Source of the DNA: Candidatus Latescibacterota bacterium
GTDB taxonomy: Bacteria; Latescibacterota; UBA2968; UBA8231
Reading direction: 5' to 3'
Length of the DNA stretch: 64,000 nucleotides
Assembly: GCA_965221775.1 (NCBI GenBank)
Contig: CBDCSU010000006.1
Location: 1,344,001 to 1,408,000, forward strand
In this document: piece by piece, positions 1 through 64,000 of the stretch
Numbering within the stretch: the first letter of the stretch is position 1
Layout of the letters: each line of letters opens with the position of its first letter
Position numbers and translations under genes: made by a program
Notes under the pieces: generated by a model
The model's database searches: none
Seen by the model: the letters and a program-made list of their open reading frames with translations, nothing else
Told to the model about the DNA's origin: nothing

Positions 1-1815
1 CCCCACCTGGGTGAAGGAGTGCTCGCCGAAGGCCCCTGACTGGACGATCAGGCTCCGGCTCTCGCTGTGGCTGGTGTTCACCAGCTGGATCCCGCAGCCG
101 TCGGCGGAGAGGTCGTCCACGAGGGCGGCCACGTCCGGCGGCAGGCCGGGGCGGGTGGCGTCGGCGTCGAAGTAGCGCACCGTGGCGCGCAGGATGCCGC
201 CGTTGTAGAGCTGGCCCGGGCAGCCCATGGTGGTCTGCACCAGGCCCTTGACGATCACCGGGTTCGGCGGCCAGGCGTTGTCGTCGATGATCTGCTGCAC
301 GCTGCGGTCGTCGCGGTTCATGCCCTCGAGGAAGGCGGCGGCCTGCTGGTAGTCGGACTGCAGGCACTGCACCGGCCAGCCCGGGTTCCTGCCGTCGTAG
401 TACTGGAAGCGGGCGAACTCGGTGCGGGCGCCGCCGCGGTCGCCGATGGCGGGCAGCTCGTTCCAGTCGGTGCCGCCGCCGTCGCGCACGCGCATGACCA
501 GCTCGTAGTCGCCCTGTGACATCGACTCGTGCCACAGGTTGACCAGGTGGGCGGGGCCGCCGCGGATGGTGAACTCGTCGTACCCGAACCAGCCCGAAGG
601 GCCGTGGCTCTTGGGCACCACCAGGCGGCCGTCCTCCATGCGGCCGCGGTCGAGGAGGGCGACGACCTGCGAGCGCAGGACCTCCAGGTAGCCGTCGTCG
701 CCGCCGCTGAGCAGGTGGGCGCACTGGGCCCCCACGATGAGCCCGAGGAAGAGCCGGTCGGCGGCGCTCTCGCTGCTGCTCCAGCCGTGCAGCCCTCCCC
801 ACCACTGGCCGTCGCGGTGCTCGCCGACCTGGCCGGTGGGGCCGACGTTGTCGGGGATGACGCCGCCGTTGGCGCGGATGCGCTCGATCCAGCTGCCCAC
901 GTAGTCGAGGACCCACCTCTTGTACTTCTCGTCGCCGGTGTAGAGGTAGGCGTTGGTCACCAGGGCGGTGGCGCAGAGGCCGGCCGGCTCGTCGCCCTGG
1001 AGCGCCATCTTGTCGAAGAGGTCGAGGATCTCCTCGCGGCGGGCCTCGTCCTCGTACCAGCGCGACTCCAGCTCCTTGATCTTCGGGTAGAGGAAGTGGG
1101 GGGTCAGCGGCCCGGGGCTCGGGTTGTCCTGGATCACGTTGCGGTGTCCGAAGTCGCCGATGGAACCGCGGTCGAGCCAGTGGCGCACGAGGTGGACGTA
1201 GTTGGAGACGCCTCCCTCCCTGTGGATGATCTCCTTGTGCTGGCGCACGGAGGTCATTGGGCCGGCGCCGCCGTGGAGGGGCGAGCGGAATATGCCGCGC
1301 TCGGCGTCGAAGTTGGGGGCTGCCGGGTCCTCGCCGATGTACATGGCCGCGAACCTGCGGGCCCGCTCGCGGTTGGAGGGGTTCGTCGGGTCGGCGACGC
1401 CGAAGTCGTAGAGCATCTGGTTGCCCTCGCCCATGTGGAACCAGTCGGCGTTGAAGGGCACGTTGAGGTTCCAGTACTCGTTGCGCAGCTGGGGCATGTA
1501 CATGGGGTGCATCGGCTCGTCGTCGGTGAGCTTGCGCTCCTCGCTGTAGAGCCAGGTGATGGCGTCCCACTCGCGCTTGGCGATGTGCAGGAAGCGCTCG
1601 TGGCCGCCGAGGGCGTAGAGCATGCCCCGCATGGAGCGGCTCTCGTAGGCGTCGTCCACGTCGAAGAAGTGGTAGACCCGGCCGTCGGAGCGGGCGTAGC
1701 CCTCGGTGGCGGCGTCGCCGGCGGTTTCCAGGATGTTGAAGAGGCGGCGCTGCAGCAGGGCCCACTCGGGAGGGGGGACGATGTCGGTGGCGACGATGGC
1801 CGGCGTGGATGCCAT
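1..1815 (-). CDS. Uncharacterised ~650-aa 'PPxWALL' family protein, paralog 1 (3' end runs off the window)
   Basis: Absent from the ORF track because no stop lies in the window. Manual translation from ATG 1815 gives MASTPAIVATDIVPPPEWALLQRRL...DVDDAYE...WFHMGEG...FGVADP...IVQSGAFGEHSFT, matching the motifs of the paralogs at 36674, 41255 and 49076. Confidence 0.9.
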   Translation of the reverse strand, partial: MASTPAIVATDIVPPPEWALLQRRLFNILETAGDAATEGYARSDGRVYHFFDVDDAYESRSMRGMLYALGGHERFLHIAKREWDAITWLYSEERKLTDDEPMHPMYMPQLRNEYWNLNVPFNADWFHMGEGNQMLYDFGVADPTNPSNRERARRFAAMYIGEDPAAPNFDAERGIFRSPLHGGAGPMTSVRQHKEIIHREGGVSNYVHLVRHWLDRGSIGDFGHRNVIQDNPSPGPLTPHFLYPKIKELESRWYEDEARREEILDLFDKMALQGDEPAGLCATALVTNAYLYTGDEKYKRWVLDYVGSWIERIRANGGVIPDNVGPTGQVGEHRDGQWWGGLHGWSSSESAADRLFLGLIVGAQCAHLLSGGDDGYLEVLRSQVVALLDRGRMEDGRLVVPKSHGPSGWFGYDEFTIRGGPAHLVNLWHESMSQGDYELVMRVRDGGGTDWNELPAIGDRGGARTEFARFQYYDGRNPGWPVQCLQSDYQQAAAFLEGMNRDDRSVQQIIDDNAWPPNPVIVKGLVQTTMGCPGQLYNGGILRATVRYFDADATRPGLPPDVAALVDDLSADGCGIQLVNTSHSESRSLIVQSGAFGEHSFTQVG

Positions 1816-2038
1816 GGGGGAGCGTCTCCTCTGATTTCGATGGACTTGCGGTGACCCCGGGGCGGGTCCATTGGGACCGCTCGGGCCGGGTGCCTGGCCG
1901 GACGGGGGCGGCAAGTATAGGCCGGCTCCCTCGCCGGAGGAAGCGTTCCCGCGCCGGCGGTGGACAGGTCCGGGCGGCCAGATCCGGCCATGTTCACTAC
2001 CTTCGGACCCCGACCCCCAGACCTTGCGGAGAGCCTGC

Positions 2039-3181
2039 ATGATCATCGATTCACACGTCTACTGCTTCGAGCCGGCCACCAGCCCCGCCGGCCACGCCAC
2101 CGGCGAGGACCACATGAAGTGGCTGCAACTGGCCCACGCCGCCCATCATCAGCCGGCGATCCGCATCCGCGACCGCTCGCCGGGACCGTCGGCGCCGCTC
2201 AATCCCTCGGGCCGCTGGGACCCCGGCGCCGCGCCGGACGTGAACTTCCGGATCAACTCCGCCAGGGGCCGGGTGGTGTGGAACCACGAGGGCGAGGAGT
2301 ACACCAAGCACTTCTATCCCCCGGACATGGGAGAGCTGGACTACACCCACTTCAGCCTGACCTGCGAGATGGACTACGCCGGCGTCGACATGGCCCTGCT
2401 CCACGTCGACCCCATACTGGGGCGGGACAGCGCCTTCCAGGCCGCCTGCGTCGAGCGCTTCCCCGACCGCCTGCGCTCCATGGCGCCGGTGGACGAGTGG
2501 CGCATCGTCCCGGAGACCGACGCCGTCATCGGCGAGCTGCAGCGGGCGATCGGCGAGCTCGGCCTGCACGCCGTCAAGTTCTGTCCGCCCCACGCCTACC
2601 TGGGCAACCAGGAGCCCTGGGACGACGGCCCCTTCCGCCCCTTCTGGGAGGCGGCCACGGCCCTGGGCGTGCCGGTCTTCTTCACCTTGGGATCGGGTCC
2701 CGCCGGGATGGCCGGCGAGGATCCGCCCGGCGGGCAGCGGCAGGAGTACCTGGACGAGCTGCGCATCCTCACCCGCTGGATGGAGCGCTACCCCGACACC
2801 GTCTGCTCCCTCACCCACGGCTTCCCGTGGCGGCTCTTCCTCGAGGGCGGCCGCATCGTCCTGCCGGAGGAGGTCTGGGAACCCTTCGCGAGCCCGAGCT
2901 GCCACCTCGAGGTCTGCTTCCCCGTGCGGCTGGGCGACCTCTTCGACTTCCCCTGGCGGGAGGTCTGGCCGACGCTGGAGGAGATGGTCGCCCGCGTCGG
3001 CTCCGACCGCCTGCTGTGGGGGACGGACATGCCCTTCCAGAACCGGTTCTGCACCTACCGGCAGTCGCGCCGGTGGATCGAGCACTACTGCGACTTTCTG
3101 ACCGACGCTGACAGGGACGCCATCATGGGCCTTACCGCGGCGCGCATCCTGGGGATCGAGACCGGGGGCGGCCGGGTATGA
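2039..3181 (+). CDS. Amidohydrolase family protein (Amidohydro_2-type TIM barrel)
   Basis: N-terminal IIDSHVY and C-terminal LLWGTDMPF motifs. Start trimmed to ATG 2039 within ORF 1871..3181. Confidence 0.85.
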   Translation: MIIDSHVYCFEPATSPAGHATGEDHMKWLQLAHAAHHQPAIRIRDRSPGPSAPLNPSGRWDPGAAPDVNFRINSARGRVVWNHEGEEYTKHFYPPDMGELDYTHFSLTCEMDYAGVDMALLHVDPILGRDSAFQAACVERFPDRLRSMAPVDEWRIVPETDAVIGELQRAIGELGLHAVKFCPPHAYLGNQEPWDDGPFRPFWEAATALGVPVFFTLGSGPAGMAGEDPPGGQRQEYLDELRILTRWMERYPDTVCSLTHGFPWRLFLEGGRIVLPEEVWEPFASPSCHLEVCFPVRLGDLFDFPWREVWPTLEEMVARVGSDRLLWGTDMPFQNRFCTYRQSRRWIEHYCDFLTDADRDAIMGLTAARILGIETGGGRV

Positions 3182-3330
3182 GCAGCCGGTATTTCCACAT
3201 ATATTGGAGCCCCGGAGCCCTCGCCCCCCGGCTGACCCGGCCGGCGGCGCAAGCCTCGCCCGCCGCCACGGGGAGGCCCCGCAGCCGCTCACTCCTCCGG
3301 TCCCTGGTGGCCGGGCCGAAGGCGCTCCCC

Positions 3331-5046
3331 ATGCAGATGGCCATGCCGATTCCGAAGGCCCCCGCCCGCCGCTTGTCCATCCCCTCCTCCACCCGGGTGC
3401 GCTTCCTCGCGCCCGCCCTCCTCGCCGCCCTCCTCGCCGGCTGCGGTCCCGACGAACTGGTCCTGGCCCGGGTCGGGGATTCCGAGATCACCGACTCCGG
3501 ACTGCAGAGGTTCGTCGACCGGTTGCCCGACCACCTGGTGAGCGACCAGCAGGGGGTCGCAGCCGACCGGGACCACCTGGAGAGCCTGGTCGACCAGGAG
3601 CTGCTGCTGCTGGAGGCCCGCAGCCGGGGGCTGGACACCACCTCGGCGCTGGCCCGGCAGATGGAGGACGCGGAGCGGGCCTGGCTCTCCCGGCGCTACC
3701 AGCGCCAGGTGATCGCCCCCAAGGTCGAGATCGGCCCCAAGGAGGTGGAGCGCGCCTTCCACGACATGGGCTTCGACCGCGAGCGGCTGCTGCAGCGCAT
3801 CGTCCTCAAGGGGAGCGAGGCCGAGGCCCGCGCCGTCTTCGAGCAGCTCGAGTCGCGAACCGACTACGACGAGCTGGCCAGGGAGTACGCCCCCAACGAC
3901 CCCAGCACCGACTCGACCGGAACCATCGGCTGGGTCGGCGTGCCCGGACTCAAGCGCCTGCGGGTGCCGCAGGGCGAGTTCCTCTCCCTGCCGGTGGGAA
4001 CGCCGGCCCTGCTCCCCCTCTCGCAGCTGGTGTGGCAGATCATCCGCTTCGCCGAAGACCGCGAGGCGCCGATCCAGCTCTACGCCGAGGACGTCCGCAA
4101 GCTCCTCTACATGGAACAGTGGTGGCGCCGCACGGAGGAGGAGATCGAGCTGCTCCGGCGGGACCAGGACGTGCGCCCCCACCCGGAGGGGGTGCGGGCC
4201 CTCATCGAGCGCACCGAAGCGCGCCAGCCGGAGCTGACCCCGGAGCAGGCCCGCCAGCCGCTGTTCACCTGGGCCGGCGGCGGCCCCATCACCGCCGCCG
4301 ACTTCGTCGACCGGGTCCGCAAGATGGCCAAGAGCTCGGCCCTGTCGGACAGCGCCCTCATCCTCTCCATCGCCGAGCGGGAGCTCCTCTACCCCCGTCT
4401 CTTCGCCTTCGCGGCGCGGCAACGAGGATGGCACCAGGACGAGGCCTTCGACGAGTGGCGGGCCCACACCCGCGACGGGCTCCTGGTGGACCACCTGATG
4501 CAGACCGAGGTGGAGGACCACCTGGTGTTCTCGGAGGAGGAGGTTCGGGGCTACTTCGAGGCGAACCGCGAGTTGTTCAGCGCCGGCGACAGGGCCCGCA
4601 TCGAGGAAGTGCACACGGAGGACGAGGACGAGGCCCGGGGGTGGCGCGGCGAGATCGAGGGGGGAGCAACCTTCGCCGAGATCCTCCGGCGTCCGGGCGC
4701 GGCCTCCCACGGCATCCACAGGAGGGGCGGGGAGATGGTCCTGCAGCGCCATCTCGCCGAGGGCTTTCCGGAGCTGGTGGAGGCCGCCTTCTCGGCGCCC
4801 GTGGGCGAGGTGCTGGGTCCTCTGTACCTGGAGAAGGTCGACAGCCATGCGATCCTGCGGGTCCTGGAGCGGGAGGGCAGCCGCCTCCTGACCTTCGAGG
4901 AGGCGAGCGCCGCCGTGGCGCAACACCTGCGCGCCAAGGAGCGGGACACCCGGGTCTCCGCCCTCTTCGAGTCCCTGCGGAGCAGATACGGGGATCGCAT
5001 ACAGGTCTTCGAGGACCGCCTGGAACAACGGCACGCAAAGGGGTAA
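3331..5046 (+). CDS. PpiC/parvulin-type (SurA/PrsA-like) chaperone, probable lipoprotein
   Basis: Hydrophobic stretch ending LLAGC (lipobox), VLARVGDSEIT, LESLVDQELLLLEARSRGL, and two rotamase-like segments (YDELAREY..GTIGW; FAEI..GG..PELVEAAFSAPVGEVLGP). Start uncertain (3178-3343). Confidence 0.75.
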   Translation: MQMAMPIPKAPARRLSIPSSTRVRFLAPALLAALLAGCGPDELVLARVGDSEITDSGLQRFVDRLPDHLVSDQQGVAADRDHLESLVDQELLLLEARSRGLDTTSALARQMEDAERAWLSRRYQRQVIAPKVEIGPKEVERAFHDMGFDRERLLQRIVLKGSEAEARAVFEQLESRTDYDELAREYAPNDPSTDSTGTIGWVGVPGLKRLRVPQGEFLSLPVGTPALLPLSQLVWQIIRFAEDREAPIQLYAEDVRKLLYMEQWWRRTEEEIELLRRDQDVRPHPEGVRALIERTEARQPELTPEQARQPLFTWAGGGPITAADFVDRVRKMAKSSALSDSALILSIAERELLYPRLFAFAARQRGWHQDEAFDEWRAHTRDGLLVDHLMQTEVEDHLVFSEEEVRGYFEANRELFSAGDRARIEEVHTEDEDEARGWRGEIEGGATFAEILRRPGAASHGIHRRGGEMVLQRHLAEGFPELVEAAFSAPVGEVLGPLYLEKVDSHAILRVLEREGSRLLTFEEASAAVAQHLRAKERDTRVSALFESLRSRYGDRIQVFEDRLEQRHAKG

Positions 5047-5057
5047 GGAGCCAGTCG

Positions 5058-7730
5058 ATGAACCTGCACGGCAATCCGGCAGCCGCTCTCGGTCTCCTGG
5101 GGCTGCTCGCCCTGGGCCTGCTGCCCGCCTCGGCGCAGCAGGACTACGGTGCGCGGCTGGGCCTCCGCCAGGGGGAGGAGTACAGCCTCGCTCCCCAGGG
5201 GCCGGGAGTGATGCTCAACGCCGTCGACCCGGCCATGCGCAAGTGGTACGTGCCCCAGGAGCTCTACCTGGACTACCGCTGGCGCCAGTGGGACTACACC
5301 AACTACGCCCGCGACCACTACCAGCGCTACATCGACACCACCCTCGAGGGCGAGCACTTCTACGACATCTACGGCAACTTCCTCACCCGGGGCTGGTTGA
5401 TCTACAACAACTCGCAGACCACGCCGGAACAGTTCGGGAACTCGCTGCTCAAGTCCAACCGCTTCCGGGACTGGTTCTCCGGCGTCGTGGTGACTCACGA
5501 CCAGAAGGGCCAGTACCACTTCTCCCTCACCGTGAGCAATCAGCTGCGCACGGTGCTGACGCCCATGGTGTTCTCCAAGCCGCGTTTCGACGGGCTGCAG
5601 TTCGACCTGGCCACCGACCGCGCCGAGGCTACCCTGCTCTATTCGCGCATCAGCAGCCCCGGCGGCAGCAGCACCCTCGACCGGGAGTTCCTGAGCACCA
5701 ACAACACCAGCCTCGTGGGCGGGCGGCTGGCCGCCCAGATCGGCGACTACCTCAAGCTCGGGGTCCACGGCGTCAACGCCCACCAGTCCAACACGCTGCG
5801 GGACAAGACCAGCTGGAACCCCTTCGCCGGCGAACTGACGGTGGCCCAGAACGAGGCGATCTCCTCCATCGAGATCGTCCTGCGCGACGACTCCCCCGGG
5901 GACGGGGAGGGCGGCGCCGCCTGGTTCCCCGCCGGGTCCGACATCTTCATCACCTACCAGGACGGTACGCAGGAGCGCGGCCGGGAGATCGGATTCCAGC
6001 CGGTGGTGGAGGGCGGCATCGTCCGCCAGGGCTTCATCGCCGCCGACGGCACCGAGGAGATCCGGCTGATCTACAACTTCGACAGCCCCGGATTCCTCGA
6101 CCGCGCGAAGTACACCAAGACCGAGATCGTCGAGGTCGAGTTCCAGCTGCAGATGGGCAACGACTACCAGGTCTGGATGACCTCCGACAGCCAGACCGAC
6201 TTCCACGGGCAGCCGGTGCTGCTCCTGGTGGCCCAGGCCGAGGGCAACGTCCGCGACATCACCAACCTGCGCACCCTGCGCTTCCACTACGGCCTGCCCA
6301 CGGCGACCCACGTGGCCGGCGGCAGCCTGGAGATCCGCGCCCCCTTCGGCCTCGACGTGTACGGCGAGTACGACCGCAGCTGGAGCTACCGCAAGTACCC
6401 CAACGCCGCCGAGGAGATCCACCACTCCAGCTCGGGGATCGAGGGCGCCGAGAGCGCGCCGGCGTGGATGCTGAACGTCTCCCGGAGGAAGGCCCCCTGG
6501 TTCCTCTTCGGCGAGGCCTACAGCATGGACCCGTTCTACAACACGCGATCCCTCCTGTGCACCCGGGTCGGGGAGATCTACTACGGCGACACCCGCCGGA
6601 GCGGGTACGAGCTGGTGGAGGACAACGACGACCACGACCGCATCCCCGACACGGTGCGCTCGGACTGGTTGAGGGGCGACACGGAGGTCTATCCCGGCTG
6701 GGACCAGAATAATGACTTCGTGCCCGACTTCAACCAGAACGACAACAGGGTCCGAACCAATGCCGTGCCCGACTACGAGGAGGCCTTCCTGCGCTTCGGC
6801 GTGGACCCGCCGGAGTTCCTCTTCGGCGTCGACATGAACCACAACTTCTGGGTCGACCAGTACGAGAACGACGAGGCTCCCGACTTCCCGTACCGCAAGG
6901 ACCACGAGGGGTTCAACATCTACGGCGGCGCCGAGGTCGCCCCGGGGATGAAGTTGATGGCGGGCGTGCTGCGCGAGGAGCTGATCTCCAGCGACCGCAG
7001 GAATCACAGCAACTACGCCCTGGCGACCATCGACTCGGACTCGCCCCGCTTCGGCCGCCTGCGCCTCTTCCTCATGACCCAGTGGGTCCAGGACGACATC
7101 CCCGACCCCCTGTTGCAGTGGGCTCCGGACAACTCCCTGCGCGGCGGCGAGCTCGTCCTCATCGAGGATCCCCTGCTTGGGCAGGACACCTGGATCAACC
7201 AGGTCTTCCTCGGCCACTCCCTGGAGTCGGGGCCGTGGCTGGTGGTCAACAAGGTGAACCACCTCCTCTACGACCAGCGCATGTCCGGCGAGCGCCGCCG
7301 GGAGCTCGGCCTGGCCGGCGAGGACTACTTCTTCGGCCTCATCGACAAGGTCAGCTACCGGCACCGGATCGGGCCTTTCCTCCTGGAGCCGCGGTGGAAG
7401 AGCGAGTACACCCGCCAGAGCCGCGGTCTCTTCGGCGCCGGACGGCGGTCGCGCCTCACCGAGATGGCGGGGATCATCGCCCAGACCCGGGTCCTGAGCT
7501 CCTCCAAGGTCCAGACCGGTGTCGAGTACCTGTACCTCAACGATCTCGACGACGACGAGCAGGACTTCGACGCCTTCACGGTGGCCGTGCAGTTCACCAC
7601 CGACTCCACCTACCTGGGCTACCGCCTGCGCTCGCTCCTGGGCGTCTCGGTCGAGCACCGCGCCTTCGAGGAGCGCGAGTCCCGGACCACCAACCAGTTC
7701 TTCGTCACCATCTACGCCGGTCTGGAGTAG
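5058..7730 (+). CDS. Large exported protein (890 aa), probable outer-membrane beta-barrel with Asp/Asn-rich loops; paralog A1
   Basis: AAGGAG RBS before ATG 5058 and a signal peptide (…LLPASA-QQ). The C-terminal half has alternating beta-strand patterns ending FFVTIYAGLE. Colinear with 11807..14551. Confidence 0.75.
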   Translation: MNLHGNPAAALGLLGLLALGLLPASAQQDYGARLGLRQGEEYSLAPQGPGVMLNAVDPAMRKWYVPQELYLDYRWRQWDYTNYARDHYQRYIDTTLEGEHFYDIYGNFLTRGWLIYNNSQTTPEQFGNSLLKSNRFRDWFSGVVVTHDQKGQYHFSLTVSNQLRTVLTPMVFSKPRFDGLQFDLATDRAEATLLYSRISSPGGSSTLDREFLSTNNTSLVGGRLAAQIGDYLKLGVHGVNAHQSNTLRDKTSWNPFAGELTVAQNEAISSIEIVLRDDSPGDGEGGAAWFPAGSDIFITYQDGTQERGREIGFQPVVEGGIVRQGFIAADGTEEIRLIYNFDSPGFLDRAKYTKTEIVEVEFQLQMGNDYQVWMTSDSQTDFHGQPVLLLVAQAEGNVRDITNLRTLRFHYGLPTATHVAGGSLEIRAPFGLDVYGEYDRSWSYRKYPNAAEEIHHSSSGIEGAESAPAWMLNVSRRKAPWFLFGEAYSMDPFYNTRSLLCTRVGEIYYGDTRRSGYELVEDNDDHDRIPDTVRSDWLRGDTEVYPGWDQNNDFVPDFNQNDNRVRTNAVPDYEEAFLRFGVDPPEFLFGVDMNHNFWVDQYENDEAPDFPYRKDHEGFNIYGGAEVAPGMKLMAGVLREELISSDRRNHSNYALATIDSDSPRFGRLRLFLMTQWVQDDIPDPLLQWAPDNSLRGGELVLIEDPLLGQDTWINQVFLGHSLESGPWLVVNKVNHLLYDQRMSGERRRELGLAGEDYFFGLIDKVSYRHRIGPFLLEPRWKSEYTRQSRGLFGAGRRSRLTEMAGIIAQTRVLSSSKVQTGVEYLYLNDLDDDEQDFDAFTVAVQFTTDSTYLGYRLRSLLGVSVEHRAFEERESRTTNQFFVTIYAGLE

Positions 7731-7732
7731 GG

Positions 7733-9718
7733 ATGAGCCTCGGGGAGAAGGGCCGGAGCGCCGCCGCGCAGGCGGCTGCCATCTTCGCCGCCGCCCTGGC
7801 GGCCCGGTGGATCTACGTCCACCAGTCGGGCAGCCACCCTGTGCGCGACGTCCCGCTGGGGTCCGCCATCGCCCACCTGGAGCGGAGCTCGGGCGAGGCG
7901 GCCGGTTTCGCCTCCCTCTACGACGCCTTTCTCGCCATCCTCCCCGGGGACCTCGACCTGGTTCGCGGAGTCCAGGTGGTCCTCGGAGCCGTCAACTGCG
8001 TCCTGCTCTGGTGGCTGGCCAGGTCCGTCCTCCCGCCGAGGGCGGCTCTCGGGGCCGGCCTGGCCCTCGCCTTCTTCGGACCGGCCATCTACTTCTCCGG
8101 CGAGATCCTGCCCCCGGTGCCGGCCACGTGCCTGGTGCTGCTCGCCCTGATCACCCTGTCGCGGGCCCTCGCCTCTTCCGGGAAGCGGCCGTTCTGGCTG
8201 CCGGGGCTGCTGCTGGGGCTCGCCGCCCTCGCCGAGTGGTGGATCTGCCTCTTCGCCCTCGCCCTGGCCCTCTGGCTGCTGCGGAGCCACCGTGGCGCGG
8301 CCCTGCCTCTGGCCTTGGGGACCGCCGCCGTCCTGCTGCCCGCTTGGCTGCTGTCGGCCTGGTCGCCGGAGGCGGCCCCGGGGCTGGTGGAGGGGGTCCG
8401 ACGGGTCCACGCCCTGTGGCAGGGAGGCGAGTTCCTCGGGGAGCTGGATCCCTACTTCGGGAGCCGCAACTCCAGCCTGCTGTCGGTGTTGATGTGGGAC
8501 GAGGGGCTGGCCTTCCCCTTCGGCGTGGCGGCGCCGCTGGCGCTGGTGGGCATCCTCTCGCGCCTGCGCGGCGGGCGAGAGCCGCTGGAGACCGCCCTGC
8601 TCCTCTTCGCCGGCTGCTTCACCGTGCAGGCCCTGCTCCTGCCGTCCGCCGACTCGGCGGTACGCGCCCCGGTGGTGCCGGTCCTGCTGATCTTCGCCGC
8701 CGCCGGGGTGACGGCCATGGCCGCCCTTCCGAGGCTACCGGCCCTGGCAGCGGCGGCCGCCTGCCTACTGCTGGCCGTCGGCCTCAACGCCGGCGATGCG
8801 GGCGCCGAGGGCCGGGCCCGGCAGCACTACTGGCTCGGCCATGGCTTCGGCCAACTCGGACTGCGCGCCAACGCCGTCCGCGAGTACGAGACGGCCCTGG
8901 CCCTCGACCCCGCGAGGCTGGAGACCTACCAGGCCCTGGCCGGGCACTACCGGGCCCAGCAGGATGACATCCGCGCCGCCGGCCTCTACGAGAGCCTGCT
9001 TGAGCGCTGGCCGGAGATGCACGGGGCCCGCATGGCCCTCGCCAAGGTCTACCTGACCTCGGGACGGGCCGCCGAGGCGGCCAGATGCTACCGGGATCTG
9101 ATCGCGGCGCAGGCTGGCCCCGCGGACTCGCTGCTGACCCTGCTGGGCGACGCCCTGTTCCGCAGCGGCGACCTGGAGGGGGGCCTGGGCGCCTATGAGC
9201 AGGCGTTGGCGGCGGACCCGGAAAACGCCCGGGCCCGCGGCATGCTGGCGCTGCTCTACTCGGCCGCCGACCGGCTGCCCGAGGCGGAGGAGGCCTGCCG
9301 CGCGCTCTACGAGGGGGGACTGGTGGCCGAGTACGGTCCCGTCCTGGCCGAGGTGCTGATCCGCCGCGGCCGGGACGAGGAGGCGGCGGAGGTGCTGGAG
9401 CATGTCCTGGAGACGGCGCCGGACTCGGGCGCAGCCCTCGGCTTGAGGGGCCGGCAGCTCCACGAGCAGGGCCGCCACCGGGAGGCCGCGGCCCTCTTCG
9501 AGCGCCTGCGCGCGGTCTGGCCCGAGGACCACCGGGTCCACTACTACCTCGCCCTGATCTACGAGCGCCTCGGCGACGAGGCCCGGGCCGAGGAGTCCCG
9601 CCTCGCCTACGTCCGCCATCAGAGGAACCGCGAGCGCGAGGATCTGCAGGGGCACCTGACGATGGTGACGAGCATGATGACCGACCAGCTCCAGTCCCGC
9701 CTGGGGGTGGGGCCGTGA
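7733..9718 (+). CDS. GT-C (ArnT/PMT/GT39-like) multi-pass membrane domain fused to TPR repeats; possibly degenerate
   Basis: Many transmembrane segments followed by TPR-like helices (ALALDP, YEQALAADPEN). Paralog of 21865..23793, sharing LDPYF and GLAFPFG..PLAL.G. Confidence 0.7.
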   Translation: MSLGEKGRSAAAQAAAIFAAALAARWIYVHQSGSHPVRDVPLGSAIAHLERSSGEAAGFASLYDAFLAILPGDLDLVRGVQVVLGAVNCVLLWWLARSVLPPRAALGAGLALAFFGPAIYFSGEILPPVPATCLVLLALITLSRALASSGKRPFWLPGLLLGLAALAEWWICLFALALALWLLRSHRGAALPLALGTAAVLLPAWLLSAWSPEAAPGLVEGVRRVHALWQGGEFLGELDPYFGSRNSSLLSVLMWDEGLAFPFGVAAPLALVGILSRLRGGREPLETALLLFAGCFTVQALLLPSADSAVRAPVVPVLLIFAAAGVTAMAALPRLPALAAAAACLLLAVGLNAGDAGAEGRARQHYWLGHGFGQLGLRANAVREYETALALDPARLETYQALAGHYRAQQDDIRAAGLYESLLERWPEMHGARMALAKVYLTSGRAAEAARCYRDLIAAQAGPADSLLTLLGDALFRSGDLEGGLGAYEQALAADPENARARGMLALLYSAADRLPEAEEACRALYEGGLVAEYGPVLAEVLIRRGRDEEAAEVLEHVLETAPDSGAALGLRGRQLHEQGRHREAAALFERLRAVWPEDHRVHYYLALIYERLGDEARAEESRLAYVRHQRNREREDLQGHLTMVTSMMTDQLQSRLGVGP

Positions 9719-11796
9719 GGGCCGGGGTCCTGATCCGCCTGGCCCTGGCGGCGCTCACGGGGCTGGCCTCCGCCGGCGCCCAGGAGCTGCGCTTCGGCCG
9801 GGACGGCAACATCACCTGGGAAGGGGAGGTCTCCGGGTTGGAGGGGGTGGCCACCATCCAACCCGAGTTCCGCCCCTCTCTCACGCCGGGGGTCACCGCC
9901 ATCGGGGTCGCCCCGGACGGCCGCGTCGAGCTGGCCCATGCCGACCATCCGCAGGCCATCCTGCCGGTGGAGCTGGACGCGGGCGAGAACCTGTCCGCCA
10001 GCCTCGTGGCCAACGGCGGCAACATCGTTTCCGAGACGTCCCTCGAGCTCGACAGGAGACTGCTGGCCGAGATCCTGCAGGGTCTGCTCACCCCCGAGAA
10101 GACGGGCACCGCCTTCGAGCGCAAGGGGGACAAGATCCAGGGCACCCTGCTGACCGTGGACCTGGGAGCCATCGTCGGCGTCAACCGCCTCCGCTTCTTC
10201 CCGCGCAACACCCTCCTGCCCTCGCCGACGACCCCCTTCCAGGACGACTTCCTGCGCAACTTCGAGGTGCGGATCCACGACGGTCTGCTCCTCAACGAGG
10301 CCGGACTTCCGGCCCTGGGCACCTGGGAGTCCTTCCTCACCGTGGAGGACAACTCGGAGCCGGTGACGGTGGTTGAGATCGATCCGCCCCGGTACCTGCG
10401 CTTCGTGCGCCTGCGGGCCACCTCCGCCATTCCCTACGAGGTCGAGAAGTTCCAGATCTTCGGCGAGGGGTTCTTCCCCTTCGCCCGCTACCTCTCGCCC
10501 GTGGTCGATCTGGGCACGCCCAGCAACTGGGGGCAGATCCGCTGGGACAGGAGCGTGACGGGAGACGAGGCTCTCACCGGTCTCGTCGTCCGCACCCGCA
10601 CCGGCAGCGACGACACCCCCTTCGTCTACAACCGCCGGGAGGTGGGCAACCCCAACGCCGAGGACATCCCCCGGTCCGTCGACAATCCGGGCGAGCCCCT
10701 CTCCCGCAAGGAGTTCCTCGACCTGCCCGCCGACGGCACGGCCGCCGACATCTGGGAGCGCGGCGCGATCGGGGACGACGTGGAGAACTGGAGCCCCTGG
10801 TCGCCGCCCTACCCGGTGGCCGAGGGCCTGAGCGCCGCGGGCACCCGCAACGTCTCCCCGGCGCCGCGGACCTACTTGCAGTTCCAGGTCGAGTTCCTCA
10901 GCCGGGGGCTGCATTCGAGCCAGATCCTCGAGGGCCTCTCCTTCGAGTTCACCCGGCCGGCCCTGGCCGACGCCCTCGTGGCCGAGATCTTCCCCCGCGA
11001 CGTGGAGGCCGCTCTGCCCACCGAGTTCCTGTACGCGGTGCGGGCCGACATGAGGCGCGCCGAGGTGCAGGGCTTCAACAGTTTCGAGCTGACCACCCAG
11101 GGCCGGGCCGAACGGGTCGAGGGGCTGGAGATCGTCGCCGCCGACGGGGCGGCGATCCTCGATCACGTCTTCGAGACGCAGGACGCGGTGACCGACGAAG
11201 GCGAGGCGGCCATCACCTCCTTCACCGACGAGGGGTTCACCGTCCGCTTCCCGCGGATCACCGAGGACGGCACGGTGCTCAAGATCCGCTTCGTCAACCA
11301 GGTCCTGGCCTACAGCAGCGACTTCGCGGGCCGGGCCCTCGTGGAGGGAACGGACGCCTTCCAGTGGGTGGAGGGCGGCGACGCCGGCTCCCTCGACGAG
11401 ACCGACGCGGCTTTCGAATCGGGCATCACCGTGCTCAGTCCGGGGGTGACCCGCGGCGGGCTCATCGGCGGCTTCTCCCTCGAGGCGCCCGTCCTCACCC
11501 CCAACGGCGACGGGGTGAACGACCGGCTGCGGCTGAGCTTCGAGGTGCTCACGGTGGTGGGCGAGGCCGATATCCAGGTAGCCCTCTTCGACCTCAGCGG
11601 CCGCCGGCTGGCGACGATCTTCGAGCACCAGGGCGGCAACGGCACCTACACCAGCGCCGGCTTCGCCGGCCTCGACTGGGAGGGCCGCGACGACCGGGGG
11701 AACCCGCTGCCGCCCGGACTCTACCTGGTGCAGCTGAAGGTGGACGGCGACGCGCGCTCCACCTCGGCGGCGCGCGCCGTGGGGGTCGCCTACTAG
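9715..11796 (+). CDS. Exported protein with discoidin-like region and C-terminal FlgD-Ig-like domain; paralog B1
   Basis: Signal peptide; VDLG..VNRLRFFPR; RTRTG; TPNGDGVND..LSF; WEGRDDRGNPLPPGLYLVQL; ends VGVAY. GTG start overlaps the upstream stop. Confidence 0.8.
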   Translation: MRAGVLIRLALAALTGLASAGAQELRFGRDGNITWEGEVSGLEGVATIQPEFRPSLTPGVTAIGVAPDGRVELAHADHPQAILPVELDAGENLSASLVANGGNIVSETSLELDRRLLAEILQGLLTPEKTGTAFERKGDKIQGTLLTVDLGAIVGVNRLRFFPRNTLLPSPTTPFQDDFLRNFEVRIHDGLLLNEAGLPALGTWESFLTVEDNSEPVTVVEIDPPRYLRFVRLRATSAIPYEVEKFQIFGEGFFPFARYLSPVVDLGTPSNWGQIRWDRSVTGDEALTGLVVRTRTGSDDTPFVYNRREVGNPNAEDIPRSVDNPGEPLSRKEFLDLPADGTAADIWERGAIGDDVENWSPWSPPYPVAEGLSAAGTRNVSPAPRTYLQFQVEFLSRGLHSSQILEGLSFEFTRPALADALVAEIFPRDVEAALPTEFLYAVRADMRRAEVQGFNSFELTTQGRAERVEGLEIVAADGAAILDHVFETQDAVTDEGEAAITSFTDEGFTVRFPRITEDGTVLKIRFVNQVLAYSSDFAGRALVEGTDAFQWVEGGDAGSLDETDAAFESGITVLSPGVTRGGLIGGFSLEAPVLTPNGDGVNDRLRLSFEVLTVVGEADIQVALFDLSGRRLATIFEHQGGNGTYTSAGFAGLDWEGRDDRGNPLPPGLYLVQLKVDGDARSTSAARAVGVAY

Positions 11797-11806
11797 CGGG
11801 CCGGCC

Positions 11807-14551
11807 ATGGGGAATCTTGTGAGCCAGAGAGGCGGCCGGGCGACGTGGAAGCGCTGGACGGGGATTCCGCGCCTGGTCTGCGTGCTCCTGGCAACCGGGG
11901 CCCTGGTCCCGCAAGCGGCGCCGGGCCAGGTCGACTACGGGGGCCGCCTCGGCCAGGCGCAGGCGGGGGTGCGCGGCTTCGAGCCCCGCGGACCCATGGT
12001 CCTGATGGAGGCCGTCGATCCGGTGGTGCGCAAGTGGTACGTGCCGCAGGAGCTCTACTCGCAGGCCGGGCTCTGGCAGTGGGAGACCACCTCCTACGCC
12101 CGCCAGCCGTACGAGCGTTACGTGGACACCGCCCTCGAGGGCGACTTGTTCTACGATCTCTACGGCAACCTGCTCACCCGGGGGTGGCTGCTCTACAACA
12201 CCAGCCAGACGACCCCGCTCGAGAGCGGGCACGTCTTCTTCGAGGCCCAGAGGATGGCGGAGTGGTTCTCCAACGTCGCCGTCGCCTCCGAGAGCAAGGG
12301 CCAGTACCACTTCGCCCTCACCGCGGGCCGGGACCTGCGCACCACCCTGACGCCGCTGGTGTTCTCCAAACCCCGGTTCAGCGGCGTGCAGCTCGACTTC
12401 GCCACCGACAAGTACATGGCGACCCTGCTCTACTCGCAGGGCGGCATCGGCGGCCAGTCGGACCTCAGGCCCCGCACCGACGTGACCACCATCATGGGCG
12501 GCCGCTTCCTGACCCAGGTGGGCGACTTCGTCGAGGTGGGGGTCCACATGGCCAACGCCCACCAGTCCAACAGCCTCAACAGCCGGCTCATGGACAACCT
12601 GCTCTCCGGCTCGCTGCAGCAATCGAAGAACGACCTGGTCTCCTCCATCGAGATCGTCCTGCGCGACGACTCCCCCGAGGATCCCGCCAGCGGCGCCGCC
12701 TGGTTCCCGGCCGGTTCGGACATCCTCATCACCTATCTCGACGGCAGCACCGACAGCGGCAGGGACATCCGCTTCGAACCCGTCGTCTCGGGAGGGACCC
12801 CCCGCGAGGGCTTCCTCACCGCCGCCGGCAGCAACGAGATCCGCCTCACCTGGGACTTCACCGATCCCGCCTTCGTCGGCCGGGCGCGGGCGGACCGCAG
12901 CGAGATCGCCAAGGTCGAGTTCCACCTGACCCTGGCCAACGACTACCAGATCTGGATGACCTCCGACCGCCAGACCGGCCGCCAGGGCACGCCCGTGCTG
13001 CTCATGGTGGAGCGGGCCGAGGGCAACGTCAGCGACGGCTCCAACCTGCGCGTGGTGCGCTTCCAGTACGGGCTGCCCACCGCCACCCACCTCGTGGGCA
13101 GCACCCTGAAGGTGAGCGACCTGTGGGGCCTCGACCTCTACGGCGAGTACGACCTGGGGTGGAGCTACCGCAAGTACCCCAACCCCCTCGCCGAGAAACA
13201 CGAGGTCTCCTCCGGCATCGCCGGCAAGGCGGCGCGGCCGGCGTGGATGCTCAACCTGGGCCGGACGGCCGCCCCCTTCTTCTTCTATGGCGAGGCGTAC
13301 TCCATCGACCCGCTTTACAACACCCAGACCTTCGTCACCTCCGCCGACGGCAGCGTGTCCTACGATGACGACCGCCTGAAGATGGAACTGGTGGACGACA
13401 ACGACGACCAGGACCGGCTGCCCGACCTGTTCCGCTTCGACACCGTGGCCCAGGGCGCGGTCGGTCCCTTCTCCAGGGGGGAAGGCGGCGTCGACTACCG
13501 CGTCTTCCCCGGCTGGGACCTCAACAATGACTTCATCCCCGACTACAACCAGAACGACAACCGGATCCGCCCGAACATCGTCCCCGACTACGAGGAGCCC
13601 TTCCTGCGCTTCGCCTCGGACCGGCCGGAGTTTCTCCTCGGCGTCGACATGAACCACAACTTCTGGGTCGACCGCTTCGAGAACGACGACGAGCCCGACT
13701 ACCCCTACCGCCGCGACCGCAGGGGGTTCAACCTCTTCGGCGGGATCCGCCCGGCCCCGGGCCTGGAGGTCAAGGCCGGAACCCTCCGCGAGGAGTCGAT
13801 CGCATCGGCCCGGAGCAACCACAGCGACTACGCGGTCATCGGATACGACCGGATCTCCGCGCGCTGGGGACGGCTCCGGCTCTTCCAGACCCTGGAGTCG
13901 GTCCGCGACGACATCCCCGATCCGCTGCTGCAGTGGACGCCCGACAACACCCTCAACGGCGGGCGGGTGACGCCGGTGGAGGACCCGCTGCTGGCCCGGG
14001 ACACCTGGATCCACCGGTCCTTCCTCGGCCACCACCACCAGGCGGGCGGCCTCTTCCTGCAGAGCAAGCTCAGCTACCTGCGCTACGTGCAGCGGCTCGA
14101 GGAGGAGGAGCGGCTGCGTCACGGCCTCGGCGAGTCCGACCACTTCCTCGGCCTCGTCAACAAGGCCGCCTACAGCTACCGCCTGGGGGCGCTGGAGCTG
14201 GTGCCGCGCTGGAAGAGCGAGTACATCAGCCAGAGCCGCGATCTCTTCAGCGACGCGCGGCGGACCACCCTGACCCAGCTGCTCTCCGGACTGGTGGTGG
14301 TTCCCCTGCTGCGCGCCACCACCCTTCAGGGCGGGATCGAGTACCTCCTCTCCCGCGACCTGGAGGGCCGGGCCGGCGACTTCACCGGCGTATCCACGGG
14401 CCTGCAGCTGACCAGCACCTCGGCCTACCAGGGCTACCAGGTGTGGTTCATCACCGGTTTCGTGGTAGAGCGCACCACCCCCCGCGAGGAGGAAGCCTTC
14501 ACCCGGGTGCAGTCCTTCATCACCGTGTACGCCGGACTGGGGAGATCGTGA
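11807..14551 (+). CDS. Large exported protein (914 aa), probable outer-membrane beta-barrel; paralog A2
   Basis: Shares RKWYVPQELY, YGN.LTRGWL.YN, FSKPRF.G.Q.D, SSIEIVLRDDSP, GVDMNHNFWVD and PRWKSEY with 5058..7730; ends FITVYAGLGRS. Confidence 0.75.
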   Translation: MGNLVSQRGGRATWKRWTGIPRLVCVLLATGALVPQAAPGQVDYGGRLGQAQAGVRGFEPRGPMVLMEAVDPVVRKWYVPQELYSQAGLWQWETTSYARQPYERYVDTALEGDLFYDLYGNLLTRGWLLYNTSQTTPLESGHVFFEAQRMAEWFSNVAVASESKGQYHFALTAGRDLRTTLTPLVFSKPRFSGVQLDFATDKYMATLLYSQGGIGGQSDLRPRTDVTTIMGGRFLTQVGDFVEVGVHMANAHQSNSLNSRLMDNLLSGSLQQSKNDLVSSIEIVLRDDSPEDPASGAAWFPAGSDILITYLDGSTDSGRDIRFEPVVSGGTPREGFLTAAGSNEIRLTWDFTDPAFVGRARADRSEIAKVEFHLTLANDYQIWMTSDRQTGRQGTPVLLMVERAEGNVSDGSNLRVVRFQYGLPTATHLVGSTLKVSDLWGLDLYGEYDLGWSYRKYPNPLAEKHEVSSGIAGKAARPAWMLNLGRTAAPFFFYGEAYSIDPLYNTQTFVTSADGSVSYDDDRLKMELVDDNDDQDRLPDLFRFDTVAQGAVGPFSRGEGGVDYRVFPGWDLNNDFIPDYNQNDNRIRPNIVPDYEEPFLRFASDRPEFLLGVDMNHNFWVDRFENDDEPDYPYRRDRRGFNLFGGIRPAPGLEVKAGTLREESIASARSNHSDYAVIGYDRISARWGRLRLFQTLESVRDDIPDPLLQWTPDNTLNGGRVTPVEDPLLARDTWIHRSFLGHHHQAGGLFLQSKLSYLRYVQRLEEEERLRHGLGESDHFLGLVNKAAYSYRLGALELVPRWKSEYISQSRDLFSDARRTTLTQLLSGLVVVPLLRATTLQGGIEYLLSRDLEGRAGDFTGVSTGLQLTSTSAYQGYQVWFITGFVVERTTPREEEAFTRVQSFITVYAGLGRS

Positions 14552-17500
14552 TGACCGCATGGCGGAGGGCCGCGGGCTCCCTTTGGGGCCTTCTCCCGCT
14601 CTGGGGCCTGCTCGGGAGCGGCCCCCTCCTCGCGCAGAACGGCTACGACGTGCGCGGCGGCCAGGTCGTCGTCGACCGGGCGCGGCACTGGGAGGCCTGG
14701 ACCATGCCCACCCACCTGGTCCGCCTGGAGCGGGACGGCACGGTGCGCTCCCGGGAGTTCCGCACCGTCTACGAGCTGCTGTCGGACCAGTCCTTCGGCC
14801 GCCCCGTGGTCCTCACCCGCGATGCTCCCCGCATCGCCAACATGGACAGCACCGTCCGGCGGGACTTCCGCGGAGATCCGGTCCGCGATCTGACCGACAA
14901 CCTCGTCTACGACCACGTGGTCCGCCCCGGGGCGAGCCGTGCCGGATCCAACCCGCACCTGATGCACTACCTCGTCGACGGCGATCCGACGACGTTCTGG
15001 GAGCCCGACCTCGACGACCCGCCCGAGGACTGGTGGGTCGAGGTGGGCCTGGGCCGCCCGGTGCCCCTCGAGAGGCTCCGCCTGTCCTTCGCCGAGGAGG
15101 GGCTGGGGGATCCCTTCTACCGGTTCCTCATCCTCCTGGGGCCGGCCCAGGGCTCCTACGTGGACGACATGCCGCGCAACACGGATGTCTTCATCCCCTT
15201 CGACGGGGTGAACACCGACCGGCGCACATTCGTCTTCGACGCCGAACGAGTCAGCGAATACCTGCCCGCTGACCCCTGGACCGACCCCGACCGGCGCCTG
15301 CCCATCCACGACAGCTACAAGGGGTCGAGCACCTACCTGGGGGTCGGCGAGCCCAGTCCGGATTGGGACGGCAAGCTGGTGGAGATGATCCGCATCGTCG
15401 TCACCGACACCCGGGGCGGCCGGGCCGAGGAGATCGGGGAGGATGAATGGCAGGCCCTGCCGGCGGCCGAGCGCGGCGACATCGTCCACTTCCTGAGGGA
15501 TGGAGACTTCGAGGAGCCCGTCTCCGAGGAGACTTGGCTCTCCCTGCCAGAGGACCGCCGGGGAGGACGGGTCCACTACCGCCGCGAGCTGCCGAGGCTG
15601 GCCGAGGTCGAGGGCTGGGGCCAGGGCGACGACCTGGGAATCGAGTTCCTCTCCGGGGGCGGCAGCGTGGTGGAGACCTCCACCTCCGGCCAGCCGGGTT
15701 TCATGTTCGACGGGAGCTACGGGAGCCACAACCATGTGAGCACCTACATCGTTTCCGAGCCCGGCCGGAACACGATCACCATCGACCTCGGCGGCACGGT
15801 GTGGCTGAAGGAGGTCCGCACCGTCGGCTTCAACCCGCCCCGGGGCTACCGCCTGCGCAGCTCCATCGGGGCCCGCGACGCCCAGGGCAACCTCCAGTGG
15901 GACCAGTTCTCCTCCGCCGAGCGGGAGGCCAACCTGCACAATGGCCACTTCCGCCTCCTGGCGGACCTCCTGGAACCCTCGCGCCGCGTGCGCTTCCTCG
16001 AGCTGATCGCCTTCGCCCTTCCCGACGACGCCGGCGAGCTGACCTCGCGCTACTGGCCGCGGATCCGGCTGATATGGCTCTTCGCCGAGGGCCCTGCCGC
16101 GGAGGCGGTCCTCGAGTCCGACCTCATCGAGCTGCCCGGAGAGGTCACCCTCGGGGCGGTCCGCTGGGAGGCCGACGAGCCCCCCGGGGCCGAGGTACAG
16201 ATCCGCACCCGCACCGGCGACCAGCTGCTGGAGCGCATCCGCTACTTCGACACCGACGGCAACGAGAAGACGGCGTCCCAGTACAAGCGGCTCTCCTTCA
16301 CCCGCAAGGGCCCGGTCGACACCTCGTACGTGGCCGGTCCCGGATGGAGTTCCTGGAGCCGCAAGTACGAACGCCCGGGCGATCCGGCCACCTCTCCCGG
16401 GCTGCGCCGGTTCATGAGGATCCAGGCGCGCCTGGTCAATCACGACCGCGCGTCGGTACCCGCCATCCGGCGGATCAGCGTCGATCTGAAGACACCCGTG
16501 GCCCAGCGCCTGGGGGCCGAGGTCTGGCCCGACCTGGCCGCCGCCGGCCGGCCCGACACCTTCGAGGTCTTCCTGCAGCCCGGCTTCCTCGAGGGGGCCT
16601 CCGGCAGCCAGAGCCCCGGCTTCGACGAGCTCCTCCTGCGGGCGGACCCGCCCATCGACCTGCGCCTGATCGACCTGGCGGCCGGCACCGAGGAGGAGCT
16701 CTCCCGAAACGAGCCCGACCTGCTCTTCGACCGACCCCACGCCGACGGCCTCCAGGACGCCGAGGGGCGGCTCCTGCGGGTCCTCGGCCAGAGGGACTCC
16801 CTCTGGCTGCGGCTGCCCGAGCCGGTCCGGAGCGCCCCCGAGGATCTGCTCCCCCGGACCTTCTACCGCCGTCTCGCGCCCGGCGACGAGGTCCCCGCCG
16901 GTCTCGACGGGCACCTGCTGACGCAGAACGGCTACAACGAGCTGCCCGAGGACGAGCAGGGCGCGATCCGCTGGTTCCGGCGCGACGGCGATGAGCTGGA
17001 GGAGGTGGACGCCGCCGCCTGGGAGGAGCTGCCCGAGGAGGAGAGGGGCCCCGTGCGGTTCTACAGAGTCGTCACCAGCCTCGGCGAGCAGACGGTGTAC
17101 ACCGCCCTCGGAGACTCGCTGAGCGATCGCCAGTACGGTCGTCTGAGGGCCGCGGACCGCGGCCGGGTGATCGGTCCCGGGAGGCTGTTGCGGGTGCGCT
17201 TCGCCTCCGCCGTCTACCTGCCCAGCACGCTGCTGGATCTGGCGGTCCGCAACAGCGGCCTGGACACCCCCTGGCAGGGGGCCGCCGGGGAGGACGTCAC
17301 CGGCCTGCGGCCGGCCAACTCCCTGGCCATCCGCGCCGACGAGATCGGCCGCATCGTCGACGATCTCGCCATCGCCCCCAACCCCTTCACGCCCAACGGC
17401 GACGGCATCAACGACGAGGCCGAGATCCGCTTTTCCCTGCTGTCCTTGGCCGCCGCCCGCCCGGTGCAGGTGCGCATTTACTCCCTGGGCGGCCGGCTCG

Positions 17501-17673
17501 TCCGCCGCCTGGAACTCGACCTGCTGGGAGGGCCGCAGACCGTCGTCTGGGACGGCCGCGAGGACGGCGGCGCCCTGGCGCCCCCCGGTCTCTATCTCTG
17601 CCAGGTGGGCGCCCTGGCGGACTCCGAGGCCGGGAGGCGGAAGCGATCCCGCGTGATCGCCCTGGCCTATTGA
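14551..17673 (+). CDS. Exported protein (1040 aa) with C-terminal FlgD-Ig-like domain; paralog B2
   Basis: ATG 14551 overlaps the upstream TGA. Signal peptide; DGDPTTFW (discoidin-like); RTRTG; PNPFTPNGDGIND; WDGREDGG..APPGLYL; ends IALAY. Confidence 0.8.
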   Translation: MTAWRRAAGSLWGLLPLWGLLGSGPLLAQNGYDVRGGQVVVDRARHWEAWTMPTHLVRLERDGTVRSREFRTVYELLSDQSFGRPVVLTRDAPRIANMDSTVRRDFRGDPVRDLTDNLVYDHVVRPGASRAGSNPHLMHYLVDGDPTTFWEPDLDDPPEDWWVEVGLGRPVPLERLRLSFAEEGLGDPFYRFLILLGPAQGSYVDDMPRNTDVFIPFDGVNTDRRTFVFDAERVSEYLPADPWTDPDRRLPIHDSYKGSSTYLGVGEPSPDWDGKLVEMIRIVVTDTRGGRAEEIGEDEWQALPAAERGDIVHFLRDGDFEEPVSEETWLSLPEDRRGGRVHYRRELPRLAEVEGWGQGDDLGIEFLSGGGSVVETSTSGQPGFMFDGSYGSHNHVSTYIVSEPGRNTITIDLGGTVWLKEVRTVGFNPPRGYRLRSSIGARDAQGNLQWDQFSSAEREANLHNGHFRLLADLLEPSRRVRFLELIAFALPDDAGELTSRYWPRIRLIWLFAEGPAAEAVLESDLIELPGEVTLGAVRWEADEPPGAEVQIRTRTGDQLLERIRYFDTDGNEKTASQYKRLSFTRKGPVDTSYVAGPGWSSWSRKYERPGDPATSPGLRRFMRIQARLVNHDRASVPAIRRISVDLKTPVAQRLGAEVWPDLAAAGRPDTFEVFLQPGFLEGASGSQSPGFDELLLRADPPIDLRLIDLAAGTEEELSRNEPDLLFDRPHADGLQDAEGRLLRVLGQRDSLWLRLPEPVRSAPEDLLPRTFYRRLAPGDEVPAGLDGHLLTQNGYNELPEDEQGAIRWFRRDGDELEEVDAAAWEELPEEERGPVRFYRVVTSLGEQTVYTALGDSLSDRQYGRLRAADRGRVIGPGRLLRVRFASAVYLPSTLLDLAVRNSGLDTPWQGAAGEDVTGLRPANSLAIRADEIGRIVDDLAIAPNPFTPNGDGINDEAEIRFSLLSLAAARPVQVRIYSLGGRLVRRLELDLLGGPQTVVWDGREDGGALAPPGLYLCQVGALADSEAGRRKRSRVIALAY

Positions 17674-17689
17674 CGAGGGGCCTGTAACC

Positions 17690-19855
17690 ATGATCAACCG
17701 CATCGGATTCGCCGCCGCCGCCCTGCTGCTCTCCCTGGCCGGCACCCTCTGGGCACGGGCGGAGTTCCACCTGGGATCCGGAGCGAACGACTGGCAGCGC
17801 TTCGCCGTCCCCGAGGAGGAGGAACCCGCGGGAGCCTATGTGACGGTGGACTCGGCCGGGAACGTGCTCCAGGAGCACCCGGTGAGGTCCATCGAGGAGG
17901 AAGGGGGCGGGACCTTCCTCCTGGAATACAACTACCGAGGGCCTGATCTGCCCGACATGGAGGGTGGCATGCTCCGGGCGGAATGGATCGATCCCATGGT
18001 GAACCTCGCCCGGGACAGCGTCCTCTTCGCGCGGGGGGGCAACGTCTACCACGGCCACAACACCAGCCGATTCCCCACCGGGGACCTGCTGCTGCCCCTC
18101 GACGGAGACCCCACCACCGCGCGCCTGATCCTGCTCGAGGACAACCCCCTCCTGGCGGTGCCCCTGGTCCGCGGCGGGGTGTACCTGGGGGCCCAGTCCT
18201 CGGCGGTGATCCTCAATCTGGGCAAGCAGACACCCATCAACCGGGTCCGCGTCTACCCGCGGCTGGGCCGCCTCGACGACGCCGCCGCCATCGCCGCCAT
18301 GGCGGAGCCGAAGCCCGACCCCGAGTTGTTCGGGGAGACCAGTTTCGCCGACAACTACCTCGAGTGGTACGAGATCGCGGTGACCGACAACGACGCCCCC
18401 ATCAAGGAGTTTCCCGGCGGCGGCATGGGGGCCCGCCCGGGCCAGGGGCAGTTCAAGCGCTACTCCGAGACCACCGGGTACGTCGACTCGGCCGCCACCG
18501 ACCCGAACTTCGACGCCCTGATCCAGACCCGGGAGAACCTCGAGCCGGTGATCGATCTCCGGTTCCCCGTGCGCCACGAGCGCTTCGTCTCGGTGCGCCC
18601 CTATATCCCGGAGCGGACCTGGGAGATGGCGGAGATCGAGGTCTACGGCGAGGGCTACGTGCGCCGCTCCGTCTACCGCTCGCAGATCCTGGACTTCGGC
18701 CAGCCCGTCTCCTGGAGCAAGATCCGCTGGAGGTCGGAGCGCCCCCCGGGCACCGGGATCGAGGTGCGCACCCGCACCGGGAACACCCCGAGCCCCGACA
18801 TCTTCCTGCGGCGCGGCGTGAGCGGGCGGTACCAGCCCATCGACTGGCTCAGCTTTCAGCAGAAGCTGACCTCGGGAGAGGTCCGGCGCGTCACCGACGT
18901 GGAGAACTGGAGCTTCTGGTCGGCCACCTACGACTTTGCGTCGGGCGAGCGCGGCGACGGTCCCGCCGCCGCCTGGACCGACGGCACGCCGCTGCTCTCT
19001 CCCGGTCCGAGCCGCTATTTCCAGTTCGAGGTCGTGCTGCTGGCCGCCAGCGACCGAACCCCGGTACTCCACGATCTGTCCCTGCTGTTCTCCGAGGCGC
19101 CCGCGGCCTCCCAGGTGATCGCCGAGATCTGGCCCATCGAGGTGGACGGCTTCGAGCCCCATGCTTTCACCTACGTGGTCAAGCCCATCCTCCGCGACGG
19201 CAACCGCGGCTTCGACCGCCTGGAGATTCTCACCGGCGGGCCCGCCGTGGCGGTGACCTCGGTGCGCGTGGGCGGGGAGGAGGTCATGGACCGGTTTCCG
19301 CCCGAGGTCCTGGAGGACCGGATCCTCCTCTCCTTCGACCGGCTGGAGGACCCGGGGCGCGACAGCGAGAAGCGCATCGAGGTGGAGTTCAGGGCCCGCG
19401 TCCTGCGTTTCGGGGCCGAGTTCAGCGGCTGGGTCTACGACAGCCGCGAGCCGGACCTGAAGCAGAGCGTGACCCCCGGCAACGCCACGGTCCGCTTCGT
19501 CGGCGACGGGCTCTCGGTGCGCACCCCCACCGACGGCGGCCTGCTGCAGCGGCTCCACATCCGGCCCGCCGTCTTCACCCCCAACGGGGACGGCATCAAC
19601 GATGAGGCGATCCTCTCCTTCGACCTGCGGGACCTCACCGAGGCCCGCCCCGTGGAGGTCCGGATCCTGACCCTGGACGGCCGCCTGGTGCGGCGGCTGC
19701 AAGCCTCGATGGCCAGCGGCCACTTCGTCCACCGTTGGAACGGCCGCGACGATGCCGGCAGCCCGGCGCCGCCGGGGGTATACCTTGCCCAGGTCCGGCT
19801 GGAGAGCGACGAGGGGCGCAGGACGGCCACCCGCCTCCTCTCCCTGGCCTACTGA
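17690..19855 (+). CDS. Exported protein with C-terminal FlgD-Ig-like domain; paralog B3
   Basis: Signal peptide; DGDPTT; RTRTG; SPGPSRYFQF; AEIWP; FTPNGDGIND; WNGRDDAG..APPGVYL; ends LSLAY. Confidence 0.8.
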   Translation: MINRIGFAAAALLLSLAGTLWARAEFHLGSGANDWQRFAVPEEEEPAGAYVTVDSAGNVLQEHPVRSIEEEGGGTFLLEYNYRGPDLPDMEGGMLRAEWIDPMVNLARDSVLFARGGNVYHGHNTSRFPTGDLLLPLDGDPTTARLILLEDNPLLAVPLVRGGVYLGAQSSAVILNLGKQTPINRVRVYPRLGRLDDAAAIAAMAEPKPDPELFGETSFADNYLEWYEIAVTDNDAPIKEFPGGGMGARPGQGQFKRYSETTGYVDSAATDPNFDALIQTRENLEPVIDLRFPVRHERFVSVRPYIPERTWEMAEIEVYGEGYVRRSVYRSQILDFGQPVSWSKIRWRSERPPGTGIEVRTRTGNTPSPDIFLRRGVSGRYQPIDWLSFQQKLTSGEVRRVTDVENWSFWSATYDFASGERGDGPAAAWTDGTPLLSPGPSRYFQFEVVLLAASDRTPVLHDLSLLFSEAPAASQVIAEIWPIEVDGFEPHAFTYVVKPILRDGNRGFDRLEILTGGPAVAVTSVRVGGEEVMDRFPPEVLEDRILLSFDRLEDPGRDSEKRIEVEFRARVLRFGAEFSGWVYDSREPDLKQSVTPGNATVRFVGDGLSVRTPTDGGLLQRLHIRPAVFTPNGDGINDEAILSFDLRDLTEARPVEVRILTLDGRLVRRLQASMASGHFVHRWNGRDDAGSPAPPGVYLAQVRLESDEGRRTATRLLSLAY

Positions 19856-20008
19856 GCCCCCCGGGGCCGGCCACGGAAGAGCCACTATTTTCTTGTATGG
19901 TGACCCGGGATTGGTTACCTTGGATCGCTATCCGGTTCACGAACCTCCGGCGCCGCGGAGCGCCAGCTTCAGATTCCTTCCCCATCTCCCATGCAAGGAG
20001 AGAGAACC

Positions 20009-20935
20009 ATGTTCAGATGCGCGCAGATGATCGTCGTCGGCGTTCTCGCCGTTTCCACGGCGGTCTTCGCCCACATCCCCGAGGATGAGGTTCGGAACAC
20101 GGTGCAGTTCCCGGCCGGCGCCGAGCCCACCATCGACGGTGACTGCTCCGATTGGGACGCGGTCCCCGCCGATCAGTACTGGCTCACCAACGCCGATCTC
20201 TATCCCTTCAACGACTGGCAGCCCGAAGGGACTCAGAAGGGCGACGCCGATCCCAGTTCCTTCGATGCCACCATCCGGGTCGGCTGGAGCGCCAGCACGG
20301 GGCAGATCTACTACTGCAACTCGATCTTCGATGACGTCCATGTCATCGACCGCCCCGATTCCTACGACTGGTACAACGACGACTGCAGCGAGTACTTCTT
20401 CACCACCCGCCACCTCTCCGAGCAGGAAGTGAGAGACCTGGCCGGCGAGAACGTCAACACCTACTGGGGCTTCAACTATGCCCTGCCGCGGCTGCCCGAT
20501 CCCGACGCCTTCTGGATGGTCATCGGCATCTGCATCGGCTGCGACTGGCTCGACAGCGGCGACAACGAGTTCTACACCCTGGTGCACAGCTTTGATGGTG
20601 AGGAGTTCGGCGAGAGCACCTACCATTACGAGCACCGAGTGGCCCCCATCGACTCGTGGGTCGGCGGTCTCGACGCTGAGGACAAGTCTCCAGACATGAT
20701 CACCACCACCACCCTCAGCGAGGGTCAGACGATCCACATCACCTTCTTCAACACCGACGACGACGCCAACCTGCCTGACAACGCCCAGGGAGGCCCCGCG
20801 TGGTCCACCAGGCCAGGCGGCTCGGGAACATGGCTGGGACAGGGCGACTTCTTCCTGGAGCCCGTCAACCCCTCCATCAACTTCCCGACGGCTGTCGAAT
20901 CGAAGAGCTGGGGCAGGATCAAGGCTCAGTTCTGA
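20009..20935 (+). CDS. Exported CBM9/DOMON-like protein with C-terminal 'TAVESKSWGRIK' tail
   Basis: AAGGAG RBS; signal peptide (…TAVFA-H); PTIDGDCSDW and 'DDVH…W.NDD.SEY' pattern typical of CBM9-like sugar-binding domains; acidic composition. Confidence 0.65.
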   Translation: MFRCAQMIVVGVLAVSTAVFAHIPEDEVRNTVQFPAGAEPTIDGDCSDWDAVPADQYWLTNADLYPFNDWQPEGTQKGDADPSSFDATIRVGWSASTGQIYYCNSIFDDVHVIDRPDSYDWYNDDCSEYFFTTRHLSEQEVRDLAGENVNTYWGFNYALPRLPDPDAFWMVIGICIGCDWLDSGDNEFYTLVHSFDGEEFGESTYHYEHRVAPIDSWVGGLDAEDKSPDMITTTTLSEGQTIHITFFNTDDDANLPDNAQGGPAWSTRPGGSGTWLGQGDFFLEPVNPSINFPTAVESKSWGRIKAQF

Positions 20936-20968
20936 GGCTTCGCAGTTCAGAAGTCTCCCTTTAACTCG

Positions 20969-21007
20969 CGCTGGGCAGGTCTGACGACCTGTCCAGCGTT
21001 TTTTTTT
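20969..21007 (+). terminator. Rho-independent terminator
   Basis: 13-bp stem CGCTGGGCAGGTC / GACCTGTCCAGCG (one G-U pair), 4-nt loop TGAC, followed by 9 T, just downstream of the 20009..20935 gene. Confidence 0.85.
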
Positions 21008-21008
21008 C

Positions 21009-21518
21009 TCACAGCCCGAGTCGTTCGAACGTTCGAAGCGGCAGGAACAAGCGTCGGGGCTCCGACGGGAAGGGTGTGAACCCATAGCGTTCGTAGAAGG
21101 CGCTGGCGCGGTCGTGAAGAGCATCGACGACGACGGCATAGACGCCGATCGTGTCGGCCGCTCGGACGATACGATGGATCGCATCGAGCAGGAGGGTTTC
21201 GCCGAGCCCGCGCCCCTGGCTGCGAAGGTCGACCGCCAGCCGACCCACCACCGCCGCCGGCACGGGATAGTGGGGCAGGCGCCTGGCGAGCTCTTCCGGC
21301 AGATCGTCCTTCTCGAAGTTCGCCGCGCTCAGCGTGTAGTAGCCGGCAATCTGTCCGGGAGCCCCGCCCGGGGCGACGAAGACCCGGGCGACACGCCGCC
21401 GGGAATCCTGGGAGGCCTGCCGGCGAATGTAGGTGTCGAGGGACGGTTCCCCACAGGAAAAGGACGCCCGGTCGTGATGCGGACCGAGCGGCTCGACCGT
21501 GAGCGGGTGTTCACCCAC
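21009..21518 (-). CDS. GNAT acetyltransferase toxin (TacT/AtaT-like)
   Basis: HDRASFSCGEPSLDTY, GYYTLSA, GRLAVD..QGRGLG..LL.DA, VVDA…FYERYGF; overlaps its antitoxin gene. Confidence 0.92.
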   Translation of the reverse strand: MGEHPLTVEPLGPHHDRASFSCGEPSLDTYIRRQASQDSRRRVARVFVAPGGAPGQIAGYYTLSAANFEKDDLPEELARRLPHYPVPAAVVGRLAVDLRSQGRGLGETLLLDAIHRIVRAADTIGVYAVVVDALHDRASAFYERYGFTPFPSEPRRLFLPLRTFERLGL

Positions 21519-21795
21519 CGATGCGCTGGCGGTAGCGCCGGGCGGCCCTCCTCAGGGCCGCGTTCGGGGCGGGGGGGTTGAGCAGAGCGTCGTGGAAGGC
21601 GTCCCAGTCCGTCTCAGGGAGCACGATCCGCTCGCGCTCCTCGATCACCCGCTCCGCCGCCGCCACGGCGTTGCTCAGCACGAAGCGGCTGACCGTGGTT
21701 TCCTCGTAAGACGCCGCCCGTTCGAGCTTGCGCTTGCTCTTGGGGTCGAGGCGCAAATGCACCCGTTCGTGCTTCGTTTCGGCGATCTTGGCCAT
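21511..21795 (-). CDS. DUF1778 ribbon-helix-helix antitoxin (TacA/AtaR-like)
   Basis: 94 aa: K.ERVHLRL…KLERAA…TVSRFVL..A…I.L…WDAF.DALLNPP.PN.AL; directly upstream of the GNAT toxin. Confidence 0.92.
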   Translation of the reverse strand: MAKIAETKHERVHLRLDPKSKRKLERAASYEETTVSRFVLSNAVAAAERVIEERERIVLPETDWDAFHDALLNPPAPNAALRRAARRYRQRIGG

Positions 21796-21831
21796 CAGGG
21801 GGGTCTCCAGTGTGAGATTCCGATGGAAACA

Positions 21832-21848
21832 TGCGCCAATATGGCGTA
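21832..21848. promoter_or_regulatory. Probable antitoxin operator (inverted repeat) in the TA promoter
   Basis: TGCGCCA-ATA-TGGCGTA near-perfect palindrome about 37 bp upstream of the antitoxin ATG, next to a minus-strand TTGCAG (-35-like, 21851-21856). Confidence 0.55.
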
Positions 21849-21864
21849 CACTGCAAGAGTGACC

Positions 21865-23793
21865 ATGGAACGCCGGCACTGGATCAGCCTGAGCCTGCTG
21901 GCCCTGGTAGCACTTGCCGTGCGGGTGATCTACCTGCTCCAGGCGGACGACAGTCCCCTGTTCTACCACCCCATCGTCGATGCCCGCACCTATGTGCGCA
22001 CGGCTCTGCACCTGGCCGAGGGGCAGTGGCTGGGTCCGCCCCAGCCGTTCTGGCAGCCGCCCCTGTATCCCTACTTTCTCGCCGGGTCTTTCGCCCTCTT
22101 CGGAGAGAGCTACCACCTGCCCCGGCTCGTGCAGGCCCTCTCCGGGACGGCGGTCTGCCTGCTGGTCTTCCACCTGGGACGCCGCGCCTTCTCTCCCGCC
22201 GCTGGCTGGATCGCCACCGGCGCCGCCGCCCTCTACGGCCCCTTCCTCTACTTCGAGGGCGAGTTGCTGCCCGCCGCCCTGGCCGTCTTCCTCAACGCCC
22301 TGGCACTGGCCGCCCTGCTGTGGGCCGGCGGGGGCCGTTCCACTTGGCGCTGGCTGGCCGCGGGTCTGCTCCTGGGCCTGGCCGCCCTGAACGTGCCCAG
22401 CGTGCTCCTCTTCATACCCCTTGCTCTCGCCTGGGCCCGGCTCCGGGCGCGGGCGTCCCTGCCCGCCCTCGGTGCCCTTGTCCTGGGCGTCATCCTGGCC
22501 GTCTCGCCGGTCACCCTTCGCAACCGCATCGTCGGCGGCGAGTGGGTGCCGATCTCCTACAACGCCGGGATCAACTTCTACATCGGCAACAACCCCGACT
22601 CCGGGCGCACCACGAGAATCCGCCCCGGCCGCGACTGGCAGGAGCTGACGGCCATGCCGGAGCGGGAAGCCGGGATCACCGAAAAGGGAGCCTCCTCGAG
22701 ATACTTCTTCGGGCGCTCGCTGGAGTACCTCGCAGGTGATCCCGGGGGCTATCTGCTCCTGCAGCTGCGCAAGCTCCACCAATTCTGGCGCGGCGACGAG
22801 ATCCCCCGGAACCTGGACCCCTACTTCGCCCGGAGCGGATCCTGGCTGCTGCAGGGACTGCTGTGGATACGGGGGCTGGCCTTCCCCTTCGGCCTGGTGG
22901 GGCCACTCGCCCTGACCGGGCTGGTCCTGTATCTGCGGAGTCCCCCGGCGCGGTCGCCGGCGGGGGACCTGCTGCTGCTCTTCGCCGCGGCCTACATGCT
23001 GGCCGTGGTCCTGTTCTTCGTCACCGGACGCTACCGGCTGCCGATGATCCCCTCACTGCTGCTCTTCGCAGGGTACGGGGTGACGCGGCTGTCCCAGCTG
23101 CGGGGGCGGCGGCTGGCCCTGGGGCTCGCCCTGCCGGCCGTCCTGGGGCTCGCCCTCAACACCGGGGTCCCGGCCATGGAGATGGAGGGAGGCAGCCAGG
23201 AGCACCTCTACCTGGCGTCGGCCTACGCCGAGCAGGGCCTGCAGGCCAACGCGCTCCGCCATTACGACGAGGCCCTGAAGCGCGAGCCGGACCACGAGAT
23301 CGCCCTCCACGACGCCGGCGCCCTGCTCGCCCGGCGCGGCGACGTCCGCCGGGCGGCGGAGACCTGGGAGCGCCTGCTGCATCACTACCCCGACCGCTCC
23401 GACGTCCGCTTCCGGTTGGCCGCCATGAGCCAGGACACGGGCGATCATGCCGCGGCGATCCCGCATCTGGAGCGGCTGGCCGCCGATGAGCCGGGGCGCG
23501 CCGTCTTCCACGCGCGGCTGGCCTGGTCCCGCCGCGAGGTCGGCGATCTGGAGGGGGCCGCCCGCGCCTACCGCCGCGCCCTGGAGCTGGATCCCGCGGC
23601 GCTGTCCCTGCACCGGCAACTGGCGCGGCTGGAGATCCGCCGCGGCAACGCGGACGCGGCCATGCCCCACGTGCGGGCCCTGGAACGCCACGCCGGCGAG
23701 GACCCCGCCGCCCGGCGGGAGGTGGAGGAACTCCACCGGCTTCTGGCCACGGCGGCCGGACCGCCGGCGGCCTCCGGGACGGGGCGTCCGTGA
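21865..23793 (+). CDS. GT-C (ArnT/PMT/GT39-like) glycosyltransferase fused to TPR repeats
   Basis: PIVDARTY first loop, FWQPPLYPYFLA, NAGINFYIGNN, FFVTGRYRLP, multiple TM helices, C-terminal TPR helices (YRRALELDP). Confidence 0.8.
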   Translation: MERRHWISLSLLALVALAVRVIYLLQADDSPLFYHPIVDARTYVRTALHLAEGQWLGPPQPFWQPPLYPYFLAGSFALFGESYHLPRLVQALSGTAVCLLVFHLGRRAFSPAAGWIATGAAALYGPFLYFEGELLPAALAVFLNALALAALLWAGGGRSTWRWLAAGLLLGLAALNVPSVLLFIPLALAWARLRARASLPALGALVLGVILAVSPVTLRNRIVGGEWVPISYNAGINFYIGNNPDSGRTTRIRPGRDWQELTAMPEREAGITEKGASSRYFFGRSLEYLAGDPGGYLLLQLRKLHQFWRGDEIPRNLDPYFARSGSWLLQGLLWIRGLAFPFGLVGPLALTGLVLYLRSPPARSPAGDLLLLFAAAYMLAVVLFFVTGRYRLPMIPSLLLFAGYGVTRLSQLRGRRLALGLALPAVLGLALNTGVPAMEMEGGSQEHLYLASAYAEQGLQANALRHYDEALKREPDHEIALHDAGALLARRGDVRRAAETWERLLHHYPDRSDVRFRLAAMSQDTGDHAAAIPHLERLAADEPGRAVFHARLAWSRREVGDLEGAARAYRRALELDPAALSLHRQLARLEIRRGNADAAMPHVRALERHAGEDPAARREVEELHRLLATAAGPPAASGTGRP

Positions 23794-25697
23794 GCTCCCT
23801 GCGGGCCACGTACAGGGCCCTCTTTCTGGGCGCCCTCGGGTGCCTGCTGGTGGGGGCGGGCTCCCAGTACACGGACATGATGCTCAAGCGCTCCGGCTTC
23901 ACCGGCTGGTACTACACGCCCGGCGCGCTGATCATCCTCTTCACGATCATCCTCGTCTTCAACCCCCTCACCGGCCTCATGCGCCGGCGGTGGATGCTGT
24001 CACCCGCCGAGCTGGCGCAGATGTACGTCATGTGGATCGTCGGCTCGGCGGTGGCCACCTGCGGCATCGTCTCGTACCTGCTGCCCATACTGACGTCCGC
24101 CGTCTACTACGCCAGCCCGGAGAACAACTGGGGCTACGAGTTGCTGCCCCTGATCCCGGACTGGGCGATCCCCACCAAGGAGTTCGGCGAGATCAAGGAC
24201 TTCTACGAGGGCGCCCCCGGGGGAGGCGTGCCCTGGGGGCTGTGGCTGCCGCCCCTGCTCCACTGGCTGCCGCTGGCCCTCTCCCTGCACCTGGCCATGA
24301 TCGCCATCATGGTCATCCTGCGAAGGCAATGGGTCCACCACGAGCGCCTGATCTTCCCCATGACCCAGCTGCCGATCTCCATGATCGACGACGGCGACTC
24401 CCCGGGGCTGATCAAGCCGCTCTTCAAGAGCTGGCTGTTCTGGCTCGGTTTCGCCATCCCCTTCCTCATCCAGTGCTACAACGGCATAAACCGCCACTTC
24501 TGGTTCCTGCCCATCATCCCCATCGGCGGCTACTACCTCCACTTCTTCGAAGACCAGCTGCGCCTGCGCATCGGCATCAACTTCATGATGATCGGCTTCA
24601 CCTACCTGGTGCGGCGCGAGGTCTCCCTCGGCTTCTGGGTCTTCGCCATCCTCAACTTCGCCCAGGAAGCGCTGATGATCACCCTGGGGGTGGAGCGTAT
24701 CGATCCCCTCTTCAGCCCCTGGTCGCGGGGCGGCACCATCGCCTCCCACCAGGGGTTCGGCGCCTTCCTGGTCCTCGCCCTCTTCAGCCTGTGGAACGGC
24801 CGCCGCCACATCCGCAGGGTCTTCGCCCATGCCTTCGGCCGGGGCCCGCGGATGGACGACGGCGACGAGATTCTCTCCTACCGGGGGGCGGTGCTGCTGC
24901 TGTTGGGTTGCCTCGGCTTCATGTGCTTCTGGCTGTGGCAGGCGGGGATGCCGGCGTGGATCACGGTGGTCTTCCTCTTCCTGGCCTTCATCCTCTTCCT
25001 CGGCATCACCCGCATCATCTCCGAGGGAGGACTGCCCTACTTGGTGACGCCCATGGTGGCCTCCGACGTGGTCATCGGGGGGATCGGCACCCGGGCCCTG
25101 GGGCTGACCGGCATCGCCGCCCTCTCCCTAACCTACATGTGGGCCAGCGACATCATCACCTTCGTCATGGTCTCCTGCTCCAACGGGCTCAAGATCGTCG
25201 AGGAGCACGTGAAGAAGGGACGGCGGCTGATCTTCCCCAGCATGGTGGTGGCCCTCGTCGTCTCCATGGGCGGCTCCGCCTGGGTGATGCTGAGCATCGC
25301 CTACGAGCACGGCGGGCTGAACACCTCCCACTACTTCCTCGAGCAGACCCAGTATCCGTGGCAGGACGCGCTGGCGCGGGTGCGCTCCTCGGTGGGGCCG
25401 AAGTGGGAGTACTGGGGCTACATGACCATCGGCGGCAGCATCATGGCCGGACTCATGCTTCTGCGCCAGCAGCTCGTCTGGTGGCCCCTGCACCCCATCG
25501 GTTTCCCCATCAGCCTGGTGATCCACAAGATGTTCTTCACCGTGCTGTTGGCCTGGCTGCTGAAGACGATCATCCTCAACTACGGCGGCCCCCGCCTGTT
25601 CACGCGGATGCGGCCCTTCTTCCTGGGGCTGATCCTCGGCGACTTCCTGCCCCTGGGGGTTCTGCTGCTCCTCGACCAGATCGCCTTACGCCTGTAG
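23790..25697 (+). CDS. DUF6785/DUF6784-like polytopic membrane protein (putative transporter)
   Basis: Highly hydrophobic; YYASPENNW, LRRQWV.HERL.FP..QLP, WWPLHPIGF, PFFLGLILG. Start overlaps the upstream stop. Confidence 0.75.
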   Translation: MSSLRATYRALFLGALGCLLVGAGSQYTDMMLKRSGFTGWYYTPGALIILFTIILVFNPLTGLMRRRWMLSPAELAQMYVMWIVGSAVATCGIVSYLLPILTSAVYYASPENNWGYELLPLIPDWAIPTKEFGEIKDFYEGAPGGGVPWGLWLPPLLHWLPLALSLHLAMIAIMVILRRQWVHHERLIFPMTQLPISMIDDGDSPGLIKPLFKSWLFWLGFAIPFLIQCYNGINRHFWFLPIIPIGGYYLHFFEDQLRLRIGINFMMIGFTYLVRREVSLGFWVFAILNFAQEALMITLGVERIDPLFSPWSRGGTIASHQGFGAFLVLALFSLWNGRRHIRRVFAHAFGRGPRMDDGDEILSYRGAVLLLLGCLGFMCFWLWQAGMPAWITVVFLFLAFILFLGITRIISEGGLPYLVTPMVASDVVIGGIGTRALGLTGIAALSLTYMWASDIITFVMVSCSNGLKIVEEHVKKGRRLIFPSMVVALVVSMGGSAWVMLSIAYEHGGLNTSHYFLEQTQYPWQDALARVRSSVGPKWEYWGYMTIGGSIMAGLMLLRQQLVWWPLHPIGFPISLVIHKMFFTVLLAWLLKTIILNYGGPRLFTRMRPFFLGLILGDFLPLGVLLLLDQIALRL

Positions 25698-25721
25698 GGA
25701 GGCCCGAGCCGGGCGGACACG

Positions 25722-26603
25722 TCAGCTCCCCGGATTCGCCATTCCTTCGGCCTCCCAGCCCTCGGACAAGGCCTTGCACTCGGCGGCGACCTGTTCCGCC
25801 GTCGCCTCCGTGCTCGACGTCATTGCCTCTATCGTCCACGCACCATCGAAGCCGATCGCCGCGAGGGCCTCCCCCACGGCGGACCAGTCGATGACGCCGC
25901 GCCCCGGGACCCAGTGGCAGTCCTCCTGACCATCGACGTCCTGTATGTGCAGGGCGCAGAGCCTCTCCGAGGCGATGCGCGCCTGCTCGGCCGGATCGAG
26001 GCCGCTGATGCAGGCGTGCCCCGTGTCCAGGCAGAGCCCCACGTGCTCGGGGGGAAAGCCGGCGATGAAGGCGCGCAGTTCCGCCATCGACGACAGGGGG
26101 CGGAAGGGGTTCCTCGTCTTGCTCCCCAGGTTCTCCAGGGCCATGCGCACCCCGGTCTCCTCCGCCACCGCGACCAGCTCGCTCACGGAGCGGTGGCTGC
26201 GCTCCATCACCGCCCCCCGGTTCTCCAACGCATACGGTTCCTCATCGGGGGTGGGGTGGCCCGTGGGATGGACGATGGCGGTCCGTCCGCCGACCTCCCC
26301 CAGGTACCGCATCGCATCCGAGATGCGCGCGATGCTGTCGCGCCGGATCTCCTCGATCGAGCTGGCCAGGTTCACGGCCGTCAGCGGTGTGTGGATCGTG
26401 TGCGGGTAGATCCCCGTTCGCTCCAGGGCTTCGCGGCAGGGTCCCGCGTCGTGGGCCCCCGGTTTCTCCCACTCGGCGCCCTCGGCCATCAGTTCCACTT
26501 CGCCGAAGCCGGCGGCGGCGATCGCCTCGAGGGTTGCCGCGAGATCCCTTGGTTCGCCCTCGTCCAGGGAGAAGAGCCCTGCCGTCAAGCTGTACCTGGC
26601 CAT
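25722..26603 (-). CDS. Sugar phosphate isomerase/epimerase (xylose-isomerase-like TIM barrel)
   Basis: GFGEVEL, MALENL, LCLDTGH, LHIQD, H.VPGRGVIDW and TIE metal-binding motifs. Confidence 0.88.
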   Translation of the reverse strand: MARYSLTAGLFSLDEGEPRDLAATLEAIAAAGFGEVELMAEGAEWEKPGAHDAGPCREALERTGIYPHTIHTPLTAVNLASSIEEIRRDSIARISDAMRYLGEVGGRTAIVHPTGHPTPDEEPYALENRGAVMERSHRSVSELVAVAEETGVRMALENLGSKTRNPFRPLSSMAELRAFIAGFPPEHVGLCLDTGHACISGLDPAEQARIASERLCALHIQDVDGQEDCHWVPGRGVIDWSAVGEALAAIGFDGAWTIEAMTSSTEATAEQVAAECKALSEGWEAEGMANPGS

Positions 26604-26622
26604 GATGAACCTCCTTGTCGGG

Positions 26623-28614
26623 TTAGTAGTGATGCGAGAAGACGGGGACCTTGTTGCCGGTGCCCCCGGCGATGAGATCGACGACGAGCCAGAAGGCGGA
26701 GCACGAGATCTGGCCCAGGATGAAGCCCAGGAAGAGGGGGCGCAGCGAGCGGTAGAGGCGGACCCCGCCGTACCTGAGGATGAAGGCCTTGAAGACCGAG
26801 CCCAGGAAGATGCTGAACCAGCTCGCCGAGGTCATGTTGGTGGCGCTCACGGCGAAGCCGATGTAGTGCACGGGCCACCACAGCAGGTGATGGCGGGCCC
26901 AGATGAGGGCGGTCATGACGGCGCCGCCGACGCCGGTGAAGAGCAGCCGCGGCCCCATGACGTCGAAGGGATCCAGCAGGCTCACGGGGTTCAGGATCTT
27001 GTAGGCGGTGAAGTTGGCGGGGCTCTTGGCCATGGCCTGGTAGGCCCACAACTCCAGGTTGATGCCGCCGCGGTCGTAGGCCAGGTAGATGACCAGCCAG
27101 ACCGAGGAGAGCAGGCTCACCAGCATGGCCACCGCCATGGCCCAGAACAGGGGCCGGCGCATGGCGCCGACGCGCTCGGCCAGCTTCATGCCGTTGATCG
27201 CCGAGGCCATGAGCAGGATGCGCAGGTTGCCGGCCCAGCTGAAGGTCATGGCCAGGCTGAAGAGGCCCGAGGCGGTGACGTTGTGGGTGCCGAGGAAGTT
27301 GATGACGATCGTCTGGGCCGTCATCTGGGGCCGGATGAAGCCCAGGCCGCTCTCGGCGATGAGGCGCGCCATGAAGAGGAAGACGCCGAAGGCGACGAGC
27401 AGAAAGACGACGGTCACCCACAGGGGCACCCCCGACAGCGTCAGCCAGACCGTCACGTACAGACTGCAGACGCCCAGGATGGCGGCGGCGGCCCGGTAGG
27501 AGAGCATCTCGCCGCTGTCGTCGATGGCCCCGGGCCCGGAGCGCCAGACCTTGCGGGCCACCTCCCTCAGGTGGCCGCGGGCGGTCCAGATGCCGTAGCC
27601 GATGACGGCGAGCATCGCCCCCATGCCCTGGTGGGCCAGCATGAGCGTCCCCTCCATGAACTTCTCGATCTCCCCCGACAGCCGGTAGCCGATGGTGTAC
27701 TGGATCCCCATCTGCACGTCGGCTAGCAGGTGGAACACCCACAGGCTGGAGGAGAGGGCGAAACTGAGGAAGTAGGAGAGGCCGAGGACGGTGAAGCTCA
27801 GGAGGATCTCCATGGCGCCCCAGTCGCGGAAGGGCACGATGATGGTGTAGAGATCGACCTTGGGAACGACGGGGAAGTAGTAGTTGAGACCGTAGGTGCT
27901 GAGCAGGCAGAAGGGCACCAGGAACCCCACCCACATGAGAGGGCTCTTCAGGAAGGGGCCGAAGCGGTCGCCGGGGCGGCCCTCCTCGATCATCTGCAGG
28001 GGCAGCTGCACGAGGGGGAAGAGGAGGCGCTCGTGCTCCACCCACTGGCGGCGCAGCAGCACCATGAGGGTGATCATCATCAAGTAGATGGCGACGATGA
28101 AGGTGAGCCAGGCGGCCAGGGGCACGCCCCACGCTTCCCAGGGGATGGAGGCGCCCTCGGGCAGGCCCTCGAAGAAGTAGGTGACGGCGTCCTCGTCGTC
28201 GACCAGCATCCAGCTGTGGAGATGGGGATGGACCAGCTCGGCCCACTCGTTCTCGCGGGTGGCGAAGTAGTAGACCGCCGGCAGCATGGGGATCAGGTTG
28301 GCCGAGAAACCCCAGGTGGGGATTGTCGAGGCGATGATGAGCATCACGTAGACGACGGCCAGCTCGCCCCGGGTGAAGGCCCAGGGCCGGTGCACCAGCT
28401 TTAGGAAGGGGTTGAGGAAGGCGGTTAGGAGGAAGAAGACGGCCACCGCGCCGGCGGTGATGTAGTCGGAGTTCATGCCGGCCGTGGACAGGGCCAGCCG
28501 GCAGTAGGCGAAGCCGACGCTGATGATCGGGGAGAGCAGCGCCCCGGCGACGATGCTGCGGGCGAAGCGCAGCCGCGGCTCGCCGACGGCCTGAGGGCCG
28601 CTGGATTCTTCCAT
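26623..28614 (-). CDS. DUF6785/DUF6784-like polytopic membrane protein (second copy)
   Basis: YYFATRENEW, LRRQWVEHERLLFPLVQLP, HQGMGA, WWPVHYIGF, PLFLGFILG; colinear with 23790..25697. Confidence 0.75.
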   Translation of the reverse strand: MEESSGPQAVGEPRLRFARSIVAGALLSPIISVGFAYCRLALSTAGMNSDYITAGAVAVFFLLTAFLNPFLKLVHRPWAFTRGELAVVYVMLIIASTIPTWGFSANLIPMLPAVYYFATRENEWAELVHPHLHSWMLVDDEDAVTYFFEGLPEGASIPWEAWGVPLAAWLTFIVAIYLMMITLMVLLRRQWVEHERLLFPLVQLPLQMIEEGRPGDRFGPFLKSPLMWVGFLVPFCLLSTYGLNYYFPVVPKVDLYTIIVPFRDWGAMEILLSFTVLGLSYFLSFALSSSLWVFHLLADVQMGIQYTIGYRLSGEIEKFMEGTLMLAHQGMGAMLAVIGYGIWTARGHLREVARKVWRSGPGAIDDSGEMLSYRAAAAILGVCSLYVTVWLTLSGVPLWVTVVFLLVAFGVFLFMARLIAESGLGFIRPQMTAQTIVINFLGTHNVTASGLFSLAMTFSWAGNLRILLMASAINGMKLAERVGAMRRPLFWAMAVAMLVSLLSSVWLVIYLAYDRGGINLELWAYQAMAKSPANFTAYKILNPVSLLDPFDVMGPRLLFTGVGGAVMTALIWARHHLLWWPVHYIGFAVSATNMTSASWFSIFLGSVFKAFILRYGGVRLYRSLRPLFLGFILGQISCSAFWLVVDLIAGGTGNKVPVFSHHY

Positions 28615-28685
28615 CCCGCAAAGAAAGGGGCTGGTTGTGTACCCTGTCGATATCCCCGTCCTTACCGGGCAGGAAGGAGGAGACT

Positions 28686-29798
28686 ATGACCACGAAGGAC
28701 GCGATCTACCGCGCCGCCCTCATCGGCTGCGGCCGCAAGGGGCACGGCCACGCCCGCGGATACGCGGGCAACCCGCGCACCGAGGTGGTGGCCGCCGCCG
28801 ATCCGGACGCGGACAACTTGGGGATCTTCCTGGAGCACTTCCCGGTGCCGGGATACGCCGACTACCAGGAGCTGCTCGCCAAGGAACAGATCGACATCGC
28901 CGCGCCGATCCTGCCGGTGCGGCCGAACCCCGGAGTCGTCATCGCCTGCGCCGAGGCGGGCGTCAAGGCCGTCTACTGCGAGAAGCCGATGGCCGCGAGC
29001 CTGGAGGAGGCCGACGCCATGGTCGAGGCCTGCGAGTCGCGGGGCATCGCCTTCGCCTCGGGCGACGCCTACCGCAACATGCCCCAGCACTGGAAGGTGA
29101 AGCGCCTCATCGACGCCGGCGGCCTGGGGGAGCTGTGCAGCATCAACCTCTACCAGTCGACCAACGAGATCTCCGGGGGCGGCTGCCAGGGCCTCAGCGT
29201 CCTGCGCCTCTTCGCCGGCGACGCCGACGTGGAGTGGCTCACCGGCTGGTGCCTCGGCGACCCCTTCTCGGACGACGATCAGTGCATGGGCGGGGCGATC
29301 CGCTTCGCCAACGGCGTCGACGCCTTCATCCACACCCGGCGCTCGCCGATGGAGGGGATCGAGGTCGTGTGCAGCGAGGGCGTCTACCACTCCAACTGGA
29401 TGAGCGGCCATCTCTGGCGGGGCGAGGCCCACGGGAAGCTGGTGGAGGAGGAGGACTTCTTCAACGAGTTCGGCGATCCCGAGGACTGGATCACCCCGAG
29501 CGGCACCCGCCAGCGCGGCGGCATCCAGTCGATCGTCGAGTCCCTCGACCAGGGCATCGAGCCGCGCTGCAGCGGCCAGAACATGCGCAAGGTCCTCGAG
29601 ATCTCCATCGGCCTGCGCCAGTCCCACCGCCAGGGCCACGCCCCCGTCCGCTTCCCCATCGAGGACCGGAGCCTGAAGATCGTCCCCAACATGAGCCGCT
29701 ATCTCAACAAGAAGGAGACCTTCGGCGAGGAGCACTACGCCGAGCAGATCAAGTCCGCCGCCGGCCGGCCCATCGGCGGCGCCGAGGCCGGTGGGTGA
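28686..29798 (+). CDS. Gfo/Idh/MocA family NAD(P)-dependent oxidoreductase
   Basis: AGGAGG RBS; ALIGCGRKG Rossmann motif; CEKPMA. Confidence 0.88.
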   Translation: MTTKDAIYRAALIGCGRKGHGHARGYAGNPRTEVVAAADPDADNLGIFLEHFPVPGYADYQELLAKEQIDIAAPILPVRPNPGVVIACAEAGVKAVYCEKPMAASLEEADAMVEACESRGIAFASGDAYRNMPQHWKVKRLIDAGGLGELCSINLYQSTNEISGGGCQGLSVLRLFAGDADVEWLTGWCLGDPFSDDDQCMGGAIRFANGVDAFIHTRRSPMEGIEVVCSEGVYHSNWMSGHLWRGEAHGKLVEEEDFFNEFGDPEDWITPSGTRQRGGIQSIVESLDQGIEPRCSGQNMRKVLEISIGLRQSHRQGHAPVRFPIEDRSLKIVPNMSRYLNKKETFGEEHYAEQIKSAAGRPIGGAEAGG

Positions 29799-30975
29799 CC
29801 GGATGACCGCCGACTCCTTCCTCGTATCCCTCTACACCTATCCGTGGGACCTGTCCGACGACGGCCTGGACGTCTCCCTCGACCGCATCGCCGACCTGGC
29901 CGCCTGCGGTGAGGTCCTGCTGACGCCGTGCTACCACCGTTCCGAGTACTACCTGCCCCACAACCCGCGGCGCCCCGTCTACTACGGCGAGAACGGCGCC
30001 GTGTACTTCTCCCCGGACATCTCCCGCTACCAGGGCACGAGCATCTCCCCCCGGGTGAGCCGGGAGGTGACCGACCCCGCCTGGTTCGACCGCATGGTCG
30101 AGGCGATCCGCGGGCGCGGCCTCGGGTTCTCGGCCTGGATGGTCTACACCTTCCAGAACCACCTCTCCGAGCGCTACCCGGAGTTCGCCCGCCACGACGC
30201 CTTCGGGACCCCCCACGTGGGCGCCCTGAGCACGGCCCCGCGGGACGTGAGGGACTACTTCGCGGCCCTCACCGCCGAGGTCCTGGAGCGCTTCCGGCCC
30301 GACGCCGTGTGGGTGGAATCGCTCTGCCGGCGCGGGTTCTCCATGCCCGGCAAGCGGCGGGCCCAGATGCCGGAGCGCTGCCGGTGGCTCCTGTCCCTTT
30401 GCTTCAACCCGGCCTCCATGGCCTGCGCCGACGCCGCCGGCCTGGAGGCCGAGCCCCTGCGGCGGGACCTGGTGGAGTGGATGCGTCCCCGGCTCGCGGC
30501 CGGCGCCGACCCGGACGCGGACGAGCCGGCCACCGCCCACTGGATCGCCGAGGCCTTCGACGGGCGGCTGCAACGCTACATGGAGATCTCTCGCCGGCAG
30601 ACGACGGATCTCTGGCTCGATGTGGTGAAGCTGATCCGCGGCAGCGGCGCCAAGGTCCAGGCCGACCTGGCCAGCCCGGAGCGGGCCCTGACCAACGATC
30701 TCGACCCGGCCGTCAACCGGCAGGTGGACCGTCTCGGCTACACCCTGCGCGAAGGGGAGGATCCCGCCGAGCGAATCCCCGAGTTGGAGGGGATGATCGC
30801 CGAAGGCGGGACCGTGTTCCTGAGCCCCACCGGCGACATGCGGCAGGCGGAGCCGATCCGCGAGCAGCTGGCCGCCGCCCGCGAGGCCGGCGCCGGCGGC
30901 GTCACCTTCTACAACTACGGCCTGCTGACGCTGGAGCAGTTGGGCAACATCGGCCGCGCCGTGCGGTCCACCTAG
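29791..30975 (+). CDS. Hypothetical protein, probable glycoside-hydrolase-like TIM barrel
   Basis: YTYPWD, YH, GAVYF.P, LCFNP and C-terminal FYNYGL. Coupled to the upstream oxidoreductase; start 29791 or 29803. Confidence 0.6.
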   Translation: MGDRMTADSFLVSLYTYPWDLSDDGLDVSLDRIADLAACGEVLLTPCYHRSEYYLPHNPRRPVYYGENGAVYFSPDISRYQGTSISPRVSREVTDPAWFDRMVEAIRGRGLGFSAWMVYTFQNHLSERYPEFARHDAFGTPHVGALSTAPRDVRDYFAALTAEVLERFRPDAVWVESLCRRGFSMPGKRRAQMPERCRWLLSLCFNPASMACADAAGLEAEPLRRDLVEWMRPRLAAGADPDADEPATAHWIAEAFDGRLQRYMEISRRQTTDLWLDVVKLIRGSGAKVQADLASPERALTNDLDPAVNRQVDRLGYTLREGEDPAERIPELEGMIAEGGTVFLSPTGDMRQAEPIREQLAAAREAGAGGVTFYNYGLLTLEQLGNIGRAVRST

Positions 30976-31033
30976 GCGCTTCGCCACCGCGCCGGGCTCG
31001 ACTCGACCGGCCCGGTCGCGCGCAGGCTACCTC

Positions 31034-31390
31034 TCACGGTCTCTCGACAGGCCTGAGCAGGGCGTGGATTCCCCGCAGCACCTCGTTGAAGCGGGCGCGG
31101 CCCAACGACCCGATGCGGCCGTCGAGCATCGACCGGTCCACTGTTGCGATCTGGGAGATGTTGACCACGGATCTCTTCGGGAGGCCGGCTTCCCCCATCC
31201 GCAGGGTCACGTTTCCGAAGGCCTGGCCGAGCCGCAGGTTGCCGGTGATCGAGGCAACCACAACGGTGGAGATTCTGCTTGCGTTGAAGGCATTGTTCTG
31301 GATGACGACGCAGGGGCGCCTGAATCCCGGCTCCGAGCCTTTCGGGATCCCGAAATCGACCCAGTGAACCTCTCCCTGGGAGACTACCAT
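31034..31390 (-). CDS. PemK/MazF family endoribonuclease toxin
   Basis: QGEVHWVDFG.P.GSEPG.RRPCVVIQNN.FN.S.I.TVVV..IT.N, GL.K.SVVN.SQI.TVD. Confidence 0.92.
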   Translation of the reverse strand: MVVSQGEVHWVDFGIPKGSEPGFRRPCVVIQNNAFNASRISTVVVASITGNLRLGQAFGNVTLRMGEAGLPKRSVVNISQIATVDRSMLDGRIGSLGRARFNEVLRGIHALLRPVERP

Positions 31391-31632
31391 TCCTCTTCTT
31401 GCGCCAGATCCCGAAAGTGGGACAGGGCCGCACGGCGGAAGGAGATCTCCTCAGGCGTCTCCTCACCTCCGTACACCTGGTCGAGGTTGGCGACGATCGC
31501 CTTGGCATAGCCCTTTTCCATGTAGGCTCTCGCCGCCCTCTGGTGGAATTCACTGCGCGTCATCCTGGTGGCCTGGATGAATGTCTCGATGCTCTCATTC
31601 AGGGCATCGGGAACCGAGATCGCGGTTTTCAC
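31384..31632 (-). CDS. Ribbon-helix-helix antitoxin (ChpI/CopG-like)
   Basis: GGAGG RBS then GTG; MKTAISVPD.L…TRSE…A; LDQVY; ends EEEW; overlaps the toxin start. Confidence 0.85.
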   Translation of the reverse strand: MKTAISVPDALNESIETFIQATRMTRSEFHQRAARAYMEKGYAKAIVANLDQVYGGEETPEEISFRRAALSHFRDLAQEEEW

Positions 31633-31644
31633 GAGGTTTCCTCC

Positions 31645-31689
31645 CTTCGGTAATACCTCAGGTATAACCGAAGACATGTCGGTCGTCAA
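31645..31689 (-). promoter_or_regulatory. TA promoter with palindromic operator
   Basis: Inverted repeat CTTCGGTAATACC-TCA-GGTATAACCGAAG (12/13 match, 31645-31673) overlapping a minus-strand TTGACG-N17-TATACC. Confidence 0.7.
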
Positions 31690-31763
31690 GTCCCGGCGCC
31701 CCTCCTTTACGGACGGGGACCCCGATCCTGTGGGGCGGCGGCACGGAGCCGAGGCGCCTGCTC

Positions 31764-32483
31764 TCAGAAGTGCGAATCGCCGAGGTGCCCCTTCACTTCC
31801 AGCTGCAGGGCTGCGGCCAGCCGCTCCGCAAAGACCCGGACTCCCGGCAGCTCGGTATGGTTGTGCGAGTAGACCAGGACGCTGATGCCGCGGTGGGCGG
31901 CATACTCCAGCAGGTACAGGCTGGTTTCCCCCGTCACGTACAGATCGATGTCATGGGGCATGGCGTCCTTGAGGTAACCCGTGTAGACGCCGGCCCCGGT
32001 GACGCAGCCGATCCTGCGAATCGCTCGACCGGAATCATGCTGAGACCGGGGCTGCTCCTGCAGCAGGGCGTCGAAGACCGAGCGGACCCCCTCGAAATCG
32101 GTTGATCCCTCCAGGTGCCCGATCCGCAACTCCCCCTCTGTCGGCTTCTGGACTTCGGCGCATCCCGCCTCCGATAGCAGGGTGGCCGAGGTGCCGAAAT
32201 CCGCCTGGTCCAGCGGCAGGTGCGCCCAGACATGGGTCAGGTCGTTTTCTCGCAGCAGCTCGTACACCCGGTCCCGCTGCTCGTACATGAAGCTCCAGGC
32301 ATCGTGATGGGTGACGATCACGTTCGCCCCGAGATCGAGGGCCGCCGAGATCGATCTCGGTGTGATCGTCGTCGCGTAGCCTGTCGCGGAAGGGGCCGGG
32401 CAGTGATCGCTGATCCCCCACTCGTCCGGGTGCTCGGCCAGCAACCGGGCGCCGAACAGATCCTCCAACGGCTCGCGGAACAT
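31764..32483 (-). CDS. Nif3/YbgI-like dinuclear metal-centre protein
   Basis: IVTHHD, AHLPLD, CVTGAG, DLYVTGE, HNHTE motifs. Confidence 0.85.
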   Translation of the reverse strand: MFREPLEDLFGARLLAEHPDEWGISDHCPAPSATGYATTITPRSISAALDLGANVIVTHHDAWSFMYEQRDRVYELLRENDLTHVWAHLPLDQADFGTSATLLSEAGCAEVQKPTEGELRIGHLEGSTDFEGVRSVFDALLQEQPRSQHDSGRAIRRIGCVTGAGVYTGYLKDAMPHDIDLYVTGETSLYLLEYAAHRGISVLVYSHNHTELPGVRVFAERLAAALQLEVKGHLGDSHF

Positions 32484-32484
32484 C

Positions 32485-33549
32485 TCAGGCGAGCGTCTCC
32501 CTCAGAAAGTCGTAGGCGCGGGCGCCGCTGATCTGGTGCCGGCCGGAGAAGATGTCCGCCTTCACCTGCCCGCCGGCCCCGAAGACCCCGTACACCTTGC
32601 GCGCCCTGGCCAGGCCGGAGCGAACCGCGGAGATGGGGAAGATCGGGTCGTGGGTGCCGGCTTCCACCAGCATCGGCCGCGGGGCGATGAGGCCGGTTAG
32701 ATCGTGCATCTCGCCGAACTCGGACAGGCCCGGCACGTAGTTGCAGGGGCAGTGATGCATGGCCAGGATGCTGTCCCGGAAGCTCGAGAAGTAGCCGCTC
32801 ACCACGCAGGCGCCGATGCGCTCGTCGATGCAGGTGGAGAAGAAGGTGTGCATGCCGCCCCCGGAGATGCCCATCGCCCCGAGGCGGCCGGTGTCGAACT
32901 CGGGACGGGTCTCCAGGTAGTCGACCAGGCGCAGGCCGTCCTGCACCCGGATGCCGACGACCGAGGTGCCGAGGTGGAAGGCGAGGAAGGCCATGTGGGC
33001 GCAGGTCGAAGGCGCCCCCTGCCCCTGTTCCAGGTAGGAGAAGTCGGTCTGGCGCTCGCCGAAGCCGGAGATCTCCGGGGCGGCCACCGCGAATCCGGCA
33101 CGGCACAGGGCGACGCCGAAGTCCTTGTGGTAGCCGTCGGGAACGTCGCGCTCGCCACCGTCCTCCCACAGGCCGACGATGTCCTTGACGCCGTACCCGT
33201 GGCCGTGGAAGGCCACCACACAGGGCAGGGGTCCCTGCGCCCCCTTGGGCAGCAGGAGGTAGACCGGCATCTGCGCGTGGGGGCCGGTGCGCAGGACGAT
33301 CTTCTCGCGCAGGTAGTCGCCCTTGTCCACCACCTCGATCCCGCGCGGCGCCGGGTCGACGCGCTCGCCTGCATCCAGCCGCAGAAGCCTTGCCAGGGCC
33401 CGGCGCGTCGTCCTCTGCCAACGCCCCGCCTCGGCCGGGGTCTCCGCCTTGAAGGCGCGCGCCGACGCCGCCGGGTCGTACTGCTTCCACAGCGACGTCG
33501 CCGGTTGCAGCGGTTTCATGGTGCGACTGTCGAGCACCCTGGAAGCCAT
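32485..33549 (-). CDS. Alpha/beta hydrolase (dienelactone hydrolase/esterase-like)
   Basis: HGHG, GISGGG nucleophile elbow, HCPCNYVPG, LIAPRP, D..FP, C-terminal His. Confidence 0.85.
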   Translation of the reverse strand: MASRVLDSRTMKPLQPATSLWKQYDPAASARAFKAETPAEAGRWQRTTRRALARLLRLDAGERVDPAPRGIEVVDKGDYLREKIVLRTGPHAQMPVYLLLPKGAQGPLPCVVAFHGHGYGVKDIVGLWEDGGERDVPDGYHKDFGVALCRAGFAVAAPEISGFGERQTDFSYLEQGQGAPSTCAHMAFLAFHLGTSVVGIRVQDGLRLVDYLETRPEFDTGRLGAMGISGGGMHTFFSTCIDERIGACVVSGYFSSFRDSILAMHHCPCNYVPGLSEFGEMHDLTGLIAPRPMLVEAGTHDPIFPISAVRSGLARARKVYGVFGAGGQVKADIFSGRHQISGARAYDFLRETLA

Positions 33550-33553
33550 GGCG

Positions 33554-34612
33554 CTACATCCGTATCCAGTCCGCCAGCTCCTGGTGCTGGAAGATCATGG
33601 TCTCCTGGATGCTCGACATCCGTCCCGCACCCGCTTCCCTGGCGCGGAGGTACATGGCGTGGGCGATCGCCACGTCGACGTAGGCGAGGCCGACGGCGTT
33701 GAAGTAGGCCCGTTCCTCCGGCGTCTCCCTGCCGCTCTTCTCGCCGGCGATGATCTCCACGAGGTTGGCGTGGACATCCTCGTCCCGGAGCTCGCCGTCC
33801 TTGTACATGCGGCTGAGGGTCTGGGTCCGGTGCTTCACCGTCTCCCAGTCGTCGCAGACGATCTTTTCGCACTGCTTCGCCACGGCGTACTCGTCCTCCC
33901 AGCCGCCGATGTGGCTGTAGAAGCTTCCCGGCTTCATCCACGCCGCCTTGAGGAGAGGGGCCTGGGCGCTGGTGGCGGTGACGAGGATGTCCGCTCCCTC
34001 CATGGCCTGCCGGGCCTCCGTGCCCGCCGCGGAGAACCGCATCTCTCCGAAGAGGGGCCGCATCTCCTCGATGAACTGCTGCTCCTCCTCGGCCAGCTTG
34101 GCCGAGACCCGGCACTCCTCGATCCCGGGAATGACCGTCTTCATGCCGATCAGGTGCATCTTGGCCTGCTCTCCCGCCCCGATGAAGGCGATGCTCCTCG
34201 AGTCGGGCCGCGCCAGGTGCCTGGCGGCGAGGGCCCCCATCGCTCCGACGCGCACGTTCGAGCACAGCGTTCCATCCATGAAGGCGATGGGGAGACCGCG
34301 CTCGATCTCGGACAGGATGATGACGGCGGAGAGGTTCTGCATGCCGTATCTCTCGGGGTTGCGCGGGAAGACCGACACCCACTTGACTCCGCACACCTTC
34401 TCCGTCAGCAGGGTTGCGGGCAGGCAGTTGATCCGCTCCTGGGTACCCTCGTCGAAGATCTGCACCACCTTGTCGGGGAAGAGGATCTCCTCCCTCCGGA
34501 AGGCGAGCATCGCCTCCTCGGCGGCGCCTATGGCAAGCCGCATGTCCAGGCATCCGGCCTTCAGCAGATCCTCCTGCGAGAGGAAGAGGCACTCGATACG
34601 GTTGTCGTTCAT
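33554..34612 (-). CDS. Ornithine cyclodeaminase/mu-crystallin family protein
   Basis: RINCLPA, GVKWVSVFP.N, IGAGEQA, ADILVTAT, VG.A..DVA.A. Confidence 0.88.
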   Translation of the reverse strand: MNDNRIECLFLSQEDLLKAGCLDMRLAIGAAEEAMLAFRREEILFPDKVVQIFDEGTQERINCLPATLLTEKVCGVKWVSVFPRNPERYGMQNLSAVIILSEIERGLPIAFMDGTLCSNVRVGAMGALAARHLARPDSRSIAFIGAGEQAKMHLIGMKTVIPGIEECRVSAKLAEEEQQFIEEMRPLFGEMRFSAAGTEARQAMEGADILVTATSAQAPLLKAAWMKPGSFYSHIGGWEDEYAVAKQCEKIVCDDWETVKHRTQTLSRMYKDGELRDEDVHANLVEIIAGEKSGRETPEERAYFNAVGLAYVDVAIAHAMYLRAREAGAGRMSSIQETMIFQHQELADWIRM

Positions 34613-35505
34613 TCGATCAGACTCTCCGGTGACAGGGTCCCGATGGCCAGCCGGCTGATCTCGCCGATGGCGTCCATGCCGATCTGCTGGCTCTCGCGGG
34701 TGTCGGTGGTGGCCAGGGCGGCGATGACCAGGGGGCCCGTGGGCAGATAGACGACGCCGGTGTCGGCCTTGATGCGGCCGCTGCCCCCGTTCTTGCGCGC
34801 CGCCTCGATCTCGGGCCGGAGATACTGGCGGATGCGGTTCGGGTTCCTCGGCTGCTTCATCATCTCCAGCATCTCCTCACAGGCCCGGGCGTCGATGATC
34901 TCGCGCCGCTCCATCCTCTCCATCATCCGGCCGAGGTCCCGCGCCGAGGCGACGTTGTTGTCGAGGGAGCTGGCGAAGGGCCGCTCCCGGTCGCCGTCGC
35001 CGCTGAGCCGGCCCGCGACCTTCAGCTCATCGTTCTCCCGCGAGGGCGTGACCGTGATGCCGTCCATGAGGTAGTGCCAGACGCCGATGGGCATGGGGAA
35101 GCGCGTCTGATGGAAACCCATGGCCTCCATGGTGGCGTTGATCGCCTCCGGTGTCACCAGTCCGACCAGGGTATCGGTGGCGACGTTGTCGCTCACCGCC
35201 ATCATCAGCCGGCAGTAGTCGCGCACCGTCAGCTCCGGATGGTCCCGGGTCATGCGCAGGACGCCGGTGCCCTGGGAGGAGACGTCGGCCGGCACGCGAT
35301 GGCGGTCGTCGAGGGACAGGAGGCCCTCCCGGTCCTGGCGGAAGACCTCGATCAGGGCCGCCACCTTGATGGTGCTGGCCGTAGGCAGCGGCTCGTCGGC
35401 GTTGTGCTCGCACTGCAGCCCGGTCTCCAGGTCCTTGACGTAGAACCCGATGCGGCCCGGAACACCGCCGGCCACGGCGTTCATCTCGGAGGCAGGGAAG
35501 GTCAT
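34609..35505 (-). CDS. Serine hydrolase, class A beta-lactamase-like fold
   Basis: TASTIK (SxxK), SDN, RKNG (KTG-like); no signal peptide. Confidence 0.8.
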   Translation of the reverse strand: MTFPASEMNAVAGGVPGRIGFYVKDLETGLQCEHNADEPLPTASTIKVAALIEVFRQDREGLLSLDDRHRVPADVSSQGTGVLRMTRDHPELTVRDYCRLMMAVSDNVATDTLVGLVTPEAINATMEAMGFHQTRFPMPIGVWHYLMDGITVTPSRENDELKVAGRLSGDGDRERPFASSLDNNVASARDLGRMMERMERREIIDARACEEMLEMMKQPRNPNRIRQYLRPEIEAARKNGGSGRIKADTGVVYLPTGPLVIAALATTDTRESQQIGMDAIGEISRLAIGTLSPESLIE

Positions 35506-36674
35506 CGTGAATCCGTTTCGCTGGTCGGGTCCTGCTTGTGGTCGCGGATGTGGGCGAGGAAGGCCTCGGTGCCTTCCGACTCCCGGCGGCCGACGTGGCG
35601 GCGGCGGCTGGGAATGATGCGCAGGCCGCGGTCCTGGAGCGGCAGATCGACCCGAACCACGCCCCGGCGGTGAGACTCGCGGACGGCGATGGCCACCTCC
35701 AGGGCCTTGCGCAGGTCGGCGCCCGAGCACTTCACGGGAGCCCCGCTGTCGACGGCGTCGAGGAAGGCGGCCACGCTCTCGGTCATGCGCGTGCGCGGGA
35801 CCTCCCAGCCCTCCGCGTCGTACTCGTGGAGGGCGGTCTGCCCCGGGTCGGGATCCGGGAACAGGCGGCGGGCCAGCCTGAGGTGGCGGCCCTCCCGCCG
35901 CCACAGGCCGCCGACGCGGCTCTGCCCGATGAACAGCATCCCCTCGGAACCCAGGACCTCGATCCCGTTCTTGGCCGCCACGTTCCGGTGCAGGTGGGCG
36001 GTGAGGCCGTCGGCGAAGCCGATGACTCCGAAGACGACGCCCTGGTCGTGGTCGCTGTGCTCGTCGATGCGGCCCAGGTGCGCGTCGGCCGGATCCCCGT
36101 CGACGGCGCCCACCACCCAGTCGACCTCGGCGTCGCCGGCGAACATGAAGCCGTCGGAGAGCTGCCGGCAGCCCTGGCCCGACATCTGGTTGCCGCCGCA
36201 GCCGTAGATATTGATCGACTGAACCTCCCCGATCTCGCCCGACTCGACCAGGCGGCGGGCGGTCCAGATCTCGGGGGCGTTGCGGAACATGTCCCCCGCC
36301 GACCAGGGGATGCCGCGGGCGGCGCAGGCCTCGACGGCGAGGTCGGCTTCGGCGAGGCTGACGGCCACCGGTTTCTCGCTGAAGATGCCGAGGAGGCCCT
36401 CCTTGCCGGAGCAGGCGGCGACGACCTCGGCGTTCACCGAGACCGGGAGCGCCAGCAGGGCGATCTCGAACTCCTCCCCGGCGAGCATCTCCCGGTAGTC
36501 CTGGTACCCGGGCAGGCCGCCGAAGCGCCGGCGGAACAGGTCGAGCCCTTCCCGCCCCCGGTTGGCCGCGCAGACCACCCGGCACCGCGGGTCCAGTTCG
36601 AAGGTCCGGGCCAGGCGGGTGCCGTGGCTGCCGCAGCCGATGACGGCCACGCCGTACTCGGGCGGAGCCCCCAT
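35502..36674 (-). CDS. Gfo/Idh/MocA family oxidoreductase
   Basis: AVIGCGSHG, SEKPVA; paralog of 28686..29798 (GD.(F/Y)RN, FAGDA.V.W, CSG..(L/M)RK.LE). Confidence 0.85.
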   Translation of the reverse strand: MGAPPEYGVAVIGCGSHGTRLARTFELDPRCRVVCAANRGREGLDLFRRRFGGLPGYQDYREMLAGEEFEIALLALPVSVNAEVVAACSGKEGLLGIFSEKPVAVSLAEADLAVEACAARGIPWSAGDMFRNAPEIWTARRLVESGEIGEVQSINIYGCGGNQMSGQGCRQLSDGFMFAGDAEVDWVVGAVDGDPADAHLGRIDEHSDHDQGVVFGVIGFADGLTAHLHRNVAAKNGIEVLGSEGMLFIGQSRVGGLWRREGRHLRLARRLFPDPDPGQTALHEYDAEGWEVPRTRMTESVAAFLDAVDSGAPVKCSGADLRKALEVAIAVRESHRRGVVRVDLPLQDRGLRIIPSRRRHVGRRESEGTEAFLAHIRDHKQDPTSETDSR

Positions 36675-38674
36675 CAGTGGGGGAAGCCCGGCGGCATCTC
36701 CGGCTCGGAGGCGACCTCGATCCCTTTCTCGTGCCACGGGTGGGCGTACGACGGGGTGTTGACGAAGCGCTCCATCCCCAGATCCAGGCGGATCGAGGTC
36801 GACGGCGGCAGCGACACCGTCAGGTACTTCCCTTCCACCGGCTGCCGCCGGGTCTCCTCACCCTCGCGCCAGGCCGCCCCGGTGAAGGCGTGCTCGCCGA
36901 AGGCGCCGGCCTGCACGATCACCGCGGCCTCGTCCGAAGCGCTCAGGTTCACCAACCGCAGGGCGGCGCCGTCGGGCCGGATCTCCTCCACGAGGGCCGC
37001 GGTGTCGGGGGGCAGTCCGGGGCGCCCGGCGCTGGCGTCGTGGTAGCGCACCGTCGCCCGCAGCAGGCTGCCGTTGTAGACCATCTGCGGGCAGCCCAGC
37101 ATCGTCTGGATGAGGGCGCGCGTGCGGATGCCGTTGACGGGGTGGGCGTGCTGGTCGACCAGCTCCTGGGGCGTGCGGTCCTCGTCCACGAGCCGTTGCC
37201 GCCGCCGCAGGGCGTCGTCCAGCTCGTGGCGCAGGATCCTCACCGGCCAGTCGGGGTTGCGGCCGTCGTAGTAGTTGAAGCGGGCCAGCTCCGAATCCCC
37301 CTGGTCCTTCTCGCTGGCGCCGAGCTCCTCGTTCCAGTTGCGGCGGACCTCGCCGTCGCGGAAGTGCCTGAAGAGCTGCACGTCCTCCTCGGCCAGGGAT
37401 GCGTGCCACAGGTGGGCCAGGTCCTTGCCCCGCATCGGCGAGGCGCCGAGGTGGCCGTACTCGTTGTCGTCGACCCAGCCCCGGTAGTCGTGCCGGTAGC
37501 GGATGAGGAGCTGGCCGTCGTCGCCGGTGACCGCGTTGTCGGCGATGACCGTCAGCTGGGAGCGCAGGATCTCGAGGTACTCGGCGTCGCCGGTGAGGAG
37601 CTGGGCGCACTCGGCGGCGGAGACCAGGCCGTGGAAGATGATGTTGAAGCCCATGTAGTAGCTCCAGCCCATCAGGCCGCCCCACCACTGGCCGTCGCGG
37701 TGCTCGCCGATGATGCCGTTGGGACCGATGTTGTCGGGGATGATGCCGCCGTTCCTGCGGATGCGGTCCATCCACGCCTCGACGTAGTCGAGGACCCACT
37801 TCCTGTACTGCTCCTCGCCGGTGTAGAGGTAGGCGTTGGTCACCAGGCTGCAGGCGGCCAGGTTGTTGGCCACGTCGCCGTCGAGGACCATGCGGTTGAA
37901 GAGCTTCAGGACCTCGCCGGCGCGCGCCGGCTTCTTCCACCAGCCCTCCTCCAGGCCGTCGAGGCGGGGGCGCAGGGTGGTCTTGGTGCCCATCTCCTTG
38001 AACAGGTACCGCTCCCCGGACTCGTGGACGCGGCTGCCGTGGAGCTCGGCCATGGCGTTCTCGAGGGTGACCTCGAAGACGGGGCCGCGGCTGGTGGGGA
38101 AGGGGGAGCGGATGATGCGGTGGTTGGCGTCCCAGTTGGGGGCCTCCGGGTCGGCGCCGATGAACATGTTCGCGAAGCGGCGGGCGCGGTCCACGTTCTC
38201 GGGGATCTCCGGGTCGGCGAGGCCGAAGCCGTAGAAGGCCATGTTCCCCTCGGAGTGGTGGTGCCACTCGTTCACCATGCGGCGTCCCGGGACCCAGGTC
38301 GACTCCTCCTGCCGGCCCAGGCAGTAGTACTCGTTGTAAAGCTGGGGCAGCATCCAGCCGAAGACGGGGTTGCCCCGGGGGCCGTTGGTGCGCGTCGACG
38401 CGTTCCAGATCATCATGGCGTCGTCGAAGACCCGGCGGGCGCCGCCCATGGCGTAGAACACGCTCCAGTTGTCGACCTTCTCGTAGTAGTCGTCGATGTC
38501 GTCGACGTAGTACATCATGCCGCCGGGCGCGCAGTGCTTCTCCACCATGAGGGCCGCATTCTCCTCGCCCACCTCGATGAGGCGGCGCTGCAGGAGGGCC
38601 CATTCGGGCGGGGCGGCTATCTGCGAGGCGGCGATGGCGGGGCCGTACCGGAGAGGGGCGGACATCTGTCTCAT
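36674..38674 (-). CDS. Uncharacterised ~650-aa 'PPxWALL' family protein, paralog 2
   Basis: PPEWALLQRRL, DDYYE, WHHHSEG, TNAYLYTG, PDNIGP.G, WWGG, VQAGAFGEH.FT. Confidence 0.85.
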   Translation of the reverse strand: MRQMSAPLRYGPAIAASQIAAPPEWALLQRRLIEVGEENAALMVEKHCAPGGMMYYVDDIDDYYEKVDNWSVFYAMGGARRVFDDAMMIWNASTRTNGPRGNPVFGWMLPQLYNEYYCLGRQEESTWVPGRRMVNEWHHHSEGNMAFYGFGLADPEIPENVDRARRFANMFIGADPEAPNWDANHRIIRSPFPTSRGPVFEVTLENAMAELHGSRVHESGERYLFKEMGTKTTLRPRLDGLEEGWWKKPARAGEVLKLFNRMVLDGDVANNLAACSLVTNAYLYTGEEQYRKWVLDYVEAWMDRIRRNGGIIPDNIGPNGIIGEHRDGQWWGGLMGWSYYMGFNIIFHGLVSAAECAQLLTGDAEYLEILRSQLTVIADNAVTGDDGQLLIRYRHDYRGWVDDNEYGHLGASPMRGKDLAHLWHASLAEEDVQLFRHFRDGEVRRNWNEELGASEKDQGDSELARFNYYDGRNPDWPVRILRHELDDALRRRQRLVDEDRTPQELVDQHAHPVNGIRTRALIQTMLGCPQMVYNGSLLRATVRYHDASAGRPGLPPDTAALVEEIRPDGAALRLVNLSASDEAAVIVQAGAFGEHAFTGAAWREGEETRRQPVEGKYLTVSLPPSTSIRLDLGMERFVNTPSYAHPWHEKGIEVASEPEMPPGFPH

Positions 38675-40938
38675 CCCCCGACCACCAGGGTGTTACCGCT
38701 CGCGTATCTCCCCCTCTCGCCCTCGGTCGTGATCTCCACGACCCATCGATACTCGCCCCGCGCTTCGGGGAGAAGGTCGCCGCAGATCTCGCCGACGCGC
38801 TCCGTGCCATCCACATCCGCCCATTCGTCGGCCTCTCCGCGAATCTGCCACTTGGAGGTGCCGAAAGAGGTAGCGGTGTCGGAGATGACGCTGGAAACAG
38901 TGAGGCAGCCTCCTCCCGGACTGACCCAGACTGTCAGAGCGCCCACCTGGGCCTGGATTCCTCCGCCTGCGACGATCTGAATCCAGTCGACCGGTGTGTA
39001 GTCGTCCCCGGTCACGGTGACGCTCGCGGTCAGGGGCGTCGACACCAGACCTCCCGGGTCGCGGGCCGTCACCGTCACCGTGGCCATCCCCTCGGCGACT
39101 CCCGTGAAGGTCACCGTGCTGCCCGTCACGGACACGCTCACGATGCGCGGGTTCGACGATGTCGCCGAGTAGGTCAGCTCCTCCCCGTCGGGGTCGCTGA
39201 AGAACTCGGAGACGTCCACGTCCACGGAGCCGCCTTCGGGTATGGTCACCGCGGGCCTCTCCCCGTCCGCCGTATCGCCCTCCTGTGAGGTCTGCGGAGG
39301 AAGCTCGTTCACCGTCGCCAGCGGCGGCTGGTTCGCGGCCATCTCCACCGTGACGCGGACTCCCGCGGAGCAGTTGTTGCCGGCACTCTCGCCGTCCCCG
39401 CCGTCGACGCAGGCGCCGTAGTAGTAGGTGCCTTCATCCGATGGGGCATCGAGGCGGATCGACTCGGCACTCGTGCCGGAGGCGGCCAGGGCGCTCACCT
39501 GATCGGTGCCGACTTGCGTATCCTGCCTGGAGATCGTCCGGTTCGACGAGCGGTAGTAGCGCAACGTCGTCGCTGCCGCCCCGCCCGTGCCCTGGTTGCG
39601 GATCGTGGCGCTGAGCGTAAACTCCTGCCCCGGCGTCAAGCTGTTGTCGCTGACCAGGATCGATTGAACGATCAGGTCGGCGGGGCTGCCGGCCACCTCG
39701 TAGGTGTAGGTCCGCAGGACCGTGCCGTCCGATTCGCGCCGCAGCTCCACCGTGCCCGTGCCCTCCGCGCACCCGGCCAGGTAGATCGACTCTCCGTCCT
39801 GGCGCGAGAGGTCGTCCTCGGCCTCGGCCGGGCAGTAGTTGCCCCGGCCGCTGCGCGTGGTGATCTCCAGCAGCCGGGGGGTTCCCGCCGGGTTGACCAC
39901 CACCGTGACCGGCTCGTCGGCCTCGACCGTGAACCGGTGCCAGGCCCCGTCGTCGGCCAACGACAGCGTCGAGGACTCCGGCGACAGCGAAACGGCCGGA
40001 CCCACCGCCTCTCCGATGCCGGCGGGCAATGCCGGATCGGATGGATCGTTGAGGTAGGCGGCGATGGCCCAGGCGTCGGACAGATCGATCCGGCCGTCGC
40101 CGTTGACGTCGCCCAGGGAGATATCGCCGCCGTTGGGCATGACGATGGAAGCATCGAGGCTGTATGCCACCACCAGCAGGGCGTCGAAGAAGTCGACCCG
40201 GCCGGTGTTGTCCACGTCGCCCAGAATGCCACCCGAGGCCACCTTCGCCGAGGGAATCTCGCTCGGCGCTTCGACCACCACCTCCAGCGGGGCGAGGCCC
40301 GCCTCCACCCGGAAAGCCGGATCGACGTAGGGGACGAGTCCCGGCCCCGAGACGATCAATCCGTAGGCCGGGGCTCCGGCTTCGCCGGAGGGAGCCTCGC
40401 CGGGGGAGCCCGCCCCCGACGGAATCCCCGCCTGTCCGTCGATCAGCAGCATCGACCGGCTGATCCTCGCCCCGCCCCCGCTCAGCCGGTAGACATAGAC
40501 GCCGGCGCCCACCGCCCGACCCGCCTCATCCGTGGCATCCCATGCCGCGGTGTGAAAACCGGCCGGCTGCTCCCCGTCCACCAGAGTCGCCACGCGCTGC
40601 CCCAGGAGATTGAACACCTCCAGGCGCACGGCCATCGAAGCCGGCAGTTGGTACGGGATGAGGGTGGAGGGGTTGAAGGGATTGGGGTAGTTCGACCCCA
40701 GCCCGAAGCGCTCCGGGAGAGCTCCCGACTCGGCGGCCAACGGCAGAGTGAACCGCCCCGATCGGTCCGTGACGGCAGTCAGCGGCGCGGCGCGCAGATC
40801 GGTCAGATTGACCAGCAGCACCCGGGCCCCGGGCACCGGGGCGCCCGAGGGCAAGAGCACCCGCCCCTCGACCAGGGGCCGGGCCTCCGCACTCCATGAC
40901 GCGGCCAACCCGATGATGCAGATGATGGCTGTTTTCAT
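38671..40938 (-). CDS. Exported multidomain protein: FlgD/T9SS-CTD-like, dockerin-like, CARDB-like and cadherin/Ig-like domains
   Basis: Signal peptide MKTAIICIIGLAASWSAEA; NYPNPFNPST.I.Y…GVYVYRL; GDVDNTG..D…GDVNGDG.ID..D; ADL.V…ATIRNQG…YYYGACVD; VDVSEFFSDPDGEELTY. Confidence 0.8.
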   Translation of the reverse strand: MKTAIICIIGLAASWSAEARPLVEGRVLLPSGAPVPGARVLLVNLTDLRAAPLTAVTDRSGRFTLPLAAESGALPERFGLGSNYPNPFNPSTLIPYQLPASMAVRLEVFNLLGQRVATLVDGEQPAGFHTAAWDATDEAGRAVGAGVYVYRLSGGGARISRSMLLIDGQAGIPSGAGSPGEAPSGEAGAPAYGLIVSGPGLVPYVDPAFRVEAGLAPLEVVVEAPSEIPSAKVASGGILGDVDNTGRVDFFDALLVVAYSLDASIVMPNGGDISLGDVNGDGRIDLSDAWAIAAYLNDPSDPALPAGIGEAVGPAVSLSPESSTLSLADDGAWHRFTVEADEPVTVVVNPAGTPRLLEITTRSGRGNYCPAEAEDDLSRQDGESIYLAGCAEGTGTVELRRESDGTVLRTYTYEVAGSPADLIVQSILVSDNSLTPGQEFTLSATIRNQGTGGAAATTLRYYRSSNRTISRQDTQVGTDQVSALAASGTSAESIRLDAPSDEGTYYYGACVDGGDGESAGNNCSAGVRVTVEMAANQPPLATVNELPPQTSQEGDTADGERPAVTIPEGGSVDVDVSEFFSDPDGEELTYSATSSNPRIVSVSVTGSTVTFTGVAEGMATVTVTARDPGGLVSTPLTASVTVTGDDYTPVDWIQIVAGGGIQAQVGALTVWVSPGGGCLTVSSVISDTATSFGTSKWQIRGEADEWADVDGTERVGEICGDLLPEARGEYRWVVEITTEGERGRYASGNTLVVGG

Positions 40939-41254
40939 CTCAATGCCCTCCCGAAAGGCCATCATGCCAACCGTGTCAGCTTGACGGCACCTTGCTTTGG
41001 GGGAGTAACCGCTGCGGCCCCCCGTCGCACGGTGGCCCCGAGCAGGTCGGAGCGCCGGGCGGGGCGGGCTGGGGAGGGATGGTTCGCCGCCAGGGGGGGA
41101 GGACGACGGCGATGACAACGGCCGAGGGCCAGGCGAGGCAGGGTCTCCTCGTGCCACGGGTAATCTACCCGGCGGCGGGCCGGGCGGGCAAGCCCGGGGT
41201 CAGGCGGCCTCCCTTGTCCTGCGGCGGCGGGCGATGGCCGCGCCGGGGCGCCTT

Positions 41255-43189
41255 CTACTGGAAGGGCACGGGAATCCGGTCTCGGTGCCAGGGGAAGGCG
41301 TGGGAAGGGGCGTTGACGAAGCGGCGCATGCCCGCATCGAGGCGGATCGCCGAAGACGGCCGCATGTCCACGGTGAAGTGTCTGCCGTCGACCATGGTGA
41401 CCTGCGTCGACTCGCCGGCCTCGACGCGGACCTCGGTGAAATCGTGCTCGCCGAAGGCCCCGGCCTGGACCACCACCCGGCGCCCGGCGGCGGGATCGAG
41501 GTTCACCAGCCGCAGTCCGACGCGGTCGGCCTCGAGCCGGTCCACCAGAGCGGCCACGTCCCGCGGGATGCCGGGGCGGGCGTTGTCGGGGTCGAAGTAG
41601 CGCACCGTCGCCCGCAGCAGGCCGCCGTGGTAGACCGGCTGCGGCGCCCCCATCATCACGTTGGTCAGGACCTTGGTGTGGACGGGATTCGGGGGATGGC
41701 GGTTGTCCTCGATGATCTGCTCCACGGTGCGGTCGTCCTCGGCCTGCTCGCGGTGGACTTTCAGGACGCTCTCCAGCTCGGCCCGCAGGATCGCCTCCGG
41801 CCAGCCCGGGTTCCTGCCGTCGTAGTACTGGAACCGCGGGTACTCGTGGACCCCCTTGTAGAAGTCGGGACCCTCGACCTCGTTGGCGCTCCAGTCGATG
41901 GTCACGTCCCGCTCCCTCACCCAGGTGAGCAGCTCGTGGTCCTGCCGCGACAGGGAGGCGTGCCACAGACGGGCCAGCTCGTTCATGCGCACCGGCTGGT
42001 CGAGCCCGGTGACCGGGTTCCACATCTTGTGGCCCCAGCCCTCGAGCCCGTGGCGCACGGCCTGCAGGAACTGGCCGTCCTCGCGGGTGATGCCGTTGTC
42101 GACGAGGACCCGGATCTGCGAGCGCAGCAGGTCGAGGTAGCCGTAGTCGCCGGTGAGCAGCAGGGCGCACTCGGCGGCGATGGTCAGGGAGTGGAAGAGG
42201 ATGTTGAAGCCGCAGTAGCTGTTCCAGCCGTAGACGCCGCCCCACCAGCAGCCGTCCCGGTGCTCGCCGATCCTGCCGGTGGGGCCCACGTTGTCGGGGA
42301 TGACGCCGCCGTTGGCGCCGATGCGCTCCATCCAGATGTCGACGTAGTCGACGACCCAGTCCTTGTAGCGGGAGTCGCCGGTGTGCAGGTAGGCGTTGGT
42401 GATCAGCGCCGTGGCCCCGAGGTTGTTGGGCGAGTCGGCGTTGAGGACGATGCGGTCGAAGAGGCCGACGATCTCCTTGCGGCGGCGGGGCGCCTTCCAC
42501 CAGTCCGCCTCCAGGTGGGGCACCACCGGGTAGAGGGTGGAGCGGGCGCCGTAGTAGTTGACCTCGCCGCCGAGCTCGGCCGGTCCGTAGAGGTAAGCGT
42601 GGGCCTTCTCGGGAGTGGCCTTCAGCCACGGGCCCTGGCTCGTCTGGAAGGGGGAGCGCAGCACCTTGTGGCGCGGGTCGTAGTTGGGGGCGGCCTCGTC
42701 CCCGCCGAGGTAGAACCCGGCGAACTGGACCGCGCGGCGCACGTTCTCCGAGATCGTCGGGTCCGCCAGGCACAGGTGGTAGAAGGCCATGTTGCCCTCG
42801 CCGGCGTGGTGCCACTCGGCGTCGCCGGGATGGACAAGGCCGTAGTACTCGCGGTGGACCTGCTGGGTGAAGCGCGGGTGCACGCGGTTGACGATGCTGT
42901 CGTCGCCGAAGCGGGTGACGGCGTTCCAGTGCTGCAGGGCCAGCTCCAGGATCCGCTCGTCCGCCCCCATGGCGTAGAACAGGCCCCAGTTGTGGATCAT
43001 CTCGTAGAGGTCGTCCACGTCGTCGGCGTAGTAGGGCACGCCGCCGCGCTGGGAGTAGCGGCTCACGCGCAACTCGGCCGCCTCTTCCATCACCTCGAAG
43101 AGGCGCCGCTCCAGCAGGGCCCAGGCGGGCGGGGCCGTCACCGCCGCGGCGGTGACCGTGGGCAGGTTCAGTTCGACCCCCCGTCTCAT
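41255..43189 (-). CDS. Uncharacterised ~650-aa 'PPxWALL' family protein, paralog 3
   Basis: True gene is the 3' part of ORF 41255..44329, with ATG 43189 overlapping the upstream stop. PPAWALLERRL, DDLYE, WHHAGEG, PDNVGPTG, VQAGAFGEH.FT. Confidence 0.85.
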   Translation of the reverse strand: MRRGVELNLPTVTAAAVTAPPAWALLERRLFEVMEEAAELRVSRYSQRGGVPYYADDVDDLYEMIHNWGLFYAMGADERILELALQHWNAVTRFGDDSIVNRVHPRFTQQVHREYYGLVHPGDAEWHHAGEGNMAFYHLCLADPTISENVRRAVQFAGFYLGGDEAAPNYDPRHKVLRSPFQTSQGPWLKATPEKAHAYLYGPAELGGEVNYYGARSTLYPVVPHLEADWWKAPRRRKEIVGLFDRIVLNADSPNNLGATALITNAYLHTGDSRYKDWVVDYVDIWMERIGANGGVIPDNVGPTGRIGEHRDGCWWGGVYGWNSYCGFNILFHSLTIAAECALLLTGDYGYLDLLRSQIRVLVDNGITREDGQFLQAVRHGLEGWGHKMWNPVTGLDQPVRMNELARLWHASLSRQDHELLTWVRERDVTIDWSANEVEGPDFYKGVHEYPRFQYYDGRNPGWPEAILRAELESVLKVHREQAEDDRTVEQIIEDNRHPPNPVHTKVLTNVMMGAPQPVYHGGLLRATVRYFDPDNARPGIPRDVAALVDRLEADRVGLRLVNLDPAAGRRVVVQAGAFGEHDFTEVRVEAGESTQVTMVDGRHFTVDMRPSSAIRLDAGMRRFVNAPSHAFPWHRDRIPVPFQ

Positions 43190-44727
43190 GAGGGCGGCGC
43201 GATCTTGACCGGGTCGAGGGCCTCGGGGAGATCGAACTCGGTGTAGCGCAGGTGGATCTCGACGCCGGTGAGGGTGCGGTCGAAGCCGGCGGTCCGCTCC
43301 TTGCGCAGGATCTCCAACTCCACCGTGTTCTCGCCCTGCACCACCTCGCCGGCGTCCAGGGTCCACCGCAGCCAGTAGAGGCCGCGCCGGGGCTCGTGGA
43401 TGGCCTTGCTCTCCACGGGCAGGTCCCTGCCGTTGAAGCGGAAGGCGACCTCGTCCTCGACGCAGAGCTGCTTGAAGGTCAGGGTGAGCACGGGGTCGCG
43501 GATCTCGCCGTCGGCCATGGCCGCCTCGATCTCGTCGGCCACGGTGATGCTTACGGTCTCGGCGGCGCCCTCCTCCAGGACCAGGGGCAGCCGGCGGCCG
43601 TCGGGACGGACATAGGGAGGCAGTTCCTCCCGCTCCGGCAGGAAGTAGCGCTTGTCGTGGCGCAGGGCCGCCTCGGGGAAGGCCAGCTCGCGCAGGACCC
43701 GGTACTCGGCGTCGGAGAAGGGCCAGGGCAGGTAGCCCAGGTAGGCGCCGGTGAACCCCTGCCAGCGCGCGGTGCGGCCGAAGGCGCGGAACATCTCGAT
43801 GTTGGCGATGCCGGTGCGGGGGTCCTCGAGGCGGCGCCCCGGCCGCAGGTAGGAGGCCACTCCCGCGGCGTTGGCGGCGTCGGCGAGCCAGCGGCCGTCG
43901 CTGACGCACGGGTCCAGGAACAGGTTGGGGATCTGGCCGACGACGAGGTCGACGTCGCCGGCGGCGATCCAGGCCTCCACGTCGAGCCCGAGATCCAGGT
44001 TCTCCTCGCGCCGGTGCCAGACCCGGGCCATGACCGGGATCGTCCGCGACTGCGCTTCGCCGATCTCTCGGGTCAACGAGCGCACGTCGGCGACGAAGCG
44101 GTTCATCGTCTCCACGTGGGCCTCGGTCTCGGAGCGCCGGAAGTAGAGGGGGAAGAACATGAAGTCCAGCTCGATGCCGTCGGCCCCGTACTCCTCCAGG
44201 ACCTCGCGGACGAGGCTGAGCTTCTCGTCGCGGACGGCGGGGTTGGCGTAGTCGTAGCACCACTCGGTCTGGTGAGAGGGGAAGCGGTCGTCCCCCGTCC
44301 CCAGGGTCACCTCCATGCCGTGATGCCACTTGAGCCAGCCGCAGCGCTCGCCGCCCTGGGGGGTCGGGTCCTGCAGCTTGAGGCTGGGGAAGACGCGGAC
44401 CCCCGCATCGCGGCCGTGACGGATCACCTCCCGTAGCTGATCGGTGCCCATGGCCGCCGCGTCCCGGACCAGGCGCATGATGCGCCAGTTGATGAACTGA
44501 TCCCAGACCTCCTGCTCCTGGCCGATGACGCGGCCGACGCGGGTCTGGTGGAAGTAGACGTCGCCGAAGCCGAGGCCGAAGGCGAGCAGGTCCACCCCGG
44601 TGCCGGAGAGCTCGTCGGTGGGCCAGCGCATCTTGTGCAGGCTCAGGGGCGGATCGACGCGCTTGGCGTGGAAGTGGTGGGCGTCGCTGTAGTAGATCAG
44701 GCGCGGCGGCGGGGCGGAGTCCGGCAT
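43186..44727 (-). CDS. GHL10/DUF187-like glycoside-hydrolase-like TIM-barrel protein
   Basis: YYSDAHH, YDYANPAVRDEKL, ADGIELDFM, DVEAWI..G.VD; C-terminal beta-sandwich; GGAG RBS before ATG 44727. Confidence 0.65.
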   Translation of the reverse strand: MPDSAPPPRLIYYSDAHHFHAKRVDPPLSLHKMRWPTDELSGTGVDLLAFGLGFGDVYFHQTRVGRVIGQEQEVWDQFINWRIMRLVRDAAAMGTDQLREVIRHGRDAGVRVFPSLKLQDPTPQGGERCGWLKWHHGMEVTLGTGDDRFPSHQTEWCYDYANPAVRDEKLSLVREVLEEYGADGIELDFMFFPLYFRRSETEAHVETMNRFVADVRSLTREIGEAQSRTIPVMARVWHRREENLDLGLDVEAWIAAGDVDLVVGQIPNLFLDPCVSDGRWLADAANAAGVASYLRPGRRLEDPRTGIANIEMFRAFGRTARWQGFTGAYLGYLPWPFSDAEYRVLRELAFPEAALRHDKRYFLPEREELPPYVRPDGRRLPLVLEEGAAETVSITVADEIEAAMADGEIRDPVLTLTFKQLCVEDEVAFRFNGRDLPVESKAIHEPRRGLYWLRWTLDAGEVVQGENTVELEILRKERTAGFDRTLTGVEIHLRYTEFDLPEALDPVKIAPPS

Positions 44728-44750
44728 GTCGTCTCCTGGGTGCGGGGCTC

Positions 44751-45887
44751 TCAGTGGCCGGGGATGCGGAGCCCGCGGTCCTCCACGGGCACGGAGAGGC
44801 GGGCGCCGCCCTGCAGGTGGGAGCAGGCCACGGCGAACTCGGCCTCGGCCGCCTGCAGGGTGCGGTCGATGTGGCCGCTGGTGCGCTGGCCCGTCTCCAG
44901 CTCGCGGACGATCTCGCGGATGATGACGACGGTGGGGCTCTCGCCCCGGGGCCGGATCACCTCCTCCTCCCAGCCGCCCTCGGCGCGGCGCCGCACCCGG
45001 AAGTCGGCGCCGTCGTCCCAGGCCCAGACCCGCCCCTGGTCGCCGTGGACCTCGAACTCGGTGGCCCCCAGCCGCGGCACGAAGACGGACTCGGTGCCGT
45101 TGGCGTAGCCGACGCGGGCGAACTCCAGGACAGGCTCGGCGTAGCGGGTGCCCTCCGGGGGGACGAAACAGTGGCCCTCCGGATCGTAGGCCGGGACCGG
45201 CAGCGGCTGGCGCGTCATCTCGTCCCCCTCGCGGGGGCCCATGCGGGAATCTCCGGGGTCGAGGGGATCGCCCGGCTCCACGAGCCGGCCCTCGGCCCAG
45301 ACCGGCGCCGGGTCCCCGAGGAGCATGGCCACGGTGTCGAAGGAGTGGGAGTGGTGCTTCATGAGATCGGTGCACCAGAAGGTGAAGGCGAACTGCGGCG
45401 CACCGATGTCGCCGCCCTCGATGGCCCGGCGCAGGCGCACGAACCCGTCGTGGTAGCGGCGCTCGGCCCCGAAGTTGAAGGCCACGCCCTTCGAGCGGCA
45501 GGCCGCGGCGATGGCATCCGCCTCGGCCAGGGAGGCGCACAGGGCCTTCTCGGCGTAGATGCCGCGGACCCCGTGCTCGACGGCGAAGAGGATCGCCTCG
45601 GCGCGGTACCGGGACTGGGTGGTGACGCTGACGATCTCCGGCCTCTCCTTCTCGATCATCTCGCGGTAGTCGAGATAGGTGTTGGTCATGCCGAAGCGCT
45701 CGGTGAACAGCTTCAGCCGGCCCGGCCGGCGGCCGGCCACGGCCACCACCTCCGTCTCGTCGACGGCGGAGTACGCGGCGAAGTGTCCGTGGGGCTTGCG
45801 GAAGGTGTTCGGCGGCTGCTCGTCCTCGAGGAGGCCGCCCATGCGGCCGCCCCCGATGATGGCGGCGCGGTACCTGCGTTCACTCAT
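44751..45887 (-). CDS. Gfo/Idh/MocA family oxidoreductase
   Basis: AAIIGGGRMG, Y.DYREM.EKE.P, AEKAL, SHSFD. Confidence 0.85.
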   Translation of the reverse strand: MSERRYRAAIIGGGRMGGLLEDEQPPNTFRKPHGHFAAYSAVDETEVVAVAGRRPGRLKLFTERFGMTNTYLDYREMIEKERPEIVSVTTQSRYRAEAILFAVEHGVRGIYAEKALCASLAEADAIAAACRSKGVAFNFGAERRYHDGFVRLRRAIEGGDIGAPQFAFTFWCTDLMKHHSHSFDTVAMLLGDPAPVWAEGRLVEPGDPLDPGDSRMGPREGDEMTRQPLPVPAYDPEGHCFVPPEGTRYAEPVLEFARVGYANGTESVFVPRLGATEFEVHGDQGRVWAWDDGADFRVRRRAEGGWEEEVIRPRGESPTVVIIREIVRELETGQRTSGHIDRTLQAAEAEFAVACSHLQGGARLSVPVEDRGLRIPGH

Positions 45888-47418
45888 GGCTCGTCCAGAT
45901 CTCGACGTTGGCCACCGTCAGCGGCGGCCGCAGCCGCGGGTCCCGCTTCACGAGCACGACCTGGATCTCGTGCTCGCCCGACGCTGCCTGCGCCGGGTCC
46001 AGGTCCCACACGAGCCAGCTGTTCTCGTGCACGTCGGCGGGGCTCTGGGGATCCTCGGCGGCCTGGTTGCGTACCACCGGCGGACCCAGGGCGGCGCCGT
46101 CCAGGCTGACGGCGACCTCGTCGCCGGTGGGGGAAAAGTGCTCCATCTCGATGAGCAGCTGGGCGGCGGCGGCGCCGGGATCGTGGGTCGACAGGTGGAA
46201 GGTGGGGCCGTCGCCGGTCAGGGTGCGGTGCAGGTCGACGGGGACCTCGCCGTAGAGGCGGTCGTCGCGCTCGGAATCCTTGCGCAACGGATTGGTCCCG
46301 ATGCTGCGGTGGACGGCGGTGTAGGCCTTGTCGAGGCCGCGGAGGGTCTCGGTGGAGCCGATCGTCGTCAGCGACTCCCGGCGCAGGGTCTCCTCGGCGT
46401 GCCAGTTGAAGATGTAGATGCCGTGGGCGCCGCGGTCGAGGTGGCCCTGCGCCATGCCGGCGAACCAGCGGTCGCGCCAGCGGCCGTGGGGGACCAGGCG
46501 GCCGGCCTGCTGCCGGCTGTCGAAGTCGAAGCCCGGGTAGACCTGGATCTCCGTGCCCTCCACGAGCCGGAGGAACTCCTCGGTCTCGAAGCACGGGTCG
46601 GTGCCGGAGTTGCCGCCGCCGATGAGGAGGTCGCAGAGGCCCTCCTCGACCCAGGTCTCGACGTCGTAGCCGATGCGGCGGCACGCCTCCCGCGTCGCGG
46701 CGACACGGACGGCCACGGGGAAGGGCCGGCCGCGCTCCTCGCCCAGCGCCCGGGTCATGCGGCGCACCGCCCGCTGCAGGTCGGTGAGGGCGTAGCGCAG
46801 GCGGTACTCGTGCTCGGCGGGCAGGTGGAAGGCGTGGCGCTGCCAGTCCAGCTCGACGCCGTCCCAGTCGGCCAGCCGGCAGGCCTGGGTGATCAGCTCG
46901 AGCTTGTGGGCCCGCACCTCCGGGACGGCCATGTTCCACGAGGTGGCGCACCATCCCGGGGCCTGGTCCCCCAGGCACCACTCGGGATGCTCCTTGCGCA
47001 GGGCCGTCATCTCGTGGGCCGTGGAGCCCTGCATCGTCTCCAGGTCCTGGATCGACCAGAAGTGCTGGTCGTTCATGCGGATCGAGGGCCAGACGTCGAT
47101 CCCCAGCTCACGGCCACGGGCGACCATGGCCGCGTACGGGTCCTCGCCCCGCTCCAGCATGGACCGCAGGCTCTCCGTGTCCCTCATGGCCAGGACGCTG
47201 TCGTAGACCCGGCCCACGGAATCACCCTTCACGGGCAGGTCGTCGGACAGCCAGGTGGCCTCGTGGATCCCCATGCACCAGAACAGGGCGTCCACCTGGG
47301 TGCCGGCCAGCGGTGCGTAGACCTTCTGCAGGAAGGCCTCCATCGACTGGGGATACTCGTCGTAGTGGTGGGGAGCCCCGTCCCAGTTGTAGATGATCCG
47401 GTACGGTCTCTCGGCCAT
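45880..47418 (-). CDS. GHL10/DUF187-like glycoside-hydrolase-like TIM-barrel protein
   Basis: IYNWDG, SIRMNDQH, HPEW.LG, WDGVELDWQRH, GIYIFNW. Confidence 0.65.
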   Translation of the reverse strand: MAERPYRIIYNWDGAPHHYDEYPQSMEAFLQKVYAPLAGTQVDALFWCMGIHEATWLSDDLPVKGDSVGRVYDSVLAMRDTESLRSMLERGEDPYAAMVARGRELGIDVWPSIRMNDQHFWSIQDLETMQGSTAHEMTALRKEHPEWCLGDQAPGWCATSWNMAVPEVRAHKLELITQACRLADWDGVELDWQRHAFHLPAEHEYRLRYALTDLQRAVRRMTRALGEERGRPFPVAVRVAATREACRRIGYDVETWVEEGLCDLLIGGGNSGTDPCFETEEFLRLVEGTEIQVYPGFDFDSRQQAGRLVPHGRWRDRWFAGMAQGHLDRGAHGIYIFNWHAEETLRRESLTTIGSTETLRGLDKAYTAVHRSIGTNPLRKDSERDDRLYGEVPVDLHRTLTGDGPTFHLSTHDPGAAAAQLLIEMEHFSPTGDEVAVSLDGAALGPPVVRNQAAEDPQSPADVHENSWLVWDLDPAQAASGEHEIQVVLVKRDPRLRPPLTVANVEIWTSHE

Positions 47419-47419
47419 G

Positions 47420-48967
47420 CTACCGGTAGCGCACGTGGAGATCCACGTGCTCGACGCTCAGGGGAGGGGCGAGGCGGGGATCGCGGCTGACGAGGACCAC
47501 CTTGACCTTGTGCGAACCCCTCGCCACGTCCGCGGGATCCAGGTCCCAGACGAGCCACTTGTTCTCGGAGACTTCCGGCGGCTCCTGCACCATCTCCGCC
47601 ACGTCGCGGATCTCCGGCTCGCCGAGGGGCTCGCCGTCGAGGGTGACGGACACGGAGTCCCGCGGCGCCCAGTGGGCCATCTCGATGTGGAGCTGCAAGG
47701 ACCCGTCGTCGCCGACATCGTCGTGCAGGTTCAGCGTGAAGGTCGGTCCATCGCCGGTGAGACCGGGCATGAGCACGACCGAGGTCTCGCCGTAGATGCG
47801 GTCGTTCACGGCGTTGGCCAGGGGGTCCTCGTGCCAGGTGGCGCCGCGGCGCAGGGCCGAGAAGATCTTGTCCGTGCCCCGCAGGGTCTCCTCGGCGCCG
47901 AGGGTGCTCAGGAGCCCGGTCCAGTCGGCCTTTTTGGGGAACCAGTTGAAGGTGTAGATCCCGTCCGCCCCGTCGGCGAGATATCCCGCGGCCGTGGCCC
48001 GGAAGAAGGCCTCGCGCCACTCGAGGAGGCTCACCAGGCGGGCGGCCTCCTGCCGGTAGGAGCTGTCGAAGCCGCCGTAGAGGCGGATGCCGGTGCCGTC
48101 GGAGTGGCGCCGGAAGCCGGCCACCTCGAAGCCGGGATCGGTGGACGATCCGCCGGCGCCGATGAGGACGTCGCAGAGGCCCTCGCCGCACCAGCGGGGG
48201 ATGTCGTAGCCGATGCGCCGGCACGACTCCAGGGTGGTGGCCACGCGGGACGCCACGTGGAAGGGGCGACCCCTCTCGGCGGCGATGCCGTCGGCCATGC
48301 GGCGGACGGCGCGCTGCAGGTCGGTGAGGACGTAGCGCAGGCGGTAGCCGTCGTGCTGCGGCAGGTGGAAGGGGTGGCGCTGCCAGTCCAGCTCGACGCC
48401 GTCCCAGTCGGCCAGGGCGCAGGCCTCGCTGATGTAGGAGAGCTTGTGCTCGCGGACCTCGGCGTGGGCGAAGTTCCAGGAGCCGACGCCGCGGCTCTCT
48501 GGCACGTCGTCGACGTCCAGGAGCCACTCGGGATGGTCCTGCCGCAGCCGGGTGCCCTTGTTCAGCTTCCTGAACTCCCGCGGACGGGTGTTGTAGAAGT
48601 GGTTGTCGTTCATCCGCATGGAGACGTAGACGTGCATCCCGAGCTGGTGGCCGCGCTCGACCATGGCCTGGTACACGCTCTCGCCGGCCTCGAAGAGGCT
48701 CCACACGTTCTCGGCGTGGCGCATGGCGCGCACCGAGGCGTAGACGCGGCCGGTGCGCTCACCTTCGCGCTCGTGCACCTGCGAAGGCCAGAGGGCCTCG
48801 TGGCTGCCGATACTCCAGAACACGGCGTCCACCTGGGTGCCCTCGAGAGGGGCGTAGATGTGGTCCACGAGCTGCTCCGCCGACTGCGGATGCTCCCCGT
48901 AGGCGAGGCTGTCGCCGTCCCAGTTGAAGATGACGCGGTAGCGCGGAGGCGGGGGTCTCGAGGCCAT
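47420..48967 (-). CDS. GHL10/DUF187-like glycoside-hydrolase-like TIM-barrel protein (tandem paralog)
   Basis: IFNWDG, SMRMNDNH, HPEWLL, WDGVELDWQRH, GIYTFNW; closely colinear with 45880..47418. Confidence 0.65.
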   Translation of the reverse strand: MASRPPPPRYRVIFNWDGDSLAYGEHPQSAEQLVDHIYAPLEGTQVDAVFWSIGSHEALWPSQVHEREGERTGRVYASVRAMRHAENVWSLFEAGESVYQAMVERGHQLGMHVYVSMRMNDNHFYNTRPREFRKLNKGTRLRQDHPEWLLDVDDVPESRGVGSWNFAHAEVREHKLSYISEACALADWDGVELDWQRHPFHLPQHDGYRLRYVLTDLQRAVRRMADGIAAERGRPFHVASRVATTLESCRRIGYDIPRWCGEGLCDVLIGAGGSSTDPGFEVAGFRRHSDGTGIRLYGGFDSSYRQEAARLVSLLEWREAFFRATAAGYLADGADGIYTFNWFPKKADWTGLLSTLGAEETLRGTDKIFSALRRGATWHEDPLANAVNDRIYGETSVVLMPGLTGDGPTFTLNLHDDVGDDGSLQLHIEMAHWAPRDSVSVTLDGEPLGEPEIRDVAEMVQEPPEVSENKWLVWDLDPADVARGSHKVKVVLVSRDPRLAPPLSVEHVDLHVRYR

Positions 48968-49075
48968 GGCGAAGGCCGGAGAGGATAGCCGGCCCCCTTC
49001 GGTGCGTCCAGCGTTGTCCCGCAATGGGGGTTTCCCTAGCTTGGGCCGCCCCGCTTACCCGAGGAGAAGAGAGCC

Positions 49076-51106
49076 GTGAGCGATACGAATGGCATGCCCC
49101 TGATCACCGCCGACCAGGTCGGCGCACCGCCGGCCTGGGCCCTGCTGGAGCGCAATCTCATCGCCCAGATGGAGGAGGCGGCGCGGCTGCGGTTCCGCCA
49201 GTGCACCGAGCGCGGCGGGGCGATCCTCTACGCCGAGGACTTCGACGACCTCTTCGAGCAGTTCTACAACTGGGGCCTGTTCTACGCCATGGGCGCCGAC
49301 GACAGCCTCCTCGAGATGGCGGCCACGGCATGGAACGCCACGGCCCGCATCAGCGACGAGAACGTCGTCCACCGCACCCGCTTCAACGACCACAAGAAGG
49401 TCTTCCGCCCCTCGGCGCGGCGGGAGTTCTGGAACCTGCAGCAGGCGATGGAGTGGCACCATCTCGGCGAGGGCATGATGGCCTTCTACGACTTCGGCGT
49501 CGCCGACCCGACGATCTCGGAGATGGCCCGCCGGGCCCAGCTGTTCGCCGGGTTCTACACCGGTGAGGACCCGGAGGCCCCCAACTACGACCCGGTCCAC
49601 AAGGTCCTGCGCTCGCCTTTCCAGTCGAGCCAGGGTCCGCTGCAGGAAGCGAGCGCCGAGACCGCCCACGCCATGCTGCTGGCGGGCCGCTGGCTGGGGA
49701 GCGAAGTCAACTACTACGGCGTCCGCGCCAGCCTCTACCCCATCGTGGAGGACCTGGAGCTCGACTGGTGGGCGGACCCGGCGCGCCAGGCGGAGATCGT
49801 CGATCTCTTCAACAAGCTGATCCTGCAGGCGGACACGCCCAACAACCTGGGCGCCGCCGCCCTCGTGACCCACGCTTACCTCTACACGGGGGACGAGAAG
49901 TACAAGCGCTGGGTCCTGGACTACACCGAGGCGTGGATGGAGCGGGCGGCGAAGAACGGCGGCGTCATGCCCGACAACGTGGGACCGACCGGCATCGTCG
50001 GCGAGCGCCGCAACGGCAACTTCTGGGGCGGCCAGTACGGGTGGAACCACTACCAGGGCTTCAACATCATGTTCCACAGCCTCAACATCGCCGCCGAGTG
50101 CGCCGTGCTGATGACCGGGGACTTCGGCTACCTCGACCTGCTGCGCGACCAGGTCAAGGTCCTCCTGGACGCCTCCATCACGAGGGAGGACGGCCAGCTG
50201 ATCATGCCGACGCGCTACGGACCTTCCGGCTGGCAGTACGACCCGCCCCTGCCGCGGCGGGAGGACACGATCGTGCCCATGCGCCACGTCTACACCGGGC
50301 CGATGCCGTGGCGCATGCAGGAGCTGACCCACCTCTACCACGCCTCCATGTCGCAGGAGGACCGCGAGCTGATCGAGCGGGTGCGCGAGGGGGAGGTGGA
50401 GCGCGACTGGAACGACGTGGGCGAGACGGGCAGCGAGAAGAACTCGGGACAGACCGAGTTCGCCCGCTACCAGTACTACGAAGGCCGGAACCCGGACTGG
50501 CCCGAGAAGATCCTGTCCGCCGAGGCGGAGTGGTCGATGCAGGCGATCGACGAGATGCGCAAGGACGGACGCACGGCGATCGAGAGGCTGAAGGCGAACG
50601 CCATCCCCGCCAACCCGGTGCTGACCAAGGGCCTGACCCAGGTGACCATGGGGACTCCCCAGTCGATCTACAACGGCGGGCTGCTGCGCGCCACGGTCCG
50701 CTACTACGACGCCGACGAAGAGCGCCCCGGGCTGCCCGCCGACGTGGCCGCCCTCGTGGACCATCTCGACGCCGGTTCCGTGGGAGTCCAGCTGGTGAAC
50801 TGCAGCCGCGACGAGTCCCGCCGCCTGATCGTGCAGGCCGGCGCCTTCGGCGAGCACACCTTCACCGAGGTGCGGACGGACAGCGGCGACGGCGAGTCAC
50901 CGGCCGCCACCGCCGTCAACGGCCGCTACGTCGCCGTCGACCTGCCGCCGGCCGCCAAGGTCCGCCTCGAGGCCAGCCTCTCGCGGTTCAGCAACGACCC
51001 GAGCTACGCCTTCCCCTGGCACGGGGAGGAGATCCCCATCCCCTTCCCGGTCAATCCGCAGGAGAGCGGCCGGTCCGGGTCGGCGTACGTGGCGCCCTCG
51101 GGCTGA
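49076..51106 (+). CDS. Uncharacterised ~650-aa 'PPxWALL' family protein, paralog 4
   Basis: GAGGAG RBS; PPAWALLERNL, DDLFE, WHHLGEG, PDNVGPTG, VQAGAFGEHTFT. Confidence 0.85.
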   Translation: MSDTNGMPLITADQVGAPPAWALLERNLIAQMEEAARLRFRQCTERGGAILYAEDFDDLFEQFYNWGLFYAMGADDSLLEMAATAWNATARISDENVVHRTRFNDHKKVFRPSARREFWNLQQAMEWHHLGEGMMAFYDFGVADPTISEMARRAQLFAGFYTGEDPEAPNYDPVHKVLRSPFQSSQGPLQEASAETAHAMLLAGRWLGSEVNYYGVRASLYPIVEDLELDWWADPARQAEIVDLFNKLILQADTPNNLGAAALVTHAYLYTGDEKYKRWVLDYTEAWMERAAKNGGVMPDNVGPTGIVGERRNGNFWGGQYGWNHYQGFNIMFHSLNIAAECAVLMTGDFGYLDLLRDQVKVLLDASITREDGQLIMPTRYGPSGWQYDPPLPRREDTIVPMRHVYTGPMPWRMQELTHLYHASMSQEDRELIERVREGEVERDWNDVGETGSEKNSGQTEFARYQYYEGRNPDWPEKILSAEAEWSMQAIDEMRKDGRTAIERLKANAIPANPVLTKGLTQVTMGTPQSIYNGGLLRATVRYYDADEERPGLPADVAALVDHLDAGSVGVQLVNCSRDESRRLIVQAGAFGEHTFTEVRTDSGDGESPAATAVNGRYVAVDLPPAAKVRLEASLSRFSNDPSYAFPWHGEEIPIPFPVNPQESGRSGSAYVAPSG

Positions 51107-51113
51107 GGGGCCT

Positions 51114-52298
51114 TCAGCCGGCGCCCCCGGCCGAGGAGAGCACCCGCAGGACGTTCTCCCCCAGGATGCGGGCGGCGTCCCTCCCGGAGTAGCCGTGGGC
51201 GAGCAGGTCCGCGGTGTACTCCTTCCACTGGGGCACGCTCTGGGCGTGGCTCGCCAGGCCGACGTGATCGACCCCGGCCACGTCGACCAGGTGGTCGATG
51301 GTGTCCAGGTCGAGCTTGGTGCCCCAGACCTCGGCGTCGGCCAGCTTGGCGCGGGCCCGCTCGAAGGGGTCGGCGTAGCGGCGGTGCAGATCGTCGTCGC
51401 GGCGCCGCCGAGCCTGGTGGCGTTCGAGAGGGGTCCTCGACGCCGGCGCCAGGGCGCAGACCACGCCTCCCCCCTCCGCCACCCCCCGCAGCAGTTCGTC
51501 CGGCATGTCGCGCAGACTCCCGCTCAGGGCCCGGGCCTTGGTGTGGGTGGCCAGCATCGGCCGGGTGGCCGCGGTCAGGACTCCCCGGCAGGTGTAGTCG
51601 GAGCAGTGGGCCAGGTCGACGATGACGCCCAGCTCCTCGCAGGCGCCGATCACCTCGCGGCCGAAGGCGGTCAGGCCGGGGGGGTCGTTGAGCTCGGCGC
51701 TGGAGTCGGCCCAGGAGGTGGCGCTCAGGTGGCTGGGGCACAGGACCCGCACGCCCCGGCGGTGGTACTCGCGCAGCACGTCCAGGCTGTCGGCGATGAA
51801 ACCGCTCACCAGCATGAGCACCATGGCGACGCGGCCGCCGGCGACGATCCTGGCGACGTCATCCCCCGAGCATGCGACCTCGATGTGGTCGGCGCAGGCC
51901 TCGGCGAATTGCCGGTGCTCGTCGAGGTTCATCAGCACCCGCTCGACGAGTTCCTCCCCCTCGAAGAACGGCTGCCACTGACGGGCGCCGCGGGCCGGCT
52001 CGGCCAGCGGATCGAGGAGCGGCGCCTCGGCCACGTAGCGCTCCTCCACCCCGAAGGCCTGGATCACCACGTCGATGCCCCCGCGCAGGATCTCCTCCAA
52101 GTCGACGGCCGCCGAGTAGGCGTCGACCACGGTGAGGCGCCGGTGCAACGGGTCGTGGGGACCGTGGTCGAAGCGGTCGTCGAGGACGTAGTTGGTCGTC
52201 GTGTCCAGCCGGCCGATCTTTCGGCCCAGGGGCAGGCCCAGGCGCGCGGCCTCCCGGCTGTCGACGTGGCGGGTGGCGATGTCGGGCCGGTCACTCAT
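51114..52298 (-). CDS. Membrane (renal-type, M19) dipeptidase-like protein, atypical active site
   Basis: GLTAFGREVI..C.ELG.IVDLAH, P.LATHT, R.MPD..L..VA..GG, HL.DVAGVDHVG, ILGEN.LRV. Start 52298 or 52319. Confidence 0.75.
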   Translation of the reverse strand: MSDRPDIATRHVDSREAARLGLPLGRKIGRLDTTTNYVLDDRFDHGPHDPLHRRLTVVDAYSAAVDLEEILRGGIDVVIQAFGVEERYVAEAPLLDPLAEPARGARQWQPFFEGEELVERVLMNLDEHRQFAEACADHIEVACSGDDVARIVAGGRVAMVLMLVSGFIADSLDVLREYHRRGVRVLCPSHLSATSWADSSAELNDPPGLTAFGREVIGACEELGVIVDLAHCSDYTCRGVLTAATRPMLATHTKARALSGSLRDMPDELLRGVAEGGGVVCALAPASRTPLERHQARRRRDDDLHRRYADPFERARAKLADAEVWGTKLDLDTIDHLVDVAGVDHVGLASHAQSVPQWKEYTADLLAHGYSGRDAARILGENVLRVLSSAGGAG

Positions 52299-52311
52299 GA
52301 GGAGAGGATCG

Positions 52312-53133
52312 ATGATCACCGATGGCTTGATGGCCGACTACGACCGTGAAGGATACGCAATCCTCGAGCAAGTCATTCCCCCGGAGTCGTTGAGCCGGGT
52401 GCAGGAGAGTTACGAGGAGACGATCGGGGCGGCCCTGGGCCTCGGCCTCGCCCCTCGGGACGAGACCACGGGGTTCCTCCAAGGCTACCGCTTCCAGAAC
52501 CCCCACCACCCCTCCCTGGCGCGGCGGCCTCTCATGGAGGCCCTCGGCGCTCCCGCCATCCTCGCCTTCGCGCGGCAGCTCTGCGGCGAGGAGGCGGCGA
52601 TGCACGGAGTCGCCGCCTTCGCCATGAACGAGGAGTTCGACTACCGGGGCTCATGGCACCGGGACTCCTACTTCGCCTGGGTCAAGGACTCGCCCACGGA
52701 GAGACGGCTGCGGGAGATCGAGAGGCTCCCGGCGACGCAGGTCCTGGTGGCCCTCGAGGACGACGCCTCCTTCTGGTACGTCCCCGGCTCCCACAACCGC
52801 GCCAACACCGCCGAGGAGGAGGAGGGCTACGACGAAGCGCTCTCCGGCTGGGACGCGGAGACGGTGCGCCCCGGCGCCCTGCAGGTCCGGCTCACGGCCG
52901 GCAGCGCCGCGCCCTTCGACGCACGGGGGATCCACCGCGGGCTGAAGGGTCCGGGCGCTCGCCGCCGTTCCCTCTTCATCGTCTACGGAAGCGCCGGGCT
53001 GGCCGCGGAATCGTCGGTGGTCAGCGACTGGGCACGGGATCCGGAGTACGCGGAAGCGGCCTATCTCGACTCGCTGCCGGTGCCGTTCCGCGAGTCGATG
53101 GAGCGGACCCTGGCGGCTGTCGGCGAAGCCTGA
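52312..53133 (+). CDS. Phytanoyl-CoA dioxygenase (PhyH)-like Fe(II)/2-oxoglutarate oxygenase
   Basis: Y.REGY.IL, WHRD (HxD), VPGSH, distal His in GIHRG, R..L. Start 52312 or 52330. Confidence 0.8.
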   Translation: MITDGLMADYDREGYAILEQVIPPESLSRVQESYEETIGAALGLGLAPRDETTGFLQGYRFQNPHHPSLARRPLMEALGAPAILAFARQLCGEEAAMHGVAAFAMNEEFDYRGSWHRDSYFAWVKDSPTERRLREIERLPATQVLVALEDDASFWYVPGSHNRANTAEEEEGYDEALSGWDAETVRPGALQVRLTAGSAAPFDARGIHRGLKGPGARRRSLFIVYGSAGLAAESSVVSDWARDPEYAEAAYLDSLPVPFRESMERTLAAVGEA

Positions 53134-53192
53134 ACGCCCGACCTCCGCAGGCGCTCAGCCCGCTTTTTCCGCCCCCTCGCATGAACCCGCCG

Positions 53193-54320
53193 TCAGCGGT
53201 TCGGGAGCCCTTTCGTGTCACGAAGGCGGGCGCCGGCAAGTTTGGCAGACCTTAGATTCCTCGCGTCCCTCAGGTCGGCGCTTTCCAGGTTTGCGTCGAA
53301 CAACTTGGCCTCCAGCAGGTTCGCCCCTCGCAGGTCTGCGCCGGCCAAGTTTGCGTCGTAGAGGGAGGCACGGGACAGGTCCGCGCCTCGGAGGTCGGCA
53401 CCGGCTAGGTCTGCCTCTGCCAGATCCGCGCCCGCCAAGCTCGCGTCTCGCAGATTGGCATCTCTAAGGTCGGCACCGGACAAGTCCGCCCCGGCCAAGT
53501 TCGCGTCGACGAAGTCGGCTCGGGTCAGATCCGCACCTTCCAGGTCCGCCCCGGCCAGGTACACATCGGACAGGTCCGCATCGGCCAGGACGACGAACGG
53601 CAGCTTCGCCTTGTAGAGGGATGCACCGGACAGGTCCGCTCCCCGCAGATAGGCCCCTGCCAGATTCACGTGCTGTCCCTTCGTGCCCCGAAAGCTGGTA
53701 TACGTCGTGTCGGTCCCCGGAACGTCTGTTTCGACGAATGCGGAGTCTAGCGTCGTAAGATCCCCGCGTGCGATCCAGTTCACCTCTTCCAGGTTCGCAT
53801 TCTCAAGGATGGCACCTGCCAACTCAGTCCGGCGGAGATCCGCCCTGGCCAAGTCCGCGCCACGCAAGTCGGCCTTCGACAGGTTCGCGCCATAAAGCGC
53901 AGTGTCGACTAGCTTCGCGTCCCCCAGATCGGCTCCGGACGCCCGTAGAAGCCGCAGATCGGCCCCGGACAGGCTCACGCCGCGCAGATACGCCCCATCC
54001 AGATCCGCCACCACCAGTGGCCCTGCGGCACCGATGCCGAGTCCCAGATTGGGTAGGGCCAGCTCGCCTGCTGCGGCCAAGCTGTCGTACACCGTCCGCT
54101 GGCGGGCAATGTGGTTCCGCAAGGCCTCCTTGTCGGCCTCCGTCAACTCGCCACGCTGAACCTCGAAGTTCAGGCAGTACCACGTCGTGAAGTCGGGCGG
54201 ATCGGCCGCGGCTGGGCCGGAGACGCTCAAGACGACCGCCCACACCAGGGCTCGCCGTCGGACAACGGGCGAGACGAGGCCTTCTGGAATCATCTTTGGC
54301 TTGTCACATCTATGCCACAC
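53193..54320 (-). CDS. Pentapeptide-repeat protein with probable signal peptide
   Basis: Long A(D/N)LxG/A(D/N)Lxx tandem arrays in two blocks; N-terminal hydrophobic segment …GPAAA-D. Start uncertain. Confidence 0.85.
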   Translation of the reverse strand: MWHRCDKPKMIPEGLVSPVVRRRALVWAVVLSVSGPAAADPPDFTTWYCLNFEVQRGELTEADKEALRNHIARQRTVYDSLAAAGELALPNLGLGIGAAGPLVVADLDGAYLRGVSLSGADLRLLRASGADLGDAKLVDTALYGANLSKADLRGADLARADLRRTELAGAILENANLEEVNWIARGDLTTLDSAFVETDVPGTDTTYTSFRGTKGQHVNLAGAYLRGADLSGASLYKAKLPFVVLADADLSDVYLAGADLEGADLTRADFVDANLAGADLSGADLRDANLRDASLAGADLAEADLAGADLRGADLSRASLYDANLAGADLRGANLLEAKLFDANLESADLRDARNLRSAKLAGARLRDTKGLPNR

Positions 54321-54453
54321 ATAGCAAATCCAAGGGCATGAAGCGAGGATCTGTGGGAAGGCACTACTTCACTATGACTATGCTATGCCTCTCGCGGATG
54401 CTATCTGATCGTGACTGGCGCATCCAGAGCATGCCGAGTTCCTGAACGTTGCA

Positions 54454-55395
54454 TCAGTGCTTGGAGTCCTCTGACGCATTGAATGACTGCGGTAGAACCA
54501 TCGGTTCGGGAAATCCCACATTCCCGATCAGGAAGTCTGACACTCTCGAACCCTCCTCCTCGTGCTCCATACCCTGTATTGCTTCAACAAAACGATTGCA
54601 CACGAAGTTGTGGTACCCGGCCATCCACCGGTACTTCTCATTTACTCGTGGAGAGGAGAGTGTCTCTTGGAGAGCTTCTTCGAGAGCATCCTTGTGGTCT
54701 GATAGGAGCTCAAACCAAATCGGTCCATCAGGCCAAGCCGAGAACACAACAGGCAAGTAATCAAGAAACACCAAGCCGTCGTTGTCCATCAGCAAGTCTG
54801 TGTAGTGTGGGGTATCTTGGATGTCTCCACCATAGAATCGAAGCTGGCGTCCTAGGAGACGCATGACTGACGGAGCGAGGACGATGCGAGGTGGACTTCC
54901 AGGCTCCTCCATTCTCACAGCTTCGACCAAGGCATCCCCAAAGGCAAAATCACGGTCCATGTAGTGCATTCCCGCTGCGATTCCGCCTCGGACAGGAAAG
55001 CCCTTGCTGCTGAGCAGTGCCTGGTACATCTGCAGAACCCACAGCATTCCCGCAAATTCGGGCTCACCTGCATCATAGTCTGGTGTCCGCAACGCTTGCG
55101 AGACCACCACGTTGTCCGTGAAAGTGCGCACTTGATATGACGGCTCCTGCTTCCCGAAGACTCTCTTCAACACTTCCTTCCGCACCCATCTGTGGGCTTG
55201 CTTGAGAGTAGACTGTGCTTTTTGGAGAAACTCCTCCGCGGTTCCATCCCTGATGGCCTTGAGGCTTCGCTCGCTCCAGCCCAGGATGTCAGCATGGCAC
55301 ACGAAGGACTCACGTAGTAGTGGGCGATCACTCACCTCTCGCTCCATCATGGACTCAAGTGAAAATATCCAGCGGGGAATCAACCCCATTCCCAT
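54454..55395 (-). CDS. Hypothetical protein with class III nucleotidyl-cyclase-like motifs; low GC
   Basis: CHADILGWS, FTDNVV, PVRGGIAAG, FGDALVEAVRME; the DNA is visibly AT-richer than its flanks. Start uncertain. Confidence 0.55.
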   Translation of the reverse strand: MGMGLIPRWIFSLESMMEREVSDRPLLRESFVCHADILGWSERSLKAIRDGTAEEFLQKAQSTLKQAHRWVRKEVLKRVFGKQEPSYQVRTFTDNVVVSQALRTPDYDAGEPEFAGMLWVLQMYQALLSSKGFPVRGGIAAGMHYMDRDFAFGDALVEAVRMEEPGSPPRIVLAPSVMRLLGRQLRFYGGDIQDTPHYTDLLMDNDGLVFLDYLPVVFSAWPDGPIWFELLSDHKDALEEALQETLSSPRVNEKYRWMAGYHNFVCNRFVEAIQGMEHEEEGSRVSDFLIGNVGFPEPMVLPQSFNASEDSKH

Positions 55396-55407
55396 GTGCC
55401 GCTCAAC

Positions 55408-55944
55408 TCAGCCCGCCTTCCCACCTCCGCGCAGCACCGCCTCGTAGGCCACCAGGGCCGCGGCGACATGCACGTTCATCGACGGCCCCTTGCCGTACAT
55501 GGGCACGAAAACGGCGCCGTCGCACAGGCCCAGGGTCGCCGGGTACACGCCCTTCGACTCGTTGCCGAGAACGAGGCAGACCTTCTCCGTGTAGGGGTAG
55601 TCCAGGAAGCACCGCGCCCCCCGGGCCGTCTCCAGGGCGACCATGTGGTAGCCCTCCGCCCGCAGGACGCGCATCGCCTCCTGCGTGTCGGCGATGACCC
55701 TCCACGGGACCCGCCGGTCGTGGCCGCGGGAGGTGCGGTCGATCTCCTCGTCGGGGGGCGCCGGGGTCCGGCCCGCCAGCACCAGCTCCCGGGCGCCGAC
55801 GGCGTCGGCCACGCGGAACAGGGACCCCACGTTGCGCGGGTCCTCCATGCTCTGCAGCAGGAAGGCGAGATCCGCCTTCGGGGGGTAGTCGCGGGCGGCC
55901 CTCTCGAAGAGGCGGCGGATCTCGACCTTGCGCAGGGGCAGCAC
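55408..55944 (-). CDS. TrmH/SpoU family RNA methyltransferase
   Basis: EDPRNVGSLFR.AD, LVLGNESKG, VPMYG..PSMNVHVAAA..YE; AAGGGAG RBS before GTG 55944. Confidence 0.9.
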   Translation of the reverse strand: MLPLRKVEIRRLFERAARDYPPKADLAFLLQSMEDPRNVGSLFRVADAVGARELVLAGRTPAPPDEEIDRTSRGHDRRVPWRVIADTQEAMRVLRAEGYHMVALETARGARCFLDYPYTEKVCLVLGNESKGVYPATLGLCDGAVFVPMYGKGPSMNVHVAAALVAYEAVLRGGGKAG

Positions 55945-56285
55945 GGCGGTCAGCTCCCTTCCCCGGCGGCCGGCTGGCGCCCTGCGGCGGCCGAGGACGA
56001 CCTCGTCCGGCCCGATGCCGCCGGGGTCCATCGGGCCCGGCCGGCATCGACGAGGAGATCGATGCCGCCTCCAGCGGACCGCGGCCAGGGGCAGGTCGAG
56101 GCGGCGCCGGTGCAGCCGCTCACCGCCGCCGCCGTCCCCGCGCCGAGGAGGGCGCCAACCAGCCGCCGGGGGACGCCCGCCGAGGACCGCTGTCCGTTCA
56201 TGGGTCCTGCCGAGGGAGGGGTTGGGAGAGGGACCGATTCCGCGGGCCTCCGGCCGGCGGACCGCAACCCGCCGGGGCGCCCCGT

Positions 56286-57005
56286 TCAGGCCCTGGGCAC
56301 CGTGCGCCGCACCCCGTTCTCGTAGACCACGTCGTACTCGCTCTCGGGGACGGGCAGGCTGCGGATGGCCAGCTCACCCTGGGTGATGAGCGGTTCCGAC
56401 TTGAGCAGCAGCTCGTCGAGGGACTCGGCGGGGCTGCGGCCGGTGGTGTCCAGCTCGATGAGCCGGTGCTTGTCGGTGAACAGGGAGGCGGCGACCTCGT
56501 CGGCGAAGCGCGCCTTCAGCTCGGCCACGTCCCCCGCCCGGATGACCTGGTACTCGTGCGGGTCCGACTCCATGCGCTCGGCGATGGCGTCGTCCGAGGC
56601 GGTCACGTGGATCAGGGCCACGTCGGGCAGCCGGGCTTCCAGCACCTGCACCTCGTAGAGACGGTGGTGCCCCTGCGCGTAGCGGGGGTAGTAGGTGTGC
56701 GCCGGATCTTCCCCGTAGAAGTCCGAGTAGATCCGCTCCTCGATATGCCAGCCGCCGATCATCACGTGATCGTAGTTCCTGATGACCTCGACGTGGTACT
56801 GGAGCTGCATGCGCTGCATGCGCTCCTTGACGTCGTCGGGGAAGTCGACGTAGCGGGCCCGCGACTGGGGACTGAGAGACGAGTCGGGAATGGTGAAGTG
56901 GTCGTCCACATGCACCCGCTGACTGCGCTGGCGGTAGTAGGCGGTGAGCAGGTCGATCAGGGTCGACTTGCCGGCGTACTCGACGCCGACGAAGACGCAA
57001 CGCAT
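56286..57005 (-). CDS. P-loop nucleotide-kinase-like protein (thymidylate kinase-like)
   Basis: GVEYAGKST Walker A; LIHVTAS; IELDTTG; AAAGGA RBS. Confidence 0.65.
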   Translation of the reverse strand: MRCVFVGVEYAGKSTLIDLLTAYYRQRSQRVHVDDHFTIPDSSLSPQSRARYVDFPDDVKERMQRMQLQYHVEVIRNYDHVMIGGWHIEERIYSDFYGEDPAHTYYPRYAQGHHRLYEVQVLEARLPDVALIHVTASDDAIAERMESDPHEYQVIRAGDVAELKARFADEVAASLFTDKHRLIELDTTGRSPAESLDELLLKSEPLITQGELAIRSLPVPESEYDVVYENGVRRTVPRA

Positions 57006-57090
57006 TCGTTGTCCTTTCCGTCGGAGAAACCTCGAGGTTCGGTTCGGTATATTAGTCAGCCCCCTGACGGCCGGCCACCACGGACACGGA

Positions 57091-58128
57091 ATGACGCAGC
57101 CCTCCGCAACGCCCCCCAAGGTGGGCGTGCTGATCGCCCAGTTGGGCACCCCCGCCGCCCCCGAGGCGCGGGCCCTGAGACCCTACCTGCGCCAGTTCCT
57201 CAGCGACCGCCGGGTCATCGATCTGAGCCCCTGGAGGTGGTGGCCGATCCTCCACCTCTTCGTCCTCACCCGGCGCCCGGCGCGCTCGGCCCGGCTGTAC
57301 CGCCGCATCTGGACCGACGAGGGCTCGCCCCTGATGGTCCACTCCCGGGCCCAGGAGCGGGGCCTGCAGGAGAGGCTCGGCGGCGCCTACCGCGTCGTCC
57401 TGGGCATGCGCTACGGCGAGCCCGGCATCGACTCGGCCATGGCCGCCCTCGCCGGCGAGGGCATCGAGCGCATCGTCGTCCTGCCCATGTTCCCCCAGTT
57501 CTCCTGCTCGACCACGGGATCGATCTACGACGCCGTCACCCGCGCCGCCTTCGGCCGCCGCTGCACCTGGTTCTTCGACCGCCGCCGCCGCATGCCCAGC
57601 CTGCGCTTCGTGCCCCCCTACTACGGCCACCCGGCCTACATCGACAGCCTGCGCGCCATCCTCGAAGAGCAGGCGGGGCAGCTCGATACCCCGCCCGACC
57701 GCTGGCTGATCACCTTCCACGGCATCCCCCTGCGATACGTGGAGGAGGGGGATCCCTACCGCGACCAGTGCGAGGAGACGGCGCGGCTGCTGGCCGCCAG
57801 CCTCGGCCTTGAGCCGGAGCAGTGGGTGCTGGGCTTCCAGTCGCGCTTCGGCAAGGAGGAGTGGCTGCAGCCGTACACCGAGGACCTCCTCGGCGAGCTG
57901 CCTTCGCAAGGGGCCGGCAGCCTGCTGGCCGCCTGCCCGGGATTCACCGCCGACTGCCTGGAGACGCTCGACGAGATCGGCACCGAGGGAGGGGAGATCT
58001 TTCTGGCGGCGGGGGGGCGGTCCCTGCACCTGGCGCCGTGCCTCAACGATCACCCGCGCTGGCTCGACGCCATGGCCGAGATCGTCCGCGCCGAGGCCTC
58101 CGGCTGGGTGGACGGCGCGGAAGGCTGA
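57091..58128 (+). CDS. hemH: Ferrochelatase
   Basis: GVLIAQLGTP, YL.QFLSD.RVI, SPL, MRYGEP, LPMFPQFS, FHGIP, FQSRFG..EWLQPYT, F.ADCLETL.EI, PCLND. Confidence 0.95.
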   Translation: MTQPSATPPKVGVLIAQLGTPAAPEARALRPYLRQFLSDRRVIDLSPWRWWPILHLFVLTRRPARSARLYRRIWTDEGSPLMVHSRAQERGLQERLGGAYRVVLGMRYGEPGIDSAMAALAGEGIERIVVLPMFPQFSCSTTGSIYDAVTRAAFGRRCTWFFDRRRRMPSLRFVPPYYGHPAYIDSLRAILEEQAGQLDTPPDRWLITFHGIPLRYVEEGDPYRDQCEETARLLAASLGLEPEQWVLGFQSRFGKEEWLQPYTEDLLGELPSQGAGSLLAACPGFTADCLETLDEIGTEGGEIFLAAGGRSLHLAPCLNDHPRWLDAMAEIVRAEASGWVDGAEG

Positions 58129-58140
58129 GCGGGGCCGGGG

Positions 58141-58815
58141 TCAGCCCCCGGAAGCGGAGGCCTCCACGCGCTGGCCGATCCAGTCGATCAACTCCCGCAG
58201 GCAATCCTCGTCGATCTGGTGGGCCATGGGGTACTCGCGCCAGGTGAGGTCGACCTCCAGCTCCTCGAGCAGGCCGCGCGTGGACCGCGCGTCGGCGATG
58301 GGGATCAGCGGGTCCACGGTGCCGTGGGTATGCAGCACCGGCTTGCCCTTCACCGCGGCCCTCACGCCCGGGTCCCGCGGCATGCGCCGCCTCGACCACA
58401 GGCCGCTCAGAAAGGCGACACCGGAGACCGACCGGGGCCGCGCCAGCAGCAGCTCCAGCGCCATTGCGCCGCCCTGGCTGAAGCCGAGGACGATCGTCTC
58501 CCCGTGGCCCCCCTCGGCCTGCACCGCGTCGAGGTGGCGCCCCAGCCGCGCCAGGGAGCGCTCCGCCTCCTCGTAGTCCCCGGCCAGGCCCACCCCCGTG
58601 ATTTCGAGGGGGAACCAGGCGTAGCCGCCCATGTCCAGCGGGACCGGGGCGCGAAAGCTGAGCACCCGCAGCCGCGGATCGAGGAAGTCCGCCAGACCGA
58701 GCAGATCGGCCTCGTCGCTGCCGTAGCCGTGGAGCATCACCAGCAGGGGAGGCGGGCCGGAGCCCGCGATCCTCGGTTCCCGTACCGCCGTGTGCAGGGG
58801 GGCCGGCTCGCTCAT
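58141..58815 (-). CDS. Phospholipase/carboxylesterase family alpha/beta hydrolase
   Basis: LHGYGS, GFSQGG, HGTVDPLIP, EYPMAH. Confidence 0.88.
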   Translation of the reverse strand: MSEPAPLHTAVREPRIAGSGPPPLLVMLHGYGSDEADLLGLADFLDPRLRVLSFRAPVPLDMGGYAWFPLEITGVGLAGDYEEAERSLARLGRHLDAVQAEGGHGETIVLGFSQGGAMALELLLARPRSVSGVAFLSGLWSRRRMPRDPGVRAAVKGKPVLHTHGTVDPLIPIADARSTRGLLEELEVDLTWREYPMAHQIDEDCLRELIDWIGQRVEASASGG

Positions 58816-60926
58816 TCGAGGATCACCTCCCACGCGCCCGCTCCCGAAAAGAGCAGGGTCACCGCCTCCGGACCGGCAGCGGTCTCGCGGACGCTCGCGT
58901 TGGGGTAGAGCTTCTCGTTGCGCCAGACGACCTCGCCGTTGACGCTCAGGGTTGGCCGTGGACGGCCGCCGCGATCCAGGACGAGAGCCGTCTCGCCCGC
59001 GCCTCCCGCCTCGAGCAGAACCGTCGTTCGCCGCACGCCTTCCACCTCGCCGGTCCGCCACTCCACGGAGAGGTCCCCCGCTGCGGTAGGCAGCCGGCCC
59101 CGGGCGGCGCCGGCCAGGGACAGGGCGGGCTCCACCCGGCGGCTCGCGAAGCCCGGCTCCGTCGGCGAGATGCCGAGAAGAAACCTGCCGAGAAGGTAGT
59201 CGGGGCCCGGGGCCGCGACGCCGGCCTCCGGTCCCCGCTTGTCGCGCCAGGCGGGGCCTTCTCGGCCCACGATCCGCAGCCACCAGGTGTCGATCACCTC
59301 CAGGGCGCGCGCCCCGTGCCCCGAGCGCCAGAGCCCCTCGGCCAGCAGCACCGCCTCGGCGAGGCCGGCCACCGGCGCCACCCCGGGGCCTCGCAGGGCC
59401 GCGGCCATGTGCGCCGACCGATCGTCGGGGGCGGCGCCGGCGGCCAGGACCAGCGCGTTGGCGCGCTGGCTGAAGCCGCCCTCGGAGCCATCGGCGTAAA
59501 GGCCCTGCTCGGGCCGCCACAGCCGCTCCAGGCCGGCCCGGGCCGAGTCGGCCGCCTCCCGGCAGCGGCCGGCGGCGGCGTCCTCTCCGGTCCGGCGGCA
59601 CAGGCGCTCCGCGGCGGCGGCGGCGGCCACCGCCTCGGCCAGGGACGCGGCGCCGGCCTCGGCGGCGGTCTCCCGCAGGGCGGTCTCCACGGCGGCCGGC
59701 AGCAGCCGCCCCAGGGTGTCGGCGTCGCCCGAGTAGTCGTGGTAGGCCTCCAGGCAGACCGGGAAAGGGCGGTCCCCGGCCAGGGGCCGGAGCGGGGCCG
59801 GGGCCCGCCCCAGGAGGGTGGCCCGGCCGGCGGCGAGGTGGCCGGTGCGCACGGCGTCGGCCAGCAGCAGGGCGCGGGTCCCCCACCAGTCGCAGGCCGC
59901 CGGCGGGGGACGGGTGAGGTAGGCGTCGAGGCGGCTGCCCTGCAGGGAGGGGGGACCCGCCTCCCAGGCCAGGTCGTGCTCCGGGGTGACGGACAGGGCG
60001 GCTGGCCCGCCGGCGGGGACGAAGCGCTCGCTCAGGGCCAGGCGCTCGATGGCGACCTCCTCCTGGAAGCCGCTCAGGCGCACGACCAGGTAGCGGCAGG
60101 GCACCGGCGTCAGCCCGTACCACTCCTGCCGGCCGGAGGCGCACACGTACCGCAGCCCGTGGTCGATATGCCCCCAGGCGGCCGCGGCGCCGATCTCGAC
60201 GACACCGCCCCGCCCCTCGCGCAACCGCAGACACGGATAGCCGGTGACGACGCGCCCGAAGTCGAGGACGAAAGCGACGGCCCGATGGTTGCCGGTGAGC
60301 ACCGAGGTCCGCCCCGTCAGGGCCAGCAGCTGGTCGCGATGGACGCACTTGCAGCCCCCCGGCCCCACGGAGGCCGGCGTGAAGGAGAGATCGCCTCCGG
60401 GGAGGGTTTCCTCGAAGACCGCGAAGCCGCGGGGGGCCGCCAGCCGCTCTTCGGCCCGCGGTGCTTCGTGCAGCACCTCGATCCCAGGGGCGGTCTCGAC
60501 GCCCTCCCAGTCCTCCTCCGCCGGGGGATCATCGAGGGCCGAGAAGCGATCGCCGCCGGTCAGCGGGAAGGCCTGCCAGCGGAGGTCCGACTCGACGGCT
60601 TGAGGGGGACCACCGGCCACGCCCTTCAGGCGGCCACGGCAGGCGAACCACGGAGCCTGGCCGCCGGGGGGTGACCCGACGACGGCGAGCATCTCGTGGG
60701 GGCCGGCCTCCAGCGCGCCTTCCAGCGCCAGGGGCTGCCACAGGGGGCGCTCGGCGAGGGCGCCGCCGGGGGCGCCGCCGGCCCGCACGCCGTCCACGTA
60801 GAGCTGCACGGGAGCGTTGGCGGCGATGCGCAGCCGGCCGCCGCGGCAAGGCCCCGAAAGGACCAGGCGGCGGCGCAGCAGGAGCGCGCCGCAACCGCCG
60901 CCGTGTCGGATGGGTCGATGGTTCAC
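58812..60926 (-). CDS. Alpha-L-rhamnosidase (GH78)-like protein, apparently degenerate
   Basis: LYVDG N-domain, LDFGR.VTGYP, RYL, YSGD, W.PEQGLYAD, SQRANAL, LGI.P.EPGF….V.P, G.LPT..G.L.VEW. Confidence 0.65.
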   Translation of the reverse strand: MNHRPIRHGGGCGALLLRRRLVLSGPCRGGRLRIAANAPVQLYVDGVRAGGAPGGALAERPLWQPLALEGALEAGPHEMLAVVGSPPGGQAPWFACRGRLKGVAGGPPQAVESDLRWQAFPLTGGDRFSALDDPPAEEDWEGVETAPGIEVLHEAPRAEERLAAPRGFAVFEETLPGGDLSFTPASVGPGGCKCVHRDQLLALTGRTSVLTGNHRAVAFVLDFGRVVTGYPCLRLREGRGGVVEIGAAAAWGHIDHGLRYVCASGRQEWYGLTPVPCRYLVVRLSGFQEEVAIERLALSERFVPAGGPAALSVTPEHDLAWEAGPPSLQGSRLDAYLTRPPPAACDWWGTRALLLADAVRTGHLAAGRATLLGRAPAPLRPLAGDRPFPVCLEAYHDYSGDADTLGRLLPAAVETALRETAAEAGAASLAEAVAAAAAAERLCRRTGEDAAAGRCREAADSARAGLERLWRPEQGLYADGSEGGFSQRANALVLAAGAAPDDRSAHMAAALRGPGVAPVAGLAEAVLLAEGLWRSGHGARALEVIDTWWLRIVGREGPAWRDKRGPEAGVAAPGPDYLLGRFLLGISPTEPGFASRRVEPALSLAGAARGRLPTAAGDLSVEWRTGEVEGVRRTTVLLEAGGAGETALVLDRGGRPRPTLSVNGEVVWRNEKLYPNASVRETAAGPEAVTLLFSGAGAWEVILE

Positions 60927-60990
60927 GGACGGTAGAACGGGATTGCCGTCGCCGCCGTCAAGCGGCCGGCCGTCCGCAGAGAGGTCGGAC

Positions 60991-62427
<1,437 letters not shown>

Positions 62428-62463
62428 CTTGGTTTCACCTCTTCTCTCAAGGGTTCGAAGTTA

Positions 62464-64000
62464 CTAGGACGAGGGCGCCCGGCCGCGGTTCCCGGCGGCG
62501 GCGGACTCGTGGTGGACGGTCATCTCCCCATCCTCCAGTCCGATGCGCACCACGTCGCCGTCAGCGATCTCCCCGGCGATCAGGGCCCGTCCGATGCGGG
62601 TCTCCAGCTCGTGCTGCAGGAACCGCTTGAGGGGACGGGCCCCGAAGACGGGATCATACGCCCGCCGGGCGATGAAGGTGCGCGCTGCCACGCTCATCTC
62701 CAGCTCGATCCGCCGGTCCGCGAGTCGCTTCCGCAGCTCGCCGGTCAGGAGCTCCACGATCCGCTCGATCTCGGCGACGGAGAGGGGCTTGAAGAGCACG
62801 ATGTCGTCGACGCGGTTGAGGAACTCGGGCCGGAAGTGGGCCCGCAGCTGGCCCATGACCCGGTCCTTCACCGGCCCCGGGATCTCGACGCCGCCCTCGG
62901 TGACGCCCTCCATCAGGTGCTGGGAGCCGATGTTGGAGGTCATGATGACCACCGTGTTCCTGAAGTCCACCGTGTGCCCCTGGGCGTCGGTGAGGCGGCC
63001 GTCGTCGAGGAGCTGCAGCAAAGCGTTGAAGACGTCGGCGTGGGCCTTCTCGATCTCGTCGAAGAGGACCACCGAGTACGGCCGGCGCCGCACCGTCTCG
63101 GTCAGCTGCCCGCCCTCCTCGTAACCCACGTAGCCGGGAGGCGCTCCCAACAGGCGCGCCACGCTGTGCTTCTCCATGTACTCCGACATGTCGATGCGCA
63201 CGACGTTGTCCTCGGAGTCGAAGAGGGCCTCGGCCAGGGTCCGGGCCAGCTCGGTCTTGCCGACGCCCGTGGGCCCGAGGAAGAGGAAGGAGCCGATGGG
63301 ACGCTTCGGGTCCTTGATCCCGGCGCGGGCGCGGATGACGGCGTCCGCCACCCGCCGCACCGCCTCGTCCTGGCCGACGACGCGCTCGTGGAGGATCTCG
63401 TCGAGGCGCAGCAGCTTCTCCCGCTCCCCCTCCACCAGGCGGGTCACGGGGACCCCCGTCCAGCGCGAGACGATCTCGGCGATCTCCTCCTCCGTGACCT
63501 CCTCGCGCAGCAGCCGGGACCCGCCCTCGCCGCTGAGCCCCGCCTCGCGCTCGGCCAGCTCGCGCTCCAGCTCGGGGAGGCTGCCGTACTTCAGCTCCGC
63601 CGCCTTGTTCAGGTCGGCCCGGCGCTCCGCCTCCTCGACCTCGCGGCGCACGCTCTCGATCCGCTCCCGCAGCTCCCGCACCCGTCCGATGGCGGCCTTC
63701 TCGTCCTCCCACTGGGCGCGCATGGCGTCGGCCTTGCCCTTGAGGTCTCCCAGCTCCCGGCGCAGGTCGTGGAGACGGGCGCCGCTGGCCTCGTCCTTCT
63801 CCTTCTTCAGCGCCGCCTCCTCGATCTCCAGCTGCATGAGGCGGCGCGTCACCTCGTCGAGCTCGGACGGCATGGAGTCGATCTCGGTGCGGATCGAGGC
63901 GCAGGCCTCGTCCACCAGGTCGATCGCCTTGTCGGGCAGGAAACGGTCGCTCACGTAGCGGTTCGACAGCACCGCGGCGCCGACCAGGGCGTTGTCCTGG
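62464..64000 (-). CDS. clpB: ATP-dependent chaperone ClpB (5' part outside the window)
   Basis: [15 protein letters not shown], long coiled-coil middle domain with [45 protein letters not shown]. Confidence 0.95.

Follow-up and report, generated by a model that had tools for sequence, protein, structure and literature searches.

A recurrent Latescibacterota envelope module predicted to combine giant outer-membrane barrels with lectin-like cargo of the type IX secretion system

Introduction

Type-B cargo of the T9SS (type IX secretion system) is bound to PorP-like barrels, as described in an excerpt of PMC9143113, and an excerpt of PMC12618676 describes it as "often genetically linked" to PorP/SprF-like genes, with cargo-specific partners present in many copies. 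This pairing of type-B cargo with a cognate barrel is the closest described logic for a gene module that we analyzed in a 64,000-nucleotide stretch of a Candidatus Latescibacterota genome (hereafter the window). The sequence-only reading of this DNA had not named that logic.

The module resembles both type-B cargo with PorP/SprF and SusC/SusD loci without being homologous to either. As in the SprB-SprF and PG1035-PorP-PorE systems of Bacteroidota, the tails of its B proteins are of the CHU_C type (over the Pfam cut-off in 10 of 18 paralogues), a B cargo gene stands beside an outer-membrane barrel gene while the T9SS core is encoded elsewhere, and the proposed cargo-barrel partners occur in many copies. 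In contrast to PorP/SprF, the predicted A barrels lack sequence similarity, are about three times longer and carry two large insertions; one or two of them accompany three distinct B cargo types, the module adds a conserved parvulin, a GT-C/TPR enzyme and a CBM9-like protein, and the host phylum is Latescibacterota, not Bacteroidota. With SusC/SusD loci the module shares many diverged paralogous copies per genome (11 here), the combination of a barrel with surface glycan-binding proteins and often a linked permease of the inner membrane, and the presence of sulfatase or glycosidase genes near several loci. However, the plug and barrel HMMs of TonB-dependent receptors do not match A, no lipoprotein like SusD is present, the binding proteins appear to be T9SS cargo and not lipoproteins, and a glycosyltransferase and a peptidyl-prolyl isomerase (PPIase) are conserved instead of a degradative enzyme or regulator. 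The earlier suggestion of a SusC/D-like logic with unrelated proteins remains viable and is strengthened by the lectin domains in B and the degradative neighbours at other loci.

Results

Third-position GC (0.81-0.99, one frame per gene) defined ten forward-strand genes between 3.3 and 25.7 kb (Table 1), and a codon-statistics gene caller returned the identical set. The co-oriented genes at 3331-20935 form an envelope operon; beyond it come a TacA/GNAT pair, another GT-C/TPR gene and a gene for a DUF6785/DUF6784 membrane protein. Along the operon the gaps measure 11 nt (parvulin-A1), 2 (A1-GT-C), -4 (GT-C-B1), 10 (B1-A2), -1 (A2-B2), 16 (B2-B3) and 153 nt (B3-G8), which confirms the earlier statement that genes up to 19855 overlap or lie within 16 bp. 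A stem and T-run at 20968-20999 come directly after the G8 stop at 20935, and 2.2 kb of sequence contained three terminator-like sites, where shuffles predicted 1.1. Export signals were read at all N-termini: g1 has a lipobox, A1, A2, B1-B3 and G8 have signal peptides, and the GT-C proteins and g10 contain 8-9 hydrophobic spans. The operon proposed from sequence was thus borne out by frame statistics, gaps, the strong terminator and Pfam matches alike; Pfam families were found for the parvulin, both GT-C/TPR proteins, the FlgD-Ig tails of B1-B3 and DUF6785, the toxin-antitoxin (TA) pair consists of GNAT and TacA1, and all products are exported or membrane-bound as claimed. A correction concerns the second GT-C gene, which most likely starts near 21859 and not at 21499, because the longer reading frame overlaps the TA pair. 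The true start of g1 may be 3373 or 3397. A second DUF6785/DUF6784 gene, possibly associated with the module, adjoins sugar-type catabolic genes encoding a xylose-isomerase-like TIM barrel and a Gfo/Idh/MocA oxidoreductase.

Table 1. Features of the module and its surroundings in the window.
Feature	Position	Strand	Description
g1	3331..5046	+	SurA-like parvulin lipoprotein; 571 aa from 3331; lipobox LLAGC
A1	5058..7730	+	890 aa; signal peptide; predicted outer-membrane barrel of undescribed family
g3	7733..9718	+	661 aa; GT-C glycosyltransferase (PMT_2) with C-terminal TPR
B1	9715..11796	+	693 aa; exported; type IX-type C-terminal domain
A2	11807..14551	+	914 aa; A1 paralogue
B2	14551..17673	+	1040 aa; exported; discoidin-like domain near N-terminus; type IX-type tail
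B3	17690..19855	+	721 aa; exported; CBM32-like lectin domain (100-324), Ig-like domains, type IX C-terminal domain (616-721)
G8	20009..20935	+	308 aa; secreted; divergent CBM9-like family
Intrinsic terminator	20968..21009	+	14-pair stem (9 G-C), 4-nt loop, T-run; closes the operon (called nine-gene)
GNAT	21009-21518	-	TA pair
TacA1	21511-21795	-	TA pair; 92.7 bits
g9	21859..23793	+	644 aa; second GT-C (PMT_2) with TPR; start by codon statistics
g10	23790..25697	+	DUF6785 (381.3 bits) and DUF6784 (87.3 bits) polytopic membrane protein
Second DUF6785/DUF6784 gene	26623..28614	-	DUF6785 409.6 bits; divergent from the module

A1 and A2 (52% identity over 898 columns) are predicted to be outer-membrane barrels of about 24 strands, in a family without a described relative, as the AlphaFold2 model of A1 (pLDDT 76.7, pTM 0.72) indicates. 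The model has a beta-sandwich insertion at about 246-404 and an Asp/Asn-rich insertion at about 500-615, while a conserved N-terminal stretch (about 50-100) is poorly modelled; closure, strand count (~24) and the side of the insertions are taken solely from the secondary-structure string of the model. Both Foldseek and VIA-align matched the fold to outer-membrane barrels only: Foldseek retrieved MtrB, SlpA, LptD and FimD (E 1e-10 to 1e-6), and VIA-align gave its best score to a porin (Z 13.6) and its longest alignments to SlpA (424 residues, Z 11.8) and FimD (333 residues, Z 10.3). The earlier assignment of the A type to barrels thus held, as did the statement that A maps to no described family, since A1 and A2 have no Pfam or NCBIfam match at E<=0.01, three sub-regions of A1 have none even at E<=10, and there is no sequence match in the PDB. 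The search for homologues found 679, and cluster representatives number 684; none of the best 120 of the 679 carries a Pfam domain, and their sole source name is 'hypothetical protein'. Invariant and nearly invariant residues concentrate at 520-615. A has no TonB plug or box and no detectable PorP/SprF similarity.

B1-B3 are read as lectin-like, with domains of the CBM32/discoidin type. For B3, the model (pLDDT 82.5, pTM 0.71) superposes its lectin domain on the CBM32 structure 4zxe_A (Z 13.1, rmsd 2.8, 127 aligned), the CBM32-domain matches being mostly glycosidase modules, and its tail on those of PorU (6za2_B; Z 12.7, rmsd 2.6, 99 aligned) and PorZ (5m11_A; Z 10.8). The tail of B1 scores 22.9 bits with CHU_C and 19.1 with FlgD_ig, both under the cut-off, and 2.1e-4 with a model of the PorU C-terminal region; B1 is 27% identical to B3 over 617 columns (BLASTP 5e-48), and its tail aligns with that of B2 (3e-13). 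B2 itself matches FlgD_ig at 27.4 bits (cut-off 27), F5_F8_type_C at 26.7 (cut-off 28.2) and CHU_C at 22.8. Among 18 B paralogues scanned, all have a CHU_C or FlgD_ig tail, 10 exceed the CHU_C cut-off and 6 match F5_F8_type_C. Homologues of B are named 'gliding motility-associated C-terminal domain-containing protein' by their sources. The sequence-only reading, in which the FlgD-Ig tails resembled T9SS sorting domains, was right about their kind and understated the likeness, given the superposition of the B3 tail and the paralogues that pass CHU_C.

Profile searches of the genome detected, outside the window, SprA (612 bits summed), two PorU genes (580 and 542 bits) and a PorV-like gene adjoining PorU (148 bits), and no PorP/SprF; a GldM search gave no match, its control being silent as well. 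From the tail fold of B3, the CHU_C scores of the paralogues and these genes, the best reading is that B1-B3 are T9SS cargo and that the module is accessory to the type IX system instead of a self-contained export system.

Among the remaining products, g1 matches Rotamase_2 (40.9 bits, cut-off 27), SurA_N_3 (20.3 bits) and the EpsD-family PPIase model (6e-11), and has paralogues in 7 of the 11 loci of the genome. Eukaryotic TMTC enzymes have a PMT/TPR architecture and glycosylate Ig-like cadherin domains; judged by sequence, g3 and g9 share this architecture, with C-terminal TPR repeats. They score 31.6 and 36.1 bits, respectively, with PMT_2 (cut-off of 26.1) and match TPR families, many of them in g3, which also has nine hydrophobic spans in its N-terminal half. 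Their TPR parts match the PgaA, BcsC and PrsT models weakly. The start of G8 follows a GGAG-type ribosome site, and in an alignment of 22 family members the residue predicted to come first in the mature protein is almost always His, while the C-terminus has a conserved, strand-like motif (TAVE..SWGRIKAQF). Its earlier description as CBM9-like is weakly supported, as CBM9_1 recognizes 10 of these 22 at E<=1, with 1.4e-5 as the best value, and the window copy has no Pfam match. The presumed inner-membrane permease g10 has nine hydrophobic spans; the genome encodes 21 paralogues, and 8 of these are spread over 6 module loci.

The genome holds 20 A and 30 B reading frames, of which all 20 A and 27 B fall within 11 loci, and A, three B types, the parvulin lipoprotein, the PMT/TMTC-like GT-C/TPR protein and the CBM9-like protein travel together in these loci and in other Latescibacterota genomes. 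In 72 foreign loci A was always present and B was found in 70, all three B types in 46, GT-C in 63 (at least 200 bits in 37), G8 in 54 and the parvulin in 46-47; the A-B gap was at most 300 nt in 65 of the 70. Because the same set recurs in 11 own and 72 foreign loci, the arrangement lies far beyond chance. Within the phylum, 107 of 168 genomes contain A and 93 contain B, and neither occurs in any of the 56 genomes of families f2, f3 and f4, so that the two share their distribution and the proposed co-occurrence of the families was supported; SprA is present in 163 of the 168, including those 56. Relatives stem from sponge metagenome-assembled genomes (MAGs), and part of the locus also appears in a sponge metatranscriptome library.

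Discussion

Overall, the interpretation first drawn from sequence was partly supported. The explanation that we favor, to which we assign about an even chance, is a surface lectin complex served by type IX secretion, seated on a module-specific A barrel and used for glycan capture, the A-B contact and the function both being proposed. Several observations count against it, including the size of A, about three times that of PorP/SprF, and its lack of similarity to them. The tails of B1-B3 in the window stay under the CHU_C cut-off (22.8-23.6 against 27). The B3 tail superposes on the type-A-like tails of PorU and PorZ; in Bacteroidota such tails rely on PorV and are anchored to lipid, and a dedicated barrel is not required. 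GT-C at 200 bits or more is found in only 37 of the 72 foreign and 5 of the 11 own loci, and a DUF6785 gene is linked in only 19 and 6, respectively. The module has no conserved glycoside hydrolase or lyase, the operon of the window contains none, and the degradative neighbours differ between loci. In addition, the GT-C enzyme and the PPIase are assembly factors, which are atypical of uptake loci.

The same architecture of T9SS-delivered B on A might instead serve adhesion, gliding or a variable glycoprotein coat for contact with hosts or particles, a possibility that we regard as unlikely but worth serious consideration. Eleven diverged modules would then allow the surface to vary, with the GT-C enzyme producing the coat glycoproteins. 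Consistent with this are the gliding-related name of the B homologues, the lack of any enzyme conserved inside the module, the fit of a module-specific glycosyltransferase and chaperone to a structural glycoprotein, the sponge MAG relatives and sponge transcripts, and SprB, the best-studied type-B cargo, which is an adhesin bound to SprF according to an excerpt of PMC9143113. However, CBM32/CBM9-type domains typically recognize glycans as parts of degradative systems, 19 of the 72 foreign loci have a linked polytopic permease, sulfatase and glycosidase genes stand beside sister loci, and GldM gave no match, though with a silent control.

That the module is a self-contained, SprA-independent exporter, with the parvulin as chaperone, A as an usher-like pore whose beta-sandwich insertion resembles a plug and B1-B3 and G8 as substrates, appears improbable. 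Like the chaperone-usher systems FimC/FimD and PapD/PapC, it has a dedicated periplasmic folding helper (in 7 of the 11 own loci), a barrel of some 24 strands, interrupted after about strand 7 by a beta-sandwich, and Ig-like exported partners; FimD and PapC are among the longer A alignments (Z 10.2-10.3, 306-333 residues), and G8 ends in a strand-like motif. Yet the helper is a parvulin and not PapD-like, A has no usher or PapD-like Pfam match and resembles ushers no better than other barrels, and its insertion, by the strand count of the model, would lie in an outward-facing loop and not in the periplasmic turn of an usher plug. Moreover, both fold and HMM identify the B tails as T9SS sorting domains, and the genome encodes SprA, PorU and a PorV-like protein.

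GT-C enzymes use lipid-linked donors, and g3 or g9 could build or transfer a lipid-linked sugar polymer that reaches the surface through TPR and A, as in PgaA, BcsC and PelB, and is held by the B lectins. The PgaA, PelBC and BcsC barrels among the A matches (Z 9.6-12.6), the weak TPR matches and the EpsD-family match of g1 are in line with such a route, which we nonetheless consider very doubtful: no polymerase, flippase, Wzx/Wzy or sugar-nucleotide gene is conserved in the module, GT-C at 200 bits or more is missing from about half of the foreign loci, the TPR matches are generic and A matches these barrels no better than it matches porins. Finally, although the A-B complex is putative, mere neighbours with separate envelope functions are hardly credible given the overlapping or abutting reading frames, the order and content kept across 72 foreign and 11 paralogous loci, and the matching presence and absence of A and B across families of the phylum.

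In the favored explanation of a T9SS-served lectin complex, the B proteins would cross the outer membrane via SprA and then be kept at the cell surface by docking on the A barrel of their own module, in the manner of Bacteroidota type-B cargo on its cognate PorP/SprF barrels. The parvulin may act as a periplasmic folding aid for the giant barrel, the cargo or both, the TPR-guided GT-C enzyme may glycosylate module proteins ahead of export, and G8 would join the complex outside the cell. A is possibly also an entry pore, although its lack of a TonB plug or box counts against an import route. The neighbours of sister loci comprise sulfatases, FGE-sulfatase, GH42, BNR, DUF4838, a PcRGLX-like protein and rhamnose mutarotase. 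Together, the lectin domains, the large number of diverged copies, the linkage to a DUF6785 permease and the sulfatases and glycosidases at sister loci point to glycan capture, with specific marine glycans or glycoconjugates as the probable substrates.

Organization of the operon

The G+C content of the window is about 70%, and the coding frames are clear from third-position G+C, with one frame at 0.81-0.99 for each gene. An identical gene set was returned by a gene caller that uses codon statistics and had been trained on the genome. The ten genes called in the sequence-only reading stood, and only the start of g9, the second gene for a GT-C/TPR protein, had to be moved to the position listed in the table. 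The distances between genes range from -4 to 16 nt from the parvulin gene g1 to B3, and a spacer of 153 nt separates B3 from G8, the gene for a putative CBM9-like secreted protein. Frame statistics, gene calling, gap lengths and a hairpin following G8 thus bear out the previously described co-oriented and tightly spaced gene set. A second toxin-antitoxin pair of the window, consisting of a PemK/MazF-like toxin and a small upstream ORF, is located at 31034-31632 on the minus strand. In addition, the G+C content falls to 0.616 at 54-56 kb (window 53193-56031), adjacent to a pentapeptide-repeat protein (53193-54245) and to a stretch in which no gene was called.

Coordinates of the operon genes, neighboring features and related loci (G000, genome of the window; C, contig; L, locus)
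Feature	Position	Strand	Basis or remark
g1	3331-5046	+	third-position G+C, gene caller
A1	5058-7730	+	third-position G+C, gene caller
g3	7733-9718	+	third-position G+C, gene caller
B1	9715-11796	+	third-position G+C, gene caller
A2	11807-14551	+	third-position G+C, gene caller
B2	14551-17673	+	third-position G+C, gene caller
B3	17690-19855	+	third-position G+C, gene caller
G8	20009-20935	+	third-position G+C, gene caller
Hairpin	20968-20999		14 pairs and T-run, 3' of G8
GNAT/TacA1 toxin-antitoxin pair	21009-21795	-	wedged between module terminator and g9 (second GT-C gene)
g9	about 21859-23793	+	third-position G+C, gene caller
g10	23790-25697	+	third-position G+C, gene caller
Second-type locus (L073, L088)	G000 C6:1-23110
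Second-type locus (L074, L084)	G000 C5:355000-378600
Second-type locus (L075)	G000 C3
FG-GAP/UnbV_ASPIC protein	L080:10657-12273
FG-GAP/UnbV_ASPIC protein	L082:13235-14962
FG-GAP/UnbV_ASPIC protein	L088:12187-14526
FG-GAP/UnbV_ASPIC protein	L089:869-2581
FG-GAP/UnbV_ASPIC protein	L078:4904-6607

Four metatranscriptome runs, belonging to two studies, have contigs over 21-29 of the 30 bins of 3001-22000; such contigs are no proof of transcription or co-transcription, and bins without contig coverage carry no meaning. In one of the studies, three marine runs contain near-identical contigs of 900-950 nt that span G8 alone (window 19940-20924), with a mean word depth of 105-205 compared to 0-19 in bins over the other genes, a contig depth that cannot rank genes. 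The ends of these contigs bear adapter-like letters, and a sponge metatranscriptome run did not have the G8-only depth pattern. The contigs give a hint, and only a hint, that G8 may have a separate, stronger transcript beginning in the spacer between B3 and G8.

Recurrence of the module and its distribution in the phylum

When the ten proteins of the window were compared with all ORFs of the same genome (phmmer, E≤1e-5), 20 A, 30 B, 21 DUF6785, 7 parvulin and 8 G8 matches were obtained, together with 13-14 GT-C/TPR matches, some of them TPR-only. All of the A genes and 27 of the B genes lie within 11 loci. Eight of these loci are of the window's type; the remaining three represent a second type with one to four distant A paralogues each (25-30% identity), a B-like protein with a clear F5_F8_type_C domain and a FlgD_ig-tailed protein, and one of them (L073) additionally encodes a transglutaminase-like protein as well as a bona fide CBM9 protein.

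A scan with a degenerate pattern, using one genome per species, revealed 586 loci with genes for relatives of A; the best 72 derive almost all from Latescibacterota MAGs. Among these best 72 loci, A was present in 72 and B in 70, and 46 contained all three B types. GT-C occurred in 63 (37 at a score of at least 200 bits) and G8 in 54; 46-47 loci had the parvulin and 19 had DUF6785. Since many loci are truncated at the end of a contig or at the limit of the 10-kb flank, all counts represent lower bounds. The gap between A and B measured at most 300 nt in 65 of the 70 loci with B. The commonest order among the best 72 was DUF6785, parvulin, B2, A, GT-C, B1, B3, A, G8, and one locus (L001) has the same gene order as the window. 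The conserved neighborhood of A and B that had been proposed from the window was recovered in 70 of 72 foreign loci as well as in the 11 loci of the genome itself.

A survey of 168 genomes, sampled solely from the window's phylum, detected the A profile (E≤1e-10) in 107, the B profile (E≤1e-30) in 93 and SprA of the T9SS (type IX secretion system) in 163 genomes. All three were present in the 75 genomes of the window's own family (f1), while in families f2, f3 and f4 SprA was found in 56 of 56 genomes and A and B in none. Accordingly, the T9SS extends across the phylum, with the A/B module as a lineage-specific addition to it. The shared presence in f1 and shared absence in f2-f4 agree with the co-occurrence expected by the sequence-only reading; the surveyed genomes are kin rather than independent, and the counts support no statistical claim. 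A and B counts were also equal in families f5, f6, f7, f9, f11, f12 and f14. They differed in f8 and f13 (A 1/1 and B 0/1 each) and in f10 (A 13/13, B 1/13), where the missing B proteins may fall below the strict B threshold, the A matches there being more distant as well.

Several apparent occurrences of A outside the phylum were rejected. A Woeseia MAG had three matches on two contigs, one of which is the 12.8-kb contig of locus L049, and a Bryobacterales MAG had a single match, located on a contig of 4.7 kb; in both cases Latescibacterota contigs have probably been mis-binned. Three MAGs labeled Gemmatimonadota, which contain many A genes, are the same genomes as members of f1.

The A proteins are predicted outer-membrane barrels

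A1 and A2, which are 52% identical, had no match in Pfam or NCBIfam at E≤0.01. Three parts of A1, i.e. the N-terminal stretch, a beta-sandwich insertion and an Asp-rich insertion, retrieved nothing from Pfam at E≤10, and the A family profile had no match among PDB sequences. In a 90%-clustered collection 679 relatives were found, the best 120 of which carry no Pfam domain and only the source name 'hypothetical protein'. At 50% clustering the family comprises 684 representatives, 181 of them at E≤1e-30. The Atlas neighbors of P0027, a homologue of A1, were unnamed clusters and, as the nearest named one, DUF6029 at 0.89, which serves as a lead only.

An AlphaFold2 model of A1 based on a 50-sequence alignment (pLDDT 76.7, pTM 0.72) consists of some 24 long, antiparallel strands that are interrupted at approximately 246-404 by a beta-sandwich of around 150 residues and at approximately 500-615 by an irregular Asp/Asn-rich insertion; the N-terminal stretch is conserved, yet badly modeled. 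The invariant and nearly invariant residues of the same alignment lie mostly within the Asp/Asn-rich insertion, which on the basis of its composition can be read as a putative calcium-binding loop. We infer closure of the barrel, and to which side its insertions would point, solely from the secondary-structure string of the model. A Foldseek search with the model retrieved large outer-membrane barrels such as MtrB, SlpA, LptD and FimD (E 1e-10 to 1e-6), and an independent structure alignment against representatives returned barrels only (top Z 13.6), the longest alignments being those with SlpA (424 residues, Z 11.8), FimD (333 residues, Z 10.3) and SprA (330 residues, Z 9.4). The model and the barrel-only fold matches support the earlier proposal that the A proteins are beta-barrels. 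Since no structural match stands out, A is regarded as a barrel without an identifiable subfamily.

The B proteins combine a predicted lectin domain with a secretion-type tail

B1 and B3 are 27% identical along their length, and B2 shares the tail. In the model of B3 (43-sequence alignment, pLDDT 82.5), residues 100-324 superpose on the CBM32 structure 4zxe_A (Z 13.1, rmsd 2.8, 127 aligned residues, 23% identity) and on dozens of further CBM32/discoidin chains at Z 10-12.6. In the model, B3 thus has a discoidin-type jelly-roll domain, which may bind sugars. For B2, the F5_F8_type_C score was 26.7 bits at a cut-off of 28.2. A PDB sequence search with B2 and B3 returned nothing except weak FlgD tails.

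The middle region of B3 is Ig-like, and residues 616-721 superpose on the sorting domain of PorU (6za2_B; Z 12.7, rmsd 2.6, 99 aligned residues) and on the PorZ tail (5m11_A; Z 10.8). Because these solved tails are of the type-A kind, the fold leaves the T9SS tail subtype of B3 undecided. CHU_C scores were 22.9, 22.8 and 23.6 bits for B1, B2 and B3, respectively (cut-off 27), TIGR04131 scored 17.5 bits for B2 (cut-off 35), and FlgD_ig scored 27.4 bits for B2 and B3 (cut-off 27). Of the 27 B ORFs outside the window, the 18 located in the retrieved sister loci were scanned; a CHU_C or FlgD_ig tail was found in all 18, CHU_C above its cut-off in 10 (28.2-33.0 bits) and F5_F8_type_C in 6. In addition, PF13585 is a precomputed annotation of most B homologues among the matches listed. 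Elsewhere in the window, a 764-aa protein (38671-40965, minus strand) contains CarboxypepD_reg, dockerin type I, CARDB and Big_2 domains and an FlgD_ig domain that is internal, not C-terminal; it is flanked by large proteins without a Pfam match (36674-38665, 41255-43189, 45880-48967 and 49076-51106).

The assembly of the window's genome (5.36 Mb, 6 contigs, 96.8% complete) encodes SprA above the cut-off, two PorU above the curated cut-off (580 and 542 bits) and, adjoining one PorU, a PorV-like gene (148 bits, cut-off 250). Taken together with the tails, these components make T9SS cargo the best interpretation of B1-B3, and an accessory to the T9SS that of the module. The PorP/SprF model PF11751 and the GldM model had no match in the genome, but the controls were silent as well, so absence is not established for either; the second PorP/SprF model, TIGR03519, reached merely 20 bits on the PorV-like gene.

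Further proteins of the module and its surroundings

g1 matched Rotamase_2 (40.9 bits, cut-off 27) and approached SurA_N_3 (20.3 bits, cut-off 27.2); with its lipobox LLAGC it is a SurA-like parvulin lipoprotein. In g3 and g9, a GT-C membrane domain of the PMT_2 family (31.6 and 36.1 bits, respectively; cut-off 26.1) precedes C-terminal repeats matching multiple TPR families, and both are predicted GT-C glycosyltransferases with TPR. The polytopic membrane protein g10 matched DUF6785 (381.3 bits) and DUF6784 (87.3 bits). It has 295 homologues (E≤1e-10), with no functional name among the 120 listed, and our literature search found no paper on DUF6785. For P0441, a homologue of g10, a protein-language Atlas look-up pointed to 'peptide transporter'/OPT clusters, with values of 0.76-0.78 that fall short of the reliable range, a weak lead that DUF6785 might be related to OPT peptide transporters.

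In an alignment of 22 G8 family members, the signal peptide is followed by a nearly invariant His at the predicted first mature residue (A-x-A|H-x-P-P-G-E); a second His is common but not invariant, and the family shares an IDGD.SDW motif and a conserved extreme C-terminus (TAVE..SWGRIKAQF). A His at the first mature position is a feature of histidine-brace copper proteins, such as LPMOs and CopC/YcnI. The former designation of G8 as CBM9-like has a weak basis. Ten of the 22 members matched CBM9_1 weakly at E≤1 (best 1.4e-5), but the window's own copy had no match to CBM9_1 or CBM9_2, and its comparison with the bona fide CBM9 protein of the genome (BLASTP E 0.25, profile comparison probability 0.8%) was not supportive.

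No degradative enzyme was found among the genes of the window operon. The genes downstream of it encode a second DUF6785 protein, a TIM barrel similar to xylose isomerase, oxidoreductases of the Gfo/Idh/MocA type and hydrolases resembling esterases. The 135 flanking genes scanned around the sister loci included two sulfatases, four FGE-sulfatase proteins, GH42, a BNR protein, DUF4838, a PcRGLX-like protein, a rhamnose mutarotase and two GDSL hydrolases, and these neighbors differ from locus to locus. About ten FG-GAP_3/UnbV_ASPIC beta-propeller proteins were found near 8 of the 11 module loci, often fused to, beside or after TPR proteins. They loosely resemble PorE, a TPR/propeller protein that binds PorP. 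Two loci adjoin ExbB/ExbD, DUF4159 and a TPR/YfiO-like protein of roughly 1080 aa, and a third adjoins DUF4159 and a long TPR protein without ExbB/ExbD. Among the second-type loci, those on C6 and C5 are followed by the 1080-aa protein and DUF4159, and the one on C6 also has ExbB and two ExbD. The presence of ExbB/ExbD near modules raises the question of whether some A-type barrels are energized.

Comparison with known systems and implications

Two papers describe type-B cargo that binds cognate PorP/SprF barrels, with the barrel genes adjacent to those of the cargo (PMC9143113, PMC12618676). This pairing is the nearest described logic to the A/B module, in which A is likewise a barrel encoded next to putative type-B cargo, with 20 of the 20 A genes of the genome located beside B genes. 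However, the barrel gene adjoining the B cargo genes is A and not a member of the PorP/SprF family, as neither A1 nor A2 matched PF11751 or TIGR03519 in the Pfam and NCBIfam searches. The multiplicity and lectin content of the module recall SusC/D loci, but a TonB-dependent, SusC-like transporter is not indicated for A: no plug, TonB or TonB_dep_Rec Pfam match was obtained for A1, A2 or the isolated N-terminal stretch, in agreement with the earlier remark that a TonB plug was not recognized. Nor is a chaperone-usher system indicated, since A1, A2 and g1 had no usher or PapD-like Pfam match, g1 is a parvulin, and the Z scores of A1 with the ushers FimD and PapC (10.2-10.3) were no higher than those with other barrels. 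Lacking a family match to PorP/SprF, to TonB-dependent receptors and to ushers, A resembles the known systems in its logic and not by family membership.

We propose that B1-B3 would cross the outer membrane through SprA and would then be held on the A barrel of their own module, with the parvulin and the GT-C/TPR enzyme acting as putative module-specific assembly and glycosylation factors. The resulting complex, including G8, might bind glycans, and the DUF6785 protein might import the products. A co-fold of A1 (residues 30-890) with B3 (612-721), both with alignments, gave a score of 0.00, which bears neither way on binding. The domain composition of the parts, the T9SS core in the genome, the conserved synteny of the module and the shared distribution of A and B are established. 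We rate the A/B module as real, conserved and undescribed, a variant of the cargo-plus-barrel and utilization-locus kinds with a putative function. A more far-reaching view, which we consider rather unlikely, would be that A is an independent invention uniting a cargo-specific anchor (the role of PorP/SprF) with a substrate entry pore (the role of SusC) without a TonB plug, and that Latescibacterota consequently run a second, non-homologous principle of polysaccharide utilization locus built from T9SS cargo instead of lipoproteins, with module-specific protein glycosylation.

To our knowledge, nearly all that is known of T9SS and SusC/D-type loci comes from Bacteroidota, to which Latescibacterota are a sister lineage within the same superphylum. 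Our literature search found no paper joining Latescibacter with T9SS or with 'type IX secretion' and 'outer membrane', and nothing related for Latescibacterota, polysaccharide and 'outer membrane'; the searched passages of the PAUC34f paper (PMC7081726) do not mention outer membrane, FlgD or TPR. About 20 barrel and 30 lectin genes of the genome go into a module with the same logic as SusC/D and T9SS, but with a barrel family described in no database. Furthermore, the module is a natural case for testing whether TPR-bearing GT-C enzymes of bacteria glycosylate proteins in the periplasm. If the barrels hold or feed on cargo, this would demonstrate type-B-like cargo handling where PorP/SprF is missing, would add a large and well-conserved family to the catalogue of outer-membrane machines and would open a new approach to how abundant bacteria from marine and sponge-associated settings, as yet uncultured, turn over glycans.
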